Shown here in pieces: positions 1 through 64,000 of a stretch of 64,000 nucleotides of DNA (position 1 is the stretch's first letter; each line of letters opens with the position of its first letter). A program made the translations under genes and the position numbers. The notes beneath the pieces are model-generated. The model saw only the letters and a list, made by a program, of their open reading frames with translations, did not search any database and was not told where the DNA came from. The stretch lies in NCBI GenBank assembly GCA_030620995.1, contig JAUXIK010000007.1, positions 1,506-65,505 of the forward strand. The letters run 5' to 3'. Origin of the DNA: Candidatus Aegiribacteria sp. (lineage in GTDB: Bacteria; Fermentibacterota; Fermentibacteria; Fermentibacterales; JCC-6).

Positions 1-46
1 GTTGATTTTTCCAGCGCTGAACATTTGTTTCTATTGTTCTTTTCAT
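1..46 (-). CDS. AAA+ ATPase (DUF4143-type) N-terminus, partial, continues beyond left edge
   Basis: Minus-strand ATG at 46..44 reads MKRTIETNVQRWKNQ. This is in register with MKRTIIKELTAWKN of the 715..2046 ATPase. Confidence 0.4.
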   Translation of the reverse strand, partial: MKRTIETNVQRWKNQ

Positions 47-336
47 AGAACAAATATAGAAAAATGAGGAAGTAAGTCAATAAGTGTTAAGTTCTGCCAG
101 AAAGTGGTATCACTTAGTGTATGATCTTGCCGAAAAATAGTAGCTCTTCAGTCCAGAGCATCTTCGATTCTCAATGTAAAGCTGAACCTTACGTAAGTGG
201 ACTGAATGCTTCCTAGATCGGCCAGTGTTAGATGTATACCATTAACGATAAGTAATGTTCGCGAACTTTTTTACATCAAAATCCGGGTTCTCTTACGAGA
301 ATAACGAATGCCATGTATAACCTTCGACAGTATGTT

Positions 337-525
337 TCAATCTTCCTCATCATAGTCGGGATACTGAGGCGGAGATTCGCCCCTGGCAACTATGACCGCT
401 GGCAGGTCTTCTATCCTGATGTCTTTAACTCCCTCGAAAGTCACTTCATTCCACCACTCGTCGCCCCAGTCAAAGAGGTAATAGAACTTCTGATTCAATC
501 TGAGGTTAATGGACTGTATAATCGC
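337..525 (-). pseudogene. 5'-truncated pRiA4b ORF-3-like (MM3350-like) gene remnant
   Basis: ORF 337..636 carries the family core FYYLFDWGDEWWNEVTFEGV (compare YHYDYGDDWFHAVKLEGY in 4648..5319). Its first ~37 codons are antisense to an unrelated repeat (526..590), so there is no native start. Confidence 0.5.
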
Positions 526-590
526 CTCTGAAACTCCTGTCTCTGAAGCTCGAATACTGGTACAGTATCTCACCTTCCGGAATTGGGAGT
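526..590 (+). repeat. Diverged copy of the 3' end plus downstream region of the 9296..10198 gene
   Basis: About 53/65 nt identical (hand count) to 10152..10216. Confidence 0.7.
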
Positions 591-679
591 TAAAAGAGCA
601 ATCTTTCCACTGGAATTCCTGCGGATTATCGAACAAAGACTACTTCCTTGCATAAAATACAATAATTGTAAAAAAGACC

Positions 680-708
680 TTGCAGAAAATACCGCATTGT
701 GATATTAT
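680..708 (+). promoter_or_regulatory. Sigma70-like promoter TTGCAG-17-TATTAT with TGn extension; predicts a leaderless mRNA
   Basis: -10 ends 6 nt before the ATG at 715. No SD sequence is present. The spacer end CATTGTGA is shared with the brnT promoter. Confidence 0.45.
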
Positions 709-714
709 ATCCAC

Positions 715-2046
715 ATGAAACGTACAATCATAAAAGAGTTAACGGCATGGAAAAACAGTAAGGTTCGCAAGCCATTGATACTGCGTGGTGCCCGTCAGGT
801 GGGAAAAACCTATATACTGCAGGAATTTGGCAAAACAGATTTTCCACGTTGTCATTATGTGAATTTTGAGAATGATGAACGATTGTGTGCTCTATTTGAA
901 AAAGATATCTCACCTGTCCGAATAATCAATGAGCTTCAATTCTACCTTGATACCTCTATCAATATAGTTCGTGATCTGGTTATCTTCGATGAGATCCAGT
1001 GCTGTCCCCGGGCGCTTACCTCACTCAAATACTTCCACGAAATAATGCCGGAACTGGCATTGTGCAGCGCCGGTTCCCTGCCTGGAGTCAGTCTTGCCGG
1101 AGACTCTTTTCCCGTGGGAAAAGTTACTTTTTTGGATCTATTTCCTATGAATTTCAATGAATTCCTTACGGGAATCGGAAAATTGCGTTTAGCAGAACTG
1201 TTGCAGACGCATTTTCTTCAAGAACCACTGCCACAAATAGTGCATGACCAACTATGGGATTTATGGAAATATTACCTCATTATCGGAGGTTTGCCTGAAG
1301 CGGTCAATATCTACCGCGAGCGCCTTGAAAACCCGTATGAAGCTATCCAGGCGGCTCGAAGCGTCCATCGGGATCTTGTCGATACGTACATGGCGGATAT
1401 CGCAAAACACTCCGGCAAAACAAATGCCCTGCATATAGAACGGCTCTGGCGCAATGTACCGGTTCAGCTTGCGCGTGCTCAAGACGGGGGTGCATCGAAG
1501 TTTCGTTTTAAAGATGCAGTACCTGGTTTTCGTGGTTATGAACGTCTGTCTTCTCCATTAGGCTGGTTGGAGAGTGCTCGGCTTATCCTGCGGACTTCTA
1601 TTGTGAATCGAGCTGAAACTCCGTTGGCCGGATTCACAAGAGACAACCGGTTCAAGCAATACTTTTTTGATGTGGGTCTCCTGGCTGTTATCACCAATAT
1701 TGATCCAGCTCATATTTTAAAGTACGATTACGGAAGTTACAAAGGCTATATCGCGGAAAACTATGTTGCGCAGGAACTACGCGCAGCAGGAGTTCGAAAT
1801 TTGTTTTGCTGGAAAGGACGGACATCTGAGGTGGAGTTTCTACTGGAAACTTCATCGGGCATTATTCCTTTAGAAGTCAAATCAGGGTGGGTGACCCAAT
1901 CTAAAAGTATGAATGTATTTGTGGAACGATACCAACCCCGGCAGAATATCATACTGAGCGCTAAAAATGTGAATTCATGCGGTTCACGGTTGTATGTTCC
2001 GATCTATGCCGCCGGTCGGTTGGCGAATTTGTTATTAAGTCAGTAA
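715..2046 (+). CDS. AAA+ ATPase, AAA_14 plus DUF4143 architecture
   Basis: 443-aa ORF with Walker A GARQVGKT and Walker B LVIFDEIQ. The C-terminal part is typical of DUF4143 proteins. Confidence 0.8.
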   Translation: MKRTIIKELTAWKNSKVRKPLILRGARQVGKTYILQEFGKTDFPRCHYVNFENDERLCALFEKDISPVRIINELQFYLDTSINIVRDLVIFDEIQCCPRALTSLKYFHEIMPELALCSAGSLPGVSLAGDSFPVGKVTFLDLFPMNFNEFLTGIGKLRLAELLQTHFLQEPLPQIVHDQLWDLWKYYLIIGGLPEAVNIYRERLENPYEAIQAARSVHRDLVDTYMADIAKHSGKTNALHIERLWRNVPVQLARAQDGGASKFRFKDAVPGFRGYERLSSPLGWLESARLILRTSIVNRAETPLAGFTRDNRFKQYFFDVGLLAVITNIDPAHILKYDYGSYKGYIAENYVAQELRAAGVRNLFCWKGRTSEVEFLLETSSGIIPLEVKSGWVTQSKSMNVFVERYQPRQNIILSAKNVNSCGSRLYVPIYAAGRLANLLLSQ

Positions 2047-2296
2047 CCATGATTTTCGGAAGACATTTCTGATTGAGTTATATAATAATCCGGATCTTTG
2101 CTCATTCTGTGAACAATAGAGTTCAACGAAAGTATTGGACATGCTGGAAATAACGTTTTGTAAAGATGGCTTTGGAGTGTGTGAAGTAAATATTGAGGCG
2201 TCACATGACGAACTTGAGCTGCTTGAGCAGTCCCTCTGCGCTTTGTCTGAAGGAGGTCGCGAGGAATACGTGTTTCCGGGCCGTACCGAGTTCAAT

Positions 2297-2352
2297 CCGC
2301 ACGGATAGAATCTATAACCGCTCTGACCGGGCTTTCAGAGGAATGTGGATAT
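2297..2352 (+). repeat. Diverged copy of the region just downstream of the 9296..10198 gene
   Basis: CCGCACGGATAGAATCTATAACC...GGGCTTTCAGAGGAATGTGGATAT matches 10221..10276. The core 24-mer is 21/24 identical. Confidence 0.6.
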
Positions 2353-2440
2353 TCAAATTACTTAATACACTTTTCAAAACATGAGTAATCCTTAATTCGC
2401 TGAAGGACATGTTTCCCTGCTGCAAACCACCGGTCAGGGA

Positions 2441-2529
2441 CCGCACATGATACCGAACATGATTCGTAACATGATAAAACACTGCAGGTGGCTCTGCAGG
2501 ATGCCATGGGATGGCAGGACTATCATCTA
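2441..2529 (+). pseudogene. Internally deleted mini-copy of the pRiA4b-like locus (upstream ACATGAT triplet fused to an internal gene segment)
   Basis: 2441..2479 matches 4571..4610 (about 34/39). 2483..2529 matches 4822..4868 (about 43/47). The ~211 nt carrying RBS, start and first ~58 codons are missing. Confidence 0.7.
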
Positions 2530-2577
2530 TCGCTCTTGTGTGTATTCCTATTATGAGTTATTTTCTTATTCAAGAAA

Positions 2578-3690
2578 ATGAAAGGATTTGGGAAAATGCC
2601 AACTGAAATTGAAATGATGGATCAACTGCAAAATGGTAAACTTCAGGTATCACCACTTTCTTTGCGCTTGATTCAAGATCAACCTGTTATAAATGAAACC
2701 GGGAATTTCGATGCACTAGTAGAGATATCCTGGGTGGGTAAAACAGCAAGATTCATTGTTGAACTGAAATCAATATCAACACCAAAAGTATTTCAGAACG
2801 CTATTAATTTCCTGAAATCTTCCCTGCTTCCTCAGGGCTACCTACCCTTGCTTATAGTGCCGTTTTTCAGCGAACAGCAACTGAAGGAACTGGAATGTCA
2901 GGGTATTAGCGGAATAGACCTGTGCGGGAACTGTGTATTGATCGCACCGAACAAGTTCGCAGTATTACGCAGCGGGGCAAAAAACCGTTTCCCTTCCTCG
3001 GCTTCAATTAAGAACATCTATAGAAAAAACAGTTCCATGGTTGGAAGAGTATTTCTGACCGTTTCCAGTTACAGTAGTGTTCAGGGGGTTTGCGCAGAGA
3101 TCAACCGGAGAAATATGCTTGTGAGATACGGCGTTAAGAAACCCATGAGCCTTTCAACGATTTCGAAATCATTGAAAACGCTCGAGAATGATTTGATTAT
3201 AGGGCGCAAGGGTGATATTCACTTGCTTCAAGCTGACAAACTTCTATCAAAGCTGACGGAGAATTATTTCCCTCCGGAAACCAGGACAATTATACGACTT
3301 AAAGTGCCACAGACGAGGAACACAATTATGGAGTTATTAATGAACCAATCGCAGAAGTTAGATCTTCCTGTTACAGCTACTGGGATTTCATCCACTTCTC
3401 AGTATTCAGTAATGCAGCGGGGTGATTTGCTATCTATCTACTGCACAAATGTGAGTTCTATGTTGAAAAGCATACCCGGAAACCAGACGGATCGTTTCCC
3501 GAACCTTGAACTGGTCGAAACTAAAGATGAAAGGGTATTTTTTGATACCCGTGATGATCAAGGTTTTCAATGGGCTTCGCCAATACAGGTTTACCTTGAG
3601 TTAATGGACGGAGATAAGCGAGATCAGGAAACAGCGGAACAAGTCAGATCACTCATTCTGATGAATTGTCAACAGGAGGTGCAACTATAG
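2578..3690 (+). CDS. Hypothetical protein with a PD-(D/E)xK-like N-terminal signature, a wHTH-like middle and an AbiEi-like C-terminal end (inference)
   Basis: 370-aa ORF. FDALVEISWVGKTARFIVELKS gives a D...ExK pattern. MSLSTISKSLKTLENDLIIGRKG is HTH-like. ASPIQVYLELMDGDKRDQETAEQV resembles ALPEKALLDLVYLEPEGDSEGYLEQL of the AbiEi at 13220..13855. Confidence 0.55.
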   Translation: MKGFGKMPTEIEMMDQLQNGKLQVSPLSLRLIQDQPVINETGNFDALVEISWVGKTARFIVELKSISTPKVFQNAINFLKSSLLPQGYLPLLIVPFFSEQQLKELECQGISGIDLCGNCVLIAPNKFAVLRSGAKNRFPSSASIKNIYRKNSSMVGRVFLTVSSYSSVQGVCAEINRRNMLVRYGVKKPMSLSTISKSLKTLENDLIIGRKGDIHLLQADKLLSKLTENYFPPETRTIIRLKVPQTRNTIMELLMNQSQKLDLPVTATGISSTSQYSVMQRGDLLSIYCTNVSSMLKSIPGNQTDRFPNLELVETKDERVFFDTRDDQGFQWASPIQVYLELMDGDKRDQETAEQVRSLILMNCQQEVQL

Positions 3691-4556
3691 TGTTTCAAAC
3701 CCTTAAAACAGCTTTACTCGATATACTGAACGAAGTGCAAGGCACCGATGTTAATCTCATTATTGGCGGAGGTTACGGCTTATATCTAAGAACCATGTAC
3801 AGACGTCAATCCGGCGAACGAACACTCTTTGTAGAATGGCCGGAAGCGCGATCAACTAGTGACATTGATTTGTTTCTCAGACCGGAATTGCTTATCGACT
3901 CAGACAAATTGAAACCTCTGTCAGAGGCTCTGGATAAACTGAGATATAAACCTGTTCCCGGTGCTGAGAAGTATCAGTTCAAGAAACCTGGGCCTGGAAA
4001 TTCTGATGCAGGAGAAATAAAGATTGATATCCTCACTGGCCCTGAAAGTTCTTTTGATAGTACAAGAGTCAGGACAGATGCTCGACGAGCCAGACCTAAT
4101 CCTTCTGTCGGGATTCATGCTCATCCCACTAACGAGGCCCTGACTTTAGAGGAGGGGTTATTGCCAGTGAAAATTACAGGCGAATTAAGCTCAGGTATAT
4201 CTTTGACAGCCGAAGTATACTTGCCACACCCATTTACTTTTTTGATGATGAAACTTTTCGCTTTTAGAGATAGGCACGAAGATTTGAAAAAAGAATTTGG
4301 ACGTTATCATGCTCTGGACATGTACAGCATCCTTGCGACAATAACCGAAAAAGAGTGGGCCCTGGGCATCATATTTCGAGACAAGTACTTGACTTCTCCT
4401 TCTATGAACGAAGCGTGTCATCTTGTCTCAAACTACTTTTCCACATCTGAAAGCTTGGGCATACTCCGTTTAAAGGAAAGCGAATATTACCGATCTGATT
4501 TTGAACTTGATAAATTCATATCAGCTCTGAATGAACTCTTCCCTCGTGGGGAATAA
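3690..4556 (+). CDS. Nucleotidyltransferase-fold protein, distant AbiEii/AbiGii-like
   Basis: GTG at 3690 overlaps the upstream TAG by 1 nt, and AGGAGG lies 9 nt upstream. Motifs are IIGGGYGLYL (G-rich NTase loop), SDIDLFL (DxD) and GRYHALDMYSIL (compare GRDYYDLMWY in the canonical AbiEii at 12399..13223). Confidence 0.55.
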   Translation: MFQTLKTALLDILNEVQGTDVNLIIGGGYGLYLRTMYRRQSGERTLFVEWPEARSTSDIDLFLRPELLIDSDKLKPLSEALDKLRYKPVPGAEKYQFKKPGPGNSDAGEIKIDILTGPESSFDSTRVRTDARRARPNPSVGIHAHPTNEALTLEEGLLPVKITGELSSGISLTAEVYLPHPFTFLMMKLFAFRDRHEDLKKEFGRYHALDMYSILATITEKEWALGIIFRDKYLTSPSMNEACHLVSNYFSTSESLGILRLKESEYYRSDFELDKFISALNELFPRGE

Positions 4557-4575
4557 TGATTTGTTCAAATACCGT

Positions 4576-4606
4576 GCATGACACCGTACATGATTCGTCA
4601 CATGAT
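4576..4606 (+). promoter_or_regulatory. Three ACATGAT-type direct repeats with 12-nt period (putative operator/iteron)
   Basis: GCATGAC at 4576, ACATGAT at 4588 and ACATGAT at 4600, 42 nt upstream of the ATG at 4648. The same triplet occurs at 2445/2457/2469. Confidence 0.4.
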
Positions 4607-4647
4607 AAAAGTTACTGGCTGTATATCGAATCAGGAAGGAAGCATCC

Positions 4648-5319
4648 ATGAGCAGGTTTGACAGGAATTATACAGAAGAAGGCTATCTCATGAATTATGA
4701 GACACCAAAACTCAGCGCTTCCTTTAAAAGGCAGGTGCTGCAGTTCAGAATTGAGCTGGAAGATATTGAACCCGCGATATGGCGGAGAATACAGGTGCCA
4801 TCTGACTGCAATTTCTGGGGCCTGCATGTGGCTCTGCAGGATGCCATGGGGTGGCTGGACTATCACCTGCATCGTTTTGAGATAAAGGGGAAGCATAAAA
4901 GGAATGAAGTTCACATCGGCATTCCTGACTTTGACAGATTTGGCGGTATTCAGGAGGTGTTCCCGGGCTGGGAGATCCCAGTGATAGACTACTTCAACGA
5001 TCTGGGAGTAACCGCCAGATATCACTATGACTACGGAGACGACTGGTTTCATGCAGTGAAGCTTGAGGGTTACATCTTCAGGGAAAAAGAGCAGGAGTAC
5101 CCCTGCTGCGTCGGAGGCGCCAGGGCCTGCCCCCACGAAGACTGCGGAGGTCCTCCGGGATATGTGAACATGATAGAAATTCTCTCAGACCCGGAGAACG
5201 AGGAATATGAAGAAATGCGCTCATGGGCGGAGGACTGGCACCAGGAGCGCTTTGAAAGAGAGAATATCAAGTTCGATAACCCGTATGGAAGATGGGTGTA
5301 CGCTTTCCTGAGGAGATAA
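4648..5319 (+). CDS. pRiA4b ORF-3 family (MM3350-like) protein
   Basis: LQFRIELEDIEPAIWRRIQVP, YHYDYGDDWFHAVKLEG and CPHEDCGGPPGY are hallmark motifs of this family. Confidence 0.8.
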   Translation: MSRFDRNYTEEGYLMNYETPKLSASFKRQVLQFRIELEDIEPAIWRRIQVPSDCNFWGLHVALQDAMGWLDYHLHRFEIKGKHKRNEVHIGIPDFDRFGGIQEVFPGWEIPVIDYFNDLGVTARYHYDYGDDWFHAVKLEGYIFREKEQEYPCCVGGARACPHEDCGGPPGYVNMIEILSDPENEEYEEMRSWAEDWHQERFERENIKFDNPYGRWVYAFLRR

Positions 5320-5387
5320 GAACTCTTCGGATAAGAAGATGAAGGAGTTGAGAACAATTTCATTTGCACAAGATCTGCGTACTTTCG

Positions 5388-6941
5388 TCAGTTTCTCGTT
5401 TCGAAGCAGCTTTTATAAAGGCTTTCTATCTCTTCGGTCTCTTCTTCGGTAAGCGCGGCGAACTCCCCTGATTTTGCCCTTTTCGATAGTCTGCCTCCGT
5501 TCTGCTGCAGGAATCTATGGAGTAGATCGATCTTGCTGGAGGGCATTTCCACTATCTCGCTCATACCTTTCTGGAACCTGTCGTAGTGTTGAAGAAAAGC
5601 CACTTCACGAGGCAAAATGGTTTCTATGGTTTGCTCTACGCACCTGTAGATGAACTCTGTCTGCTTTGTGGCATCGAAATAGCGGTAGAAGTCAGCTGTA
5701 TCATTAAGAACCTTTACGTTGCCTTTTGTCGTGGACTCCCAGTCTATCATCGGAAGCAGACGGGTTGAGTAGCTCTCGAGTGTTGATCGGTACTCCTGAA
5801 TCCGCTCAAGGATAGCCACGGACACCGGGAAGGGCAGCCCGGGAGGATTGAACCCCCTGCGGGTGAGTTCATGATGCATCAGAAGCCTGTGGATCCGGCC
5901 GTTTCCATCCTCGAACGGGTGGATATACACGAACCCGAAGGACAGTACAGATGCGGCCACAACAGGATCCAGCTCCGGAGCATAGTCCAGATCGAATATT
6001 ATCATCCCGTTCATAAGGGAATCAAGGTCCTCAGGCCGGGCGCTGATGTGAACCGGCAGAGGATTTCCAGAACGACGATCATGCTGTCCTATAAAACCTC
6101 CTTCTTCTCTGAGCCCTTTTCGTACGAATCGGAAATCACTTATTACTATCTGCTGCAACCGAAGAAGCTCTTCCAGACTCAGGGACATTCTTCCGGACTC
6201 GCCGATGGCATGGCCCCACCGCTGGATACGGCTCTGCGGCGCCTGCTCCCCCTCTATCGCGAAACTGGCTCTGGAATCATCCACAAGCAGGAACGCAGCT
6301 GCTCTGGTCAGAATATCCTCGGGGACATCTCCTATTACCCCCCTGGCTCTGGCGGGGAGATCGGCTCTGTGATAACTCTCCAGCAATTCCGTCCGGAAAA
6401 CAAGGGGACAGAACTCACGTGTTCCAGGCAGGTTGTTCCGTACGCGGTGTCTGGTAGAGGTCTTTCCGGGAACACAATACTGTAAATCCGGGTCAATCAC
6501 AGGAATGTAAGCTCCTCCCTTCGATCGGGAATCGGGCAGATCAAGCTGCTCTCCCAAAAGCCATTCGTACAGGAACCAGAGTCGTCTGGCATAGCTGCCT
6601 GCAGGGGTTTCCCGGACCATCTGCAGGAGGGGTGCGGGACCGGTCTCCAGGAAAAGCCTTTTCAGTAAAGCAAGATCAAGACCCTCATACTTGAGAGCGA
6701 AAGTCAATTGTCCTCTGAGTGTGGGCTCAGGCATATGGCGGGGAGTGAGGATTTGCCAGCAGTCACGCACATACTTCCTGTGTCTGGCGCTGATCGCACT
6801 GAGCATCCGTGGAACGGGTACCCTGAGATCAAAGGCTTGAATAAGAGCTGCATAACCCACCGGAGCAGCCTTCTCGGGAAGCCGTCTGTTCATGAAAGTT
6901 CTAACAGGTCCAGGAGAACTTACCTTGAAAGTGGTCTTCAT
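5388..6941 (-). CDS. Fic/DOC family protein
   Basis: 517-aa ORF with the Fic motif HPFEDGNGRIHR. Confidence 0.8.
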   Translation of the reverse strand: MKTTFKVSSPGPVRTFMNRRLPEKAAPVGYAALIQAFDLRVPVPRMLSAISARHRKYVRDCWQILTPRHMPEPTLRGQLTFALKYEGLDLALLKRLFLETGPAPLLQMVRETPAGSYARRLWFLYEWLLGEQLDLPDSRSKGGAYIPVIDPDLQYCVPGKTSTRHRVRNNLPGTREFCPLVFRTELLESYHRADLPARARGVIGDVPEDILTRAAAFLLVDDSRASFAIEGEQAPQSRIQRWGHAIGESGRMSLSLEELLRLQQIVISDFRFVRKGLREEGGFIGQHDRRSGNPLPVHISARPEDLDSLMNGMIIFDLDYAPELDPVVAASVLSFGFVYIHPFEDGNGRIHRLLMHHELTRRGFNPPGLPFPVSVAILERIQEYRSTLESYSTRLLPMIDWESTTKGNVKVLNDTADFYRYFDATKQTEFIYRCVEQTIETILPREVAFLQHYDRFQKGMSEIVEMPSSKIDLLHRFLQQNGGRLSKRAKSGEFAALTEEETEEIESLYKSCFETRN

Positions 6942-7100
6942 GAATATTTATCACCTTTCATGAATTATAGTCACTATTCGCGTCATTCCTGATAAACAAG
7001 TATAACTTATGATTGCAATGTACACAAGATCCATAATCATGAAAAACTATAACTACATGTGATACCTGTGAATCATATCATCTGACCGTCTAGTCCTTTG

Positions 7101-7143
7101 TCGACATAGATGAGAGTGATGTCTAGACATATCTCGACATAGA
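7101..7143. promoter_or_regulatory. Operator-like cluster: TCGACATAGA direct repeat flanking the perfect palindrome ATGTCTAGACAT
   Basis: TCGACATAGA at 7101 and 7134. The 12-bp palindrome is at 7119..7130. A TA-rich stretch follows, upstream of the HTH gene at 7222. Confidence 0.4.
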
Positions 7144-7221
7144 GGTCAATAGCGTATATATATATGTAGACATTGATGGATCTTTGTGACATTATTAGTA
7201 AACCGTTTCAGGAGAAGGAAT

Positions 7222-7683
7222 ATGAAAAGGAAAGCAAAGCTCATTCGGGAGCAACTGGAGAAAACTCTGCGGAAATTCGAACCCCTGAGGGATTCACCTC
7301 CTCCTGTCAAAGGGTGGATCCGTGCCATTAGAGATGCCCTGGGTATGAACGGAAGGCAGCTCGCTGACCGGCTCGGAGAACACCGATCCCGCACAAAGCA
7401 GATTGAGCAGCAGGAGATGACAGGATCGCTCACCCTCAAAACCATTCGAAGAATTGCCGAAGCGCTGGACTGTGTTTTCGTTTACGGCCTTGTTCCCCGA
7501 ACAAGTCTTGAAGAAACTGTTCGTGATCAAGCGAAGAAAATTGCACTCAAACGTCTTACTCTAGCCTCTCATACAATGAAGCTTGAGAATCAGGCACTAG
7601 GTACAAAGGAAAGCAAGGAAATCCTGTCCGGTATGATCGAAGAAATCATGGATGAACTTCCATCATATCTATGGGATGAATGA
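7222..7683 (+). CDS. Mobile mystery protein A (XRE-type HTH)
   Basis: AGGAGAAGG lies before the ATG at 7222. An HTH segment is present (GMNGRQLADRLG). It overlaps the downstream Fic partner, as expected for the TIGR02612/TIGR02613 pair. Confidence 0.7.
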   Translation: MKRKAKLIREQLEKTLRKFEPLRDSPPPVKGWIRAIRDALGMNGRQLADRLGEHRSRTKQIEQQEMTGSLTLKTIRRIAEALDCVFVYGLVPRTSLEETVRDQAKKIALKRLTLASHTMKLENQALGTKESKEILSGMIEEIMDELPSYLWDE

Positions 7684-8270
7684 TGCATGGTTTCGATTAT
7701 CCGGATGGTGCCACTCCCATTGATCCAGACGAAGCAGAAGACCTGCTTCTCACACATATAACCACACGTGGTGAATTAGATCGCTGGGAAGAGGAGAATA
7801 TTATTGAGGCGATGGACTGGCTTGACAGAACAAAGCCGACAGATATTCTGAATGAACTATTCGTCAGGGAACTTCACCGGCGCATGTTTGCCAATGTCTG
7901 GAAATGGGCAGGACATTTTAGGCACAGCGACAAGAATATCGGCGGACCGTGGTATCAGATTTCTGCGAACCTGAAAGACCTTTGCGATGACGTGCGCTTA
8001 TGGATAGAACTGCAGGAGTATCCACCCGATGAAGTGGCTATCCGTTTTCACCACCGGCTGGTGTTGATTCATCCATTTCCCAACGGCAACGGCCGCCATG
8101 CCCGGCTGATGACCGATCTTCTTCTTGAAAACATCCTCAATTACCCAAGGTTTACATGGGGAATCGAGGATCTGTCAAGAACCGGTAATGCCAGACAAAG
8201 ATACATCGCAACTCTTCACGCAGCAGATAAATACAACTATGAACCCTTGCGGAAGTTTGTTAGAACATAG
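7680..8270 (+). CDS. Mobile mystery protein B (Fic domain)
   Basis: HPFPNGNGRHARL Fic motif. The N-terminus GATPIDPDEAEDLLLTHITTRGELDRWEEENI is typical of this family. The ATG overlaps the upstream stop. Confidence 0.8.
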   Translation: MMHGFDYPDGATPIDPDEAEDLLLTHITTRGELDRWEEENIIEAMDWLDRTKPTDILNELFVRELHRRMFANVWKWAGHFRHSDKNIGGPWYQISANLKDLCDDVRLWIELQEYPPDEVAIRFHHRLVLIHPFPNGNGRHARLMTDLLLENILNYPRFTWGIEDLSRTGNARQRYIATLHAADKYNYEPLRKFVRT

Positions 8271-8371
8271 GACAGCATAAGCGAAGGAGGATAGGAAAGA
8301 CCGGGGATTAATAGAATCCGTTATTTTGAAATGAGTCATCTTGATCCAAGTATTTTAGAGGAAGGATTCAA

Positions 8372-9211
8372 ATGTTCAGAATATTCGCTGGAGTTGTTTC
8401 GCTGAGCCTTATGCTCGTGACTGGATGCGGCGGTGGTGACCAGCCGCAGACGGACGATACGGCAGGTGATGCCATCTCAGAAGAAGTCGCTGATGAGGTT
8501 ATTGAAGAGGTTGTTGAGGAAGCGGTTCTTTATCCCGAGGGGAAACTGGATCCTTCAGCAGTAACTCCGGATGTCGCTGTTGATGCATGGGCACTGAATG
8601 AAGCCTACTTCGCATGGATGGGGAAGGAAGTCACGCTTGTTGCATATCCCTATATCTGGTACGGTGATGATACTGTAGTAGAGGATGAGCTTCGACTTGT
8701 TGCCGATCCTGAATCTACAGATGAGCTTGCTACAGCCTGTTTCGATGAGCTCCAGAACCGGACGCTCATGCGGGGGGAGATCATATCCGTGCGGGGAATA
8801 GTGGAGGAGGGCTGGAGCGGTCCTGAACTTACAGGCGCTATCTTCATAGATCCACCCGAAAGTTTTGAAAGGGTCGAAACCAGTCCCTGGGTATATGACG
8901 TTGAACCCATTCCTGTTGATCAGTTCAGTGAGATGTTCAATGTCTGGATGGGAAAGGAAGTAACCGTGGAGAGTTACTACCACTCCACAACAACTTCCAC
9001 TACAGATTACGGCACTACCATCAGAATAGACCTTGCGGATCCTCAGGACACCTACACGAAGTACGCAGCATGCGAGATGCTGGAACCTCTTTCCGCTGTT
9101 TCCGAGTCACTTATCGTGGCTGATCGCGTCGGCGTTCAGATCAGAGGAACCATCGCAGATCCGTTCTTCGACAAGGTAAGGCTGGAAGGCTGTGTTCTGG
9201 TTAACAGGTAA
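8372..9211 (+). CDS. Lipoprotein, unknown function, internally duplicated
   Basis: Lipobox LVTGC and an acidic linker. The repeat is FAWMGKEVTLVAYPY / NVWMGKEVTVESYYH. Confidence 0.6.
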   Translation: MFRIFAGVVSLSLMLVTGCGGGDQPQTDDTAGDAISEEVADEVIEEVVEEAVLYPEGKLDPSAVTPDVAVDAWALNEAYFAWMGKEVTLVAYPYIWYGDDTVVEDELRLVADPESTDELATACFDELQNRTLMRGEIISVRGIVEEGWSGPELTGAIFIDPPESFERVETSPWVYDVEPIPVDQFSEMFNVWMGKEVTVESYYHSTTTSTTDYGTTIRIDLADPQDTYTKYAACEMLEPLSAVSESLIVADRVGVQIRGTIADPFFDKVRLEGCVLVNR

Positions 9212-9232
9212 AGATTATTTGAGCTTTTGTTT

Positions 9233-9293
9233 GGGGGGACACGCACCAGAGGCAAGGTTAACCGGGGACACGCACCAGAGCGTGCATGTCCCC
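9233..9293. repeat. REP/BIME-like element: one left-arm unit plus one complete GGGGACACGCA...TGCATGTCCCC hairpin
   Basis: Units start at 9235 and 9264 (29-nt period). The hairpin at 9264..9293 has 12-nt arms with one C.A mismatch. Confidence 0.75.
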
Positions 9294-9295
9294 AG

Positions 9296-10198
9296 ATGGA
9301 GAATGCTATGCAGTCAGAGAATAAGAAACTTTCTGTCTTCAAGAGGGTGGGCGGGTTCCTGCTCATCATTGTTGTGCTTCTTGGCTTTTTCTTTCTGGGA
9401 GGGAAACTGACCGGCCTGTTCTCTTCTCATATGCGCGTTCAAGATTTCTCTCGCACCACAGGATCCTTTGCCAATGTTGCGCTCACTGCTGCGTTTTGTA
9501 CTCTTTTCGCAGCTGTGGTTGTGTATGTCGTGGTTTTTCTCACCAATTGTTTTACGTTTAATTTTAGCAGACCCTTCTTCGCGGGGTTTAAAAAGAAGCT
9601 CTATTTCATCCATATCATCGTTGGTCTGGGCTTATCACTGGCGGCCGGTTTTTCCGTTTCTGTTCCCGTTACACCGATCCTGGTGCGCCTTGGCCTGCCG
9701 GAGCCATTACCGTTCATCGCTCCTATACTGATCTCGTTGATCTGCGTTCAGCTCATTCTGGTATGGGTTAATATCTGGACACCGCTGAACAGAACAATCG
9801 TCAGAAAAAGGGCAGCTGCGCTTGGAATCGATCCCATCAATCTTGAGAAGGGAATTATTGTTGGAGTATCGGATCCTGAGAGAAGCAGCTTCAAAAAGCT
9901 GACTCTGGTAGAAGATGATGTTGGCGTGCTCTGGATAGAGTCAGCACAGCTTGTGTACAAAGGGGATACATCAAACTTCGAGCTGAAACGTGATAATGTG
10001 ATTTCCGTTGAATGCAAGGCAGATTCTGGAAGCATGGCATCATACGCGGGTGCGGTATATCCCATATTGCGATATCGAAACCCAGACGGAAGTGAGCGCA
10101 GCATACGTTTTCATGCCTGGGGCAATTGGACTCTGGGCGGTATGTCGAAATCCCTGAAACTTCTGTCCCTGAAGCTCGAATCCTGGTACAAAACCTAA
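9296..10198 (+). CDS. Multi-pass membrane protein with a soluble C-terminal domain, unknown function
   Basis: The tracked ORF starts at 9227, inside the REP element, so I prefer the ATG at 9296 (MENAMQSENKK). About four hydrophobic segments are followed by a ~120-aa soluble tail. Confidence 0.55.
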   Translation: MENAMQSENKKLSVFKRVGGFLLIIVVLLGFFFLGGKLTGLFSSHMRVQDFSRTTGSFANVALTAAFCTLFAAVVVYVVVFLTNCFTFNFSRPFFAGFKKKLYFIHIIVGLGLSLAAGFSVSVPVTPILVRLGLPEPLPFIAPILISLICVQLILVWVNIWTPLNRTIVRKRAAALGIDPINLEKGIIVGVSDPERSSFKKLTLVEDDVGVLWIESAQLVYKGDTSNFELKRDNVISVECKADSGSMASYAGAVYPILRYRNPDGSERSIRFHAWGNWTLGGMSKSLKLLSLKLESWYKT

Positions 10199-10276
10199 TC
10201 TTCCGGAACCGGGAGCTAGCCCGCATAGATAGAGTCTAAAACCTTATTGTATGGGCTTTCAGAGTAATGCGGAAAT
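10152..10276 (+). repeat. Intact-locus counterpart of repeats 526..590 and 2297..2352
   Basis: The two blocks (10152..10216 and 10221..10276) are only 4 nt apart here. Confidence 0.65.
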
Positions 10277-10627
10277 ATTAATACTGAATGTGCTCTTGCT
10301 AGCAGGTTGAAACTACTAACAAATGTGTTAGTAACATTATGGTTAGTAATTATGTGAAATCCTTCTTCATCCACTGGTTCAAAACCTCAGGGCTGGTCTG
10401 ACTTAGATCTGCGGATTAACTGCATGAATAATGAAAAGGTGGATATTACATTGTAGACAGCATGGAAGCGCAACGGGGTTATTTCTGATGATTCCTTCAC
10501 GAAATTCAGTAACGAAACACAGCAAACGGTACTGGAGTTTAACAAACCATTAAGCTAATTGTCAATATAACTTTCAGTTCACACGAATGTGAAGATCTAT
10601 AACACTTTTTACTAATACTACGTTCTA

Positions 10628-10656
10628 TTGACACTATAGTCTTATAACACTATAGT
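10628..10656 (+). promoter_or_regulatory. Sigma70-like promoter TTGACA-17-TATAGT embedded in a 16-nt-period direct repeat ACACTATAGTCTTA x2
   Basis: -35 at 10628..10633 and -10 at 10651..10656. The repeat copies are at 10631..10644 and 10647..10660. Confidence 0.5.
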
Positions 10657-10683
10657 CTTAATACAATGGAGGTCGAGTTGAAT

Positions 10684-12135
10684 ATGAAGATATTCGTGGA
10701 TCGGAAGAATGAGCTAGAGGAGCTAAGAGCTCTATCCCAATCGGAGGAGCCGGCAATGGCGCTTCTTTACGGACGGCGGAGGGTTGGCAAAACCTATCTT
10801 CTGGGAAGGGTCTGGGAGAACCCTTTCTATTTCCTGGCCGCCGACACAACCCTTGAGACTAACCGCACAGACCTGCTGCGGGAACTGGGGCAATGGAGCG
10901 GCATGGATATGCTTCCCGAAGACTATCCCACCTGGCGGTCGGTATTCAGATTGATGACCCGGATCGTTCGAGATGGGCAGCAAGTCTTCATACTTGATGA
11001 GTTCCAGTACCTGCTGGGTCATAAGGACGATGTGGTATCACAGCTCACCGCGATCTGGGACAGGGAGATGGGTGATTCGTCAATGCTTCTGGTACTATGT
11101 GGTTCGGAGGTGTCAACGATGGAAGCTCTGCAGGCGAGAGATTCTCCACTGTTCGGCAGGCTTTCATGGTCATCCAGGCTGCGACCCTTCGATTATTTCG
11201 ATTCATCACGGATGCTGCCCTGGCTTTCGCTAAGGGAAGCTATGTACCTGTACGGCGCACTGGGGGGGATGCCCCGCTACCTTTCCTCGGTAAAGCGTGG
11301 TGAGGGGTTTCGGGAATCGCTTTGCAGGATACTGCTGTCACCCCGCGGTGAGGTACATGTCCAGCTTCAGAACCTCATAGCAGGAGAGAAAGGTATACGT
11401 AATACGGCAGAGTATGACGCAGTACTGCGGGCTGTAGCATCCGGTCGTCGGGAGCTGAGTGAAATAGCTTCGCGTGCCGGACTGCAGGACCGGGTCTATG
11501 TAGCCAGGAGAGTCCTTGAAGTGATGGAAGATCTGAATATGATCCGAAGGGAACGCAACTACGGGGCTGGTTCGAAATCGCCCTGGAGGTACAGAATAGC
11601 AGATAACGCTTTGCTTTTCTGGCACCGATTCATAGAACCGAACAGGAGTCGGCTGGAAAGAAACATGATCGACAGCGTCTGGAAAACTTCTATCGAACCA
11701 CTGCTGGATACTTACATGGGACTTATCTTTGAAGATGCCGTCAGGCAGACCCTTCTCCGCTTTAATGCTGAACTGGGACTACCGGTGGTCTCCACGTGCA
11801 GTCGCTGGGAGGGGCTGGACAGGAATCGTCGTTCTATAGAACTGGACATCGTTGGTAGACTTGAGAACGGTGAAATGCTTACCGGAGAGACCAAGTGGTC
11901 GTCATCGCCTGTTGATCCCGACGTTCATTTCCAGCTGCTGCGAAACCTGGAGGACCTGGCAGCTTCAGGACAAAGCTGGGCAACGCACGCCCTGCAGGGG
12001 TGGTTCGTTTATTTCTCTGCGGCTGGTTTCTCGGAGTATATGGTAAATTTGGCGGAGGAAAGGGCCAGGGTAATCCTGGTTTCGCTGAAGGACATGTTCC
12101 CCGATGACGGGAATGAATTGAGTTCAGCTCTCTGA
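10684..12135 (+). CDS. ATPase, Arch_ATPase-like AAA+ domain with DUF234-type C-terminus
   Basis: Walker A GRRRVGKT and Walker B VFILDEFQ. I prefer the ATG at 10684 (GGAGG at 10669) over the tracked 10666. Confidence 0.75.
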   Translation: MKIFVDRKNELEELRALSQSEEPAMALLYGRRRVGKTYLLGRVWENPFYFLAADTTLETNRTDLLRELGQWSGMDMLPEDYPTWRSVFRLMTRIVRDGQQVFILDEFQYLLGHKDDVVSQLTAIWDREMGDSSMLLVLCGSEVSTMEALQARDSPLFGRLSWSSRLRPFDYFDSSRMLPWLSLREAMYLYGALGGMPRYLSSVKRGEGFRESLCRILLSPRGEVHVQLQNLIAGEKGIRNTAEYDAVLRAVASGRRELSEIASRAGLQDRVYVARRVLEVMEDLNMIRRERNYGAGSKSPWRYRIADNALLFWHRFIEPNRSRLERNMIDSVWKTSIEPLLDTYMGLIFEDAVRQTLLRFNAELGLPVVSTCSRWEGLDRNRRSIELDIVGRLENGEMLTGETKWSSSPVDPDVHFQLLRNLEDLAASGQSWATHALQGWFVYFSAAGFSEYMVNLAEERARVILVSLKDMFPDDGNELSSAL

Positions 12136-12398
12136 CTGTGATCACGAGAACGAGGGAATGGTTCAGAGAATACTGCTTATCGACGCGGAGTATCCCTGAA
12201 ACTGATCATTCCGGACAACTTCGTCAGTTGATGGTTTACATGTTAGATGAATAATTGCCGTTTATAAAGCATTATCTGATAAGAAATTTAATGAATAGAC
12301 AAAATATATGAACTCTTTCCGATGGCCGGAGCACACAGAACACACCGGAGAAGATATTAAAGTTCCTTCACAACCTCGTAGATGATGAAATTTGTGGA

Positions 12399-13223
12399 CT
12401 ACCGCGGTCTGCTGATGAATCCTTCCAGCAGGGTTACCATATTATCCTCGGTTAAAAACTCAGCTTCGGATGGTCTCTCCAGGAATGGAGTTACATCCCT
12501 TCTGATCTCTTTCCAGTTGACGGTTCTGAATTTCTCCTTCAATTCCCGGACGACATCCATGGATAATACACGCTCCCTTTTCCATCCGGTCTGAATCAGA
12601 GCATTACGTAAAAAGTTCATGTTGGGCGGGGGCCAGTTCGGGTCGGTCATATACCACATCAGGTCGTAGTAATCACGGCCCTTGGTAAAATTTCTTACGA
12701 AGACAGCATGCAGTTTCCCGGCCAGCAGAGACGATCTGTCGTGATGCTGCAACCGGAGCAGGATGAACCTCCGAACCATGCTTACTTCCAGGCCAGCCCC
12801 TTCAGGCGGGTTGGTATCCACTTCAACCTTAATAGACAGTACCTGTCCGGCATGAGGAGACAGGCCTAGTTCGAAGGGCAGCCCCGGGAATTTAATCATG
12901 ACGCCATGAACGGCTGATACAGATCTACTCCTAAGCTCAATATCGTACCCTTCCCTGGCCAAACCGTCAGCAACCCGCTTAATGCAGGACTCAAGATGGA
13001 AGTCGGAGGACTTTCTTTCCAGTGAAAAATCAAGATCCTCCGAGAATCTCGGCAGGGAGTAGAGGAATCGGAGGGCGGTACCGCCACAGAATGCCAGAGG
13101 AATCATGGCCCCGGTTTCCTGCAGGAGTCCGAGTATCCTGGCCTGAAGATATTCCCGTGCCCGGTTCCAGGCAGAAAGATCGTTTTCAGCCTCCCGGACA
13201 ATACGGCCCAGTTCTTCTTTCAT
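12399..13223 (-). CDS. abiEii: Nucleotidyltransferase AbiEii toxin (type IV TA / abortive infection)
   Basis: LAFCGGTALRFLYSLPRFSEDLDFSLE and GRDYYDLMWY are hallmark motifs. Confidence 0.85.
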   Translation of the reverse strand: MKEELGRIVREAENDLSAWNRAREYLQARILGLLQETGAMIPLAFCGGTALRFLYSLPRFSEDLDFSLERKSSDFHLESCIKRVADGLAREGYDIELRSRSVSAVHGVMIKFPGLPFELGLSPHAGQVLSIKVEVDTNPPEGAGLEVSMVRRFILLRLQHHDRSSLLAGKLHAVFVRNFTKGRDYYDLMWYMTDPNWPPPNMNFLRNALIQTGWKRERVLSMDVVRELKEKFRTVNWKEIRRDVTPFLERPSEAEFLTEDNMVTLLEGFISRPR

Positions 13224-13855
13224 GAAGTGTTTTCCTCCTCCCTCGCAAGAATAGAAAGAATTCTGCCCGCTGCTCTCTCAAGCTTGGGTTTTCCCCAGCG
13301 ATAAGCAAATGAAACGAGTTTTTTTCTGTCCAGCTCGTCGGTGTTCTGAAGCCGGAGCTGTTCCAGATAACCTTCTGAATCTCCCTCCGGCTCAAGATAA
13401 ACGAGGTCCAGGAGCGCCTTCTCGGGAAGAGCAAGTCTGGCATTTTCCCCCTTCGATACGTTCATGGTCTCGAAACCCCATAACAGCGATGATTTAACAT
13501 GTCTGTAAATGAAGTTGCCAAGTTCGTTGCTAACTGTATCCGTACGTCCGTAAGTAACGGAAACCACAGAGGGAACATACTCCGGGATCAACCCATACCA
13601 TGCCAATGCGGACTGGCAACTGACATAGGAAGCCGGTTTCATCGCGTTGGCAAGGACAAAGGATGATGGAATCCTGCCTGAATAGGGAGGTGCAAGAGTA
13701 TAGCATCCCCTTTCAAGCCTGATTACCTTCCCTTCCCTGACCCATCGGGAGATCTGGGAACGAATAACGGCTTTATCCACATCACCTGCCAGCAGCAGTC
13801 CGGTGGTAAAGACAGGCGCGTTCTTCACAATTTGAAGCAGTTCGTTGAATTTCAT
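13220..13855 (-). CDS. abiEi: AbiEi antitoxin/transcriptional regulator
   Basis: The N-terminal wHTH (ISRWVREGKVIRLERGCYTL) is typical of AbiEi. There is a 4-nt overlap with abiEii. Confidence 0.8.
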   Translation of the reverse strand: MKFNELLQIVKNAPVFTTGLLLAGDVDKAVIRSQISRWVREGKVIRLERGCYTLAPPYSGRIPSSFVLANAMKPASYVSCQSALAWYGLIPEYVPSVVSVTYGRTDTVSNELGNFIYRHVKSSLLWGFETMNVSKGENARLALPEKALLDLVYLEPEGDSEGYLEQLRLQNTDELDRKKLVSFAYRWGKPKLERAAGRILSILAREEENTS

Positions 13856-14161
13856 AGCAGGAACATAACGATTATGTTAATATATTGCAATGGAATTGAT
13901 TTCCGTACACAGCATAATAATTTTCGGGTCAGCAATAACTGATGAAGATATACGTTACCCTGGCGCGAAGTTTAATTCTGCTGTAATATTGGTGTGTTGT
14001 AGTATAAAACCTCATTGGGGTCTCCCTCTTGTTGGGGGATCCCCTCCAGCATTACACGCATCGGGGAAGGTCCCAATGAGCTATCAATTACATGCAGCCG
14101 GCAAGCAGGCTGAAACACAGGGCTGAAAACACATTTTCATTGCACAAAGAGGGAAGATTAG

Positions 14162-16840
14162 ATGAAACAGATCGAACCAGGTTCAATATTACTCAGTACA
14201 GGCGGAAGTTTCCTGAACAGAGCATCTTTGCTGGTGCTGCTCCCCCTTTTATTGTTCACCTTTTCCGCTTACGCAGATACAACTGGAATCGTTGGCGGAA
14301 TCGTCACGGATACTGACGGAGATCCGCTTATCGGTGCTACTGTAATGATAGATGATACTTTTCTGGGCGCCATGACCAATTCCAATGGAGAATACATCAT
14401 TGCAGGGGTTTCTCCCGGCAGCTACTCTGTAACCGCGAGCATGGTGGGCAGAACCACCTCCAGGATGGAAGGTGTCCGCGTGGTTATCGATCTGCTGAGC
14501 AGGGTTGATTTCGAGCTGTCTGAAGATCCCACGGGTTCAACTGTTATCCATGTTCAAGAGTCAAGAACCCATATTCTTCAGGACGTTCCCACCACCCTGC
14601 ACCTGATGGACTTCACCGATATAACCACTCAGACCTCAAGAAACATTGTAGACCTTGTTTCCTCCCAGCCCGGTGTGGTAACCAGCCACGGTGAACTGCA
14701 CGTACGGGGAGGCCGCAGCGGGGAGGTGGATTACCTTCTTGACGGTATCTCAATCCGATCACCCATAAACAATACATTCAACCTGGAACTTCCCCTGAGC
14801 GCTATATCAAATGCATCTCTGATGACCGGAGGACTTGGTGTTGAATACGGAAATTCCATGTCAGGAGTTGTTAACCTCATCGGAAAAGAGGGTGGCGATA
14901 CTTACCATGGCACGGTGATAGCCCGCCACGGGGACATTACTACAGCTTCAACTGAATCCGGAGAACAGGTTTTCATGGAAGAAGCGGATGTGGAGCAATG
15001 CAGAAGCAACCTTAACGGTATTGAAGGGTCTGTTTCGGGGCCTGAACCCATCACGGAAATGCTTCTTCCCCTCATCGGAATTCATATCCCGGGTCAGATG
15101 ACCTTCAGCGCATCCGGACAGATCTCTTTAAGCGGATGGGACACCTTGGATACCCGCGGCAGCTGGGAGAACAACTGGCAGAATGATATGTCGGGTGTAA
15201 CCAAGTTAACCTACAGGCCGTTCAGCAAAACAAGCTTCGCTTTCACCGTCCTGGGTTCTCACAGGGAAAAGGGATGGAATGAATGGGCCTGGTCCAGATA
15301 TCATCTCCCAGCCTATATAGATGACATCGCATACCTCGGGAGAAGTCAGGACTTCGCCCTTCCTGTCCTCTTCAGCGAGACAGCCGGGATGACTTTCAAC
15401 GCCACGCAGTTGCTTGGAAGCGAAACCGTCCTGAAGCTTTCAATGGGCATTATGAAGTTCCAGGACTGGAACCGCATACGGTTACAGGAGGGGGGTTACA
15501 TAGGAGAAGATACTTTCCCCATATACTGGTTCACCCAGTACATGCCGGAAGATAGAATTGCCGACTCCCTGGGATTCTATCACACGGGGGTTCACCCTAA
15601 TGTGTGGTTCGATTCCAAGGCAACGGTAAGCAGCATAATGCTGGGTTTCGATTCGAACCCCAACACCAGAACACGCATAAAGGCGGGGTTAGCAGGCGAT
15701 TACTATGACCTCTACCAGTACAATGTATACGCCCAGACCTACCGCAACATATTCATTTCTCAGTGGAACGCTTACCCTCATTCCGGATCCTGCTACCTCC
15801 AGGGAAGTTACAGATTTGGAGGAGGAGTGATAACCACAGGCGGGGTCAGAGCTGATATGTTCGATGCCAACACCTCTGTATTCGATTCCGAAGCCGGCGG
15901 CCAGGTTCAGGTTGAACCAAAATGGCATATCAGTCCAAGAGTGGGCTTCTCCGTTCCCTTCAGCGAGAATTCTATTTTCTTCTCTACATACGGACACCAT
16001 TTCCAGATGCCTCCAATGAACTGCCTCTTCGTTGAGACATCCTACAATCTTGCCGAGAACAGGATAGTGGCGGGCAATCCGAACCTTGATCCTGAGCTGA
16101 CGCAGAGCTTTGAAGTTGGAATAAGACATTTTATCGACAGGATCACTGAGTTTTCAATGGCAGCCTACTACAAGGATATTACGGCTCTGGTGAACACCGA
16201 ATACCACAGTGAGGGCACGTACTTCGTTTTTTCCAACGACGACAGCCATGGAATGGTTAGAGGTATTGAAACCACTCTCAGCAGGAGAGCGGGAAGCAAT
16301 ATCTCGGGACAGATTTCGTATTCTCTTTCCATTGCCAAGGGCAAATACTCATCCATGCTGGAGAGATACAATTATGCTCAGATAGGAATTACGTACGTTT
16401 CCAACGAGGATAACTACCTTGACTGGGATCAGACACATACGGCGTCTGCAGCTGTTGAGGTGAGGGCTTTTGAATCTGAGGGACCGGAAATAGCGGGAAT
16501 CCATCCCCTGGAAAACACCAGGCTTGGAATTTCATGGCAATACGGAAGCGGGATGCCGTATACACTCCCGCCTGCGGAGGAGGAACTTGTGATAACCAAT
16601 ACCGAGAGATATCCCTTTTCCATGCAGACTGATGTAACCGTTTCCAGGATGTTCCGCATAGGCCCCGCCGAGATGAACCTGCTTCTGGGAGTATTCAACA
16701 TTTTCAACAGAAAGAACGTGGTTCACATTTACGATACTTCCTTTTTCCACTCAACCGGGAATCCCGGCGGTGCAGCGGGTAACCCGAGGGGCTGGTCTCC
16801 AGCCCGGCATTTCATTCTGTCAGCGGGGATATCATGGTAA
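14162..16840 (+). CDS. TonB-dependent receptor with N-terminal carboxypeptidase-regulatory-like domain
   Basis: Signal peptide, then GIVGGIVTDTDGDPLIGATVMI...NGEYIIAGVSPGSYSV (CarboxypepD_reg). A plug region follows (LHVRGGRSGEVDYLLDGISI), then a long beta-barrel. Confidence 0.8.
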   Translation: MKQIEPGSILLSTGGSFLNRASLLVLLPLLLFTFSAYADTTGIVGGIVTDTDGDPLIGATVMIDDTFLGAMTNSNGEYIIAGVSPGSYSVTASMVGRTTSRMEGVRVVIDLLSRVDFELSEDPTGSTVIHVQESRTHILQDVPTTLHLMDFTDITTQTSRNIVDLVSSQPGVVTSHGELHVRGGRSGEVDYLLDGISIRSPINNTFNLELPLSAISNASLMTGGLGVEYGNSMSGVVNLIGKEGGDTYHGTVIARHGDITTASTESGEQVFMEEADVEQCRSNLNGIEGSVSGPEPITEMLLPLIGIHIPGQMTFSASGQISLSGWDTLDTRGSWENNWQNDMSGVTKLTYRPFSKTSFAFTVLGSHREKGWNEWAWSRYHLPAYIDDIAYLGRSQDFALPVLFSETAGMTFNATQLLGSETVLKLSMGIMKFQDWNRIRLQEGGYIGEDTFPIYWFTQYMPEDRIADSLGFYHTGVHPNVWFDSKATVSSIMLGFDSNPNTRTRIKAGLAGDYYDLYQYNVYAQTYRNIFISQWNAYPHSGSCYLQGSYRFGGGVITTGGVRADMFDANTSVFDSEAGGQVQVEPKWHISPRVGFSVPFSENSIFFSTYGHHFQMPPMNCLFVETSYNLAENRIVAGNPNLDPELTQSFEVGIRHFIDRITEFSMAAYYKDITALVNTEYHSEGTYFVFSNDDSHGMVRGIETTLSRRAGSNISGQISYSLSIAKGKYSSMLERYNYAQIGITYVSNEDNYLDWDQTHTASAAVEVRAFESEGPEIAGIHPLENTRLGISWQYGSGMPYTLPPAEEELVITNTERYPFSMQTDVTVSRMFRIGPAEMNLLLGVFNIFNRKNVVHIYDTSFFHSTGNPGGAAGNPRGWSPARHFILSAGISW

Positions 16841-17853
16841 ATATGCATGTCAGATTCAGAATAGTCTTCATTGCGGCAGCGCTTCTGATACAAAGCGGCT
16901 GCACTGATCTTACGGAGTTCGATCATACGCTGAAGGCGGGAATCAATATCATGTACCCGCCGGATCTTTCCGTTGTTCATACAATTGAGAACATCTCCGG
17001 AGCCAGGTCTTTGTGTGTCCTTCCAGACTGCTTCATTGTGGCCACCACAGATGGAACAGTGTTCCGTTTCGACCTTGAATCGTGGGAGCAGACAGGTAGC
17101 TTCAACATCGGCAATCCTTCCCCTTCAGGATACTTCGAAATAGAGTACAGCCCGAGCGAAAGCACTGTCTACATCATCGGAGCATTGGGACAGATATTGG
17201 AATACAATGTACCGGATATGGAATTCCTTCATAGTTTCAGCATCTGCGAAACTCCTGTGGATATTGAAATAGCCTCTGGGAAACCTTTCTTTTATGTTGC
17301 CGGGGCGAATACATGCAGAATCTACGAAGTCAGTAAAGAGAACAACTTACCCGGCAGATACTGCACCCTGGCGTCCAGCCCCACTTGCATGGCAATCGAT
17401 CAGTGTCAGGATACGATGCTCGTCGGAACCATGGGAGAAGTTGAGCTTGTTTCCACCGGACCAGACCTGATGCGGCGAAGAATAGCGGACTACTTTCCCG
17501 GGATACTGGCCATTGAAACCATTCCCGACGAAAACGATGAAACCCGTCTATGCGCAGTGCTCGACTACGGCTATACCGTGATGATTGCCACTGTACTGAA
17601 TTACTGGCCGGGTTTTTCGAGTAATCCACTGTTGGCCGGATTAGTACCGATTGAAGGAGAATCCCACTACATCTGCACTGACGCTTCCGGCGACTATGCT
17701 TATGTACTCAGCTATCTGGGAGACAACACCAGCAGATTGATTTGCTATAACTGCACTTACTACAACATCGAAAGCCAGGTCGATATCCAGGGTTTCCCTC
17801 TTGACCTTGAAATAAGCTCTGGGGGAACTTTGCTGGTTCTCACTACTGATTAG
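16834..17853 (+). CDS. Lipoprotein, beta-propeller-like, paralog 1
   Basis: Lipobox LIQSGC. It is a tandem paralog of the next gene. An alternative start is the ATG at 16843. Confidence 0.65.
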   Translation: MVNMHVRFRIVFIAAALLIQSGCTDLTEFDHTLKAGINIMYPPDLSVVHTIENISGARSLCVLPDCFIVATTDGTVFRFDLESWEQTGSFNIGNPSPSGYFEIEYSPSESTVYIIGALGQILEYNVPDMEFLHSFSICETPVDIEIASGKPFFYVAGANTCRIYEVSKENNLPGRYCTLASSPTCMAIDQCQDTMLVGTMGEVELVSTGPDLMRRRIADYFPGILAIETIPDENDETRLCAVLDYGYTVMIATVLNYWPGFSSNPLLAGLVPIEGESHYICTDASGDYAYVLSYLGDNTSRLICYNCTYYNIESQVDIQGFPLDLEISSGGTLLVLTTD

Positions 17854-17947
17854 TTCTGCCTGCATATTTATACTGGTAGCTACTGTAACGACACATACAA
17901 TATCTGTATACATCGAGGTGAGGTTTATTGAGTTGGAGGAATCGAAA

Positions 17948-18955
17948 GTGGTAATCAGATGGACGATAGCCTTTGCAGCAGCAGCACTTCTGATACTAAG
18001 CGGTTGCACTGATCTTACGGAGTACGACCATACTCTGAAGGCGGGAATCAATATCATGTACCCACCGGATCTTTCCATTGTTCATACAATTGAAAATATC
18101 TCAGGAGCCAGATCCCTGTGTATCGTTCCGAACTGCTTTATTGTGGCCACTACAGAGGGAACAGTGATCCGTTTCGACCTTGAATCGTGGGAGCAGACAG
18201 GTTGCTTCACCATTGGCAGCCCTTCCCCTTCAGGCTACTTCGAAATTGAGTACAGTCCGACCGAAAGCAGTGTCTACATCATTGGAGCATTAGGACAGAT
18301 AGTGGAATCTCATGTACCTGATATGGAATTCATGGACAGTTTCATCGTCTGCGAGACTCCTGTAGATATTGAAATAGCCTCCGGGAAACCTTTCTTTTAT
18401 GTAGCCGGGGCCAGTTCATGCAGAATCTACGAAGTCAGTCTGGAGAATAACGCCGCAGGGAGGTACTGCACCCTGGAGTCCATCCCCACATGCATGGCCA
18501 TCGATCAGTGTCAGGATACGATACTCGTTGGAACCATGGCGGAAACCGAGCTTGTTTCCACCGGAGTAGATGTAATGCGGCGAAGAAAAATGGGTGAATT
18601 TCCCACAATACTGGCCATTGAGACCATTCCCGACGAAAACGATGAAACCCGTCTATGCGCCGTGTTTGACTATTCAATTGGAACAATTGCGACCATACTG
18701 TACTTTTTTCGCCCTGATTTATATACACTACCCTGGACCGGAACAGTACCTGTTACCGGAGATCTCCACTACATCTGCACTGACTCCCTCGGCGACTATG
18801 CTTATGTACTCAGCTATCTGGGAGATAACACCAGCAGGCTGGTTTCCTACAACTGCAGTAACTACAACATTGAAGGTCAGGTCGATCTGCAGGGTTACCC
18901 CATTGACCTTGATTTAAGCCCTGATGGAACGCTGATGATTCTTACTGCTGAATAA
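17948..18955 (+). CDS. Lipoprotein, beta-propeller-like, paralog 2
   Basis: GTG at 17948 is preceded by GGAGG (17935..17939). Lipobox LILSGC. Long identical stretches with paralog 1 (e.g. GCTDLTE.DHTLKAGINIMYPPDLS.VHTIENISGARSLC). Confidence 0.65.
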   Translation: MVIRWTIAFAAAALLILSGCTDLTEYDHTLKAGINIMYPPDLSIVHTIENISGARSLCIVPNCFIVATTEGTVIRFDLESWEQTGCFTIGSPSPSGYFEIEYSPTESSVYIIGALGQIVESHVPDMEFMDSFIVCETPVDIEIASGKPFFYVAGASSCRIYEVSLENNAAGRYCTLESIPTCMAIDQCQDTILVGTMAETELVSTGVDVMRRRKMGEFPTILAIETIPDENDETRLCAVFDYSIGTIATILYFFRPDLYTLPWTGTVPVTGDLHYICTDSLGDYAYVLSYLGDNTSRLVSYNCSNYNIEGQVDLQGYPIDLDLSPDGTLMILTAE

Positions 18956-18957
18956 GT

Positions 18958-20019
18958 CTACCGTACGACCATTTCAAGGGCGGCATCAAGTACCGGGTCA
19001 ACTCCTGCTGCAAAATCATCCTCGGAAACCTCTATTAGAATATCGGGAGCTATGCCTGAATTGAATAAAAGGGTGCCGTCAAGGGAATAGGTCACCATGG
19101 AAGGTATCTCAATACTCCAGCCTTCAGTAAGGTTGTATGAAACGGCAGGATTGGCAAAACCGGCTGTGGTATCCCCTATTACGGTGACATGCTCCTGAGA
19201 TCTGAGAAGGAGTACCAGCTGCTCTCCCGCGCCCCGGGTAAACCTCCCTGTGAGAAGAATTATTGGTTCCGTAAACTGCCATGCGCCGTTTTTGTACGAA
19301 TATACTTCCAGTTTTTCACCCATATCGTTTCTTCCGGGACCTTCCCTGAAAGCTCTGTAGTAACTCAGGGCATTCTTATCAATAAACCTTCCGGAAGCAT
19401 AATGAGCATTGATCTCGGAACCGCTTTCACCGCACATGCGCAGATCAAGAATAATACCGCTGCAATCTGCAACCACGCTCGTTGCCGAATAAAATTCAAT
19501 CATATCGAACCCACTACCCAGATCGCTCAAGTATACGTATCCTACTTTTTCGGTGGAAATTATGTTTATTACAGTGGCTCCGTAAGCTTCGAGGTCCATA
19601 TGGAAAACCTGGAACCATTCCTGCATGTAATCCATCCAGACGGTCAGGTCCCAGTTCAGGAAATCACCCTCGTTCCAGCTGTCCAGCCTGGTTCCGGCTG
19701 AATCCCGCAGGATCAGGTTCTGATCCATCATCGAACTCATCAGTTCAAGGCAGATATCTTTAAGCTGATCTCTGTTCTGAAGGTTTTCAGCTTCGGGTTT
19801 AAACGTCTGGTACGATTGGTCCCAGTCCACATTCTCATTCGCAAAGAAGCAGGCATAGTGATTGTTCACCAGCTCCCAGACAAGAACATATTCGGAGAAA
19901 AGTGAATCCGGCTCGCCTACACTGTAGGGATCGGGAAAGCAGCCGGAGATACTGGAAGCCAATAAAGCAATGCCTCCGGATACAACGAGTAATGCGTATT
20001 TCAATGTTTTATTTCTCAT
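18958..20019 (-). CDS. S41 (tail-specific protease)-like lipoprotein, possibly catalytically inactive
   Basis: Lipobox ISGC. GIILDLRMCGESGS and ILLTGRFTRGAGEQLV...VIGDTTAGF resemble S41 blocks, but Ser/Lys-equivalent positions look substituted (alignment from memory). Confidence 0.45.
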   Translation of the reverse strand: MRNKTLKYALLVVSGGIALLASSISGCFPDPYSVGEPDSLFSEYVLVWELVNNHYACFFANENVDWDQSYQTFKPEAENLQNRDQLKDICLELMSSMMDQNLILRDSAGTRLDSWNEGDFLNWDLTVWMDYMQEWFQVFHMDLEAYGATVINIISTEKVGYVYLSDLGSGFDMIEFYSATSVVADCSGIILDLRMCGESGSEINAHYASGRFIDKNALSYYRAFREGPGRNDMGEKLEVYSYKNGAWQFTEPIILLTGRFTRGAGEQLVLLLRSQEHVTVIGDTTAGFANPAVSYNLTEGWSIEIPSMVTYSLDGTLLFNSGIAPDILIEVSEDDFAAGVDPVLDAALEMVVR

Positions 20020-20112
20020 TTCCTTTTTCCCTTGTCTCGTGATGTGGCGTCCTTATCAACCGGTTTAGCATACTAACAACACAAAGGATACGGTAGAGCA
20101 GTTCTTTCTAAT

Positions 20113-20182
20113 CCCTCAATTACTCCAGCGGCTGCATCCGGTCATCAATTCCCCCTGCGATGGAACAGGACTGCTGATGCCT
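20113..20182 (-). pseudogene. Mini-copy of the 3' end of the M16 peptidase gene with an in-frame internal deletion
   Basis: 20113..20164 is 49/52 identical to 20831..20882. 20158..20182 matches 21057..21081. The minus strand reads ..QQSCSIAGGIDDRMQPLE*, versus ..QQSRSIG[59 aa]AGGIDDRMQPLE* in the intact gene. Confidence 0.7.
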
Positions 20183-20210
20183 GTCGCTGCAAATCGGAAA
20201 ACAGACAAAT

Positions 20211-20239
20211 TTGACAATATGCACACATTGTGATACAAT
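20211..20239 (+). promoter_or_regulatory. Sigma70-like promoter TTGACA-17-TACAAT with TGn extension; predicts a leaderless brnT mRNA
   Basis: Consensus -35, 17-nt spacer, and a -10 ending 6 nt before the ATG at 20246. No SD sequence. Confidence 0.55.
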
Positions 20240-20245
20240 TGGAAC

Positions 20246-20527
20246 ATGAAGCTTTTTGACTGGAATGATGAAAAGAACGAATTGTTAAAGAAAGAACGAG
20301 GTGTATCGTTCGAGGAGATCGTATATCATATTACTCATGGCGGACTCCTTAATACAATTGAGCACCCGAACCAGAAGAAATATTCCGGACAACGGATATT
20401 CATTGTGAATGTTGAGGGATACGCATGTATTGTTCCTTTTGTCGAGACAGAAACCCGAATATTTTTGAAGACTATCATTCCCAGCAGAAAGATGACGGGA
20501 CTGTATCTGAGAGGTGATTCTGAATGA
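20246..20527 (+). CDS. brnT: BrnT-family (DUF497) ribonuclease toxin
   Basis: The N-terminus FDWNDEKNELLKKERGVSFEEIV is typical of BrnT/DUF497. Confidence 0.8.
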   Translation: MKLFDWNDEKNELLKKERGVSFEEIVYHITHGGLLNTIEHPNQKKYSGQRIFIVNVEGYACIVPFVETETRIFLKTIIPSRKMTGLYLRGDSE

Positions 20528-20799
20528 AACTCACAAAGTACGAGAAAGATATAAAGGAATCTGTAGAGCGCGGTGAATGGGAACAGATTCCAAATTTCAA
20601 GGAGGAAGCAAAGCGCTATCAGGAAGTTGCCAGATCTACGCTTCGGAAAGACAGGCGCGTTAATATCAGAATGACAGAGAGAGACTTCATTCATATTCAG
20701 AAAAAGGCAATGGATGAAGGCCTTCCTTATCAGACGTATATCTCAAGTATTCTGCACAAGTTTATTAATGACCGGTTTGTTGAGAAAACAACACAGTAA
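20524..20799 (+). CDS. brnA: BrnA-type antitoxin (RHH/CopG-like)
   Basis: ATGA overlap with brnT. RVNIRMTERDFIHIQKKAMDEGLPYQTYISSILHKF matches the BrnA C-terminal pattern. Confidence 0.75.
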   Translation: MKLTKYEKDIKESVERGEWEQIPNFKEEAKRYQEVARSTLRKDRRVNIRMTERDFIHIQKKAMDEGLPYQTYISSILHKFINDRFVEKTTQ

Positions 20800-20837
20800 G
20801 CTTCCCCGGAAAATTCATTAATCCAACTGCCCCTCAA

Positions 20838-23516
20838 TTACTCCAGGGGCTGCATCCGGTCATCAATTCCCCCCGCGACGGAGATAAACCATTTTCCCGT
20901 GAAATACTTTTCCGCCACTTCTCTTATTACATCAGGGGTGAGAGCCAGAATCGCTTCCAGATTCATTATGTCCTGGTCGAGCGGCATGCCCAGTGTTTCC
21001 TGGGTGACAAGGAATCTCGCGACTGAATCGTAATCATCGAACGCAAGAGAGTTTCGCCCGATGGAACGGGACTGCTGCAGCAGGAGTTCCGATTCCTCAA
21101 CACCACCTTCGGCAATCCTGTCGCACTCGTACATGGCGGCTTCAAGCGCCCTTTCCACCAGAGGCGCTCCTGTCGAGAAATAGGTCTGGAATCTTGTTCC
21201 TGTGGGTGTTCCGGATGCCGAGCCGTCAACCCAGCAGCCTACAGAGTAGGCGAGCCCCTGGGTCTCGCGGATATTCCGCCCCATCCGGGAACTGATTCCA
21301 CTGCCCAGAATCTGGCACATTGCGCTGAATGGAATGTAGTCGGGTGACAGCACTTCCGGGGCCGGGCAGGCAATCACTGCCGCTGCCTGTACCCTTCCTT
21401 CGATTGTCTCAATGATGGTATCACCGGGGCATGAACTGAAGATGAAGTCCTCTGCGGCAGGCAATTCCGATGATGGGTTTTCCCAGTCTCCGAAATACAG
21501 TTCCGCCAGTTCAAGCGCCCTCCCGGACGAGATGTCTCCCACTACAGCCAGCACAGTGCCGTCGGGTCTGACGCAGGTTTCCAGCCAGGATTCCACATCT
21601 TCAAAATCGATATTCTCGAGAGTAGTGCTGTCCGCTCTGCGGCTTCCCCCTTCTTCAAGGAGAATACTGTCGATGTTATTGAATGCCCTGGTAGAGGGTC
21701 TATCGTTCCACATCGCATTCATCGCGATCGTTCGATCCTTTACCTTCAGGAAATCTTCGGTGCGCATGGCGGGACGGATGAGCAGATCGGACAGCGATGT
21801 GAAGTAGAGATCGGCGTAATCACTGTGTCCGTAGACATTCCCCAGTGTGAAGGAGTTGAAGGACATGAGCCAGGTCGTGCTTCCCTTTTCAGCAAGCCTG
21901 GCATGAAATGCCGTCTGATCGAGTTCTTCGGTTCCATGCAACATTACTTCCGCGGTAAGTGAACTTATTCCGGAAAGATCCTGCTCCGCTCTTCTGTCTC
22001 CCATCGGGACTGTTATCATCATCTCTATGATGGGAAAGCTGTGATCTTCCTTCACCAGAAGTATGAACCCGTTGTCCAGCTCGAATCGCCGCATTCCGTG
22101 GGAGATAGAATATTCGGGAACGTTCAGCGCTTCATAGTTGAGGTTCAATCCCTCCCAGTCGGTTATTTCGGGTACTTCGATATCGGAGATGCCTTCGGTG
22201 GAGGCATGCCTTGCGGCGGCGGCTGCTCCTTCCTGAGCGTTCAGAACCGCTGTCAGCATTCTGTCGGGAGTGAAGTATTTCGCGGCAACCGCTCTGACCT
22301 CCTCCGGTGTCAGAACCATAACCTCTTCTATCAGTTTCTGATGCGCCAGAGGGTCTCCATGCGTTGACTGGCTGAAGGTCACAGCAAGCGCCCTTTCAAG
22401 CGGGGTGATTTCATTCATCACTTCCCGACCCTGAATATAATTTCTGATTGTATCGAATTCGGCTGAATCGATAGCTGTTTCAGCGAGGTGGTACATTTCA
22501 GCCTCTATAACAGCGATCAGGCTGTCGGGCGAGACACCTTCCGCGGGAACTGCCGAGATTGAGAATGGAGAGGTATCCACTCCGTACGGGGTTGAAGCCC
22601 ATGCCGTCGTTGCGATGCCCGGTGTCACCAGGTTTCTTTCAAACCAGGAAATCCTGCCCCGGCCAAGGTAGTACGCAAGCAGAGTAAGCGCGGGAAGATC
22701 CGGATCATCTACTCTGCATCCGTCGAAGCAGAGCAGCACTCTGTCGGATTCAGCGGGGAAATCCATTTCCATACGGAAAGGGCCGTCAAACGTTTCTCTT
22801 TCATCCAGAGAGAGAACCGGGATATCACAGAAAGGGATTCCTCCGAAGTATTGTTCCACAAGAGCCATTACATCGTCCGGGTTGAAATCTCCTACTATTG
22901 TCAATATCGCGTTTGAGGGCTGATACCAGGTGTTGTAGTAATCGGTAACTATCTCCCTGTCATAGGCAGCTATGGCTTCACTCGTTCCCAGAACGGTTCG
23001 GCTGTATGGATGTTCACCATAGAAGACGGAACTGGCCTCGAAATAAAGAACTCTGTCAGGAGAGTCCTGGGAAAGACGCCATTCATCCATCACCACACCT
23101 ATCTCCTGCGCGATTCCCGCTGAATCCATAAGGCAGTTCCGCATCCTGTCGCTTTCTACCAGCAGAGCCTCCTCGAGAGCAGTGGCGGGAAAATAGTGGT
23201 AGTATGTCGTGAAATCATAACTTGTGAAGCCGTTCGACTGTCCGCCGTTTTTCTTTGTTATCTGCCAGAACCTGAGCCCGGATATATCCGGGGTACCGTT
23301 GAACAGCATGTGCTCAACGAAATGACTGATTCCCGTTATCTCATCCGTTTCGTACCGGGCGCCGACATTGTACCTTGTTACTACCGCCACTGTCGGTGAG
23401 TAATGCATCTCCTCGAGTACTACGGTCAGGCCGTTATCAAGCATGTAGACAACCGGGTCGGCGTGAAGAACCTGTATCGAACAGACCAGCAGAAGCAAAC
23501 AGAAAAACTTTTTCAT
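20838..23516 (-). CDS. M16 (pitrilysin/insulinase) family zinc peptidase, double-length, secreted
   Basis: Signal peptide and the inverted zinc motif HFVEH. The 892 aa correspond to two M16 halves. Confidence 0.8.
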   Translation of the reverse strand: MKKFFCLLLLVCSIQVLHADPVVYMLDNGLTVVLEEMHYSPTVAVVTRYNVGARYETDEITGISHFVEHMLFNGTPDISGLRFWQITKKNGGQSNGFTSYDFTTYYHYFPATALEEALLVESDRMRNCLMDSAGIAQEIGVVMDEWRLSQDSPDRVLYFEASSVFYGEHPYSRTVLGTSEAIAAYDREIVTDYYNTWYQPSNAILTIVGDFNPDDVMALVEQYFGGIPFCDIPVLSLDERETFDGPFRMEMDFPAESDRVLLCFDGCRVDDPDLPALTLLAYYLGRGRISWFERNLVTPGIATTAWASTPYGVDTSPFSISAVPAEGVSPDSLIAVIEAEMYHLAETAIDSAEFDTIRNYIQGREVMNEITPLERALAVTFSQSTHGDPLAHQKLIEEVMVLTPEEVRAVAAKYFTPDRMLTAVLNAQEGAAAAARHASTEGISDIEVPEITDWEGLNLNYEALNVPEYSISHGMRRFELDNGFILLVKEDHSFPIIEMMITVPMGDRRAEQDLSGISSLTAEVMLHGTEELDQTAFHARLAEKGSTTWLMSFNSFTLGNVYGHSDYADLYFTSLSDLLIRPAMRTEDFLKVKDRTIAMNAMWNDRPSTRAFNNIDSILLEEGGSRRADSTTLENIDFEDVESWLETCVRPDGTVLAVVGDISSGRALELAELYFGDWENPSSELPAAEDFIFSSCPGDTIIETIEGRVQAAAVIACPAPEVLSPDYIPFSAMCQILGSGISSRMGRNIRETQGLAYSVGCWVDGSASGTPTGTRFQTYFSTGAPLVERALEAAMYECDRIAEGGVEESELLLQQSRSIGRNSLAFDDYDSVARFLVTQETLGMPLDQDIMNLEAILALTPDVIREVAEKYFTGKWFISVAGGIDDRMQPLE

Positions 23517-23761
23517 ATCGGAGCGTCCCTTCGTTGAAAGGTATTCGCGCAGGTGGTTGAAAAATGTATTGTTGTTTAAAACGTTAATATTTCAAGCAAA
23601 TCGCATTATCGAATAACATAATCCAATTGTCCCTGATCGTCTCCATTTTCCGCATGCAGGAAAATCAGTATATAAACAGATGATTTCAGGAAACTGACAG
23701 AGAAACTCTTCTGGAAGATGTCGTACAGAAATGATTTTTCTTTGAAAAGTGAGGTGTATTC

Positions 23762-26341
23762 ATGATAAGTTATATTGCTATTCTATTCTGTTTTCTTCTT
23801 TTTTGCGGTTCTTCCGAGTATGGAGATCCGGCTGATGGATTTGAGCAGCTGGACGTTCGCAGTGGTGTTACCGCTGATCAGATACTTCCGGTGCCGGGGG
23901 CATGTTTCGCTGAAACGATAACAAATCTTGATCCGGGAGTAGTTCCCGAGGGGGACTACCTCATGAACATCACCTTTACCAATGACGGACAGACAATCCT
24001 TATCTGTAACTACATGACAGAGAATATCTCCGTGATTGACTGGTCTTCCATGTCTGTTGATACAACTTTTGCCGTTGATGGCCGCCCCGGAGGGATTGCC
24101 TGTTCGGATGATTACGCTGTTGTAGCGTTTCCTTTTTCCGACAGGATTGATGTTTACTCTCTGTCTGACTGGTCGGTTGCGGGATCGTTCGCTTCCGGGG
24201 AGCAGCCCTGGGCCGTGAGGATCAGCAATGACGGCAGCCATGCTTATGTGTCCTGTGATATCGATAACGTCTGCGAAGTCATTGATCTGGCCGGCATGAC
24301 TCATGAACTGACAATAAATAATTTCCCCGTATGGCTCAGCAGTTACGGCTTCGGGAGCGAAAGCTATCGCTTCTCCGTCAAATTCTCCGGCTTTGAACCT
24401 GTTTCCGGAGATACACACCTTGCTGTAGGCGACGGTACAGATAACCTTTATTTCATCAATACCTCAACCGGAAACGTGGATTACACTCTTTCTGTTCCTG
24501 ATTGTGATAATGTCGCCCTTTCAGGAGACGGGGCATACCTCATAGCAATTTCAACCGTCAATCCGGCTGTGCTTTACAAGGTGGATCTAGCCTCCCATAC
24601 GATTGAAACATCCGTTGCCGTTACCGGATACACCTTCGGCATGACAAGAGAAATAGCTGTTAACCACGATGGCTCCAAGGCTTACATTTCAACCAGCAGC
24701 AATACAAGTACGCTTGTAAAATTCAACACAGGGGATTTCAAGACCTTTTCGAGCACCTACTCCGCTTTCTGGATAGGTGTTTCAAATGACCATACACTCG
24801 CTGTAAGCGGACAGTACAGGTATTCTATTATTGATTTCGCGAGCGAGAACATGGTAGCACAGTCCCAGGGCATCAGCCAGTATTTCGGCTGTGTCTCTCC
24901 TGTCGCGAACAATACCGCCAGTTACAACCCCTACGGCTACGAGGGAGCGTATCTGTACAGTTTCGACGGCTCTTCGATCACGTATAGAGGCGGTGTTCAA
25001 AGCGGCTCTGAAATAGAGGGTGACGGAACCAGAAGATCTGCTATAGCTCCCGATGGTTCTGTTGCCGTTCTGTCGAACACCATGTCCGACAATGTCAGCA
25101 TTGTGGATCTTTCAAGTCTTGAGGTTGTCGCAGTTCTGGAAATCGGCGACAGGGTGCAGGACGCTGCTGTCACGCCGGATTCGAAGTGGGCTGTTGTCTG
25201 CGGCTTCAACTCCAATTCAGTGAAAATCATCGATCTCGAGACGAACACCATAGTGGCTGATGTTCCAACCGGAACAAGAGCTTCGGTTGTATCGCTCACT
25301 CCGGATGGCAATTATGCCTACGTGGGCAATGTTTCTTCCAATACCGTTTCTGTTGTTGAACTGGATGGAGCTTCGAGCCAGGAGATAGCTGAAATACCCT
25401 GCGGCATTATCGGTGTGGTCTGGGCCGCCTGCGGAGTCACAAGCGATGTCCGTGTAAGCCCCGACGGCGCTTACTGTCTTGTAGCCGCGTCTTTTGATGA
25501 CAGAGTCAAGGTAATCGATACAGTTTCCAATACAGTTGTCGCTGATCTTGCTGTCGGTGATTTCCCTATTCAGATAGTTTTCAATGCCGATGGATCTCGC
25601 GCGCTTGTATCCAACTATTTTGCTGATACCTTTTCAATCATAGATGTTAACGGAGCTTCTTCATCCGTGATCGGCACCTGGAATTCAGGGGACGGCCCTC
25701 TCCGTGTTGCTTACGACAGTGTTACCGACCAGTTCGCCGTAGGACTGTATTCCGACAAGTGCGTGAAAACAGTTGATCCTGAGACAGGTCAGATTACCGG
25801 TACTTACAGCTACGCCAGTTCCGGAAGCGTTATTGATCTTGATTACGCGGATGACGGCTCCAGGCTGGTTCTTACCGCAGCCGGGACTTCCACTCCCTGC
25901 AGGCTTCATCGGGATTCGGAGCAGAATGATCTTTTGGGCAGCGCTGTGTATTTTGACTACTGTAACGCTGCTGATGTGGCCATTGCCGCAGTACCGGGGC
26001 CTGACTACGGGATAGTCGTCAACTGGAGTCCTCAGGGAGTTTCCGGGAATGAATTTGTAGTTGAGGATCTGCCCGGGCTTGCTGTCTCACCTAATCCTGG
26101 TGTGGGCTGCTTTGCGTTTCGTGTGGTTCTCCCTTCCGCCTCTTCCGTAAACATCGGTGTTTATGACCTTTGCGGGAGACTTGTCTCCGGGGTTGCGGAA
26201 AGTTCCTTTGCTTCAGGAATTACCGCGGTGGAGTGGGATGCGGTAGATGAGAACGGCGCTGCCCTTCCTCCGGGGGTATATGCGGTGCGGCTGGACGCCT
26301 GCGGTAAGACTGTTTCGAGGCTTATGACCGTATGTGAATGA
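23762..26341 (+). CDS. YVTN-type beta-propeller repeat protein with T9SS-type C-terminal sorting domain
   Basis: Repeats of the form DGxxAYVxNxxxNTVSVVDL. The last ~85 aa (SPNPGVGCFAFRV...IGVYDLCGRLV...GVYAVRL) look like a T9SS/FlgD-Ig-like CTD. Confidence 0.7.
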   Translation: MISYIAILFCFLLFCGSSEYGDPADGFEQLDVRSGVTADQILPVPGACFAETITNLDPGVVPEGDYLMNITFTNDGQTILICNYMTENISVIDWSSMSVDTTFAVDGRPGGIACSDDYAVVAFPFSDRIDVYSLSDWSVAGSFASGEQPWAVRISNDGSHAYVSCDIDNVCEVIDLAGMTHELTINNFPVWLSSYGFGSESYRFSVKFSGFEPVSGDTHLAVGDGTDNLYFINTSTGNVDYTLSVPDCDNVALSGDGAYLIAISTVNPAVLYKVDLASHTIETSVAVTGYTFGMTREIAVNHDGSKAYISTSSNTSTLVKFNTGDFKTFSSTYSAFWIGVSNDHTLAVSGQYRYSIIDFASENMVAQSQGISQYFGCVSPVANNTASYNPYGYEGAYLYSFDGSSITYRGGVQSGSEIEGDGTRRSAIAPDGSVAVLSNTMSDNVSIVDLSSLEVVAVLEIGDRVQDAAVTPDSKWAVVCGFNSNSVKIIDLETNTIVADVPTGTRASVVSLTPDGNYAYVGNVSSNTVSVVELDGASSQEIAEIPCGIIGVVWAACGVTSDVRVSPDGAYCLVAASFDDRVKVIDTVSNTVVADLAVGDFPIQIVFNADGSRALVSNYFADTFSIIDVNGASSSVIGTWNSGDGPLRVAYDSVTDQFAVGLYSDKCVKTVDPETGQITGTYSYASSGSVIDLDYADDGSRLVLTAAGTSTPCRLHRDSEQNDLLGSAVYFDYCNAADVAIAAVPGPDYGIVVNWSPQGVSGNEFVVEDLPGLAVSPNPGVGCFAFRVVLPSASSVNIGVYDLCGRLVSGVAESSFASGITAVEWDAVDENGAALPPGVYAVRLDACGKTVSRLMTVCE

Positions 26342-26360
26342 AGCTGGTTACATTTGCGGA

Positions 26361-27506
26361 TCAGAATGAGCTGTTGAATCTTCTTTTCAGCCAGAGAGTC
26401 ATGAAACGATCTGTTATGAAATATTCTCCTTCGAGAGGTTCAACCAGATCACGCAAAACAAGATATTCAAGCCCGCTTCTGGCGCTGGATGGATTCGCAA
26501 GATTGTACTTGTAGACGATATCCCCTGAGAATGGATTTATCAGGGGGTTCTCAAACGCGACAGCAAGAAGCATTTTTCTGGGATTTGAAGGCAGAGATTC
26601 CCAAACGGCGTGATAGCCCTCTGCTTCTCTGTCAAGAACTATGCTAAGAATTTCATTGAGCATTTCTTTATCAGGTTCCAGTCCCGGTTCGCATGAATCC
26701 CACAGGATATCACAGATCATCTGAGTATAAAAGGGATGTCCTTCTGTCAGTGAGCAGATATCTTCGATAATAGTGTTCTCAAGCGATACTCCCTTTATCA
26801 GGAATCGCTCTTTAATGAAAGGAATCCAGTGCTCGGTTCCGATGCATCCTATTGGAAAATGCGCTGCGCTTCTATACAGAGGACTTCCTCCCTTCAGGAA
26901 CATTTCCCTGAGCAGGTGCTTCCTGCTTCCACAAAAGATATAGGCAATGTTCTGCTGCTTCTGAATCGTGCTTCTCAGAACTCTTTCTATTCGCTCATCT
27001 TTGAAGTTCCGGATTTCCTGGAATTCATCGAAAACTACAAGAACCCGGTGAGCCGGCGATGATTCCGCTATCCTTTCAGGGGCGCTGAGAACCTCGGATA
27101 AAAGTGGAGTATCCGGTTTTCTGTTGATGTTTGAAATAGTAAGTTGTGGCCTTCCACTATCGTCAACTGTAACCGCAGGTCTGAGACCGGTGAAAAGGCT
27201 TGCCGCCCGTTGAAGGAGTTTCTTTGATGATTGAGAACCTGCGGATCCGAATGCTTCCGCGCATTTGCGAACAAAATCCGAGGTGTCAACGCATCGCCAC
27301 ACATCTACGAAGGCGACAATGTACCTGTCATCGCTGAGACTGTCTATGAAATACTTCAGAAGAGAGGTTTTTCCTATGCGCCGCTCACCGTGAATAAACA
27401 GCTTCCCGGAATTCTCCACAGACCGCCCAAGTTCCCGAAGTTCATGCTCTCTGTTACAGAAGAATTCCCTGCTGACTACTCCCCCGTATTTGAAAGGACT
27501 TATCAT
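26361..27506 (-). CDS. AAA+ ATPase (Arch_ATPase-like)
   Basis: FCNREHELRELG, Walker A GERRIGKT and Walker B VLVVFDEFQE. Confidence 0.7.
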   Translation of the reverse strand: MISPFKYGGVVSREFFCNREHELRELGRSVENSGKLFIHGERRIGKTSLLKYFIDSLSDDRYIVAFVDVWRCVDTSDFVRKCAEAFGSAGSQSSKKLLQRAASLFTGLRPAVTVDDSGRPQLTISNINRKPDTPLLSEVLSAPERIAESSPAHRVLVVFDEFQEIRNFKDERIERVLRSTIQKQQNIAYIFCGSRKHLLREMFLKGGSPLYRSAAHFPIGCIGTEHWIPFIKERFLIKGVSLENTIIEDICSLTEGHPFYTQMICDILWDSCEPGLEPDKEMLNEILSIVLDREAEGYHAVWESLPSNPRKMLLAVAFENPLINPFSGDIVYKYNLANPSSARSGLEYLVLRDLVEPLEGEYFITDRFMTLWLKRRFNSSF

Positions 27507-27573
27507 GTTGCCCCTTTTATTATAGGAACCTTATAACGACGTTCTTATAATCTTTATCCTGTTGCAAGTCAAG

Positions 27574-28161
27574 TCACAAGGAAGGCTTCATCTCTGGCTG
27601 AGCAGGCTTTTCCAGAAGAGCTGCTATTCTTCTTCTCAGTTTCAATTCGTTGACCAGAGTAAACCCGGCATTCGACGCTGTTTTAATAGTATTCGAAAAA
27701 TCCTCCGACGATACATGATGTGAAGGTTCGATCACAAGGAGAGCACCACCTTCTTTCAGCGTACTGAACAGCTGCGTGAAGAAAGAGCTGCTGTCAGGTA
27801 CTTCGTGAACAACCGCCGAAGCCAGAACGAAGTCAGCCACACCATCGAGGTTATCAGTTCTGAGAGAATCCTGCCTGCATACTCTAACTTCGATTCTGTC
27901 GTTCAAGTTCTTCTTTTTAGCCTTCCTGTAAAGCTTTGAGATCATTTTCTCCTGCATATCAATGCAGATGACTTTGCCGTTCGGTCCAACCATCAGAGCC
28001 ATTGGAAGGCTGAAGAAACCCATTGCGCAGCCTGCATCGATAACGGTCATACCTTCTTTGATATACGGTGATAGTATCTTGAACGGGTTCTCGAACAGCT
28101 TCCTCAAAGGGCTTGATAGAAGATGTCCCACCCAGACCGGACAGACATGTTGTTCCGACAT
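27574..28161 (-). CDS. Class I SAM-dependent methyltransferase
   Basis: Motif I VIDAGCAMGFF, at typical size. Confidence 0.7.
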   Translation of the reverse strand: MSEQHVCPVWVGHLLSSPLRKLFENPFKILSPYIKEGMTVIDAGCAMGFFSLPMALMVGPNGKVICIDMQEKMISKLYRKAKKKNLNDRIEVRVCRQDSLRTDNLDGVADFVLASAVVHEVPDSSSFFTQLFSTLKEGGALLVIEPSHHVSSEDFSNTIKTASNAGFTLVNELKLRRRIAALLEKPAQPEMKPSL

Positions 28162-28242
28162 TAATCCTCCTGTACAATTGCTATTTTTTCATTGATGCAA
28201 ATCAGATTGAATATAACAACAGAGTTCAGCCTCTGCTGCGTG

Positions 28243-29052
28243 TCACTGAATTTTCTTCCAGTATTTCCTTTTCCTGCCGTTCGCCTCATCGTAGATGAAA
28301 TCTCTATAACCCCATTCGCGGGATATCATTACATCGTGAATGTTTCCACTGGTATCTTTGACCGCCGATCCCGGGCAGTGAATGATGCTCCCTCCTTCTT
28401 TCACGACTCTTTCGAATTCCTTCAGCTCATCCTCCAGTTTCCATCCCAGGGCATGCGATGTTATCAGTACATCCGCGAAAGAATCAGGGAAGGGAAGTTC
28501 ATTCAGAAAACCGTCCACAACGAAAAGATTCGATATTCCGGATAATACAGCCTTCTGCCTGATGAACTGCCTGAGTCTCGAAACCGGTTCTACCGCGTAT
28601 ACGGTTTTTGCCTGTTCCGCCGCCTCAAGGGCAACCCTGCCCGTACCGGAGTCGGCATCAATAACAATCCTGTCTGCCAGGGAAGTGATTGAAATTATTT
28701 CGGAGAAATCCCATTTATGAAATTTCAGAGAATCGTAGACTTCCGGACATTTGCTGTAGACCAGCATATCCGCGATTGTCCATAAAACTGTGTCAGCGGA
28801 TCCGGAATAACCGGGTTTATCCGATGCTGCGGGGTACTTATTTTCAATTCTATCAAGAAAGGATTCGATCTCCGGGCATTTTTTCAACAGGAAGACTCTG
28901 ATCTCCGGACGGTTTTCAAGCACTGCAGCGAATTCCCGCTCGGGTATCCAGCCGGGCAGATAAGCTATCTGAAATGGTTCGAGAAGGTAGATATCCTCGA
29001 TTTCAAGTACGACTCCCTTGAAAATCTCCTTGAAAAGCTCAACTGATGCCAT
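28243..29052 (-). CDS. Class I SAM-dependent methyltransferase
   Basis: Motif I VIDADSGTGRVALEAA and a downstream acidic loop. Confidence 0.65.
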   Translation of the reverse strand: MASVELFKEIFKGVVLEIEDIYLLEPFQIAYLPGWIPEREFAAVLENRPEIRVFLLKKCPEIESFLDRIENKYPAASDKPGYSGSADTVLWTIADMLVYSKCPEVYDSLKFHKWDFSEIISITSLADRIVIDADSGTGRVALEAAEQAKTVYAVEPVSRLRQFIRQKAVLSGISNLFVVDGFLNELPFPDSFADVLITSHALGWKLEDELKEFERVVKEGGSIIHCPGSAVKDTSGNIHDVMISREWGYRDFIYDEANGRKRKYWKKIQ

Positions 29053-29069
29053 AATCTCCTTAAGTACCC

Positions 29070-29099
29070 GGGGACACGCAGCAGAGCCTGCATGTCCCC
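29070..29099. repeat. REP-like hairpin GGGGACACGCAGCAGAGCCTGCATGTCCCC
   Basis: 12-nt arms with one C.A mismatch. It lies between two minus-strand genes. Confidence 0.75.
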
Positions 29100-29118
29100 G
29101 ATAGCTAAAGCATCCCCA

Positions 29119-29733
29119 TTACTCTTGCGGTAAAAACAGCTCTACTTCGAATTCAATACGCTCAATCCATACATCGTCACCGTCTTCATCACTTCCGAGT
29201 TCAATATCTGTAATGTGCAGTATTCCGGATTCACGAATGATTCCATTATGGATTTCAACAGCGTTCTCATACGCCTCATCGCTTTCAGGCCAGAGCATTG
29301 CTGAGAGTGCCTCGAAACCTGATTCGAAGGTTTCCTGATCTGTCACGAACCAGAATGTTCTTTCTGCTCCGGGAGTGTTTTCAGAACCATCGTTCGGCCA
29401 TGTCCCATCCTCGTTCTGGAAATGATACTCGTATATGTAGAGAGCGTTTGTGCCTCTGTAGGGGGGAGTTACAATTTTGGTGTAATCGTAGTTTGGCTGA
29501 TCAGGGTTGATTATCCTGATAATCCATCCATCCACATCCGCCTCGTAATCAAGCTGAAATTCAAGATCAGGTGTGATTTCCTGTGTGAAATCCTCGAAGC
29601 GGTTGACGCTTCCGCTGAAACTGAAGGTTCCTTCAGCGTATTGTCCATACACCGCGCTGACGCAAAGCAGCAGATTCAAGGTGATTATCATCCATTGTAA
29701 TTTGAACTTTTTCAATTCCATACCCCTGTTCAT
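29119..29733 (-). CDS. Secreted protein, unknown function
   Basis: 204-aa ORF with a signal peptide (LLLCVSAVYGQ). Confidence 0.55.
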   Translation of the reverse strand: MNRGMELKKFKLQWMIITLNLLLCVSAVYGQYAEGTFSFSGSVNRFEDFTQEITPDLEFQLDYEADVDGWIIRIINPDQPNYDYTKIVTPPYRGTNALYIYEYHFQNEDGTWPNDGSENTPGAERTFWFVTDQETFESGFEALSAMLWPESDEAYENAVEIHNGIIRESGILHITDIELGSDEDGDDVWIERIEFEVELFLPQE

Positions 29734-29797
29734 TCATGAGACTTTTCCATAATTCTTTCCATAAGTATTAAATCGGGGCAGAAATGTCAAATTCTGC

Positions 29798-29882
29798 GGG
29801 GACACGCAGCAGAGGCTGGGGTTTTGGGGGACACCCATAGAGTTGGGTGTCCCCGAGTTGAGTGTCCCCGTTGGGCGTCCCC
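29798..29882. repeat. REP/BIME-like composite: left-arm unit, perfect hairpin GGGGACACCCA-TAGAGT-TGGGTGTCCCC, and two extra GTCCCC half-sites
   Basis: Units at 29798 and 29827..29854. Half-sites at 29862..29869 and 29875..29882. It sits in the divergent region upstream of gmd. Confidence 0.7.
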
Positions 29883-29935
29883 TTTTGATGTTGTATTGTA
29901 ATGATGTGGTTTATACAGATTAAGATGGAGAGACT

Positions 29936-30919
29936 ATGAAAAAAGCATTGATAACCGGGATTACGGGTCAGGACGGTTCCTACCTTGCAGAGCTGCTCAT
30001 TGATAAAGGATATGAAGTACACGGGATAGTAAGGCGGTCGAGCAGTTTCAACCGCGAACGAATAGAGCATCTCATCCAGGATCCTGATGTGTACAGGAAT
30101 GTACTGTTCCTTCATTACGGTGATATGACTGACTCCAGCGCTATTAACCGAATACTGGAAAAGATCGGACCCGATGAGATCTACAATCTTGCCGCGCAGA
30201 GTCATGTTCGCATATCCTTCGACATGCCTGAATACACCGGTGATGTTGACGGTATAGGTGTGACAAGGCTCCTGGACGCCATAAGGGAGGTCGGTCTTGT
30301 TGGTGAATGCAAGTTCTATCAGGCCTCCACCAGTGAGATGTTCGGATCTTCTCCCCCGCCCCAGAGCGAAAATACGCCTTTCCATCCCAGAAGCCCCTAC
30401 GCTGCCGCTAAACTCTACGCTCACTGGATGGTCGTGAACTACAGGCAGGGTTACGGACTGCATGCCTCAAGTGGAATTCTGTTCAATCATGAGTCTCCCA
30501 GAAGGGGGAGAAACTTCGTGACGCGAAAGGTTGCCACAGCGGCTGCACGGATTAAGATGGGCCTTCAGGACAGCCTTGCCCTGGGAAACCTGGACGCAAA
30601 AAGAGACTGGGGACATGCGAAGGATTACGTCCGGGCGATGTATCTCATGCTGCAGCAGCCCGGAGGCGATGACTTCGTGATAGCTACCGGAAAAACTCAT
30701 TCCATCAGGGATCTGCTCGATACAGCTTTCGGGAGTCTGGAACTTGACTGGGAAAATTTTGTTAAGGTTGACGAAAGATACTTCCGGCCAACCGAGGTGG
30801 ACATTCTTATGGGTGATTCTTCCAAGGCAAAGAGAATTCTTGGCTGGAAAGCGGAGATAAGCTTTGAGGAAATGATCATTGAACTTGTTGACAGCGAGAT
30901 GAGGTTTCTCAAGGCGTAG
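29936..30919 (+). CDS. gmd: GDP-mannose 4,6-dehydratase
   Basis: [21 protein letters not shown], a Rossmann GxxGxxG, and SEMFG and [10 protein letters not shown] blocks characteristic of Gmd. Confidence 0.9.
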
Positions 30920-31104
30920 TTAGTCCGCAACCAGCTTGACAGTACATACGCGGTTCCGAGCAGATGTCCGGAAAACTGCTTTGCAGACGGAAATATCTGT
31001 TACTCTTTTCAAGGGGGACACAATACATTATAGTTTTAATAGGAATATGATCAATCAGAGATTTTTCTGAACAAATCCAATTACCATAACTTAAGGAGAA
31101 TAGT

Positions 31105-33135
31105 ATGAAATTTGTGCTACCTGCTATTCTTGTCGTCAGTATGTTCGCGGCGGCAGGAGAACTCAGTTTCAGCTACGATATCTCCCTGGATGACGTTGAA
31201 ATGACGACATTCGAGGGTTACGATTTCCCGCTGATCCCGAACGGCCTTACCACATTCAACGACGGATACCCGAATCTTCCCGGCGTTGCTTACTCCTTCC
31301 TTATTCCACAGGGGACTGCTCTTGTTGATATAGCAGTCGAAATACATGAAATTCAAACAATTGAAGGAAACTGGGTTATAGATCCGGTAAGATCCTGCCG
31401 GCTGAACGAGGCACTGGGTCCCAGAGTTTTGAATTCTCTTGTTTACAATTCAGACGATGTGTTTCCCTCGGAACAGGCGCTGTTCATGCAAAGCGGAAAC
31501 AAAACCGGTTTCAGGGTGGGAAGCTTCACTTTTGTGCCCTTCCAGTACAAACCTCTCAGCAGAGAACTCTGCGTAATTACATCAGCATCCATAACGGTTA
31601 CTTACACTGAAGACGCTTCCGTCAGAATGCTCTCACTTACAGATCAGCAGATAACCCTTGCTGGAAATGGCCTGAGGAACATCGTTTCCAACTCCGAGAT
31701 GCTTGACCAGTGGGCTCCTTCCCTGAGCACCGGAACAGATGGCGCCAGCTGGCTTGTATTAGCTGATCCCATCTACGAAACAATGCTTGAACCTCTCGTT
31801 GCTCACAGAGACAACACAACAGGTTGTGCCGATTATGTCTCCCTTGACTGGATCTATGCCAACTACACCGGATATGACACCCAGGAACAGATAAGGAACT
31901 ACCTGATCGACAGGTTCGAGAACCACGGTCTTATCTACGTTCTTATCGTTGGTGACTACGGACCTACTACAAGGATTTCGGAGCTTACTCTTTCGGGTCA
32001 ACATCTTGACTCCGTATCCGATCTCTACTACTCCGATCTCGATGGCACCTGGGATGGCAACGGAAACCATAAATACGGTGAATACGGCGACGGTATTGAT
32101 TACTACTCCGACATCTACGTTGGAAGATACAGCTCCGAAGTCGACTACAGAATAGAAGCAATGATAAACAGGACCCTGGCCTACGAACAAACACCTACAG
32201 CAGGAGACTGGCAGCAGACCGCTCTTCTCCTTGGCGCGCTGCTCTGGCCTCCATACGGTGGAAAAACCGTTTGTGATACGATCGCCAAGAGAATCCCGCT
32301 TGACTGGACTGTTCATAAGCTCTATGAGACCGGTTCCGGACATCCCACAAACCAGATCGATCTTCTTAATGACGGAGCCTGTTTCTGCGAACCGACAGGT
32401 CATGGCTGGACAAACGGAATCTACTGGTACTACGCGCCCGACAACATGATAACCAATTACAACTATACCGACCTTACGAACATTGATATGCTGACTGTTT
32501 TTTCCTCCATAACATGTCTTGCCGGCAAGATCAGTGTGGGATGCATAGCTGAAAAACTGATGTACCTGTCTACAGGTGGCGCCATAGCTGTCATGTTCAA
32601 CTCTGACAACGGATGGGGACTTCCTCCCAATATGGGTCCTTCCGAAATTCTGGAGGTCTGCATTTCAGACCAGCTGTTCACATACGGACAGCAGGAAATC
32701 GGAGTCATGCATTCACTCGCCAAAGATCAGATGAGAGCCGGACCCCACGTAACCTTCGAAGAATGGGTACTTCAGGAGCATAACCTTCTCGGTGATCCCG
32801 CATTGCTCTTCTCACCGGGATACTACGGTATTGAAGACGGACCGGAAATAAATCTTCTTCTTCCCTCTCTTTCCGCTCCCACTCCCAACCCATCGGTTGG
32901 AAACTGCTCCATAGCTTTCGACATGCCTTATTCAGGCAACGCCGAGATAACTGTATATGACCTCAGCGGAAGAGCTGTTGCAACCGTACTCAGTGGAACG
33001 CTGAATGCGGGATCAGGTTCTGTAGCGTTTGACGGAAGAAACAATTCCGGCAATCAGCTGCCGTCCGGATGTTATACGGTTGTATTGACCGGTACTGCCG
33101 GTGCAGCTTCTACGAGAATGATCATAGTCAGATAG
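31105..33135 (+). CDS. Peptidase C25 (gingipain-like) with T9SS-type C-terminal sorting domain
   Basis: Signal peptide, YVLIVGD, a His in EPTGHGW and a Cys in SSITCLAGK. The CTD is PNPSVGNCSIAFDM...ITVYDLSGRAV...GCYTVVL. Confidence 0.7.
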   Translation: MKFVLPAILVVSMFAAAGELSFSYDISLDDVEMTTFEGYDFPLIPNGLTTFNDGYPNLPGVAYSFLIPQGTALVDIAVEIHEIQTIEGNWVIDPVRSCRLNEALGPRVLNSLVYNSDDVFPSEQALFMQSGNKTGFRVGSFTFVPFQYKPLSRELCVITSASITVTYTEDASVRMLSLTDQQITLAGNGLRNIVSNSEMLDQWAPSLSTGTDGASWLVLADPIYETMLEPLVAHRDNTTGCADYVSLDWIYANYTGYDTQEQIRNYLIDRFENHGLIYVLIVGDYGPTTRISELTLSGQHLDSVSDLYYSDLDGTWDGNGNHKYGEYGDGIDYYSDIYVGRYSSEVDYRIEAMINRTLAYEQTPTAGDWQQTALLLGALLWPPYGGKTVCDTIAKRIPLDWTVHKLYETGSGHPTNQIDLLNDGACFCEPTGHGWTNGIYWYYAPDNMITNYNYTDLTNIDMLTVFSSITCLAGKISVGCIAEKLMYLSTGGAIAVMFNSDNGWGLPPNMGPSEILEVCISDQLFTYGQQEIGVMHSLAKDQMRAGPHVTFEEWVLQEHNLLGDPALLFSPGYYGIEDGPEINLLLPSLSAPTPNPSVGNCSIAFDMPYSGNAEITVYDLSGRAVATVLSGTLNAGSGSVAFDGRNNSGNQLPSGCYTVVLTGTAGAASTRMIIVR

Positions 33136-33150
33136 GAATATCCTGTTTGA

Positions 33151-33186
33151 AAAGGCGGGGCGGTTAATTCCGCCCCGCTTTTTTTA
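33151..33186. terminator. Bidirectional rho-independent terminator
   Basis: AAAA-GCGGGGCGG-TTAATT-CCGCCCCGC-TTTTTTT between convergent genes. Confidence 0.85.
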
Positions 33187-33196
33187 TGAGGGCAGG

Positions 33197-34873
33197 TTAG
33201 AAAAGTCCCGTGATATTACCGTCAGCATCAACATCCATTTGAGTGGCCGCGGGTTCGTCAGGCAATCCGGGCATGCGCATAATATCTCCTGTTATGGGGA
33301 CAAGGTAACCTGCTCCAGCTGATATCTCTATTTCCCGCACCGTCACAATGAAATCCTTCGGTCTGCCAAGCAGTTTTGGATTATCCGAGAGCGACTTCTG
33401 AGTTTTAGCGATGCATACGGGAAGTTTGTCGTAACCCTTCTTTTTAATAGTTCGCAGATCTTTCCTGGCGAGCTTTGTGTAATCTATGTGCTCGGCCCCG
33501 TAGATTTCCTTCGCTACTATTTCAATTTTCTCCTTAACGCCCAGGTTCCAATCGTAGAGAGGTTTGAAGGTTTTACTGCAGTCCCTTACATTCTCAATCA
33601 CGAGAGAAGCTACTTCCTCCATCCCTTTGCCGCCGTTGACGAATCCGTCTCCCACCGACGCGGGCTCACCCATTTCAGAGCAGCGATCCAGGATCACCTG
33701 CAGTTCTTCATCGGTATCACCCTGGAATCTGTTCACACAAACCACAGAGGGAAGACCAAACTTGTCAATATTCTCAAGGTGCTTCTCCAGGTTGGGAAGC
33801 CCGGCCGCAACCGCATCCGGATTCGGTATTTCAAGATCCTTCTTCTTTACACCCCCGTGCATTTTCAGGGCGCGGCACGTTACGACAAGCACAACAAGAC
33901 CCGGGTGGAGGTTACCGTACGGACACGTTATATCGAAAAATTTCTCCGCTCCCAGATCAAAACCGAATCCGGCCTCGGTTATAGCCCAGTCAGAGAAGGC
34001 AACGGACATCTGCGTCGCGAGAATTGAGTTGCAGCCATGCGCGATGTTGGCGAATGGGCCGCAATGCACGAACGCCGGATTACCTTCCAGCGTCTGAACA
34101 AGGTTCGGTTTAATTGCATCTTTCAGGAGCATTGCTATTGCGCCCGAAATATTCATTTCCTTTGCTGTAACCTCTTCCATGTCATACGTGAGACCCAGGA
34201 AGATTCTGTCCACTTTTCTTTTAAGATCTTCCAGATCCTTCGAAAGAGAGAGGATGGCCATTATCTCGCTGGCAGCGGTTATATCGAACCCGGATTCCCG
34301 CGGAACGCCCTGGGTTCTTCCTCCAAGCCCGATGATCACATCCCTCAGGGATCTGTCATTCATGTCGATCACCCGTTTGAAGCTGATGGTTCTGGGATCC
34401 AGTCGGGATAGATTGCCCTTGTGAAGGTAGTTGTCTATCGTTGCGGCAAGGAGATTGTTGGCTGAAGTAATCGCGTGAATATCCCCGGTAAAATGAAGAT
34501 TGATGTCTTCCATCGGGATAATTTGCGAATGACCTCCTCCCGCGGCGCCTCCTTTTATTCCGAATATGGGTCCGAGAGATGGTTCACGTATGGCACAGCT
34601 GACCGATTCGCCCAGTCTGGCCAGCCCCTGCGTAAGCCCTATGGTCATGGTGGTCTTGCCCTCTCCAGCGGGGGTGGGCGTCATGGCGGAAACCAGAACC
34701 AGTTTTCCGAATCCTTTTCGCTTCTTCTCCAGAGTATCAAGATGAACTTTCGCCTTATCCCGACCGTAGAGATCAAGGTCTTCCTCTGAAAGTCCCAGCT
34801 GTTCCGCAATTTCAACAATAGGACGCGGGGTGGTTTTTCGCGCTATCTCAATATCAGTCGGGAATGAATTCAC
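33197..34873 (-). CDS. fhs: Formate--tetrahydrofolate ligase
   Basis: DIEIARKTTPRPI, PTPAGEGKTT and a full-length 558 aa. Confidence 0.9.
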   Translation of the reverse strand: MNSFPTDIEIARKTTPRPIVEIAEQLGLSEEDLDLYGRDKAKVHLDTLEKKRKGFGKLVLVSAMTPTPAGEGKTTMTIGLTQGLARLGESVSCAIREPSLGPIFGIKGGAAGGGHSQIIPMEDINLHFTGDIHAITSANNLLAATIDNYLHKGNLSRLDPRTISFKRVIDMNDRSLRDVIIGLGGRTQGVPRESGFDITAASEIMAILSLSKDLEDLKRKVDRIFLGLTYDMEEVTAKEMNISGAIAMLLKDAIKPNLVQTLEGNPAFVHCGPFANIAHGCNSILATQMSVAFSDWAITEAGFGFDLGAEKFFDITCPYGNLHPGLVVLVVTCRALKMHGGVKKKDLEIPNPDAVAAGLPNLEKHLENIDKFGLPSVVCVNRFQGDTDEELQVILDRCSEMGEPASVGDGFVNGGKGMEEVASLVIENVRDCSKTFKPLYDWNLGVKEKIEIVAKEIYGAEHIDYTKLARKDLRTIKKKGYDKLPVCIAKTQKSLSDNPKLLGRPKDFIVTVREIEISAGAGYLVPITGDIMRMPGLPDEPAATQMDVDADGNITGLF

Positions 34874-35121
34874 TTCTCTCCTCCGTATTCAGAATCCGTT
34901 AGAGCTGGTTTTCTCCTGAGGTTCTATTTCAATTCTTTCTAATGCAGGTTCTACAACTTTTTCCTGTGTGCCTTCGGGCGGCAGATCAAAGCCTTTCGTT
35001 CCGGTATGAGCAGTATTGCAGACAGAATGGTTTTTAGCAACTCCATGTACCAACAGAGAAGGGGAAGGCTTCTGTGCCTTCCCCTTCAGTGGGAGGGAGA
35101 ATGTGGTGTGCTCGGGCAGTA

Positions 35122-35655
35122 TTATCTTACAGAACCGCGTCGCATTTCGTGCTCGGCCGCCACTTCTGCCAGCTTATCAAGCTGTTCAGCGGTAAGAACA
35201 TTATGCAGATCAACGATAGCTACATAGACCACATCTCTGACCGCGTCTCTGGTTTCATCCATAGCGCCAAGAGTTGTCTCAAGGTCTCTTACTGTAAGTG
35301 TCGGAGAAGTGAACAGTTCTATGAACAAAGTGCGCATATCTGATGCTTCAGCAGCATCCATGATTATTCTTATCTCTTCTCTCGTATCTGCTATTATACC
35401 CTCTACCTGTTCGGTTTGATCGTTTGAAAGATCCAGTACTCTGAACATCATCCTGAATCTTTCCAGATTCTCAAACACGGATCCGCCGACATTACCGCCG
35501 GGTCCGCCGGGACTTCTGGAATCATGCATCATGGCTCCACCGGGGCGCCCGGCACCCGAAGGCGAATGATCTCCAAACCTCTGAGCCATTGCCGTTCCGG
35601 CAAGCAGACTGACTGCAATCGCGATTATTCCAATTACTTTGATCTTCTGTTTCAT
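35122..35655 (-). CDS. Periplasmic Spy/CpxP-like LTXXQ-motif protein
   Basis: Signal peptide, with LSNDQ and LTAEQ motifs in predicted helices. Confidence 0.55.
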   Translation of the reverse strand: MKQKIKVIGIIAIAVSLLAGTAMAQRFGDHSPSGAGRPGGAMMHDSRSPGGPGGNVGGSVFENLERFRMMFRVLDLSNDQTEQVEGIIADTREEIRIIMDAAEASDMRTLFIELFTSPTLTVRDLETTLGAMDETRDAVRDVVYVAIVDLHNVLTAEQLDKLAEVAAEHEMRRGSVR

Positions 35656-35668
35656 TACAGACCCTTTC

Positions 35669-36568
35669 CTATTCCTTCAGCGCGATCATTCCCCATGCGC
35701 CGGAATCGTAATCGTCTTCTTCCTGATCGAGCATTGTATCGGCATCAATAATGTCAGCCGCTATGAACCAGTGATCTGAAGACGCTTCCGCGTACCATTC
35801 GTAACTGTAGATACCATCTGAAGCAACTCTGTCTCCCCATAATCCCTCATCATTCATGAAATGGCGTGGCCATGAAGGACAGGGGCCATGAGCGTACAGA
35901 TAGAATTCGGGATCATACTGAGGATTAGTATGAAGAACTTCAACTTCGAGTCGAATAAGCTCGCCTGATTCAATCACTGGAAGACCTGTTTCAATATCGT
36001 AGAAGGTATCAGGGGAATCGCACTCCCAGGCGAGATCATCCCCTTTGTAGATCTTCATTGACTGTATGAAGACTTCCTGCGGTATATCCGAGTTAAGGGA
36101 ATACTCCGCTGGTGTGATGTGAGTGAGAACCCATCCTCCGTGTATGCTGACATCGTCATACCGCTCAACGACAGCTCTTCTTGTTCTGATATCACTGATA
36201 GGCTTGATGCCCGGGTTGAATTCCCCGTCATGAACAACATCGATATAGAAATCCGCATAAAGATTCCTAACTACTGTTACAGTACATATCCCTGTTGACG
36301 GATCATTCTCCAGAATCACTTCAAATGCTGCTGATTCATTCGCGAGTTGCCTGAACCAGAATTCAGGATGGGTACCGTCTTTTCCATCTCCATCCTCTCC
36401 CTGGCCTTCAAGAGGTCTCATCTCGACAGTACCGTTACTGGCGAGAAGATTGTAAATGTGATCCGAATCACTCAGTTCGGTAGCATCCTGCACACATCCA
36501 CCGACAAGAACAACGAGCGCAACTGTAATTCCTAGAAGCTTTGTCATTATAGCTCCTCCTTTCTTCAC
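35669..36568 (-). CDS. Lipoprotein, unknown function
   Basis: Lipobox LVGGC in a 299-aa ORF. Confidence 0.55.
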   Translation of the reverse strand: MKKGGAIMTKLLGITVALVVLVGGCVQDATELSDSDHIYNLLASNGTVEMRPLEGQGEDGDGKDGTHPEFWFRQLANESAAFEVILENDPSTGICTVTVVRNLYADFYIDVVHDGEFNPGIKPISDIRTRRAVVERYDDVSIHGGWVLTHITPAEYSLNSDIPQEVFIQSMKIYKGDDLAWECDSPDTFYDIETGLPVIESGELIRLEVEVLHTNPQYDPEFYLYAHGPCPSWPRHFMNDEGLWGDRVASDGIYSYEWYAEASSDHWFIAADIIDADTMLDQEEDDYDSGAWGMIALKE

Positions 36569-36641
36569 GGTTATTCTGCAGGGGAATTACGAACGGATTA
36601 TGAGCGGAGTGTAACAGAATGTAACAATATTTCAGCTATCC

Positions 36642-36759
36642 GGGGACACGCAGCAGATGTTAAGTTTATGGGGGACACCCACCAGAGGCTGGGTTTTTGG
36701 GGACACGCAGCAGAGCGGCATGTTTTTTGGGGACACCCACCAATAGAGTGGGTGTCCCC
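36642..36759. repeat. REP/BIME-like tandem array of four GGGGACAC units ending in a perfect 11-bp hairpin
   Basis: Units start at 36642, 36671, 36699 and 36729. The hairpin GGGGACACCCA...TGGGTGTCCCC is at 36729..36759, 7 nt past the stop of the minus-strand gene. Confidence 0.75.
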
Positions 36760-36766
36760 GTATGCT

Positions 36767-38062
36767 CTATCTGAAGCTTATTTCAGCTCCCAGGCCGAAG
36801 TACCATAAGCTCTTGTTGTAAGTACAGTCCTCAAATGTGTCTGTGCCTTTCCCCTCGTCATAGATATTGTGTCCACCGGCAAGAGTAAGGGCCATATTCT
36901 CTGTTACCGCATAGCGGAGCCCTCCGCCAATGCAGTGACAATCGAGGTTATACTCGAAATCACTGTAAGTATCTTCACTGCCGCCGAGATCGGATCGGAG
37001 ATAAGCCAGTCCGCCAAGAAGCCTTGGAGTGAACTGATAATCAATTCCTATTCCGATATCGAGACCATTCTTGTAGTCGTCATCAAGTCCGTCGAGCGAA
37101 TCTTCAGCAGCATCCTCAACCATATAGTAATTGAAAGTGGTACTCAGCAGGAATTCAGGTGAGAAACGGTACGAAATGCCACCGGAGATTATTGCGGGAA
37201 GATCTCTTCTCTGCTTGTAGCCGTCAGTGAACGAGGAATCCGGAAGCCCGAATGCGGCCCAGCTGTTCTCCGTAACACTTGTCTCAAATTCGAGATTCGT
37301 GCGGGTTTCGTATTTGAGGGCAATATTAAGGTTTTCAACAGGCACTGCATTAACACTGATTATCCCGTTGAAACCGCTTGCGGTCTTCTCAACATCAAGA
37401 GTGCGGCTTACCTGCGACTGGTGTGTCGTAGTGTCTATCCAGGTAACTGTGAAATCACCTTGTCCATCGTATGTTTTCTTCGCGGTCGTATACCTTCCGG
37501 CAAGCGAAAGGGATATTACATCATTTACCTCATAGGATGCTCCTGCTGTCCCCGCGAGGTATCGTGAAGACGCTTTGATATATCCGCTGTCCATTATCGC
37601 GAAACATATCGTTCCCGGATGCATCATCTGCTCAAGGCCGGTCTCTATCAGTGACATGGCATAGATACCATCCTTGTAATCCAGAGTCCCTCCCCCTGCG
37701 GGAACTGTAAAGGCTCCAAATACCGCCCAGTCTCCTGTTCTGAAAACAGCATAGAAATCAGGATAGAACAGCGTTGGTTCTGTTGACCGGTATGTTTCCA
37801 CGGATGTTGTGTCCCAGAAGGGAACAGCATCAATACTGTAGTCCTTCAAAAGGAACTCGTTACCGAAGCTGATGTGGAAACCTTCCTCCAGGAAGACCAG
37901 CCCGGCTGGATTGTAGCTTACCAGATCCGCGCCTTCTATTGCCACGTTTCTGGCGAAGTTCCTGAAGTAGTTCACGCTCCTGTTTGTAAGGTAATCAATG
38001 TTTCCACCAATTACTGATCCTGTGAAGATTGCAACAAGCAATACAACATAAAGGATCTTCAT
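36767..38062 (-). CDS. FadL/TodX-like outer-membrane transport beta-barrel
   Basis: I prefer the ATG at 38062 (MKILYVVLLVAIF signal peptide). YNPAGLVF is an N-terminal hatch-like motif. Alternating beta pattern. Confidence 0.55.
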   Translation of the reverse strand: MKILYVVLLVAIFTGSVIGGNIDYLTNRSVNYFRNFARNVAIEGADLVSYNPAGLVFLEEGFHISFGNEFLLKDYSIDAVPFWDTTSVETYRSTEPTLFYPDFYAVFRTGDWAVFGAFTVPAGGGTLDYKDGIYAMSLIETGLEQMMHPGTICFAIMDSGYIKASSRYLAGTAGASYEVNDVISLSLAGRYTTAKKTYDGQGDFTVTWIDTTTHQSQVSRTLDVEKTASGFNGIISVNAVPVENLNIALKYETRTNLEFETSVTENSWAAFGLPDSSFTDGYKQRRDLPAIISGGISYRFSPEFLLSTTFNYYMVEDAAEDSLDGLDDDYKNGLDIGIGIDYQFTPRLLGGLAYLRSDLGGSEDTYSDFEYNLDCHCIGGGLRYAVTENMALTLAGGHNIYDEGKGTDTFEDCTYNKSLWYFGLGAEISFR

Positions 38063-38237
38063 AAAAACCCTCTCTTTCTCAGACCCCTTTTCAGGGCCAC
38101 AGACGCATCTGTGTAACCCGCAAATTATTGAAGTAAGTATCCTATGATTGCTCCGCAACGTCCACCCATGAGGTTACATTGCGAAAAACTGAAAAAAAGC
38201 ATGTCACTTTTATTAGTGGGTGGCACTATTCAAGACC

Positions 38238-39326
38238 TCATCTCAGAAGATCTGAACCTATCCTGAAGAACTCGACGGAGTTGTTCGCAAGGCTCCTTTT
38301 CACCAAAATCGTTCTGCCCCTGTCTTTCGGGAAGGCCGCCCTGTGGTAGACCATTACGAGATGTTCATCAGTCAACCCGCATACATGGAGTTTTCCAGTG
38401 TAATGAGAAATGATATAACGGGCTCTGGCCGCAAGTCCTGAGCAACGACACTGGGCCTCTCTGATTATCATGTATGCCTCCAGAGGCGGAACCGCGTATA
38501 TGCTGTTTCCCACGGTTGGCCTGATCTGGAACATGTAGTAGGGTGATACTCCCGCTGAAACAAGATTATTGAAAAGGTTTTCCAGAGTGTCCGCACTATC
38601 ATTCACTCCTCTGATTATCGGTGTCTGGTTGCATATAACCACTCCACAGCGTTTGAGCAGCCTGATTGCCTCCAGAGCTTCCACACACAGTTCCCTTGAA
38701 TGAGTGAAATGGGTCATGATATAGATCTGCACATCACTTAGCTCACTCAATCCCTGAAGCAGCAGACGATCTGCAATCACTCTGCCGGGATCCCAGGACA
38801 GCATTCTCGTGCCGATCCTGACAGCCTCGATCCGGGGCAGCTCTGTTATTTTTCGAATGATTTCCATCAGCTGCTCACCGGAAAGAGTAAGGGGGTCGCC
38901 GCCCGTGAGCAATATATTTCGTATTTCGGGATGATCGCGGATGTAGTCGATGCAACTGTTGATATTCGGGGGATACTCATTGATACCTCTTCGAAGGAAC
39001 AGCCTTTTCCGGAAGCAGTAGCGACAGTATCCGGCGCACTGGCGGCCTACAAGAAGCAGAGCAGTGTCAGAATACTTGTGCTGCATGCCGGGAAGAACAT
39101 AGAAGCTTTTCTCTCTGCTTGGATCAAGGCTCCCGCCTGACTCCAGCTCTCCTGCGTCAGGCACCACGACCCTTCTCAGAGGATCATGCGGATTCTCCCA
39201 GTCCACAAGTGAAAAATAGTGTGATGTTGCTCGAAAGGGATAAAATTCCGTAACGCGCTGAATGATCTCTGTTTCTTCAGGATTCAGTCCTGGAATAGCT
39301 TTGATATCCGTAATTGATTCTGACAT
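38238..39326 (-). CDS. KamA-family radical SAM protein (lysine 2,3-aminomutase/EpmB-like)
   Basis: CAGYCRYCFRK CxxxCxxC cluster motif, LLTGGDPL, and size of 362 aa. Confidence 0.75.
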   Translation of the reverse strand: MSESITDIKAIPGLNPEETEIIQRVTEFYPFRATSHYFSLVDWENPHDPLRRVVVPDAGELESGGSLDPSREKSFYVLPGMQHKYSDTALLLVGRQCAGYCRYCFRKRLFLRRGINEYPPNINSCIDYIRDHPEIRNILLTGGDPLTLSGEQLMEIIRKITELPRIEAVRIGTRMLSWDPGRVIADRLLLQGLSELSDVQIYIMTHFTHSRELCVEALEAIRLLKRCGVVICNQTPIIRGVNDSADTLENLFNNLVSAGVSPYYMFQIRPTVGNSIYAVPPLEAYMIIREAQCRCSGLAARARYIISHYTGKLHVCGLTDEHLVMVYHRAAFPKDRGRTILVKRSLANNSVEFFRIGSDLLR

Positions 39327-39448
39327 GGAACCATCCGCCCGTGCCGGTACTGGCTACCATAACTCATTTCATCATGATCGTTTTAGAGAACATGACACAG
39401 GCGGGATTTGCACCTCCACTGTTTATGTGTGAAAATCATAGGAGATTG

Positions 39449-41551
39449 TCAAGCTTTATCACTTGCCCCGGTTTCTGAAATAACCCTGTAAATTACCTCG
39501 CTCAGTTCCTCCAGTTTGTATGGCTTGGCGATGATTCCACTGAATCCATACTTCCTATAATCAGCCATTACCGCGTCTGTTGAGTAACCACTGGAGACAA
39601 TAGCCCTTACATCCGGGTCGAGTTTTAAAAGTTCCTGAATTGTCTCTCTGCCTCCCATACTTCCCGGTACGGTCAGGTCCAGGATGACTGCATTAAAGGG
39701 ATTTTTTTCTTCCCGGGCCTTTCGATATTTCTCGATTGCCTCGATGCCGTTTGAGGCTCCTTCCACCTCGTAACCAAGATATCTCAGAATACGGGCCAGG
39801 ATCATCTGAATTCTATCATCATCGTCCATTATCAGTATTCTGCCTTCCCCCCTGACAATTTTATTCTCCTGGCTTTCCTCTCTCAAGGCCTGACGGTCCG
39901 AAGCTGGAAGATAAATTGAGAAGGAGGTCCCGCTGCCCGTTTCTGATTCAACGGTGATCTGCCCGTTATGGTTTTTGATTATTGAATATACAGTAGCCAG
40001 CCCGAGGCCACTTCCCTGTTTTTTTGTCGTGAAATAGGGATCGAAGATTTTGTCCAGATATTCCTCCGGTATACCGACCCCGATGTCCTTGAAAGTCAGC
40101 AGGACATACTTTCCTTCCTCGAGGGAAAGATCTGTTTTCCCGTCCAGGACTATGTTCTCCGCGCTGATTTCTATGATTCCACCATCGAACATCGCCTGAT
40201 CAGCGTTGATTACCAGATTATTGACCACCTGGTAGAGTTGGCCGGTATCGACATCCAGTGGCCATAGATCATCCACGATCGAAAAGACAACCTTGCTTCC
40301 GGAACCGCTCAGGGCGAACAGCGCCGATTCCTGCAGGATATCGGCGAAGTTCACTGTCTTCTTGAGCGGCTTCCCCCCCATGGAAAAGGTGAGAAGCTGC
40401 TGGGTCAGGTTCTTCGCCTGCATGCATGAAAACTCTGCCTCGGTAAGGATCCTGTCGATCTCCATAACGTCAATTTCTTTCAGCTTCGCGAAGGAGATAT
40501 TTCCCATGATTGACATCAGAAGGTTGTTGAAATCATGAGCGATCCCACCGGCGAGGATACCGAGAGATTCGAGCTTCTGGGTATTCAGAAGCGCTTCCTC
40601 CGCTCGCTTGCGCTCGGTGATATCGCTCACTATATGAACTGCACCTTCCAGAGTCCCCTCTTCATCGAACAGCGGGTCAACGATCACCTCAAGCCATTGA
40701 TCATCAATCTTGACAGCAAGGATTTCCCGTTGTTTCGAACCACGCATCTTCACAAGCGGGCATTCCGCCAGGGGCTGAGAATTTCCGTGAATTACTTCAC
40801 AGCAGATCCGGCCGACAAGCTCCTTCTGCGAATTTCCGGCTAATTTCTCCATCGCCCGGTTGCACTGGATAATCCGAACATCCCCGTCCAGCAGACAGAC
40901 CGCATCCCTTATTCCGTTAAATGTGGTCCGCCACCGCTCAAACATAGTCCGGTAATTCTCCTCGCTCTTTCTCAGTGATCGGATCATATAGATTCGCTGA
41001 ATGATCATCCCTGCCAGGCTCAGGTAGGTATCGACCATATCCTTCATTTTCAGCTTCTGCCCGGGCGCCAGCTGTACCAGACCGGCAGCGATCAGCTCAC
41101 CTTCCCGGACACATGAAAGCCGGTAGCAGTTCTTTCCCTCGCGGAGATGAAGGCGATCGAGTACTGAACCGGCGAAGATCTCCACCAGACACTTCCGGTG
41201 CGCTTCACAGTGTTGAACCTGTTTTTCCTGAAAACTCCGGATAACAGAGCTGGAAACCTTTATTTCCTCACCGGGTAGTTCCAGAACGGAGATGTTACCG
41301 TTCTCTTCTCTCTGACAGACATAATCCAGGAACATGGTCTGCTGTTCGGAATTGAAGGTGGCGATTGCGGCAACCTGCCCACCGCAGATCATGAGGAGAT
41401 TACGGCAGAGAATGGACAGGATATCTTCATCGCTCGCGCCCTCGACCTCCACGGCAGTATCGTAAAGTATCCTGAAGGCCCGGTTGCGCTCTTCGAAGAT
41501 CAGAAGGGAGTGATCATCAGTCCTTCTTATCTTTTCCCTTTTCTCTTGCAT
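39449..41551 (-). CDS. Hybrid sensor histidine kinase/response regulator with PAS domain
   Basis: H-box GGIAHDFNNLL, G-box GSGLGLATV and a C-terminal receiver (ILIMDDDD...VILDLTVPG). Confidence 0.85.
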   Translation of the reverse strand: MQEKREKIRRTDDHSLLIFEERNRAFRILYDTAVEVEGASDEDILSILCRNLLMICGGQVAAIATFNSEQQTMFLDYVCQREENGNISVLELPGEEIKVSSSVIRSFQEKQVQHCEAHRKCLVEIFAGSVLDRLHLREGKNCYRLSCVREGELIAAGLVQLAPGQKLKMKDMVDTYLSLAGMIIQRIYMIRSLRKSEENYRTMFERWRTTFNGIRDAVCLLDGDVRIIQCNRAMEKLAGNSQKELVGRICCEVIHGNSQPLAECPLVKMRGSKQREILAVKIDDQWLEVIVDPLFDEEGTLEGAVHIVSDITERKRAEEALLNTQKLESLGILAGGIAHDFNNLLMSIMGNISFAKLKEIDVMEIDRILTEAEFSCMQAKNLTQQLLTFSMGGKPLKKTVNFADILQESALFALSGSGSKVVFSIVDDLWPLDVDTGQLYQVVNNLVINADQAMFDGGIIEISAENIVLDGKTDLSLEEGKYVLLTFKDIGVGIPEEYLDKIFDPYFTTKKQGSGLGLATVYSIIKNHNGQITVESETGSGTSFSIYLPASDRQALREESQENKIVRGEGRILIMDDDDRIQMILARILRYLGYEVEGASNGIEAIEKYRKAREEKNPFNAVILDLTVPGSMGGRETIQELLKLDPDVRAIVSSGYSTDAVMADYRKYGFSGIIAKPYKLEELSEVIYRVISETGASDKA

Positions 41552-41566
41552 ATTGATCTGACCGGG

Positions 41567-42118
41567 TTATGACTTGCGTCGCATAAGGATCAGGAGCCAG
41601 ATAAGGGCTCCCATAATCAGAGTCCCGGTAATAAAGGGAGCAGCTACCCCCAGCAGGTCGGGAAGAAGGACATTATGAATATTGTAGTTTTTCTCCAGCA
41701 GTGGATTCAGCCCATAGACCACCAGTGCCATTCCTGGAATCATGGAGACAAAGACAACGATAAAGGTCATGTTGCCTTCTCCGATCTGACGGAGCGTCCC
41801 CAGAATACAGCCCCCGTTCAGGAAGATACCAGCACCGAAAAAAATGCCGGACAGGAGGTTATAGAAACCGAATCCTCTCAGTTGTCCGATCGTTTTCAAC
41901 CCGAGTTCCGGAGAGATGTAACCGGAGATGAGAAAGCCCGCTGCGGTGATGATGAAGATAACGGCGAACATCCGGCAGATGCGCTTTCCCTTTCCGATGA
42001 ATATCTCGCCCAGCCCGTGGGCGAAGCAGAGACCGGCCCTCTGGACGAAGTATCCGAAGCCGATTCCGAACAGAAATCCGACCGCGACCAGCGTAGTGAA
42101 GTTCATGGTTTCCTCCAT
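41567..42118 (-). CDS. YeeE/YedE family sulfur-compound transport membrane protein
   Basis: GFGYFVQRAGLCF motif, polytopic. Confidence 0.7.
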   Translation of the reverse strand: MEETMNFTTLVAVGFLFGIGFGYFVQRAGLCFAHGLGEIFIGKGKRICRMFAVIFIITAAGFLISGYISPELGLKTIGQLRGFGFYNLLSGIFFGAGIFLNGGCILGTLRQIGEGNMTFIVVFVSMIPGMALVVYGLNPLLEKNYNIHNVLLPDLLGVAAPFITGTLIMGALIWLLILMRRKS

Positions 42119-42534
42119 ATTATGCGGAAGACGATGTAGCCGCCTATGAAAATCCCTGCGCCGGAGAGGAACGACGAAACGGAGAGCATCGGCATTCCGG
42201 TGACGAAACTCGTGGTACAGGTTCCCGGCGCGAGTGTAACACCGATCCCGATCAGGATTCCACCAAGAATCGCCTTTGGAAGGTCCGCGACCGAGGGGAG
42301 ACGGAACCGGAACTCGCCACTTGTGAGGGCGCCGAGAGCCGCTCCTGCTATTACCCCCATGTTAACGATAAAGGCAAAGATGAACTTATTCTCCGGGCCA
42401 CCTATTCCGATCATTGGGAGAAAACTGCTTCCTCCTATCCAGAACCGGTGAATGAGGAGATACATGGCAACATTCAGAAAAGCAAACCCGCTGACCAGAA
42501 CAAGCGGTTTGGTAAATGATCTTCTTGTTCTCAC
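42103..42534 (-). CDS. YeeE/YedE family membrane protein (second half-size subunit)
   Basis: Polytopic, with GVTLAPGCTT-like motif. It overlaps the downstream partner. Confidence 0.65.
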   Translation of the reverse strand: MRTRRSFTKPLVLVSGFAFLNVAMYLLIHRFWIGGSSFLPMIGIGGPENKFIFAFIVNMGVIAGAALGALTSGEFRFRLPSVADLPKAILGGILIGIGVTLAPGTCTTSFVTGMPMLSVSSFLSGAGIFIGGYIVFRIIWRKP

Positions 42535-42561
42535 GATCCCGTTTCCTTTCTTTGATATTAT

Positions 42562-42828
42562 TCATTCAACCGGAGATGATTCTCCTGTTTTGAGATCTTT
42601 CTCTCCTTCCCTGGAGATAACGATTTCCCAGTACCTGCCCTGCCGCCTGATAGAAAAAGATATATCCGCGTATTCCTCAAGTTCCTCCGGAACCGACTTG
42701 ATAGCCAGAGGATCATCCACAAAAAACCGAAGTATCTCGCCGGGACGCATCTGATCCACGCCCTGGATAATATGCATCACCGGAAAAGGACATATCTGCC
42801 CGCGAAGTTCAACTTCCTTCTCAGACAT
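42562..42828 (-). CDS. tusA: TusA/SirA-like sulfurtransferase
   Basis: LRGQICPFPV CPxP active-site motif in an 88-aa protein. Confidence 0.75.
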   Translation of the reverse strand: MSEKEVELRGQICPFPVMHIIQGVDQMRPGEILRFFVDDPLAIKSVPEELEEYADISFSIRRQGRYWEIVISREGEKDLKTGESSPVE

Positions 42829-42915
42829 GGTTTCCTTCCTCCGGCGATGATTTCCATAATCGATAACACCGGCATCGGCAGCAGTTATTCCGCATGATCA
42901 GGATATTCACCATCA

Positions 42916-45498
42916 TTACCCTTTCAGAAGTGCCCGGGCTATCGTCTTGAACAGATCATTCATAGTGTAAGGCTTACTGAGGAAGATCATCTGTCCCTTC
43001 TGGATAACATCAGGATCGGACATATAATTTGCATATCCACTCGTCAGTACTATGGGGAGTTCCGGATTGATTGAAAGAATCCGATTCGCAAGTTCTGTAC
43101 CCGGCATGCCGGACAGAATCACATCACTGAAAATCAGATCGATCTTTCCTTTTTCTTTCCTGAAGGTTTCAAGCGCCTCTTCCGCTGTAACGGCTTCCAC
43201 AACAGTATAGCCTTTCATTCGCAATGCGCTGGAAGCAAACGAAAGAACCTTTTCATCGTCTTCCACAACAAGAATTTTCTCATTGCATTCCCTGCCGACA
43301 GCGATTTCCAGGGGACTTTTTTCTTTCCTGACACTCTTCTTTATGTCAGATGTTAAAGCGGGCAGATATACTTTAAAGCATGAACCTTCTTCCAGCCTGC
43401 TTTCAACGTCCACCCATCCACCATGCTGCTTCACAATACCGTACACCGTCGAAAGCCCCAGTCCTGTACCCTGAGTACCTTTAGTCGAGAAGAAGGGTTC
43501 AAAAACTCTGCCTGTCGTTTCTGCATCCATCCCGATGCCGGAATCTTCAACTGACAGGAACACGAATCTACCGGTTGATGTTTCAGCTTCTGTATCTTTT
43601 ACTTCAAGGTCAAGAAATTGATTTCCCGTTGTAATCGTAAGGATGCCCCCATCCGGCATTGCGTCACGGGCATTGATAATCAGATTAAGGATAATCTGTC
43701 CGATCTGCCCGTCATCAGCCTCCGTGTTCCATAGATTTTTATCAGTACGAACCACCACTTCGATGTTCTCACCTATCACTCTGCGTATCATGCTCGTTAT
43801 ACCGGAAATGGTATCGTTGAGATTGATAATGCCAAGCTTCAGCACCTGCCTGCGGCTGATTGCAAGGAGCCTCTGGCAGAGTTCTGCGGCTCGAGCTGTA
43901 TTCTCTTTTATCTCCCGGATATCAGCAGTGACAGGATTGTTCGGTCCGGTCTGGAGCAGGGCAAGGTCACAGCAACCCATTATTGCTGTTAATGTGTTGT
44001 TGAAATCATGTGCTACTCCGCCTGCAAGCCTTCCTATGGCCTCCATCTTCTGTGCCTGCCGAAGATCATCCTCGAGTCGCCTATGGTCGGTAATATCGAT
44101 GAAACTCTCCAGTCCGCCGGCTATTTCACCCTTTGAGTCTCTTAGAAAATCAAGATTCTTCAATATCGTGATTTCCTTTCCATCGACATGCATTGTACAC
44201 TCCCTGTGATAGGCCGGCTTCTTCACAGTCTCCGAGAAAAGCGCGCATCCTTTCCTGCATGCATCACAGCCCATCGCGTTAAGACAATCCTGACCGATAA
44301 CTTCCTCTGCTTTCAGCCCCGTAATCATCTCGGCCTGCTTATTCCATGAAGTAATGCGTCTGTCCATATCTATCGTGAAAAGACCGCTCGGCATCGTCTC
44401 GAGTATCAGACGTAACCTTTCCTCGCTGTCCCGTACGGCTCTCTCCGCTTCCCTGCGCTCGGTGACATCGATTCCATGAGCAATCGTGGCAACAATTGTC
44501 GCTCCATCTTCAGCATAGATATTCGCCGAGTTCCAAAGCGCGTATCGAATACTGCCGTCAGTATGAAGAATCGGGATATCAACCGACTCCCAGAACTGAC
44601 CGTTCAGAGTGCTTTCGATCTTCTCAAGTGACTTCTCCATGCTCTCCTCTGGAAACAGTACGGAAAGCTTCTGTCCAACGATCTCGTGGGCCTTGCGACC
44701 TGCAAGAATCTCAAAGGCGTGATTGAATCGTGTAATGGTCGTGACCGGATCCCAGACTATTATCGGAGCGTTGGCGCAATAGATGATGCTTTCCAGATAG
44801 GAGCTTGTTTTTAACAGTTCTTCCTGTGTACGTTTGAGATCGCTGATATCGCTGAGGGTTACAATTGCAGTATCAGGCCTTCCTTCTGCGTCCCTTATGA
44901 ACGAAATACCAAGGAGTACAGCTGTTTTCCGACCATTTTTGGATATAATCGTAATCGTGGCTGGAGCTGGAACAGCGCCTCTGAGAGTGGCTTCAATAGC
45001 TCTCATAGTTACCGGTCCGTCATCCTGACTTAACAACATCATACCGATCTCGGTTACGTCTTTACCAAGGAGCTCGCTCATTTCGTAGCCGGACATCTTT
45101 TCAAAAGCCTGATTGGCGAAGGTTATCCTGCCGTCCCGGTCGTGCATAAGAAGCCCGGCGCCCATCGCGTTGACTGCATTGGAAACTGCCGCGAGACGTT
45201 CCTGTTCAGCCCTCTTCCTGCTGTTAATACTGATTCTGAAAACCAGCAGCACAAAAACACCGAACCCGAGAACAAAGACTGTCTCGGTCAATGCTTCTCT
45301 CCAGTTGACCGGGGTTGGTGGAGCGCCAAGAACATGATGGGGAATATCAAGAATTTCATTCAACCACAGAAACGAGATAATTACAATAATAGCTGCGGTG
45401 ACTATATACAGAATCCCATCGATCTGTGCTTTTTTCCGGATACGGGTTTTTCCGATATGATTCGATTCAGATGCGTTGAACAACTTCTGCGAAATCAC
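42916..45498 (-). CDS. Membrane-anchored multi-PAS hybrid sensor histidine kinase/response regulator
   Basis: N-terminal TM segments and several PAS-like modules. H-box GGVAHDFNNTL, G-box GTGLGLSTV and a C-terminal receiver. Confidence 0.85.
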   Translation of the reverse strand: MISQKLFNASESNHIGKTRIRKKAQIDGILYIVTAAIIVIISFLWLNEILDIPHHVLGAPPTPVNWREALTETVFVLGFGVFVLLVFRISINSRKRAEQERLAAVSNAVNAMGAGLLMHDRDGRITFANQAFEKMSGYEMSELLGKDVTEIGMMLLSQDDGPVTMRAIEATLRGAVPAPATITIISKNGRKTAVLLGISFIRDAEGRPDTAIVTLSDISDLKRTQEELLKTSSYLESIIYCANAPIIVWDPVTTITRFNHAFEILAGRKAHEIVGQKLSVLFPEESMEKSLEKIESTLNGQFWESVDIPILHTDGSIRYALWNSANIYAEDGATIVATIAHGIDVTERREAERAVRDSEERLRLILETMPSGLFTIDMDRRITSWNKQAEMITGLKAEEVIGQDCLNAMGCDACRKGCALFSETVKKPAYHRECTMHVDGKEITILKNLDFLRDSKGEIAGGLESFIDITDHRRLEDDLRQAQKMEAIGRLAGGVAHDFNNTLTAIMGCCDLALLQTGPNNPVTADIREIKENTARAAELCQRLLAISRRQVLKLGIINLNDTISGITSMIRRVIGENIEVVVRTDKNLWNTEADDGQIGQIILNLIINARDAMPDGGILTITTGNQFLDLEVKDTEAETSTGRFVFLSVEDSGIGMDAETTGRVFEPFFSTKGTQGTGLGLSTVYGIVKQHGGWVDVESRLEEGSCFKVYLPALTSDIKKSVRKEKSPLEIAVGRECNEKILVVEDDEKVLSFASSALRMKGYTVVEAVTAEEALETFRKEKGKIDLIFSDVILSGMPGTELANRILSINPELPIVLTSGYANYMSDPDVIQKGQMIFLSKPYTMNDLFKTIARALLKG

Positions 45499-45713
45499 TA
45501 TGCTTCTTTCTTCCTGCTGCTCATATCAGGATATTCACACCTTTATGATCGGGAAGATCATGAAGTTCTCTATTTGCAACTTCATATTCAATACACTACA
45601 AATAACATGAACACAACCTTACCCGGACAGAAGCCTGAATAAGTATCTCAATCTACCTATGAGGATAGATAGGGAAGAAGGGAGCGGACGGCAAAGCCCG
45701 TCCCCTTTTTGAT

Positions 45714-46337
45714 CTAGAATGAATTCTTTATAGAACCCCACGTTGAATTATCAAGTGCTGAAAATGCTCCGAACTGAGCATTTGCGAAAAGTTCGCCGTT
45801 AGTTGCGGGCTCTATGAATTCTATCCTGGTGATATCATAATCGCTGTAAACTCCCCAGAATACACCGGCAAGCGTACCGTTCGAGGAGGAAATACCAAGA
45901 GAACCTCCGATTCCGAATACTTCGATATTTACCAGGCCGCTCCCCATGGGCATTACAATCTCAATTCCGAACACATTAACCGGAACGGAGAACGAGTACT
46001 CGGCATTGTCTTCGAATGCATTTGGACCCACTGTAACACTGGTCACTCCCATGAAAGGTGGAGTAAGAACAACGTTCTCGTTTCCCTCAAGGTTATCAAG
46101 AGATATCCCCTCCACAATATCATCCGGGGAGAAACATGCATTATCCGTGAAACTGTCGAAGGGCCCCGGGTCAGCACCAGTGCTGTTGGGAGAGATGTTT
46201 GTATTGGAGTAGTCCTCTGTGGTAAGGCCGGGATAAAGACTTTCGAACAGAGCCTGATCCGTATAGAAATATATACCCGCCGAAGCCATGCAGGCTCCAG
46301 ACAGAAGAACGGACATTAAAACAGTAAGATTCTTCAA
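45714..46337 (-). CDS. Secreted protein with C-terminal SALxxSTWGSIKxxF tag
   Basis: Signal peptide. The protein ends FSALDNSTWGSIKNSF. Confidence 0.6.
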   Translation of the reverse strand: MKNLTVLMSVLLSGACMASAGIYFYTDQALFESLYPGLTTEDYSNTNISPNSTGADPGPFDSFTDNACFSPDDIVEGISLDNLEGNENVVLTPPFMGVTSVTVGPNAFEDNAEYSFSVPVNVFGIEIVMPMGSGLVNIEVFGIGGSLGISSSNGTLAGVFWGVYSDYDITRIEFIEPATNGELFANAQFGAFSALDNSTWGSIKNSF

Positions 46338-46585
46338 ATGAATCCTCCTTCATTGAGCGCGTTCCACTGTGGAGAATCGCGCCCTGGTATACCGGGATTA
46401 TTCCCGGACAGGAGCATCCGGATACGGATCAGAAAGATCTTGCTCCGGGTAACCTTCATATTCTTTAACTAACAATTATTATCTATCTGTCAAGGACATG
46501 CTTAACGGTGCTGGTTATTAGTCTCCTTTTAGTATTGACTCTCCTGACTAAAGCTGGAAATTGGAATCAGAGGATTGCATGTAAA

Positions 46586-46618
46586 GCACACGGGACATGA
46601 TTATCATGTCCCATGTGC
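46586..46618 (-). terminator. Strong hairpin downstream of 46643..47494
   Basis: GCACACGGGACATGA-TTA-TCATGTCCCATGTGC pairs at 14 of 15 positions, with a GGGACA core like the REP family. Confidence 0.5.
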
Positions 46619-46642
46619 AGAGCATTTATCTGACCATGAGAG

Positions 46643-47494
46643 CTAGAACTGTGTTTTAAGACTTCCCCAGGTGGATTGCTCGAGCGCGGACTCGGTGAAC
46701 TCTATCTCGGCTATCCATCGGATCGTACCGTATACTTTATAGCTCCAGAAAAACGTGTTTGTGTCAGGGTGATAGGCCAGTCCATATGACATTGAAAAAT
46801 TACTCAACCCGGGATCACCTGATCCTATATAGGTCAGGCTGGAACCGTCGAATTCGTAGAGGAACCAATCCTGGAAATTGTAACAGGTAACGAATATTCC
46901 CAGATTACCGTTATATGGAAACACTGTAAGTCCGCTCATCTGATCCGGAATCTCGGATACGGTGTAATAGGTAAAGCTGCCAGTCTCGTCTATCCTGAAA
47001 ATACCATGCGTAGTACCGCTGCTGTACGTTTCCCAGATGTAGTTTCCGTCATTCTGGAAATCCATGCCTCTGCCACTTGTTCCGGCAGGATTTGGAAATG
47101 CAACATTCCAGGAAGTAAGGTAATAGTATATATTAGTGTTTGCAATATAGCAGTTTACGTACCATCCATAAGGGGAAGGCCAGTTGTGACAGCAGCCGAA
47201 AGTGTAGGTATAAGGAGTAGGAATTGTCCACAAAGGATTTCCGGTACCCATATCCACCCCTCTGATCAAGTTGTCGTTGTTATCCATAACCACAAGCTGG
47301 TCCGATCCATCCTGAGTATCCAGACCGAGCATCTGACTTGCAGATGACACCTGGAAGGTATTCAGAATAGTCAGCGTAATCGCGTCACCACCCGCGGGAA
47401 GTGTTCCTTGGGGAATCGAAGAGTCTCGTCCATCCTCATCCACCCATCCAGGGGCAATGACTGCAAAGGCGAACAGAAAAATAAGATATTTCAT
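46643..47494 (-). CDS. Secreted protein with C-terminal SALExSTWGSLKxxF tag
   Basis: Signal peptide. The protein ends TESALEQSTWGSLKTQF. Confidence 0.6.
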   Translation of the reverse strand: MKYLIFLFAFAVIAPGWVDEDGRDSSIPQGTLPAGGDAITLTILNTFQVSSASQMLGLDTQDGSDQLVVMDNNDNLIRGVDMGTGNPLWTIPTPYTYTFGCCHNWPSPYGWYVNCYIANTNIYYYLTSWNVAFPNPAGTSGRGMDFQNDGNYIWETYSSGTTHGIFRIDETGSFTYYTVSEIPDQMSGLTVFPYNGNLGIFVTCYNFQDWFLYEFDGSSLTYIGSGDPGLSNFSMSYGLAYHPDTNTFFWSYKVYGTIRWIAEIEFTESALEQSTWGSLKTQF

Positions 47495-47579
47495 TTTGTT
47501 TCCTTTCTTTTAGACATGTTAAGTATATTAAATCAAAATTCAGTGACCTACTTTGAATTACAAAAGATAGGAAAAATCT

Positions 47580-48539
47580 ATGATCGAAAAGTCAGTTAAA
47601 ATGGAATCTGTCATCAAGGTTAACAGTCTCACGAGAAGGTTCGGGAATCTTACAGCTGTTGACGGTATCGATTTCCAGGTTAACAAAGGGGAAATTTTCG
47701 GTTTCCTGGGTCCCAACGGTGCCGGCAAGACAACAACCATCCGGATGCTGACCGGCATTATTGACCCTACCAGCGGTTCCGCCATGATTCAGGATCACGA
47801 TATCAGGAAAGAATCAATCCTCTCAAGGGAGCATATAGCAGTGGTTCCCGAGCAGGCTAATGTCTACCTCGATTTTTCCGTCTGGAGAAACCTTATGCTC
47901 ATGGCTGAGCTTTACGGGGTTCCCAGAAACAGGCGGATCAATGAAGGGGAAAGGCTTCTGGATGCCCTTGGGCTTATGAATAAAAAAGACAGTAAGGCTC
48001 GTGAACTGTCAAAGGGTTTCAAACAGAGGCTTATGCTGTGCGCGGCTCTTGTTACAGATCCCGAAGTACTCTTCCTGGATGAACCCACAAGCGGCCTTGA
48101 CGTACATAGCGCCAGGTTGATAAGGAAAATAGTAAGGGAACTGAACAATGACGGTCTCACTGTTTTCCTTACCACACACAACATGATTGAGGCCGGGGAT
48201 ATCTGTTCACGGGTAGCAATAATCAACAACGGACGAATAGCTGCAATTGATACCCCGGGTAATCTCAGATCAATGGTTAGAAAACGTCACTACGTTGAAG
48301 CGGTATTCAAAGAGCAGGTTCCGCCTCTTAATAAGTTGGAATCCATCCCCGGCGTTGCCAGGGTGGAGTCCGACCAGGATATTTTCAGGCTGTACACCGA
48401 AACTCCCGGAAGCGTTGCTACTCTGCTTGTAGTACTTACCCTGGACCTGGGGCTTGAGCTTGAGCAGCTGAACACCCGTAAACCCAGCCTGGAAGATGTA
48501 TTTCTTTACTACACCACCGGGAAAGGAGGCTCCAAATGA
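47580..48539 (+). CDS. ABC transporter ATP-binding protein (ABC-2/DrrA-like)
   Basis: Walker A GPNGAGKTT, signature LSKGFKQRL and Walker B LFLDEPTSGLD. Confidence 0.85.
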   Translation: MIEKSVKMESVIKVNSLTRRFGNLTAVDGIDFQVNKGEIFGFLGPNGAGKTTTIRMLTGIIDPTSGSAMIQDHDIRKESILSREHIAVVPEQANVYLDFSVWRNLMLMAELYGVPRNRRINEGERLLDALGLMNKKDSKARELSKGFKQRLMLCAALVTDPEVLFLDEPTSGLDVHSARLIRKIVRELNNDGLTVFLTTHNMIEAGDICSRVAIINNGRIAAIDTPGNLRSMVRKRHYVEAVFKEQVPPLNKLESIPGVARVESDQDIFRLYTETPGSVATLLVVLTLDLGLELEQLNTRKPSLEDVFLYYTTGKGGSK

Positions 48540-49303
48540 GCGGGTATTCAGATGTGAACAGATGGCACAAACAGTTAAACGGTTCGCTGGTAATTCTGAA
48601 GAAGAACATTTTTCTTTACTACATGAAGTCCCCCGTTCTGATATTCGGCGTTCTCTTTCCGGTGTTCTTCTTCCTCGCTTTTAAAATGGGAAGAGATATC
48701 TCGCCCGGGAATGTTGTACCCGGAATGGTCGCTATGGCGCTTTGGTTTTCCGCCAGTGCCATAGGCCCTCTGGTAACCCCCTGGGAGCGGGGGGCGAAAA
48801 CCTGGGAACGTTTAATTTCCACTCCCATATCTCTCCGCTCAATACTTACGGGTGACGTTCTGAGCGGTTTCGTATTCGGCTGTGCTATCTCGGTGATACC
48901 TGTGGTTCTGGGCTTGCTCCTTACCGATGCCAGAATTATGAACCTGCCTCTTCTCATCGGTGGCATTCTGGCTGGAGCGCTGTGTTTTTCCTCTCTGGGT
49001 GTTCTTCTCTCATCACCCCCTGCAGCCAGTCCTTCCAACATCATGCTTCTTTCAAACCTGGTTCGACTTCCCCTGTTGTTTGTAAGCGGAATATTCGTTC
49101 CAATAGCACAGATGCCGGCATGGGCAGGATGGATAGCACCGCTATCTCCTTTGTCCTATGCAAGCGCCCTTATAAGAGCATCGTACGGAAGCGTTCCTTA
49201 CTTCCCGGCATGGCTGTGCTTTCTTATGCTGTTTATTTTCACATCTGTTCTGTTCACGATTTCGTGCCGATTCCACAGGATGTACCGGGCAAAGGGACTT
49301 TAA
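48536..49303 (+). CDS. ABC-2 type transporter permease
   Basis: Six hydrophobic segments. The ATGA overlap couples it to the ATPase gene. Confidence 0.75.
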   Translation: MSGYSDVNRWHKQLNGSLVILKKNIFLYYMKSPVLIFGVLFPVFFFLAFKMGRDISPGNVVPGMVAMALWFSASAIGPLVTPWERGAKTWERLISTPISLRSILTGDVLSGFVFGCAISVIPVVLGLLLTDARIMNLPLLIGGILAGALCFSSLGVLLSSPPAASPSNIMLLSNLVRLPLLFVSGIFVPIAQMPAWAGWIAPLSPLSYASALIRASYGSVPYFPAWLCFLMLFIFTSVLFTISCRFHRMYRAKGL

Positions 49304-49313
49304 AGGAGGAAGA

Positions 49314-49847
49314 ATGAGCATCAGGATTACTCTGCTGATGGTTATGGTTACACTTCTATTGACAGGTGTCTCATTTGCCAATCCCGCGCCCTGGCCCGGG
49401 ACTGATAACCAGTTCACCATCATGCAGACAGTGGAGTTCACATTCCACATCGAAGGATCAATACAACCGGATACTATGGGTACATGGATACTTTATGGCG
49501 GGCCGACACTGGTCAACATCCTGAGCCCCGCCGAGACAAAAGGTACGGGTTTCGGCATTGAGATGGGAGCTGAACTTCGCAAGTACTTCATGCGGCCCCT
49601 GTCAGGTCTTTTCGCCGGAGCGTATCTGGGCGCAGGCGCGCTCTGGAGATCGGGAGAGGAACAGGTGGAGGCTGTCTCAGCCGGTGTCAAGCTGGGATGG
49701 CGGATACCACTGTTCAGTCGTGGATTACAATTGGACGTTGAACCATACATCTGCGTGGGAGCGAAGCTCCTGGGCAGCAATAAAGATGAAAACAGCGACC
49801 TCTTAGATGCAGCTCTTTACCTGGGAACCAAGTTCGATTTCTACTGA
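49314..49847 (+). CDS. Small secreted protein, possibly an 8-stranded OM beta-barrel
   Basis: Signal peptide, alternating pattern, and an aromatic C-terminus (KFDFY). Confidence 0.45.
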   Translation: MSIRITLLMVMVTLLLTGVSFANPAPWPGTDNQFTIMQTVEFTFHIEGSIQPDTMGTWILYGGPTLVNILSPAETKGTGFGIEMGAELRKYFMRPLSGLFAGAYLGAGALWRSGEEQVEAVSAGVKLGWRIPLFSRGLQLDVEPYICVGAKLLGSNKDENSDLLDAALYLGTKFDFY

Positions 49848-49895
49848 TCCCGCAGGACTGTCATCTTTGGTCTGATAATTGAAAAGGAATAAGTA

Positions 49896-51620
49896 ATGAA
49901 TGTATTCTGCGAGTTCTGGCGGCGCCATTTGGAAGCTGCTGCTTTTTCTTCTTTTCTCATCGCTATGATCTTCACCGGGCTGATGGGCTGCGGCAACAAT
50001 CCCTCCGGGCTCGTACCACCCAACTTCACCATTGTCTCCATTATTTTCACCGGTGACTCAACAGGCAGTAAAGAACGGCCTTCTGTCAGTTGCCAACTGG
50101 AAAGAAGGTGCGCCCGGGGCAAAGATGAATCTTACTGCGAGGTAACGGTTACCTGGAATTCTCCTGCAGATCAGACTGTACTGAGCTACTCCTTGAACAG
50201 GTCAACTGAACCGGGAATCTCTTCAGGCGGCTCCGATGTCAGAATTGTTGGAACCACCACCGATACGCTCCTTGCCGATTCTGACTCCCTGCTATGGGCA
50301 ACCACATACTACTATGCGGTCAGCGCTCTCAGCTCCGATTCTACAGTACATTGGAGCAATGAGGGAAGCATAACAACTCCTTTGTCACAGTTGCCTACGC
50401 CATCTCAGATCTCCGCAACCGATTTGCCAATGGGGCGCTGCATTCTCACCTGGACTGCCTGCCCGGATGAGGATTTCTCCTATTACACGCTGGTAAGGCG
50501 ACAGTACAGCGGGTCGCTTCACGGGGATACGCTGGGAATCTTCTATGGAGCGCAGGACACCATGTTCCTGGACTCGGTACCCCCGACGTATACACCCAGA
50601 TACTATCAGGTAACAACGACAAACACTCTGGGTCTCAGCGCCAAAAGCAACATGCTGACATACACATCCGACTATGGGCTGCCGTGGTATATGGACATAT
50701 ACTGGGACGGACCCTATTCCTTCGACAAATACTGGATAATAGATGAAACTCTCACACCATCATGGGACGGAGAACAGATCTACTTTGTGGAGTACATTGA
50801 AAACCAGTATCCATATTTCGTCTACTCCTGCATAAGGAGAATGAACACCAATAACGCGGGCAGCACTAACGGCTGCGGATCCGATGAGATCCATGGTTTC
50901 GCCCATGCACCGGGGGAGAACGCTCTGCTGGTCTCACGATCGATCGAAAGCAGGGCCTATTATCTTGATCTGTATGACGATTACTCTCTTGAGCTTATGA
51001 GCAGCATAACGGTGGATTTCGAATGCGACGGAATGCTGGTCCTTCCCTACAGCGGAATTGCGCTTATCCATCCCCTCAACAGCTCCAGCTCTCTGATACT
51101 GGACCTCGGAGCGATGGAGTTGGTGGATACGCTCAGCTACTATTTCTCCTACGGACAGGTGATCAAGGATTTCGGAGCCTACATATGGGGAGTGGGAGGC
51201 GGCCTCAGGAGAGTGGATCTGACCACGCTTGAAATTGTGGCCTGGGGCAGCAGTTATCCCGGGCATCAGCAAATGGTTGTATCCTCAAAAGGGGAATTAT
51301 GTTACATTTCAGGCAGTACCTTCCATCGATGCGACCCCTTCAGCCTTGCATCGTTGTACACTGTTACTCTTCCATCCCACGAGGCATCCGCGCTTGTGGA
51401 AGCGCAGGATACCGTTTTCGCCTATCTGTACACCAGCCTTGAACCAATTGTGGTTTACAACACGGAGAATCTGACCAGCCCGGGCTATGTGCTTTACAAA
51501 GAAGGAACGGATGATATAGAGATCTCCGACATGATTCCATTAACGGAGCAGGAGGAGATATGGTGCACCTGTCGAGACTACTACTCCGCCAGGGATGGTG
51601 CCTTCAGTATAGCCAGATGA
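49896..51620 (+). CDS. Lipoprotein with Fn3-like N-terminal modules, unknown function
   Basis: Lipobox LMGCG in a 574-aa ORF. Confidence 0.55.
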   Translation: MNVFCEFWRRHLEAAAFSSFLIAMIFTGLMGCGNNPSGLVPPNFTIVSIIFTGDSTGSKERPSVSCQLERRCARGKDESYCEVTVTWNSPADQTVLSYSLNRSTEPGISSGGSDVRIVGTTTDTLLADSDSLLWATTYYYAVSALSSDSTVHWSNEGSITTPLSQLPTPSQISATDLPMGRCILTWTACPDEDFSYYTLVRRQYSGSLHGDTLGIFYGAQDTMFLDSVPPTYTPRYYQVTTTNTLGLSAKSNMLTYTSDYGLPWYMDIYWDGPYSFDKYWIIDETLTPSWDGEQIYFVEYIENQYPYFVYSCIRRMNTNNAGSTNGCGSDEIHGFAHAPGENALLVSRSIESRAYYLDLYDDYSLELMSSITVDFECDGMLVLPYSGIALIHPLNSSSSLILDLGAMELVDTLSYYFSYGQVIKDFGAYIWGVGGGLRRVDLTTLEIVAWGSSYPGHQQMVVSSKGELCYISGSTFHRCDPFSLASLYTVTLPSHEASALVEAQDTVFAYLYTSLEPIVVYNTENLTSPGYVLYKEGTDDIEISDMIPLTEQEEIWCTCRDYYSARDGAFSIAR

Positions 51621-51720
51621 TGCTTGCACAAAATGCCGGTATGAAGTACATTTTCCCTGTTCAGGAATCAGGGTTTTATAAGTAAAACCAAATCATTCAA
51701 CGTACTACAGGAGGATCAGT

Positions 51721-52266
51721 GTGAAATTCACGAAAATACTAGTACTTTTAGCTGCAATTTCTCTATTTGCCGTCAGCGGCTGTGGCAGCAGCGGTGAATC
51801 GAACGATTCCCGGGAAGACACCTCAAGCTCGGATACCGAACAAGTTAATGCAGATGCTGAAATCTCTGAGCCTTCTGGAACATCCTCATCTTCTGAGGAA
51901 GGATCAGAATATGACCCCGATCCTACCGACATTAATTACGCCAACCTGAATGAGGGTATCCCTGCGAATTTCCCTGATGTGATCCCTGTTTACAATTCTG
52001 CAAACACTACTGTTCTTGGAGGTATAGAACAGGATGCCGGCGGAACCATGATATATGATCTCGTTCTTGGCAGCAACGATCAGGTTTCAGACGTGACAAG
52101 TATCATTGTTGGCAGTGTCGAGAACATAGATATGAATATATCCGTTGAAGGTTCAACCATGCTTATGGGTTACATGGGCGACTGGGATTATGCAATAACG
52201 ATTGATAACGGTGAAGCGGACGGATACACCACGATTATCACATACGCTTTAACTGAAATGCAATAA
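51721..52266 (+). CDS. Lipoprotein, unknown function
   Basis: GTG start, lipobox AVSGC and an acidic Ser-rich linker. Confidence 0.55.
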   Translation: MKFTKILVLLAAISLFAVSGCGSSGESNDSREDTSSSDTEQVNADAEISEPSGTSSSSEEGSEYDPDPTDINYANLNEGIPANFPDVIPVYNSANTTVLGGIEQDAGGTMIYDLVLGSNDQVSDVTSIIVGSVENIDMNISVEGSTMLMGYMGDWDYAITIDNGEADGYTTIITYALTEMQ

Positions 52267-52297
52267 TTTATAGAATAGTGTGATTCAACAGCTTTCA

Positions 52298-52327
52298 GGG
52301 GACACGCGGCAGATCCTGCATGTCCCC
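52298..52327. repeat. REP-like hairpin GGGGACACGCGGCAGATCCTGCATGTCCCC
   Basis: Same family as 9264 and 29070. Confidence 0.75.
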
Positions 52328-52390
52328 TGATTTTGTATATGGTATAGAGCCGATGGAAATTGGTTTTGAAAAGTACTTGTATGATTATGC

Positions 52391-52418
52391 AAGTGCCGCA
52401 AGTGGCGTCCGACCCCAT
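52391..52418 (+). repeat. 28-nt element AAGTGCCGCAAGTGGCGTCCGACCCCAT, left copy
   Basis: Identical 28/28 to 53346..53373. Confidence 0.85.
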
Positions 52419-52419
52419 A

Positions 52420-52530
52420 CGCTCAGATATCGCTTACGGTGAGGACTCCGACATGTTCTTCGATTTAATCGGAGAACCTATGAGTGCTCTTGAATCCGAA
52501 ACCTGGGGCAGCATCAAAACCCTCTTCTGA
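52420..52530 (+). pseudogene. 3' fragment (36 codons) of a paralog of the 53437..54114 gene
   Basis: It reads RSDIAYGEDSDMFFDLIGEPMSALESETWGSIKTLF*, versus RSDVAFDEDSDMFFDFYGESTSALESETWGSIKTLF* (about 88/111 nt). No start codon or signal peptide. Confidence 0.8.
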
Positions 52531-52646
52531 AGACTCGAACTGCGCACGAACATATCACATAAAGAAATAGCCCCCTGGTCGGGGGCTTTGTCCTCTGTGG
52601 CGAGCCACAGTAGACAATATTCGAACTATTCTGCTGTTTGGTGAAT

Positions 52647-53030
52647 TTACTTATCAGTCAATACAAGTTCCAGGGAAGCCTTCATTAATTCAAAGTGCTG
52701 GTCGAGGGTGTAGATTTCACAGTGATTCTGAAGTGCATTCTGTGCGATGATTAAGTCGGGTATACCAATACCGTTTATCCCTTGTTTCAAGCATTTGTGT
52801 TGAAATTCGATGATCTCTTTCCAATCAATATTCAAACTCAGCCGTTCGACGAAGTTCAACAGATCAATCAGTTTGTGTTGATTCTTAATTTTCAGGAATG
52901 GAATCAGTTCAGCAAGGATAAGGTCATTAATGACTAAAATGTTTTCATCAATCAAAAAATCCAGCTTGCCCGAGTTACTTCCGCCCCTGAAATAATCAAC
53001 CCAGACTGAAGAATCAACTAAAACCTGCAT
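52647..53030 (-). CDS. vapC: PIN-domain toxin VapC
   Basis: The N-terminus VLVDSSVWVDYFRG and conserved acidic positions are typical of the PIN domain. Confidence 0.8.
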   Translation of the reverse strand: MQVLVDSSVWVDYFRGGSNSGKLDFLIDENILVINDLILAELIPFLKIKNQHKLIDLLNFVERLSLNIDWKEIIEFQHKCLKQGINGIGIPDLIIAQNALQNHCEIYTLDQHFELMKASLELVLTDK

Positions 53031-53221
53031 TCACGACTCCGGACGCTGTCCATATCAATATCCAGATCGATTTTACCTTTGAATTCCTTCAGGCCAGAGA
53101 TAGTATATTTACGAATTAGTTCCTCCAAGGCTGTGATGATAACTTTGGTCTTCGTCTCGATATGGGTTGTTCGCATTGCTTCGATCATTAACTCTTCAGG
53201 TAAATTTAGAGTTGTTCTCAT
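53018..53221 (-). CDS. vapB: VapB-family antitoxin (DUF2191-like)
   Basis: MRTTLNLPEELMIEAMRTT is typical. It overlaps vapC. Confidence 0.75.
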   Translation of the reverse strand: MRTTLNLPEELMIEAMRTTHIETKTKVIITALEELIRKYTISGLKEFKGKIDLDIDMDSVRSRECRF

Positions 53222-53235
53222 TTTGACACCTCCAT

Positions 53236-53271
53236 ATGCATAATTTTACATTTTTATGCATACGCTGTCAA
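53236..53271 (-). promoter_or_regulatory. vapBC promoter TTGACA-17-TAAAAT with an inverted repeat ATGCATA/TATGCAT bracketing the -10
   Basis: On the minus strand, -35 is at 53271..53266 and -10 at 53248..53243. GGAGG lies 7 nt before the ATG. The inverted repeats are at 53236..53242 and 53255..53261. Confidence 0.6.
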
Positions 53272-53345
53272 GCGTTGATTCCCTTTTCAACACTACAACA
53301 TAGTGTTGACAGTAATGTATTGTTAATCAGATGAATACTCTTCGT

Positions 53346-53373
53346 AAGTGCCGCAAGTGGCGTCCGACCCCAT
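53346..53373 (+). repeat. 28-nt element AAGTGCCGCAAGTGGCGTCCGACCCCAT, right copy
   Basis: Identical to 52391..52418, and 63 nt upstream of the ATG at 53437. Confidence 0.85.
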
Positions 53374-53436
53374 CATTGACATAACGTAAGCATCAGGATA
53401 CATTTTAGTTGTGTTTATCTTCATAAAAGGACGTGA

Positions 53437-54114
53437 ATGATGAGACAAATCCTATCCGCTATTCTGATCTTAGCTCTGTCTTCCGCACTGGCCGATCAAC
53501 CTGCTCAGCTGGGTTCCCGCCACATTCCAAGATCAGGTCCTATTGAGATTGATGGGTTGGTTTATTAGCAGCCTTACCATTATTCGCTTATTCTGAACGG
53601 TTATAGTAACTATGGTGCAGGCGATCGCTGGGTCTGCGATGATTTCACTCTTGAAGACGACTGTGATATCCGAGAGATCTACGTCTGGATGCAATATACC
53701 GGCGGGATACCCACATATATGAATCTCATCATCTCCGAAGATGATACCGGTGATTCAGACCCCAACACCAGCAGCCATATATGGAGCGAATCCATACCCT
53801 GTACTCATATTATTGTGGAGATGTACCCCTTCTATGTCTGGGAGACTCACTGCACGATTCCTCTGGACTATCCTGAGCTTGAAGCGGGTGTCCATTACTA
53901 CTTCGAGACACAGGCCGATATTTGCGATAACTGCTTTTTTTTTGTACGTCATAATTACGTTGGTGACTACTGCTGGTACGATGACGGGTCAGGTGTGTAT
54001 GTAAGATCCGATGTTGCTTTCGATGAGGATTCCGACATGTTCTTCGATTTCTACGGTGAGTCAACAAGTGCTCTTGAATCAGAGACCTGGGGCAGTATCA
54101 AGACCCTCTTCTAG
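53437..54114 (+). pseudogene. Secreted tag-family protein gene interrupted by an in-frame TAG at 53566..53568
   Basis: The ATG at 53437 encodes a signal peptide (MMRQILSAILILALSSALA). The same frame continues through the TAG into tracked ORF 53689..54114, ending SALESETWGSIKTLF. Confidence 0.6.
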
Positions 54115-54133
54115 AAATTTCCTAATAAAGAAA

Positions 54134-54164
54134 GCCACCCATGTCGTTTTTAACGGTGGGTGGC
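54134..54164 (-). terminator. Hairpin terminator shared by tRNA-Asp (minus) and the plus-strand gene
   Basis: GCCACCC...GGGTGGC stem. On the minus strand it is followed by TTTCTTTATT. Confidence 0.5.
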
Positions 54165-54179
54165 ACTCATTCATCTCTG

Positions 54180-54256
54180 TGGCGGTCCGGACGAGACTCG
54201 AACTCGCAACTTCCGGCGTGACAGGCCGGTGCTCTAGCCGATTGAACTACCGGACC
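54180..54256 (-). tRNA. tRNA-Asp: tRNA-Asp, anticodon GUC, CCA encoded
   Basis: Manual cloverleaf: acceptor GGTCCGG/CCGGACC, D stem GTTC/GAGC, anticodon stem CCGGC/GCCGG with loop CTGTCAC, T arm GCGAG-TTCGAGT-CTCGT, discriminator G, 77 nt. Confidence 0.9.
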
Positions 54257-54404
54257 GCTCAGAGTTGGATGAGAAATATCGAAAATTCTCAGCTGATGTC
54301 AAGGATATACAATGACGGATATCGGTATGGGGAACATTTACGCCGTATCAGAACTAAGTATACTTATAATATAGGTAGGAATAAGAATTCAGAAAGGAGT
54401 CTTT

Positions 54405-55019
54405 ATGAAGTTATCTTCTTTGCTGCTCGCGTGTCTGGCCGGTATCAGCCTTTCGAGTACAATTGAAATTGGAACTGCGGAGTTTCCCTCAACCTCCCCC
54501 TGGTGTGCCGATTGAACTGAGTCAACACGCTACCAGGTGGTAGTGCTGGCGAGTGAAATCGGTGACGCTATTGAAATTGAGAGTCTTTCCTGGAAACGTC
54601 ATATTACCGGTGACTCTCAGGGAACTTACAATGATTACTCTCTTTATATGGGATTCTGCTCCAGTGATGTGCTGGGCACAAATTTCGACGATAACTACAT
54701 TTCAGGCACGCGGATTCTCGTTATGAGTTCATCCCTGTACACAACACCTTCTGCTGATCCAAACGAATGGTTTGATAATATTCTGGACACTTCGTTCTGG
54801 TACAACGGTGAGGATAATCTGATAATAGAGATCGAATGGTCCGACGGAGTTGGATCACTGTATACATGGCACTGGGATAGTGGCGGTCAAAGGTGTGTCA
54901 TTGGTCCTTATGGAGCATCTACCGGGTATCCCTCAACAAATGTGCCAAACCTCAGACTCAACGGAGTCCTCTCTCTTTCAAATACCACCTTTGGACGGAT
55001 CAAGGCGGCTTTCATCTGA
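54405..55019 (+). pseudogene. Secreted tag-family protein gene interrupted by an in-frame TGA at 54513..54515 (nonsense mutation or recoding)
   Basis: The ATG at 54405 gives the signal peptide MKLSSLLLACLAGISLS. The same frame continues through the TGA into ORF 54537..55019, ending TTFGRIKAAFI. Confidence 0.55.
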
Positions 55020-55124
55020 TATAATGTTTCTCATAACCGGTCTCCCCTTGGCCGGGGGGACCGGTTTTCCTATTATCGGTTCAATTCATGGAAATTCATC
55101 AACACAGCTTGAAGGACAGGATAG

Positions 55125-56309
55125 ATGAGGCTTTCTGCTCTGGCGCTGGTTCTTTTTACAGCTGTGTTGTTTGCTTTCTGCCCGCTTGGACTACCTCCCG
55201 AAGAAGCCTGTTCCGCTGACAATCCTTTATGTGCTCTATATCAGGATAACGACGGCGATGATCTCTGTGACAACCCCGAGCCACAGCCTGAAAGCAGTTC
55301 TGATCAGGACACACAACTCCCCCCTGACAGTGCTCAGCAAGCAGACATTCCCGAAGTGATCGCGGAAGAAGATGATCCTGTCATTACCGAGGAATTTTCG
55401 GAGGAAGTCACCGAATCAGCTGTGATAATTGAAGAAACAGAGATCGATGTGCCTGAGGATTCCGTTATAGTCGATATCTCCGAAACAACATACCCTCTGC
55501 AGATCGAATCAAGCGGCTGTCCGCTTGATCTCCCCCCTGAAGCAGCATGCCCGACCCCTGAAGACCGCCTCTGTCCTCACTTCCGCGGAGGGGAGAGCTG
55601 TATCAATCCATCCGGGGGAGGTGTTCGAAGAACACAGTTGATAGTAATAGCCACTACCGTTCTACTCTTTGCAGCCACATTTCTGAAACGTCAATATAGA
55701 GGCCGCAGGAAGACTGATCGGCACAGGAGGAAAATCGCCCATATCATCATACAGACAATCTCGATTCTGGTTCTTGGTTTTTTCGTGCAGGGATGCTACT
55801 GTCCGCTGGGTGTTTTTCAATATATCTTCCTTCCCGGCGGAGTGGGTTTTCTCGGTGGAGTCGGTATCGCGGTTCTGCTGCTGCCTGCTCTGTGGAGTCT
55901 TTTCATCGGAAGGATCTATTGCGGCTGGGTATGCCCGTTCGGAGCCCTGCAGGATCTTCTTGGTAAACTGAACGTTCCCCGACCTCCAGCTTTTCCGAAG
56001 AAGGTTCACAGATTTCTCATTAACTTCAAGTATGTTCTGGCTGTAGCTTTCATTGGCGCGCTGATTCTTACAGGGAAAGGGTTCTTCGGCAGAATTATTC
56101 CAGCTTCTCTTTTCTGCCAGATAGATCCCTTCCATACTATTTTCTCGTATTTCATTGTCGGATCATTTACAGGGGCAATTGCTTCCCTGTGCTTGCTGAC
56201 ATTCTTTCCAAGATTTTTCTGTAAATACCTCTGTTTCTACGGAGCTGTTCTCAGTGTTCTTGGAAGAGCACGCCTGTGGGCCAGGATTAGCAGAAGGCAT
56301 AAGCAGTAA
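55125..56309 (+). CDS. Membrane polyferredoxin-like 4Fe-4S binding protein (NapH/NosR-type CxxCP motifs) with an acidic Cys-rich N-terminal extension
   Basis: YCGWVCPFGALQDLL and FFCKYLCFYGA sit between TM segments. The N-terminus has duplicated CPLGLPPEEAC / CPLDLPPEAAC modules. Confidence 0.6.
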   Translation: MRLSALALVLFTAVLFAFCPLGLPPEEACSADNPLCALYQDNDGDDLCDNPEPQPESSSDQDTQLPPDSAQQADIPEVIAEEDDPVITEEFSEEVTESAVIIEETEIDVPEDSVIVDISETTYPLQIESSGCPLDLPPEAACPTPEDRLCPHFRGGESCINPSGGGVRRTQLIVIATTVLLFAATFLKRQYRGRRKTDRHRRKIAHIIIQTISILVLGFFVQGCYCPLGVFQYIFLPGGVGFLGGVGIAVLLLPALWSLFIGRIYCGWVCPFGALQDLLGKLNVPRPPAFPKKVHRFLINFKYVLAVAFIGALILTGKGFFGRIIPASLFCQIDPFHTIFSYFIVGSFTGAIASLCLLTFFPRFFCKYLCFYGAVLSVLGRARLWARISRRHKQ

Positions 56310-56408
56310 CCAGCTTCTCCCCCCTTGACCTGACCGGGTATCATTTTGCAGTAATTTACAGTGCGTAACGGGGTTCTTTCCATAATATGATAACTGAAGG
56401 AGAGAATA

Positions 56409-58124
56409 ATGGCCGCTCGTAGAGAAACCTGGAATAGCAGAACCGCTTTTATCCTTGCCGCAATAGGATCAGCCATCGGACTGGGAAACATCTGGCGGTT
56501 CCCGTATATCACGTACGAAAATGGCGGGGGCGCTTTCCTTGTCGCCTATTTCATCTGCCTGTTCCTGGCGGGAATTCCACTGCTGATGCTTGAGTTCAGC
56601 ATCGGGCACAAGTTCCACCAGGCGGCTCCTGGAGCATTCAAAAAAATAAACCCCAGACTTGAGTGGTTCGGATGGTTCGCTGTAGGTGTAGGTTTCATCA
56701 TTGTTACTTACTACGCAATCATTATGGCCTGGAGCGTAAATTACACTTATGAGGCAGCTACTCTCGGGTGGGTACAGGAATCGGGAAAATACGCTGACAT
56801 ACAGTATGCCATAACCGGCACCGATCTTGAGGATATGGAGGTGATGACGGACATCCCTGCCTTCCTTACAGGACAATCTTTCGTGTCACCTGTCAGCGGG
56901 GAAACAGGCATCATCCTTACCGAACCGGACGGTTCTCAGGAGGTCGGCACCATTCTGGTGGCTTTCGAAGGAAGTTTATACGGTTTCAACAGTGTAGCTG
57001 ACGCAAATACATTCATGGGTTCTCCGGGAGACTTCTTCTTCAACGACTTTCTGGGAGTCACATCTGAACCATGGGATATCGGTGAGTTCAAATGGCCTCT
57101 CTTCATCGGGTTCACGCTGGCCTGGATATGGATCGTCGCTTCAGTCTGGAGAGGCACGAAAACGGTCAGCAAGGTTGTCTTTTATACCGTTCTGATTCCG
57201 TGGGGACTGCTTGTCCTTTTCGTCATAAGAGGTATCACGCTGCCGGGAGCGGGAGTAGGTCTTAAATACTATCTGACTCCTGTGTGGTCGAAACTGCTCA
57301 GCTCTGATATCTGGCTGGCGGCTATTTCCCAGGTGTTTTTCAGCCTGAGCGTAGGCTTTGCTATAATGATCGCATACGGCAGTTTTCTCCCTAAAAAAAC
57401 AAACATAGCGGCCAATGCCATGATTATAGGTATTGCCGATGCTCTAACGGCGTTCTTCGGCGGAATGGCTGTTTTTTCTGCTCTCGGACATCATGCATCG
57501 AGTCTTGGCGTACCTGTTTCCCAGGTGGTCGAGAGCGGTCCCGGATTGGCGTTCGTTGCATACCCGCATATTATCTGCACTCTGCCTGCCCCCAGGATTT
57601 TCGGAGTTCTCTTCTTCATAATGCTTTTAACTCTGGCTGTTGATTCCGCTTTCAGCCTTCTGGAGGCTGCCACCGCCTCGGTTAAGGACAAATGGAAAAC
57701 ATCGCACAGGAAGGCCAATCTTATCGTGGGTGGAACCGCTTTCCTTCTCGGGCTACCGATGCTGACAGGTATGGGGATTCACATACTTGATATCGCGGAT
57801 CACTTCATGAACTGCTATGGCCTTACTTTTGTCGTTCTTGGCGAAGTACTGATTATCGGATGGGGCACCGGCGCGAACAAGCAGAGAAAATACATCAACG
57901 AGAACTCCAGCTTTAATGTCGGCCGCTGGTGGAACATCTGTATTTGCTGGCTCATTCCGATGGGCATCGTCTGGATGATCTACAGTGAGATCCTGGAGAG
58001 AACAGTCCCCTATGGAAGCTTCGGTCTTCGCAGCCAGGAGTTCCTGTTCGGATGGCTGCTTATTATTCTACTTCCAATAGTCGGTGTCATCCTCGCCAAA
58101 GCCAGGGGAAAGCAGGCTCAGTAG
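56409..58124 (+). CDS. Neurotransmitter:sodium symporter (NSS/SNF) family transporter
   Basis: RETWNSRTAFILAAIGSAIGLGNIWRFPY is the family signature. Polytopic, 571 aa. Confidence 0.9.
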   Translation: MAARRETWNSRTAFILAAIGSAIGLGNIWRFPYITYENGGGAFLVAYFICLFLAGIPLLMLEFSIGHKFHQAAPGAFKKINPRLEWFGWFAVGVGFIIVTYYAIIMAWSVNYTYEAATLGWVQESGKYADIQYAITGTDLEDMEVMTDIPAFLTGQSFVSPVSGETGIILTEPDGSQEVGTILVAFEGSLYGFNSVADANTFMGSPGDFFFNDFLGVTSEPWDIGEFKWPLFIGFTLAWIWIVASVWRGTKTVSKVVFYTVLIPWGLLVLFVIRGITLPGAGVGLKYYLTPVWSKLLSSDIWLAAISQVFFSLSVGFAIMIAYGSFLPKKTNIAANAMIIGIADALTAFFGGMAVFSALGHHASSLGVPVSQVVESGPGLAFVAYPHIICTLPAPRIFGVLFFIMLLTLAVDSAFSLLEAATASVKDKWKTSHRKANLIVGGTAFLLGLPMLTGMGIHILDIADHFMNCYGLTFVVLGEVLIIGWGTGANKQRKYINENSSFNVGRWWNICICWLIPMGIVWMIYSEILERTVPYGSFGLRSQEFLFGWLLIILLPIVGVILAKARGKQAQ

Positions 58125-58135
58125 CAGCGCATATA

Positions 58136-58675
58136 TTACGCAAACGGACTTCTGAAGTTCTCTATTATTCTGGCGATTGTTCTGTGTTCTGCCAGAACAC
58201 GATATTCTAGAAGCTTAAGAACCGTCCTGAAGTGCTTCCACTCTTTCCCGAAGTTATCACTTGCCTCGATCAGCTCCTGCATTTCCTTGATGCTTATTTT
58301 CAGGAATTCGGAAGCGGAAGTACTGTCGATATCTTCTTCCAGAGCTCTGATAATCGCATTGAATTCCCCTTTATCCAGCCAGATTCCTCCACATTCCCTG
58401 CAGTAGTCCAGTTCAACTTCTGTATCAGTATATCCGATTAAAGCCATCTTTCCACCGCATGAAGGACATTTAGAAGAGTCCTTCCTGACATGGAAACCAT
58501 CTGTTTCCTTCCACAGATTGAATTCCATCCAGGCAAGGTCGGGATCAGCTATGTTCCTTGCCTGTCTCAATTCATCTCTGTCGAACCAGCTTCCACCACA
58601 ACCGGGACAGGTTTCAATTCTCACACCGGCAAATTCTGTTCCTTCCAGTTCCGTATTGCATCTGGGGCATATCAT
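58136..58675 (-). CDS. Double zinc-ribbon (zf-TFIIB-like) protein
   Basis: CPRC...CPGCGGSWFDRDEL and CPSC...CRECGGIWLDKGEF. Confidence 0.65.
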   Translation of the reverse strand: MICPRCNTELEGTEFAGVRIETCPGCGGSWFDRDELRQARNIADPDLAWMEFNLWKETDGFHVRKDSSKCPSCGGKMALIGYTDTEVELDYCRECGGIWLDKGEFNAIIRALEEDIDSTSASEFLKISIKEMQELIEASDNFGKEWKHFRTVLKLLEYRVLAEHRTIARIIENFRSPFA

Positions 58676-59877
58676 TAATCTTCCTCCTCTTCGCGCCAGT
58701 TCATAGAAATCAAACCTAAACTGATGGCATTATCGATAACAATCTGTGCTTGCTTTGCTACAGGAGGATCTATCATTTTCGAACCAAGAACCACTGCTCC
58801 AAGACCCTCTTTTTCCGCTTGCTCCATAGCAACTACGACCTTTTTTGCCCTGCTTACCACGCCGGATTCGGGAAGGAATCCTTCATTGATTATCGGAACC
58901 TGGATGGGATGAATGCACCCTTTGCCGATAAAACCAAGGGTCTTTGCTCTTCTGATCGATTCACGAAGCCCTTCTTCGTTTTTTACATCGGCGTAAACGG
59001 TGTCTATCGGCTGAAGTCCGGCAGCTCTTGCAGCAAGGACTATCAAACTCCGTGCCGTGAAGCTCTCTGTTCCCTCAACTGTTGGCGTAACACCCATCTC
59101 CGCTGAAAGATCCTGCAGCCCAAGCGTCAGCGCGACTGACTCCTCCGGAACCGACATGGCAATTGAAAGAGCGTTGAAGATTCCAAGGGGGCTCTCTATT
59201 ATCGGCATCAGCCAGACAGGTGCTTCCCTGCCGTATATCTCAGCAAGTTTCTCGATCATATCCCTTATGGAAGAAACTTCGTCCGCCAGTTCAACCTTGG
59301 GCAGCAGTATGTGCTGAACAGGCTGAGGTATAATCCAGTCAAGATCATCAATTGACAATTCGCCCTGATTGATTCGCACCATTACTTCCATCCCGCCGAA
59401 ATCAAGATTCTGCAGCGAGTAAGCCACAAGAATACGGGCTTCGAATTTCCTGTCCGGAGACACACTGTCCTCAAGATCGAGAATAACGGCGTCCGCTCCG
59501 GATGAGAGTGATTTCTCCATAAATCGTGGACGGTTACCGGGAACATACAGCCTCGATCTTCTGGGTCTGTATCGCTCGGATGAAATGATATTCACAACAG
59601 GAGGTAAAGCCGGAAAATCATCTCCAAGCACTTTCCGTGAAGCAGCTTCGAATCTTGCGGCGGCAACAAATGGCGCAGCGCCACAATCCTCTATATTGAC
59701 ACAGCCTGTTTGAATTCCCATCCGCTCCGCTGTTTTCCGGACTGCTTCCTCAATAAGATCGGGGGAAGAGCTGCCGTTTATGGTAATAGAAAGTTCTGCA
59801 TCAGTGTATTCGTAGGTAATTTTACAGTCTGATTTGACTTTAGGGCCGGAATATCCGCATGAAGCTTTACCTGGCAT
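58675..59877 (-). CDS. CitE-like (HpcH/HpaI aldolase / citrate lyase beta) protein with an N-terminal CitD (ACP)-like domain
   Basis: RRSRLYVPGNRPRFMEKS...DAVILDLEDSV is CitE-like. The first ~90 aa (..INGSS...IEDCGAAPFVAAARFEAA) resemble citrate lyase ACP. Confidence 0.6.
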   Translation of the reverse strand: MPGKASCGYSGPKVKSDCKITYEYTDAELSITINGSSSPDLIEEAVRKTAERMGIQTGCVNIEDCGAAPFVAAARFEAASRKVLGDDFPALPPVVNIISSERYRPRRSRLYVPGNRPRFMEKSLSSGADAVILDLEDSVSPDRKFEARILVAYSLQNLDFGGMEVMVRINQGELSIDDLDWIIPQPVQHILLPKVELADEVSSIRDMIEKLAEIYGREAPVWLMPIIESPLGIFNALSIAMSVPEESVALTLGLQDLSAEMGVTPTVEGTESFTARSLIVLAARAAGLQPIDTVYADVKNEEGLRESIRRAKTLGFIGKGCIHPIQVPIINEGFLPESGVVSRAKKVVVAMEQAEKEGLGAVVLGSKMIDPPVAKQAQIVIDNAISLGLISMNWREEEED

Positions 59878-59922
59878 CAGATCTCCTTCGAATAATATTT
59901 CTGTATTAACGGCATGTATAAT

Positions 59923-61053
59923 CTAATGGGTAATATCGCAGGAAGAACAATCAGCCGGATCACACCCGAGAGGATTCAGCATGAGAAAAGTAAATCCTGA
60001 GTCAGGGTGACAGCGAAAAGCATACATCTCAAGAAATGACTGTACCCTATACCCCCGTTCGGAACACCAGGGTTCGTATTCAACAGCAAAGATTCTCATT
60101 CTCATACTCTCAAGGTATGCTGATACGCTGTCCTGCCAGGGAGAGGTATCAATCCCTGATCTGGAATCGATCCATACAGGAGTAATAACAGCGGACAGCT
60201 CCGGAACTGAGCTGATCTGCTGCAGCCAGCGGTCTTTATCGAACAGGATAACCTTCAGTGGCGGGAGATTCGCGCCGCTTATCTGTTCAGCAAGTTCAAC
60301 TCCCATGTCTTTCTCATCCTCTGCAAATGCCAGAATGTACAATGTATCGGCATCCTCAACTGAAAATATTGATATATCCGCATCTCCATGGGATTCATGA
60401 ACTGCCGTTTCAGACAGTTCCTGCCGCATGGAGGATTGTGATATCCATTGCGCAAGTCCTCTGATTCCAATCGCTCCAAAATAGATGGCAACGATAACAG
60501 CGATCACTCTGGCTGCCTTTGTAACCCAATCCTTAGCAGTTAGAAGACCGAAGACTGCAAAGGGGAGCATGTATACAGTGGTGCCTGCAAAGAATCCGAT
60601 AAATAGCATCATGCCCCTGATCGGACCGCTGGTATTGAAAGCGCTGGTAACAGCAATGAGGAACGCAGGGCAGATAGAAAATCCTGTAAGTAATCCGAGC
60701 AGGAAAGCGCTTCTTGTAATCTTGAGCAGTTTTCCTGTCTGACATCCTGAACAGGTTTTCCTGACTCTGACAACCGAAAGAAGAAGATATACCGAGAAAA
60801 GGAGATAGCCGAACAGAACTATCGGAGTTCTGACGGAAGCAGGAATTACTCCTCCCAGCTGTCCTATAAGCGCTCCGAACATAGCGTATGCGATGAACCT
60901 TCCGGCGTTTAGCTTCAGGATCACCCACAATGCCTGGAATCCGGTTCGCTTCTCCCCGAGAAGGTAAACCCCATAGACAGGACCACAGGAAGCAAGACAG
61001 GTCAAACCTGTTGCCAGACCCAGTGATAACCCTGCACTCAGTGATTCAAACAA
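59923..61053 (-). CDS. Polytopic membrane protein with CxxC in TM1 (DsbD_2/CcdA/TauE-like) and a C-terminal soluble domain
   Basis: GLTCLASCGPVYG, about 6 TM segments, then a ~170-aa domain ending CDPADCSSC. Confidence 0.45.
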   Translation of the reverse strand: MFESLSAGLSLGLATGLTCLASCGPVYGVYLLGEKRTGFQALWVILKLNAGRFIAYAMFGALIGQLGGVIPASVRTPIVLFGYLLFSVYLLLSVVRVRKTCSGCQTGKLLKITRSAFLLGLLTGFSICPAFLIAVTSAFNTSGPIRGMMLFIGFFAGTTVYMLPFAVFGLLTAKDWVTKAARVIAVIVAIYFGAIGIRGLAQWISQSSMRQELSETAVHESHGDADISIFSVEDADTLYILAFAEDEKDMGVELAEQISGANLPPLKVILFDKDRWLQQISSVPELSAVITPVWIDSRSGIDTSPWQDSVSAYLESMRMRIFAVEYEPWCSERGYRVQSFLEMYAFRCHPDSGFTFLMLNPLGCDPADCSSCDITH

Positions 61054-61077
61054 CAGGTGATCCTTTCAAAAACCGTA

Positions 61078-61100
61078 CAGGGACACGAAATGTGTCCCTG
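61078..61100 (-). terminator. Hairpin terminator after the OMP gene
   Basis: CAGGGACAC-GAAAT-GTGTCCCTG. On the minus strand it is followed by TACGGTTTTTG. Confidence 0.6.
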
Positions 61101-61129
61101 CTGATAAGTATCCCTGGATAAAAGTAATG

Positions 61130-62326
61130 CTATAAACTCAGCGAACCCGGATAGAACTCCAGCCCTGTCCGAACACGCCACCAGACCTCAACTTCTTCCA
61201 GGTCAGTTCTTTCCTGCTCAATGATACCCCATACGCGAAGGGTGGTTGCAAGCTGATATTCCAGCCCGGGGCCGAATACAATCCACTTTCTTGTATCACC
61301 GGCTCCGGCAACCGAGGTCGGGGTTGAGCGGGCTTCAGCATTCAGCAGAAGTGATAATCCCCTGTAGAAATTGATTCTAGAGAATAGAACAGCTCGTTCA
61401 GTTCGGATCGAAGAGGTTGAAAGCTTACCTGACAATGTGATTATCGATGGCACTTCCCTCGATCTCATGAAGTGATAGATAATCCTTGATTCGGCGGAAG
61501 TGCAGGCAGGTCTGATCTCTCCATCGTAATCGATTACGGACTCGAATGTGGTGTTCACCGCAAGTGATGGAACTATCATGCGAACCAATCGGATCCTCGA
61601 GGTAAACCTGTCAGCCAGATCATTCCCCAGAAAATTGGTACCGTTGTAGAATGAGTATGTAACATCGCCTGTCACATAGAAGTGGGCGGGAAGGGATTGC
61701 GGCTCAGTGGAAAACGCAATATCAAACCTGCCCCAGGTAGACTCATAATCAATGAAATCGGAGTTCGTCTTATGGTACAAACCTGACATGTTTAATGTAA
61801 ATCCTGATGTTTCACAGGAAATTCCGCCGTTCAGACGGGATTCCGTCCACGCGAGATCGTAACCATTCTCCTGCTTTAAATCTCTGTTCCAGTACAGTCC
61901 TTTTACAAAGACATGATAATTCTCTGAAAAATCAGCAGCAAGAGACAGTCCGGGTCTGATAAAACCTTCTCTATATGCCACCCCGGCCTGCACCGGAAGA
62001 ACCATCTCCGGCTTATCGCCCAGATCAACAGTCCAGCATAGATCAGGATTTATGGTAACAGGCCCTGCATCGACTATGAAATCAATGTCAGTCCGGCTAT
62101 ACGTATTAAGTATCCTTGGCACAATACCGGAGCTGTCCTCGTGAGAATACTGTTCCTCAAGTATAAGTGTCCAGTTGTCAGTGCTGAGCATTCCTCCAAG
62201 TTCGAGTCTGCCGGGTTCAGGCGAAAGGCTGTCGCCTCCTGTCTGAACATCCATCCACCCGTCAAGAGAAGCCGCAAATACAAGAGCTGGAAGCAGAAGA
62301 AGCAGTGGAATCGTTTTACCGATCAT
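61130..62326 (-). CDS. Putative outer-membrane beta-barrel protein
   Basis: I prefer the ATG at 62326 (MIGKTIPLLLLLPALVFAAS signal peptide), which gives a TGATG overlap with the upstream gene. Alternating amphipathic strands throughout. Confidence 0.5.
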   Translation of the reverse strand: MIGKTIPLLLLLPALVFAASLDGWMDVQTGGDSLSPEPGRLELGGMLSTDNWTLILEEQYSHEDSSGIVPRILNTYSRTDIDFIVDAGPVTINPDLCWTVDLGDKPEMVLPVQAGVAYREGFIRPGLSLAADFSENYHVFVKGLYWNRDLKQENGYDLAWTESRLNGGISCETSGFTLNMSGLYHKTNSDFIDYESTWGRFDIAFSTEPQSLPAHFYVTGDVTYSFYNGTNFLGNDLADRFTSRIRLVRMIVPSLAVNTTFESVIDYDGEIRPACTSAESRIIYHFMRSREVPSIITLSGKLSTSSIRTERAVLFSRINFYRGLSLLLNAEARSTPTSVAGAGDTRKWIVFGPGLEYQLATTLRVWGIIEQERTDLEEVEVWWRVRTGLEFYPGSLSL

Positions 62327-62574
62327 CAGTATATCGCTCCTTCTGGACACTGCTCAACACATCTGTAGCAGAAGTGACAGAGGGAAGGATCGATCACGGC
62401 GTTACCATCAATTATTTCTATGGCGCCGTAGGGACAGACTTCAACACATTCTCCGCAGCCGGTACAAGCATCGGTATCTACAATCAGCTGGGTACTTTCG
62501 ACCGGTCCTTTGCATGCAGACAGCAGCACCAGGACAGCAGCGACTATAACAAGAACCCTAGCGTATGGCGTCAT
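62326..62574 (-). CDS. Small 2x[4Fe-4S] ferredoxin-domain lipoprotein
   Basis: Lipobox LLSAC, then CTGCGECVEVCP and CHFCYRCVEQCP. Confidence 0.65.
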   Translation of the reverse strand: MTPYARVLVIVAAVLVLLSACKGPVESTQLIVDTDACTGCGECVEVCPYGAIEIIDGNAVIDPSLCHFCYRCVEQCPEGAIY

Positions 62575-62794
62575 AGCTGCACACCCCCTGACAGAACCCG
62601 CATCCTATGCAAGCCTGGGGATCTATATAGGATTTACCATCGATGATCTCTATCGCGTCAACCGGACAGACAAGTTTACAATCTCCGCAGCCCGTGCACC
62701 TGGCTCGATCAACCCTGTAGACAACCTCTGCCACAGCTATTGATACAATGACCAGAAGCAGTATCGATGTAAGAACAAGTGCTTTTCGGCTCAT
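62558..62794 (-). CDS. Small 2x[4Fe-4S] ferredoxin-domain protein with an N-terminal hydrophobic anchor/signal
   Basis: The internal ATG at 62794 (MSRKALVLTSILLLVIVSIAVA) forms an ATGA overlap with the upstream stop. Motifs CTGCGDCKLVCP and CIGCGFCQGVC. Confidence 0.6.
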   Translation of the reverse strand: MSRKALVLTSILLLVIVSIAVAEVVYRVDRARCTGCGDCKLVCPVDAIEIIDGKSYIDPQACIGCGFCQGVCSYDAIR

Positions 62795-63285
62795 TGCTCG
62801 ATCCCCTGAAGAAAGATTTCCGAGCCTTCTTCGGAAACGCCGAACAGAGCGAAATGAGTTCTGGAAGATGGCGCGAATATGGTATTGACAGGACAGGCAT
62901 TTGCACACAGTCCGCAGGCTATGCATAGTTCAGGATTTACTATCGCGATATTGTCATCTCCCATAGTAATCGCGTCTACAGGGCATGCATTAATACAGAG
63001 CTGGCAGGATATGCAGCCACCCGGCTCAACGATAAATGCCCCTGGAATCATTACCGAGCAGGGAAACACTCCTGCTGAATCGGAATATATCGTAGCAAAC
63101 ACCGCTCCCCAGTCAGGATCGTCAGTATCATACTCCGCCTGAGACCCTCTCAGTACGAGGTGCTGGTAATCAACTTCTACCGGATCCCACTGGATAAGCC
63201 CGCCGTTTGCATCCTGTGAGTAGACAACCGAACCGGCAGCTAAAAAACTCAGTATCAGTAAAATTGCTGGAACAAACTTTTTCAT
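62791..63285 (-). CDS. Secreted-type 2x[4Fe-4S] ferredoxin-domain protein
   Basis: Signal peptide MKKFVPAILLILSFLAAGSVVYSQ. Motifs CISCQLCINACP and CIACGLCANACP. ATGA overlap with the upstream gene. Confidence 0.65.
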   Translation of the reverse strand: MKKFVPAILLILSFLAAGSVVYSQDANGGLIQWDPVEVDYQHLVLRGSQAEYDTDDPDWGAVFATIYSDSAGVFPCSVMIPGAFIVEPGGCISCQLCINACPVDAITMGDDNIAIVNPELCIACGLCANACPVNTIFAPSSRTHFALFGVSEEGSEIFLQGIEQ

Positions 63286-64000
63286 TCCGCAACAACCTGT
63301 CTTTTAATTGACCATAACCCGTACTCGTGGCACTGGATGAAGCATTGGCCGCAGTTTATGCATTTATCGTAGTCAATATGAACCATCCCGGAATCCACTC
63401 CGGGTGTGTTCCAGTCCGGTGTGTACCAGACTGCATCAACCGGACATCCGGGACCGCAGGAATCAAGAAGAATGTAACATCCGTAAGCACAATGACCGCA
63501 CCATTTAGGATCATTAAAGTAGCGGAGCCTGTAGCTACCGGAAGCAGTAACTACTTCCGACGGCGCGTCTCCGGAACCCATGGCTCTGATGCCAAAGAAG
63601 TAAGCCTGCCCATACCTGCTGTCTGAGATCGCGTTCACGGGACATACACGAACACATTCACCACATGCAGTACACCTGTCCAGATCAATAACGGCTTTTC
63701 CATCAATGAGATGTATGGCATCCTGCGGACATGCGTCAACACACAAACCGCACCCGATACATGTATTCTCGAACACTTCGGGCTGAACCTGAACATGCGC
63801 GACCATGCTGGCGCTGTCTCCGACTGGAACCGAGGCGATCGGCACCGCATTATCCCAGTTAGAATCATCTATGGGATCTGGTGATATTCTTATCTCATAC
63901 CACTCCGCATCATCAGCGGCTGTCCAGCGCAATGTAAATGTTGAAGTTTCTCCTTCGGCAATATCACCATAGGTAAAGCCCGTATCCACAGTCAGTTCTG
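63282..64000 (-). CDS. Fn3-like plus multi-[4Fe-4S] ferredoxin-domain protein, 5' end outside the window
   Basis: The frame stays open to the window edge. Motifs are TFTLRWTAADDAEWYEIR (Fn3-like), CIGCGLCVDACP, CTACGECVRVCP and CINCGQCFIQC. Confidence 0.6.
   Translation of the reverse strand, partial: ELTVDTGFTYGDIAEGETSTFTLRWTAADDAEWYEIRISPDPIDDSNWDNAVPIASVPVGDSASMVAHVQVQPEVFENTCIGCGLCVDACPQDAIHLIDGKAVIDLDRCTACGECVRVCPVNAISDSRYGQAYFFGIRAMGSGDAPSEVVTASGSYRLRYFNDPKWCGHCAYGCYILLDSCGPGCPVDAVWYTPDWNTPGVDSGMVHIDYDKCINCGQCFIQCHEYGLWSIKRQVVAE

Follow-up and report, generated by a model that had tools for sequence, protein, structure and literature searches.

Small toxin-antitoxin and defence-type cassettes in the genome of Candidatus Aegiribacteria sp. 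(Fermentibacterota) lie between direct repeats of local DNA, and this footprint matches insertion with long target duplication, here with cargo other than restriction-modification (RM) genes. The cassettes are probably independently acquired promoter-to-stop units, which entered by such insertion and left orphan target copies that decayed later. The spread of toxin-antitoxin and small defence modules in the absence of transposase or integrase is a long-standing question; about fifty scars of a single, rarely studied insertion mode are available in this genome, with empty, occupied and eroded alleles in sister species.

The window, i.e. the whole stretch of DNA analysed, comprised 64,000 nt of contig JAUXIK010000007.1 (C47). 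The original prediction had described four cassettes in it, each placed between an intact locus and an internally deleted mini-copy of the same locus. All seven similarity blocks listed for these cases were reproduced by self-BLAST and a repeat search of the window; all passed the significance check, the second block of the M16 mini-copy marginally, and the internal deletions of ~211, 177 and ~630 nt were correct. The reading of the four cases as a single pattern had to be given up: two are cassette insertions with duplication (cases 3 and 2), case 1 lacks a duplication, and case 4 derives from a dispersed motif and the tail of a multicopy family.

BrnTA unit beside the M16 peptidase gene

Case 3 is a clean insertion. 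The BrnT/BrnA-like toxin-antitoxin unit (20211..20799, forward strand), running from its own -35 box TTGACA at 20211 through the brnA stop, is located between two copies of an M16 peptidase 3' end, of which 20113-20164 was aligned to 20831-20882 with 94% identity (E 1e-11, self-BLAST). The target copy at 20831..20882 (reverse strand) is attached to the intact M16 gene (20838-23516), and the 52-nt repeat consists of 7 nt beyond the stop, the stop codon and the final 14 M16 codons. The orphan copy (20113..20176, reverse strand) comprises these 52 nt plus ~12 nt matching 21065-21076, joined across a 177-nt deletion located at the microhomology GCGAYGGA/CCGATGGA; this second block amounts to 17/18 nt (GATGGAACAGGACTGCTG against 21057-21076), and ~3% of shuffles scored as high. 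A longer duplication, which would take in intergenic DNA and the end of brnA, was not significant (p about 0.14).

The empty site was found in G024:C41, where an uninterrupted intergenic region joins the S41 gene to the M16 gene and the 52-nt segment is single. A BrnTA unit with 88% identity is present at another locus in G019 (G019:C9), with neither the M16 patch nor flanking repeats, and no flanking repeats were detected around the BrnTA homologs of G019, G012 and G007. On the M16 side, homology to other genomes ends at 20833-20838, which is the cassette-proximal repeat end.

Two-gene cassette beside pRiA4b

The layout of case 2 is that of case 3, but a 5' end is duplicated. The cassette (2578..4556, forward strand), whose products of 370 aa and 296 aa were named an NTase pair in the original prediction, gave no Pfam match and was absent from every relative searched. 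It is preceded by an orphan pRiA4b copy (2427..2528, forward strand), made of the upstream ACATGAT-repeat region and codons about 59-74 with ~211 nt deleted between them, and followed by the intact pRiA4b ORF3-like unit (4558..5333, forward strand; gene 4648-5319). The two parts of the orphan were recovered by self-BLAST as 2440-2479 against 4571-4610 (88%, E 9e-5) and 2482-2528 against 4822-4868 (91%, E 1e-8). Homology of pRiA4b to relatives with other neighbours begins at 4557-4562. The comparison with sister genomes that had been proposed gave a single-copy empty site for case 3 and none for case 2, where G018:C91 and G013:C22 differ in the DNA that precedes pRiA4b; for case 4, relatives carry other content.

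Repeat pairs across the genome

Unique local repeat pairs were collected from the ~3 Mb genome by whole-genome self-BLAST, with lengths of 35-450 nt, at least 80% identity, spacing of 300-8000 nt and a multiplicity of at most 2. Insertion was polar and direct repeats were in excess, 49 direct pairs (41-267 nt) being found versus 4 inverted ones, and the consistent recombinase-free footprint of cassette entry, proposed from four cases, accordingly reaches well beyond them. Identity between the repeats ranged from 80% to 100%, with young pairs at 98-99%, and the pair boundaries elsewhere in the genome were very sharp. Young sites include C180:30125-32618, C189:9901-13374, C99:15958-17569 and C90:3788-7433. 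In 16 of the 49 pairs a gene encoding at least 120 aa has its 3' end within one of the copies, and for 11 of these 16 the cassette begins -28 to +16 nt from the stop codon.

The pairs enclose cassettes of 1-3 genes (inserts of 0.35-8 kb), about half of them with toxin-antitoxin or defence genes: MNT/HepT, ParE/Phd, AbiEii/AbiEi, MNT/HEPN, DUF6036 NTases, DUF4143 and ATPase_2 ATPases, Fic, NYN and a STAND-like protein. Secreted proteins, MBOAT and sulfatase were also encoded. Pfam scanning of about 50 cassette proteins gave no restriction enzyme, integrase or transposase. The statement that neither recombinase nor inverted terminal repeats are present held for the contig and the window, where no match to the tyrosine recombinase family PF00589 on C47 and no inverted repeats at cassette ends were found; ~9-10 tyrosine recombinases are encoded elsewhere in the genome, one of them as a fragment in the complex C9 repeat cluster. 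Intragenomic copy-and-paste was rejected, same-family cassettes at different loci sharing only 22-41% protein identity, and an assembly artefact was rejected because the same duplications recur in independent assemblies of other species.

Eight additional sites were searched for in sister species with a query that joined the two flanks through a single repeat copy. Empty sites were obtained for five of the eight, contiguous at C66, C81, C48 and C58 and approximate at C99, and the repeats (109, 53, 64 and 60 nt at C66, C81, C48 and C58, respectively) were each single in the relatives. The occupied C81 site was found in G000, G007 and G024, not in G019 or G005.

Origin and erosion of the duplicated copies

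The duplicated DNA is derived from the target and not borne by the cassette, since BrnTA and VapBC units elsewhere are without repeats or have a different local repeat. For VapBC, units with 84-86% identity are present at other loci in G012, G004 and G013; those in G012 and G004 lack flanking repeats, and that in G013 lies between copies of another repeat, local and 63 nt long. These units speak against the original proposal of a Campbell-type single crossover by a circular cassette carrying a (composite) target patch, which we consider very unlikely. Direct repeats of 50-270 nt could excise a one-repeat circle able to re-enter an empty site, and the same insertion with the same repeat occurs in several species at C81 and C66, as such a circle would predict; yet the patch does not accompany BrnTA in G019:C9 or VapBC in G012, G004 and G013, and the first acquisition of each patch would be left unexplained.

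Nor is a composite patch needed for the spliced mini-copies, whose structure is better explained by later deletion: they are orphan target copies that were subsequently eroded. Erosion was seen directly at C66 across three species, where the orphan measures 106-109 nt in G019 and G000 and 42 nt in G024, and the cassette is eroded as well.

The differences between the two copies of a pair, polarised against the orthologs, pointed both ways. At C58 the orphan has all 5 unique changes and the gene-attached copy is ortholog-like, which fits duplication in situ; at C48 and C66 there are unique changes in the gene-attached copy too (3 and 7, respectively), which could mean a donor allele.

The latter observation bears on homology-facilitated illegitimate recombination in naturally transformable bacteria, a process summarised in PMC3240628. 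It shares with the present sites the recombinase-free capture of foreign DNA, for which a single homologous stretch close to a gene serves as the anchor. Recipient DNA is usually deleted in this process, without being duplicated. Applied here, a donor with the cassette beside the same gene would pair there and the far end would join illegitimately inside the recipient gene end, so that the recipient tail becomes the orphan. Homology does stop at the cassette-proximal repeat end at pRiA4b (4557-4562) and M16 (20833-20838), and occupied sites are patchy among species, e.g. at C81. The process predicts donor ancestry of the gene-attached copy, on which C48 and C66 differ from C58: the unique changes of the former two could reflect it, and the ortholog-like C58 copy, with all changes in the orphan, does not. 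It would further require a donor with the cassette already beside the same gene for dozens of genes, and the 98-99% identity of young pairs also argues against it; we regard it as unlikely.

ATPase cassette in the defence island

Case 1 is an ATPase cassette placed without duplication into a relic within a shuffled defence island. The DUF4143/AAA_14 ATPase cassette (593..2296, forward strand; gene 715-2046) separates two relic halves whose source is the intact tail of a membrane-protein gene (9227-10198) with its downstream segment (10154..10289, forward strand). The left half (528..592) is a second copy of the gene tail with 83% identity to 10154-10218 (E 2e-10, self-BLAST), and the right half (2297..2366) a copy of the segment just past the tail (10221-10289; 73-75%, E 9e-5). 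Both halves of the split copy that had been claimed are therefore real, and no target duplication was found at the junctions of the ATPase cassette (593..2296). The stretch 593-635, counted as cassette, also directly follows the orthologous tail in G013. Further remnants nearby are a 33-nt fragment of an ATPase_2/DUF234 gene 3' end (2385..2417; 88% to 12070-12102) and the 3' remnant of a pRiA4b-domain gene (337..636, reverse strand; a 99-aa ORF with a GDEWW motif), which is intact with 510 aa at the corresponding place in G012:C21. The units of the island that holds cases 1 and 2 occur in different orders in G011, G012, G013 and G018, where internally deleted pRiA4b and ATPase copies are also present.

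VapBC unit beside tRNA-Asp

Case 4, next to tRNA-Asp, combines two elements: a promoter-linked motif of 28 nt that is dispersed in the genome, and the tail of a multicopy family of secreted proteins. The 28-mer AAGTGCCGCAAGTGGCGTCCGACCCCAT (52391..52418, forward strand) is identical to 53346-53373 (28/28) and has 23 copies genome-wide, often immediately upstream of a TTGACA box; it is a promoter motif of the tag-protein family. It was considered as a recombination site and rejected, with no conserved flanks, no dif-like symmetry by eye, and a position preceding the TTGACA boxes of several genes. It is followed by an orphan 3' tail (52419..52530, forward strand; 36 codons and stop) of the secreted-protein family ending in ETWGSIKTLF, of which 52418-52528 was aligned to 54002-54112 with 81% identity (E 1e-21, self-BLAST). 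For this 111-nt tail the adjacent locus gave the longest match (106 nt, 82%), and other paralogs gave 85-88% over 73-81 nt. The VapBC unit (52638..53280, reverse strand; vapC 52647-53030, vapB 53027-53221) has its own promoter. The locus beyond it, described as intact, comprises 28-mer, promoter and tag-protein gene (53346..54114, forward strand; gene 53437-54114) and has an in-frame TAG at 53566; its 28-mer part is not locus-specific. The 3' end of tRNA-Asp (54180..54256, reverse strand) faces the variable segment 52343-54139, the content of which differs in G007 and G013.

Members of the tag-protein family form tandem arrays elsewhere (C120, C83, C88), and a tandem paralog that has decayed is one possible reading of case 4. 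The arrays, the family promoter motif and the reordered units of the island, with the internally deleted copies there, would all suit hot-spot churn, in which a mini-copy would be a decayed tandem paralog or the remnant of an earlier occupant and have no relation to the arrival of the present cassette. As part of the original proposal this fits cases 1 and 4, which are not clean events but remnants that the same turnover left at two hot spots, namely the shuffled defence island and the DNA 3' of tRNA-Asp. As the general explanation it is highly improbable: single-copy empty sites exist in relatives for case 3 and at least five others, and the sharp repeat ends, together with direct pairs outnumbering inverted ones by 49:4, favour a directional insertion process.

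Comparison with known systems

Insertion with long target duplication is known from RM gene units (Nobusato et al. 2000, Gene 259:99; Furuta, Abe and Kobayashi 2010, NAR, PMC2853133). The repeats there measured 46-423 bp (screened at >30 bp), were present once at the empty site and unique in the genome, and frequently overlapped gene 3' ends; the inserts were without mobility genes, and RM-made double-strand breaks were suggested to drive insertion (PMC2853133). The same criteria were applied here, namely an insert absent from a relative with contiguous flanks, a repeat of >30 bp occurring once at the empty site and otherwise unique, an insert of <20 kb without mobility gene, and RM cargo. Empty sites in a relative were found for case 3, C66, C81, C48, C58 and C99, with single repeats of 52 nt for BrnTA and 109, 53, 64 and 60 nt elsewhere; under the multiplicity filter the repeats were unique, apart from the 28-mer of case 4; and the inserts, of 0.35-8 kb, had no mobility gene. 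Small inserts without mobility genes, unique direct repeats (41-267 nt here) that are single at the empty site, and a frequent position at gene 3' ends are hence common to both. The cargo differs: it consists of toxin-antitoxin, defence-type and accessory genes (BrnTA, VapBC, MNT/HepT, ParE/Phd, AbiE, ATPases, Fic and similar) and no restriction enzyme, so the idea of RM-made breaks cannot apply here. Further differences are the very high density for one 3-Mb genome and the presence of orphans at several stages of deletional decay.

Integron cassettes and att-flanked elements, including integrase-less CIME-like remnants, are similarly small and often carry toxin-antitoxin genes; they build up at hot spots and next to tRNA genes, between direct repeats. 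In contrast, a k-mer search of 34 cassette ends gave no shared motif, the repeats are local sequences that differ from pair to pair, the cassettes have their own promoters, and no integrase is encoded in cis or on the contig. Because the 34 ends share no motif, transposon or attC-like ends were rejected; DNA transposons and MITEs are also not matched by the duplications, which vary from 41 to 267 nt instead of being fixed, or by the cassette ends, which lack inverted repeats.

Proposed mechanism

For insertion with long target duplication we infer the following route. Insertion would copy 40-270 nt of the target; one copy would stay with the neighbouring gene, leaving it whole, and the other would become the orphan across the cassette. 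No cassette-encoded recombinase would be involved. The step could be carried out by host replication or repair, e.g. staggered-break fill-in or, alternatively, a template switch re-entering the chromosome behind the break, and the substrate may be DNA that the cell has taken up. A search for Ku gave no homolog, and classical end joining is therefore unlikely. The orphans would then lose internal DNA by microhomology-mediated deletion, giving the spliced mini-copies of cases 2 and 3. With no restriction enzyme among the scanned cassette proteins, RM-made breaks, the sole published mechanistic idea, cannot be general, and the process would then reside in host replication, repair or DNA uptake.

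A dedicated machinery, acting in trans (host-, phage- or plasmid-encoded) or linked to uptake, might instead place addiction and defence modules at gene ends while copying 40-270 nt of target. This reading is unlikely; it is retained because unit ends are reproducible and junctions cluster at stop codons. The BrnTA, VapBC, Fic, DUF234 and pRiA4b units, found at different loci in four species, have ends that agree to within about 20 nt. If true, it would represent a general transposase-free route of toxin-antitoxin mobility across bacteria and archaea.

Many short pseudogene tails and orphan ORFs, a source of confusion in annotation, are also explained by the scars, whose repeats allow precise cassette loss or amplification.

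Similarity blocks and gene content of the window

The window (C47:1506-65505 of a 2.97 Mb assembly in 192 contigs; GC 48%) was subjected to a repeat search and a low-stringency self-BLAST, which recovered in place every similarity block of the original prediction, namely that four small cassettes each lie between an intact locus and an internally deleted mini-copy of it. Protein genes were assigned with Pfam. Around the DUF4143/AAA_14 ATPase gene (715-2046), block 528-592 matches 10154-10218 (83%, E 2e-10) and 2297-2366 matches 10221-10289 (73-75%, E 9e-5). For the two-gene "NTase pair" cassette, neither gene of which had a Pfam match, blocks 2440-2479 and 2482-2528 match 4571-4610 (88%) and 4822-4868 (91%) at the pRiA4b ORF3 gene (4648-5319). 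The BrnT/BrnA-like pair (BrnTA; 20246-20799, a weak assignment under the gathering score) lies between 20113-20164 and 20831-20882 (94%, E 1e-11), beside an M16 peptidase gene (20838-23516, minus strand). At the VapC-PIN and VapB genes (52647-53221, minus strand), near tRNA-Asp (54180-54256, minus strand), a 28-mer at 52391-52418 recurs at 53346-53373 (28/28), and 52418-52528 matches 54002-54112 (81%, E 1e-21). Below, the repeat copy still joined to the intact neighbour gene is called gene-attached, and the copy on the far side of the cassette the orphan.

A tandem duplication of ~1 kb (82% identical) at 16850-18962, downstream of an 892-aa gene (14162-16840), encodes two paralogous lipoproteins. 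The REP-like hairpin repeat GGGGACACGCA...TGCATGTCCCC is dispersed over dozens of contigs and shared by all close relatives; in the window it is located at 9220-9293, 29065-29099, 29798-29843, 36642-36742 and 52293-52327.

BrnTA insertion at the M16 peptidase gene

On contig C41 of the sister genome G024, the S41 peptidase gene and the intergenic region run uninterrupted into the M16 3' end, and a 52-nt segment, made up of the last 14 codons of the M16 gene, its stop codon and the 7 nt beyond, is single-copy. The window holds this segment twice, with a start-to-start distance of 718 nt, and the 666 nt bracketed by the two copies contain BrnTA; this is a clean insertion with target duplication. 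The orphan extends ~12 nt further, matching 21065-21076, and its junction, at the microhomology GCGAYGGA/CCGATGGA, is consistent with a subsequent in-frame deletion of 177 nt in the orphan; the second block of the orphan is statistically marginal, equal scores being obtained in 3% of shuffles. The BrnTA unit reaches from 20211, exactly its TTGACA box, to 20792. Related units are present on G019:C9 (88% identical) and in G012 and G007 (66%). Neither an M16 patch nor flanking repeats were found at the BrnTA-like units of these three relatives. The repeats are target-derived, and circular cassettes carrying a patch of the target, one of the routes originally proposed, are disfavoured.

M16 is itself accessory: G019 and G007 lack block 20112-23644, their S41 upstream region running straight into 23645, and the ends of the M16 unit (20833/20838 to 23643) are reproducible. 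In G014, G018 and G011, different DNA lies downstream of M16.

Genome-wide footprint

The search for further pairs was extended to the whole assembly by self-BLAST, filtered for pairs of 35-450 nt with an identity of 80% or more, a spacing of 300-8000 nt and no more than two copies genome-wide. This yielded 49 direct vs 4 inverted unique local repeat pairs, with repeat lengths of 41-267 nt, identities of 80-100% and razor-sharp ends, each pair enclosing 1-3 genes. Enclosed toxin-antitoxin or defence cargo included MNT/HepT, ParE/Phd, AbiEii with a DUF6088 partner, MarR-NTase/HEPN and two DUF6036 NTase modules, along with three DUF4143 ATPases, one ATPase_2, two Fic proteins, an NYN protein and a cyclase-AAA-TPR protein; among the remaining accessory cargo were secreted proteins ending in a T9SS tail, an MBOAT pair, a sulfatase and a DEAD helicase. 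Protein identity between cassettes of one family is only 22-41% from locus to locus, and these are therefore separate acquisitions. No shared motif was found at the cassette ends. In 16 of the 49 pairs, a gene of 120 aa or longer has its 3' end within one of the copies; for 11 of these 16, the cassette starts -28 to +16 nt from the stop codon. The original observation is largely real: its unifying pattern holds for the NTase pair, BrnTA and dozens of further sites, but not for the ATPase and VapBC cases, which are hot-spot relics.

Insertion with long target duplication, originally described by Nobusato et al. 2000, a work also cited by a toxin-antitoxin review (PMC2654758), is known from restriction-modification units; the repeats there are 46-423 bp long, the species mostly naturally competent, and the mechanism not established (Furuta et al. 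2010, PMC2853133). The footprint in this genome agrees with the published criteria and is this known but obscure insertion mode; new here are the cargo and the unusual density. Unlike the published units, the cargo is not restriction-modification, and the suggested restriction-enzyme breaks therefore cannot be general.

Two further regions of the genome were noted. At C41:8155-10045 (L042), 221-nt direct repeats, starting within the last 6 nt of tRNA-Met (C41:8084-8160), enclose a MarR-NTase/HEPN cassette. At C9:17935-22880, dense nested direct repeats (61-113 nt, 84-97%) occur with a tyrosine-recombinase fragment (20786-20914); the site may have been amplified or hit more than once.

Empty, occupied and eroded alleles

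For eight sites, an empty-site query consisting of the left flank, one repeat copy and the right flank was aligned to sister species. Besides BrnTA, cassette-free alleles were obtained for the sites on C66 (contiguous in G013, 92%, and G007, 89%), C81 (G019, 90%, and G005), C48 (G019, 88%, G013 and G007), C58 (G019, 86%, G013 and G007) and, approximately, C99 (G019 and G024), but for the NTase pair in no relative. C81 is occupied with identical spacing in G007 and G024.

Cassette content at C66 differs in successive stages among three species that share the target repeats. G019:C165 (L047) carries a 106-nt orphan, a lipoprotein gene, an NTase toxin-antitoxin pair and the gene-attached copy. 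The allele of the genome under study (C66:6118-7156, L034) has kept the lipoprotein gene and lost the toxin-antitoxin pair except for the antitoxin's first 20 codons; that of G024:C53 (L048) has kept the pair and lost the lipoprotein gene and the distal orphan, of which 42 nt are left. These alleles show directly that post-insertion deletions whittle down orphans and cassettes, and deletion after insertion is the simplest reading of the "spliced" mini-copies.

The two copies were also compared with the empty-site ortholog, with a mixed outcome as to in-situ duplication or a donor allele. At C58, all 5 unique changes are in the orphan; the gene-attached copy and the orphan have 3 and 5 at C48, and 7 and 5 at C66. 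As originally noted, there is no recombinase in cis; no tyrosine recombinase was found on the window's contig (about ten are encoded elsewhere in the genome), and no Ku homolog was found. We favour a host replication or repair event that would duplicate the target upon cassette entry, the main rival being one-sided homologous recombination.

The shuffled island at 1-12200

Units of window 1-12200 recur in varied order and combination on G011:C142, G011:C402, G011:C334, G013:C22, G013:C88, G012:C21 and G018:C91. Reproducible ends were found for the DUF4143 ATPase, pRiA4b (4557/4562-5320/5333), Fic (5385-7078) and ATPase_2/DUF234 (10610-12114/12121) units. Internally deleted copies are common, such as pRiA4b without 4666-4929 (G011:C142) or 4701-4990 (G012:C21) and an ATPase with three internal deletions (G011:C402).

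The NTase pair was detected in none of the other genomes searched. Its layout is that of a cassette flanked by a duplication of the pRiA4b unit's 5' end (about 4558-4868); its orphan (2427-2528) is shorter by about 211 nt, lost since duplication. The DUF4143 ATPase cassette was inserted within a second copy of a 135-nt tail-plus-downstream segment, and has no duplication at its own junctions. Positions 593-635 directly follow the orthologous tail in G013, and ORF 337-636 (minus strand) is a 3' remnant of a pRiA4b-domain gene that G012 has intact (510 aa). An additional relic, overlooked before, is 2385-2417, a copy (88%) of the 3' end of the ATPase_2/DUF234 gene (12070-12102). We read 337-2528 as a heap of relics from previous occupants.

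VapBC beside tRNA-Asp

The VapBC case is a tRNA-side hot spot. Its 28-mer has 23 copies genome-wide (52391-52418, 53346-53373 and 21 on other contigs) without conserved flanks, several of them, including that before the tag-protein gene, immediately upstream of a TTGACA box; the perfect 28/28 identity is therefore no evidence of locus copying. Translated, the 111-nt piece reads RSDIAYGEDSDMFFDLIGEPMSALESETWGSIKTLF* and is the tail of a multicopy family; its longest match is the adjacent gene (106 nt, 82%), with paralogs on C120, C83 and C79 at 85-88% over 73-81 nt. Between 52342 and 54138, G013 has almost nothing and G007 other genes. The VapBC unit (52638-53280), consisting of promoter, two genes and ~10 nt more, is also present at other loci in G012, G004 and G013 (84-86% identical), in G013 between its own 63-nt direct repeats (95% identical) of different local sequence.

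The 28-mer, a 26-28-nt motif AAGTGCCGCAAGTGGCGTCCGACCCC, is also 90-100% conserved in sister species; its TTGACA-linked copies precede secreted 'tag' protein genes, some copies form inverted pairs, and a regulator may bind there. Codon 44 of the 'intact' tag-protein gene (53437-54114) is an in-frame TAG (53566-53568); the gene is either a pseudogene or starts further downstream. Downstream of vapC lies a 96-nt element (52533-52628) with two terminator-like hairpins, which relatives carry as a dispersed repeat: G003 has several copies, and further ones occur in G014 and G007.

Follow-up and report, generated by a model that had tools for sequence, protein, structure and literature searches.

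The MtrCAB, PioAB and MtoAB systems of Shewanella, Rhodopseudomonas and Sideroxydans are encoded in operons that combine an outer-membrane barrel without a plug of its own with a periplasmic and a lipoprotein redox protein; one or two large proteins carry heme, the redox centres number about ten overall, and the MtrCAB cytochromes mature through Ccm after Sec export. The Pcc complex of Geobacter (OmaB-OmbB-OmcB) includes a porin-like protein with 18-22 predicted membrane strands (PMC4245776) and, with an origin independent of Mtr, likewise places the porin between periplasmic and outer-membrane redox proteins, which are multiheme cytochromes. Extracytoplasmic 4Fe-4S ferredoxins are known from NapGH and NrfCD, which have a Fer4_5 (NapH-like) membrane protein; NapH and NapG are an established pair of such a membrane protein with a periplasmic polyferredoxin, and both NapG and NrfC have a twin-arginine signal and, in common with known extracytoplasmic Fe-S proteins, leave the cytoplasm folded via the Tat pathway (PMC5449189). 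NapGH has no outer-membrane component. In LptD-LptE, which transports lipopolysaccharide, the gene for a small lipoprotein is coupled to that for a large plugless barrel, and proteins of the CcdA/DsbD type, which transport thiol reductant for cytochrome c maturation, have six transmembrane (TM) helices, TM1 and TM4 each bearing a conserved Cys-Pro motif, ccdA genes being found next to cytochromes.

The Fermentibacterota, an uncultured phylum, live by fermentation under strictly anaerobic conditions and possess an outer membrane. Fermentibacteria have been described as obligate fermenters of sulfidic, methane-rich anoxic habitats that partner sulfate reducers (PMC5763382, PMC5030696). Here we present an entirely computational analysis of a conserved gene cluster from this phylum that shares features with the above systems; the window, that is, the whole stretch of DNA analysed, comprises 64 kb.

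Organization of the locus

The features of the locus are listed in Table 1. The five translationally coupled minus-strand genes (A to E) described in the first-pass annotation were all recovered: the A/B and B/C junctions are ATGA overlaps, C and D overlap by 17 nt (62558-62574), and D and E share 1 nt in TGATG. The hairpin terminator noted downstream of E was also located and is a candidate terminator or attenuator; most orthologous E-F spacers hold a hairpin, the stem sequences of which vary by lineage while the pairing is kept. A-D are the only ORFs with CxxCxxCxxxC in the whole window, and CxxCH is absent from A-F, in agreement with the initial statement that the cluster lacks hemes. The region upstream of A contains tRNA-Ser followed by genes that vary from genome to genome. 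No oxidoreductase was found among these genes or elsewhere near the cluster, and in none of the lineages examined does the cluster adjoin a gene for a catalytic subunit, the absence of which had been noted for the window itself.

Table 1. Features of the ferredoxin-barrel locus and its neighbourhood in the window.
Feature	Coordinates	Strand	Description
Ferredoxin-barrel cluster A-E	61130-64000	-	Four overlapping ferredoxin genes and the 398-aa gene E
Gene A	63282..64000	-	3' 238 codons; 5' part beyond the window edge
Gene B	62791..63285	-	164 aa; Sec-type signal peptide, ~60-aa N-terminal domain, 2x[4Fe-4S] ferredoxin domain
Gene C	62558..62794	-	78 aa; signal peptide, mature ~56-aa 2x[4Fe-4S] ferredoxin
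Gene D	62326..62574	-	82-aa lipoprotein (LLSA↓CKGP); mature 62-aa acidic 2x[4Fe-4S] ferredoxin
Gene E	61130..62326	-	398-aa outer-membrane beta-barrel; signal peptide, ~20 strands, plugless (predicted)
Hairpin and T-run	61067..61101 (hairpin 61077-61101)	-	GC-rich, 10 bp, loop 5; between E and F
Gene F	59923..61053	-	376-aa DsbD_2-family membrane protein; Pfam PF13386, E = 1.3e-20
Gene G	58675-59877	-	CitD-CitE fusion; conserved downstream neighbour of F
Gene H	58136-58675	-	Double zinc-ribbon protein; conserved downstream neighbour of F
Gene J	55125..56309	+	394-aa NapH/NosR-like membrane protein; Pfam Fer4_5, E = 1.9e-14

The ferredoxins and their export signals

Pfam Fer4-type domains were detected in A-D far above the cut-offs, with E-values of 1e-15 to 1e-20 (2.7e-20 for the Fer4 match in A). 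The 5' end of A, the recovery of which had been suggested, was obtained from the near-identical contig L001; the complete gene starts with TTG behind a strong Shine-Dalgarno sequence and encodes a lipoprotein of 273 aa. This protein consists of a signal peptide with the lipobox VMTS↓C, a beta-rich N-terminal domain of ~90 aa, a canonical 2x[4Fe-4S] ferredoxin domain and a second, dicluster-like domain that is atypical (C-x2-C-x3-C-x6-C-x3-CP plus CxxCxxCxxxCH); the N-terminal domain had been called Fn3-like, a designation that we abandon since Pfam gave no Fn3 match. The claim that each protein carries two CxxCxxCxxxCP motifs thus holds for the presence of Fer4 domains in all four but not in every detail, given the atypical second domain of A and the second cluster motif of C, which ends in CS instead of CP. 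Among ~18 orthologues with 47-90% identity, the ligand cysteines are invariant in C (8/8) and nearly so in B (7/8) and D (7/8, the eighth being kept in 95% of orthologues), all 18 Cys of A are invariant in 17 orthologues, and the lipobox Cys is invariant in both A and D. The CxxCxxCxxxCP spacing, including the Pro, is kept in A-D despite large divergence, and the mature ferredoxins are acidic, with a net charge of about -8 in D.

Judging from their N-termini, A-D look exported, A and D as lipoproteins and B and C by signals of the signal peptidase I type. The N-terminus of B (MKKF...VYS↓QD), compared with those of 18 orthologues, has basic residues (K/R) before and acidic residues (D/E) after the hydrophobic segment, which bears out the Sec signal peptide assigned to it earlier. 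The LLSAC lipobox noted for D is conserved. The supposed N-terminal anchor of C is, in contrast, a cleavable-looking signal peptide, whose n-region reads S/T-R-(R/K) and whose cleavage site is AxA↓E, the charges flanking the hydrophobic segment being only mildly asymmetric; C is probably a soluble periplasmic carrier. D may serve the barrel as a plug or partner.

Twin arginines, reported as missing from all N-termini, are indeed absent from the four window copies and, in A, B and D, from essentially all orthologues, but orthologues of C always have R-R or R-K, with RR in ~9/23. The lack of Tat signals in A, B and D, which clashes with the folded export of known Fe-S proteins such as NapG, makes biogenesis the main puzzle of this system and suggests that cluster insertion may take place beyond the cytoplasm. 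Sec export hands over unfolded apo-protein, and we know of no periplasmic Fe-S assembly system; whereas the MtrCAB cytochromes have Ccm, there is no known maturation route for A-D.

The barrel

The prediction that the last gene of the cluster encodes a barrel is borne out by the AlphaFold2 model (pLDDT 81), with confidence an all-beta barrel of 20 long strands with short loops and no plug domain. The strands alternate polar and apolar residues, the family consensus ends in an aromatic residue (F) while the window copy ends in GSLSL, and the lumen holds 25 charged residues, 13 of them Arg, each at least 90% conserved. As modelled, such a barrel appears oversized for a small-solute channel. No match to E was found in Pfam, including MtrB_PioB, or in NCBIfam, and no sequence relative in the PDB. 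The top Foldseek match is MtrB (TM 0.54/0.36, 12% identity), with E-values near those of other barrels; every match is a large barrel, for example, BtuB and LptD, and those other than MtrB hold a plug or partner. The match to MtrB is one of generic barrel similarity. MtrB has 26 strands and ~650-700 aa, compared to ~20 strands and 398 aa in E, and LptD has 26 strands and a periplasmic jellyroll domain; moreover, E and D show no sequence relationship to LptD-LptE, and the small lipoprotein is a ferredoxin here. The Pcc porins are in the size class of E, but belong to another phylum and to complexes with another cofactor, and Pfam and PDB searches gave no signal connecting E with Geobacter OmbB.

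Distribution and neighbouring genes

The E family has 23 matches among 1.84 billion cluster representatives, and every named source belongs to Fermentibacterota. The proposed search for the same gene order in other genomes was productive: A-B-C-D-E-F is found in all E loci with available flanks, in Aegiribacteria, a Ca. Fermentibacter-related lineage (2.5-Mb contig), Sabulitectum and a high-GC clade. Since more than 25 independent contigs share this order, their barrels being as little as ~30% identical, the arrangement is not due to chance. The barrel family and the four ferredoxins co-occur strictly, no barrel having been seen without A-D.

F directly follows E in every lineage with flanks, and its earlier assignment to the DsbD/CcdA type agrees with the DsbD_2 match. 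The AlphaFold2 model and conservation indicate six TM helices, two of which contain invariant Cys (C-x3-CGP in TM1, ICP in TM4); unlike CcdA/DsbD, F has an additional CxxC in a basic (cytoplasmic) loop and a unique C-terminal alpha/beta domain with a Cys-rich tail, for which the periplasmic face is predicted. No solved relative of F was found by sequence or by fold, and the NCBI label is 'sulfite exporter TauE/SafE'; the LysE/DsbD superfamily includes metal and anion transporters besides DsbD. F adjoins genes for Sec-exported Cys-rich redox apoproteins as ccdA adjoins cytochromes, and is a candidate maturation or reductant-supply factor.

J is usually found near the cluster across lineages, although in a looser association than F; in Sabulitectum, it is missing from the 10 kb on either side. 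The protein carries a signal peptide and two copies of the motif CPLGxxPExAC, which are extracytoplasmic. Its NCBIfam matches to NosR and NapH score under the cut-offs, and it lacks the cytoplasmic ferredoxin (dicluster) domain of NapH. J is a candidate inner-membrane electron-entry module. On an unrelated contig (L035), a single operon headed by an F-like gene (40% identity) also encodes an anchored ferredoxin, a lipoprotein that resembles A and a NapH protein that resembles J, and in a separate lineage (L038-40) small Fer4_5 proteins adjoin signal-peptide ferredoxins. G and H are probably outside the system because both are missing after F in L030, and H in L027, L028, L032 and L033. A Sulf_transp (sulphur-transport) gene is present elsewhere in the window.

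Functional implications

We tentatively favour, with somewhat less than even confidence, the interpretation of A-E as an envelope-spanning porin-ferredoxin electron conduit that would act in the manner of Mtr or Pcc without being homologous to MtrCAB or Pcc. This interpretation is favoured by the strict co-occurrence of barrel and ferredoxins, the large plugless barrel and its conserved charged lumen, and the L035 operon, the Fer4_5 and ferredoxin pairs of L038-40 and the habitat also speak for it. In place of one or two large heme proteins, four small exported ferredoxin-type proteins would hold up to ten predicted [4Fe-4S] sites in all, too few for a static wire over the whole periplasm. C, and perhaps B, would be soluble carriers in the periplasm, whereas D and A would be lipid-anchored at the outer membrane, where a small acidic ferredoxin would form a complex with E, sitting in or lining its lumen as in MtrA/MtrB or LptE/LptD. 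In Bacteroidota lipoproteins, acidic residues behind the lipidated Cys are a surface-export signal; A has acidic residues right behind this Cys and so may be surface-exposed. Electrons from fermentation would come in at the inner membrane, perhaps via J, pass the periplasm on C and B, and finally reach, by way of D, E and A, an acceptor outside the cell, for which sulfur or polysulfide, Fe(III), humics and a syntrophic partner are candidates, and F would deliver cofactor or keep the 40-odd exported cysteines reduced. The envelope conduit proposed at the outset thus draws support from the export signals, the barrel and the absence of an adjacent oxidoreductase, whereas the conduction of electrons across the outer membrane is a step that we infer.

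Possible, albeit unlikely, is a NapG-like role, in which the chain A-D ends in the periplasm, electrons move between J and a periplasmic substrate or an enzyme encoded elsewhere (for instance in polysulfide or sulfur reduction), and E is no more than an outer-membrane channel for substrate or product. Such a role is consistent with the NapH/NapG precedent, the Fer4_5 and signal-peptide ferredoxin pairs that occur without a barrel (L035, L038-40), the Sulf_transp gene within the window and the link of sulfur cycling to Fermentibacteria (PMC5030696). However, E is always accompanied by all four ferredoxins, with translational coupling to D, and its plugless 20-strand barrel, the lumen of which is strongly conserved and charged, is oversized for a small-solute channel; two of the four ferredoxins are lipoproteins and hence bound to a membrane instead of free in the periplasm, and no lineage links the cluster to a catalytic subunit. 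Considerably less probable appears a system for iron-sulfur acquisition, salvage or buffering, in which E would admit FeS species or iron, A-D would bind them in the envelope and F would move iron, sulfide or clusters over the inner membrane. The metal transporters of the F superfamily, the thiophilic Cys of F in TM helices and on both membrane faces, and the lack of Tat signals, such that the proteins presumably arrive as apo-proteins, are compatible with this possibility, as are the sulfidic, iron-sulfide-rich habitat (PMC5763382) and the import of ferredoxin for iron by Pectobacterium (PMC6042079). Nevertheless, four different ferredoxins, coupled stoichiometrically and with strictly canonical electron-transfer cluster motifs, exceed the needs of binding or storage, the NapH-like redox association points to electron transfer, and a TonB-dependent receptor, a protease and an ABC importer are all missing from the cluster.

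Two further explanations we consider very improbable. That A-D are ordinary cytoplasmic ferredoxins with RnfB-like N-out membrane anchors, encoded ahead of an unrelated outer-membrane protein, could be surmised from the RnfB models among the best NCBIfam matches of A and B and from the mild charge asymmetry in C, but the RnfB scores are far under the cut-offs (e.g. 47.5 vs 68.7 bits) and reflect only a generic dicluster domain, and the co-occurrence with the barrel is strict throughout the phylum; the topology check proposed in the first-pass annotation also points to export, through the invariant lipoboxes of A and D, the charge pattern of B and the AxA site of C. It would be just as surprising if A-D were exported ferredoxin folds without Fe-S clusters, held together by disulfides or zinc and partnering the barrel in a structural or adhesive role. 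This idea draws on the delivery of unfolded apo-protein by Sec, the lack of a known periplasmic Fe-S assembly system and the Tat rule for Fe-S proteins (PMC5449189). Against it, the exact CxxCxxCxxxCP spacing bears the mark of selection for binding clusters, a strict anaerobe need not have its periplasmic thiols oxidised, and the genes are linked to those for the redox membrane proteins F and J.

Our survey of the literature yielded no description of a system equivalent to the proposed porin-ferredoxin conduit, and the first-pass annotation likewise named none. If this interpretation is correct, the cluster would encode a so far undescribed, heme-free wire taking electrons out of the cell.

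Organization and distribution of the gene cluster

Six consecutive minus-strand genes occupy the last 4 kb of the window (see the table below), four of them encoding ferredoxin-domain proteins (A-D), the fifth a predicted outer membrane barrel (E) and the sixth a membrane protein of the DsbD_2 family (F). The translational coupling of the first five genes, recognized in the first-pass annotation, is borne out by ATGA overlaps at A/B and B/C, a 17-nt overlap at C/D and TGATG at D/E, and a Shine-Dalgarno sequence lies 5' of each of C, D and E. The 5' end of A, which was missing from the window, was recovered from a near-identical 44-kb metagenomic contig that was located by exact-sequence look-up of B and reaches 1.4 kb further. 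On this contig, full-length A comprises 273 aa, has a TTG start behind AGGAGG and begins with MRKQAIPLIFLAMTVVMTS↓C (arrows mark cleavage sites), a lipoprotein signal; upstream, there is a tRNA-Ser gene alone before the contig ends. Some Aegiribacteria genomes carry a second copy of A just 5' of the operon.

The 76-nt spacer between E and F contains the hairpin that had been reported to follow E, a 10-bp GC-rich stem with a T-run. The hairpin recurs across most lineages (E-F spacers of loci L005-L025) with stems that differ in sequence yet remain paired, for example, GCAGGGACAC/GTGTCCCTGT, GCAGGGACATT/GATGTCCCTGC, GCGGGGGCACGG/CCGTGTCCCCGC and GCCTGCGGG/CCCGCAGGC, and in these spacers a strong U-run is usually missing. 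Rather than being a full terminator, the hairpin may act in attenuation or mRNA stability and thereby set the ratio of A-E to F.

Coordinates of the genes and other features of the cluster, its surroundings and related loci
Feature	Sequence	Coordinates	Strand	Remark
Gene A	window	63282 to beyond 64000	-	partial in window
Gene B	window	62791-63285	-	164 aa
Gene C	window	62558-62794	-	78 aa
Gene D	window	62326-62574	-	82 aa
Gene E	window	61130-62326	-	398 aa
E-F hairpin	window	61067-61101	-	
Gene F	window	59923-61053	-	376 aa
Gene G	window	58675-59877	-	CitD-CitE fusion
Gene H	window	58136-58675	-	zinc-ribbon protein
Gene J	window	55125-56309	+	NapH/NosR-like membrane protein
tRNA gene	window	54183-54256	-	Rfam RF00005
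VapB/VapC (PIN) pair	window	about 52650-53221	-	toxin-antitoxin
Sulf_transp gene	window	41567-42118	-	fragment or ORF
Hybrid histidine kinases	window	39449-41551 and 42916-45498	-	flank the Sulf_transp gene
Two copies of A	L008	6078-6884 and 8170-8988		Aegiribacteria
Two copies of A	L007	2-427 and 439-1248		Aegiribacteria
Barrel-less operon	L035	19-4471		four proteins, then selB
Fer4_5 protein and ferredoxin pair	L038	2121-3540		low-GC digester lineage

The barrel profile was searched against one representative per 50%-identity cluster of about 15 billion proteins and matched only 23 of these representatives. Metagenome loci were scanned with a 5-sequence subset of the barrels because the 13-sequence divergent alignment has no sufficiently conserved stretch. 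At every locus with enough flanking DNA, the same A-B-C-D-E-F order was found: at 21 genome loci of Aegiribacteria and Fermentibacteraceae, in a high-GC clade in which the barrels are only about 30% identical, on a 2.5-Mb contig (L032) from a lineage related to Ca. Fermentibacter, and in Sabulitectum. The named sources of the homologues of E, F and A are limited to Candidatus Aegiribacteria, Fermentibacter, Sabulitectum or Fermentibacterales, all within the phylum Fermentibacterota (formerly Hyd24-12). In genome studies, members of this phylum, which belongs to the FCB superphylum, are described as strictly anaerobic and obligately fermentative inhabitants of digesters, methane seeps and sulfidic sediments, often with sulfate-reducer partners (PMC5030696, PMC5763382).

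The genes 5' of A vary between genomes, which indicates that the unit begins at A. At the other end, F is always present 3' of E, and the presence of H and of an SNF transporter gene further downstream varies. The protein encoded by G joins a citrate-lyase acyl-carrier (CitD-like) domain with a CitE/HpcH-type lyase and shows no obvious link to ferredoxins although G directly follows F in all lineages but one; CitF was not seen near it. The product of H contains a pair of zinc ribbons of the TFIIB type; only in Aegiribacteria are H and G translationally coupled. The conserved block ends around a tRNA gene and a VapB/VapC toxin-antitoxin pair, both located just beyond J, the gene for a NapH/NosR-like membrane protein. 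Elsewhere in the window, genes for two large hybrid histidine kinases with PAS domains flank a Sulf_transp gene (sulfur transport, YeeE/YedE-like), which could be relevant if the envelope system handles sulfur compounds.

A 227-aa metagenomic protein (P0050) combines the first half of D, including the lipobox and the first cluster motif, in frame with the last 170 residues of E. We rejected it as a natural D-E fusion of the 'Rosetta stone' kind, since the two parts are joined at a 'DG' shared by both genes and internal to each; most likely, it is an assembly or deletion artefact in which half of each gene was removed.

Ferredoxin domains and export signals

All four ferredoxin-domain assignments stand, with Pfam 4Fe-4S families matched far above their cut-offs (54-72 bits for PF00037 against a cut-off of 21) and dicluster models matched as well. 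The two CxxCxxCxxxC(P) motifs of the ~55-aa domain are present, except that the second motif of C ends in CS and that A contains one canonical dicluster domain and an atypical one with the pattern C-x2-C-x3-C-x6-C-x3-CP plus CxxCxxCxxxCH. The canonical and atypical domains of A, together with B-D, amount to up to ten [4Fe-4S] sites predicted from the motifs. Among orthologues down to about 47% identity, all ligand cysteines of A are invariant (17 Cys plus the lipobox Cys), as are 8 of 8 in C, 7 of 8 in B and 7 of 8 in D, where the eighth is 95% conserved and the lipobox Cys is invariant too; the cluster-ligand motifs are also retained in the high-GC clade. In the entire 64-kb window, A-D are the only ORFs with CxxCxxCxxxC motifs. 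As stated previously, CxxCH is absent from the A-F proteins, and no CxxCH protein is encoded in the cluster or in the 64-kb window. The Fn3-like N-terminal domain that the first-pass annotation saw in A was not recovered by Pfam even at E <= 1, and Pfam searches with the subdomains assigned the N-terminal domains of A and B neither to Fn3 nor to any other family.

The comparison of N-termini covered the orthologues at 21 loci in genomes and 6 in metagenomes, with the signals judged by eye. In every orthologue, A and D have the features of signal peptidase II substrates, that is, a basic n-region, a hydrophobic stretch and an L-x-x-C lipobox, with the consensus ...LL(M/I)(A/V)S↓C in A and ...L(L/F)(I/S)A↓C in D and a 100% conserved lipobox Cys; these lipoboxes make the extracytoplasmic placement of A and D unambiguous. 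The signal peptide of B is classical, MK(T/K)LIPAV...TFS↓QD. The N-terminus of C, formerly described as a hydrophobic anchor, instead consists of an R-R or R-K n-region, a hydrophobic core and an AxA↓E site, cleavage at which, judging from the sequence, would yield a soluble ferredoxin of ~56 aa.

The Tat motif S/T-R-R-x-F-L-K does not occur in A (RK, NN, NK or SK in the orthologues), B (KK, KT or KA, with RR in one orthologue only) or D (a single R). The earlier statement that twin-arginine N-termini are missing thus holds for A, B and D, bar isolated cases, but not for C, in which the n-region is (S/T/L)-R-(R/K)-x-hydrophobic-hydrophobic in all orthologues, with RR in about 9 of 23. This pair in every C protein makes the Tat route conceivable for C alone, the h-region of which is strongly hydrophobic and Sec-like.

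In the RnfB-like topology, the N-terminus is outside, the ferredoxin is cytoplasmic and basic residues are missing before the anchor. Such a cytoplasmic placement is not supported for A-D: basic residues open all four N-termini and are followed by a lipobox or a cleavage site. The NCBIfam matches of A-D are limited to generic, sub-threshold dicluster-domain matches, including RnfB models, the best rnfB score being 47.5 bits against a cut-off of 68.7 and covering the dicluster domain alone. Membership of A-D in the RnfB type was therefore rejected on the basis of both the sub-cut-off score and the basic N-termini.

The barrel protein E

The AlphaFold2 model of E (mean pLDDT 81, 37 homologues) agrees with the proposal that the last gene of the coupled set encodes a barrel: it comprises a signal helix and 20 predicted long beta-strands joined by short connections, and it lacks a plug domain. 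Apolar and polar residues alternate in the strands, with the polar face towards the lumen. On this face, 25 charged residues, including 13 Arg, show at least 90% conservation; A, B and D, in their mature forms, are strongly acidic. The family consensus ends with an aromatic residue (...EFYPGSxxF), as is typical of outer membrane proteins. With 20 strands and no plug, the barrel would match in width those that usually hold a plug or a partner; by a simple geometric estimate, not derived from coordinates, the lumen would measure about 2.5 nm, roughly the size of one 55-residue dicluster ferredoxin.

No match to E was found in Pfam (E <= 0.01), where MtrB_PioB was among the families not matched, in NCBIfam, or by profile search against PDB sequences; among 13 diverse family members searched against Pfam at E <= 1, three gave weak generic OMP_b-brl matches only. 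A Foldseek search of the PDB with the E model retrieved large barrels exclusively, with MtrB of the Mtr complex (6r2q_B) in the first place (E = 2e-6, TM 0.54/0.36, 12% identity); Occ porins, LptD, BtuB and further TonB-dependent transporters ranked below it. This range of matches shows barrel size class rather than homology.

The membrane proteins F and J

The gene immediately downstream of E had been described as DsbD-type, and F indeed matches PF13386 (DsbD_2, E = 1.3e-20). Its model (pLDDT 75) shows six TM helices and a C-terminal alpha/beta domain that is well predicted, together with a Cys-rich tail; invariant cysteines are located in TM1 (CGP) and TM4 (ICP), as in CcdA/DsbD. The positive-inside rule applied to the basic loops suggests a reading in which both termini lie outside the cytoplasm and the invariant loop CxxC inside. 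A profile of F gave nothing meaningful by sequence against solved structures, including CcdA/DsbD, a fold search with the model gave no match at E <= 0.001, again including solved CcdA/DsbD, and the C-terminal domain is without a Pfam family and is not thioredoxin-like. The family name DsbD_2 is no evidence of function, and the database name of F is 'sulfite exporter TauE/SafE'; as candidate roles, F may relay reductant or carry metal or clusters.

J contains a Fer4_5 core (PF12801, E = 1.9e-14, two stretches) with the motifs CGWVCP and FCKYLCF. It scores below the NCBIfam equivalog cut-offs for NosR (49 vs 1000 bits) and NapH (35 vs 213 bits) and has neither a CxxCxxCxxxC motif nor the cytoplasmic 2x[4Fe-4S] domain. 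J adjoins the cluster on the 2.5-Mb contig and on the related high-GC contigs L027 and L028, lies about 5 kb from it in Aegiribacteria and at L030, and is absent within 10 kb of it in Sabulitectum. The protein starts with a signal peptide and two copies of CPLGxxPExAC separated by a long, very acidic, low-complexity linker, and this unusual Cys-rich extracytoplasmic head is kept even in the high-GC clade (MAACPLGYTPGSACSDSSPGCGLF...).

Related gene sets in other lineages

Among full-length relatives of A, the most distant (P0261, 32% identity) is encoded in an operon on a 7.7-kb contig with 44.5% GC (L035); no barrel gene is visible on this contig. Apart from this A-like lipoprotein (FFLA↓CSDD...), the operon encodes an F-like DsbD_2 protein, a 594-aa NapH-like Fer4_5 protein (polyferredoxin) and a 170-aa ferredoxin whose N-terminus includes a hydrophobic segment. 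The F-like protein shares 40% identity with F across the membrane domain and has the TM1 and TM4 cysteines of F as well as a Cys-rich tail. This operon may be a barrel-less relative of the A-F system in another lineage. In a low-GC (32%) digester lineage (L038; also L039 and L040), a gene for a small Fer4_5 membrane protein is immediately followed by one for a 215-aa protein with a signal peptide, two dicluster ferredoxin domains, a Lys/Glu/Thr-rich linker and no twin-arginine motif; at L038, the pair is located 3' of a sigma-54 activator gene. Together, these two cases indicate that an exported-looking ferredoxin combined with a NapH-like protein, and sometimes with DsbD_2, is a wider theme, of which the barrel with four ferredoxins is a Fermentibacterota elaboration. 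Another relative of A, the 363-aa protein P0262, was set aside as irrelevant: it is cytoplasmic, a polyferredoxin encoded in an archaeal hydrogenase operon of the Mbh/Eha type.

A possible heme-free electron conduit

The comparative data make the observation of the A-F cluster real and more robust than the sequence alone could show. The most economical interpretation is that A-E form a redox chain in the cell envelope, with a porin-ferredoxin complex at its end. A conduit of this kind, which we propose tentatively, is consistent with every test run and is unproven. It would be a functional parallel to MtrCAB and Pcc, built from unrelated proteins with a different cofactor. MtrB/PioB is a 26-strand barrel around a decaheme cytochrome, whereas E has about 20 predicted strands and no CxxCH partner. 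Pcc porins have 18-22 predicted strands and are positioned between periplasmic and outer membrane redox proteins (PMC4245776); compared by description only, E fits the published account of these OmbB-like proteins in strand number and operon logic, but its partners A-D are not cytochromes. In accord with the earlier impression that there is no described equivalent, we found in the searchable literature no exported ferredoxin with a barrel, no DsbD_2 protein linked to ferredoxins and no such system. A fermenter that needs to shed reduced ferredoxin would be well served by an Fe-S route of low potential that leads to an external sink.

The main difficulty for the conduit is biogenesis. As a rule, Fe-S domains that lie outside the cytoplasm are already folded when they are exported by Tat, as illustrated by NapG and the NapH-NapG fusions (PMC5449189), and the signals of A, B and D are at odds with this rule. 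Use of Tat without the motif is unlikely for A, B and D. Another possibility is that A-D bind no clusters at all. Alternatively, the clusters could be acquired after Sec export, in a reducing, sulfide- and iron-rich setting and with F as a helper, which is chemically plausible. The ferredoxins would then leave the cytoplasm unfolded through Sec and Lol and receive their [4Fe-4S] clusters only after export, in a process analogous to cytochrome c maturation. F would be the maturation factor dedicated to this step, a putative CcdA-like relay whose cysteines are placed within the membrane as well as on a loop in the cytoplasm and a tail in the periplasm. The set of ten predicted clusters would thread the 20-strand barrel E and end at the surface lipoprotein A, making a completely heme-free conduit for extracellular electron transfer through which an 'obligate fermenter' could use external acceptors for respiration or establish a wired connection to syntrophic partners. 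Taken jointly, Sec/Lol export in the unfolded state, extracytoplasmic cluster loading via F and heme-free conduction through E to A make up a reading that we consider improbable.

Implications

Sec or lipoprotein signals, rather than Tat signals, on three of the four ferredoxins challenge the folded-export rule for extracytoplasmic Fe-S proteins. The cluster makes Fe-S assembly outside the cytoplasm, a long-standing question, testable, with F as a specific candidate factor; periplasmic Fe-S maturation, if confirmed, would be categorically new. Even if the system is a mere periplasmic redox chain, it comprises lipoprotein ferredoxins of a new class along with a new family of outer membrane proteins. 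The ferredoxin conduit, if true, would demonstrate that heme is not required for extracellular electron transfer to evolve. At present, electroactive microbes are sought in genomes by counting CxxCH motifs (e.g., PMC11475568), so that organisms with a ferredoxin conduit would be missed. The Fermentibacterota, common in anaerobic digesters, methane seeps and sulfidic sediments and now described as plain fermenters, would then be seen differently.
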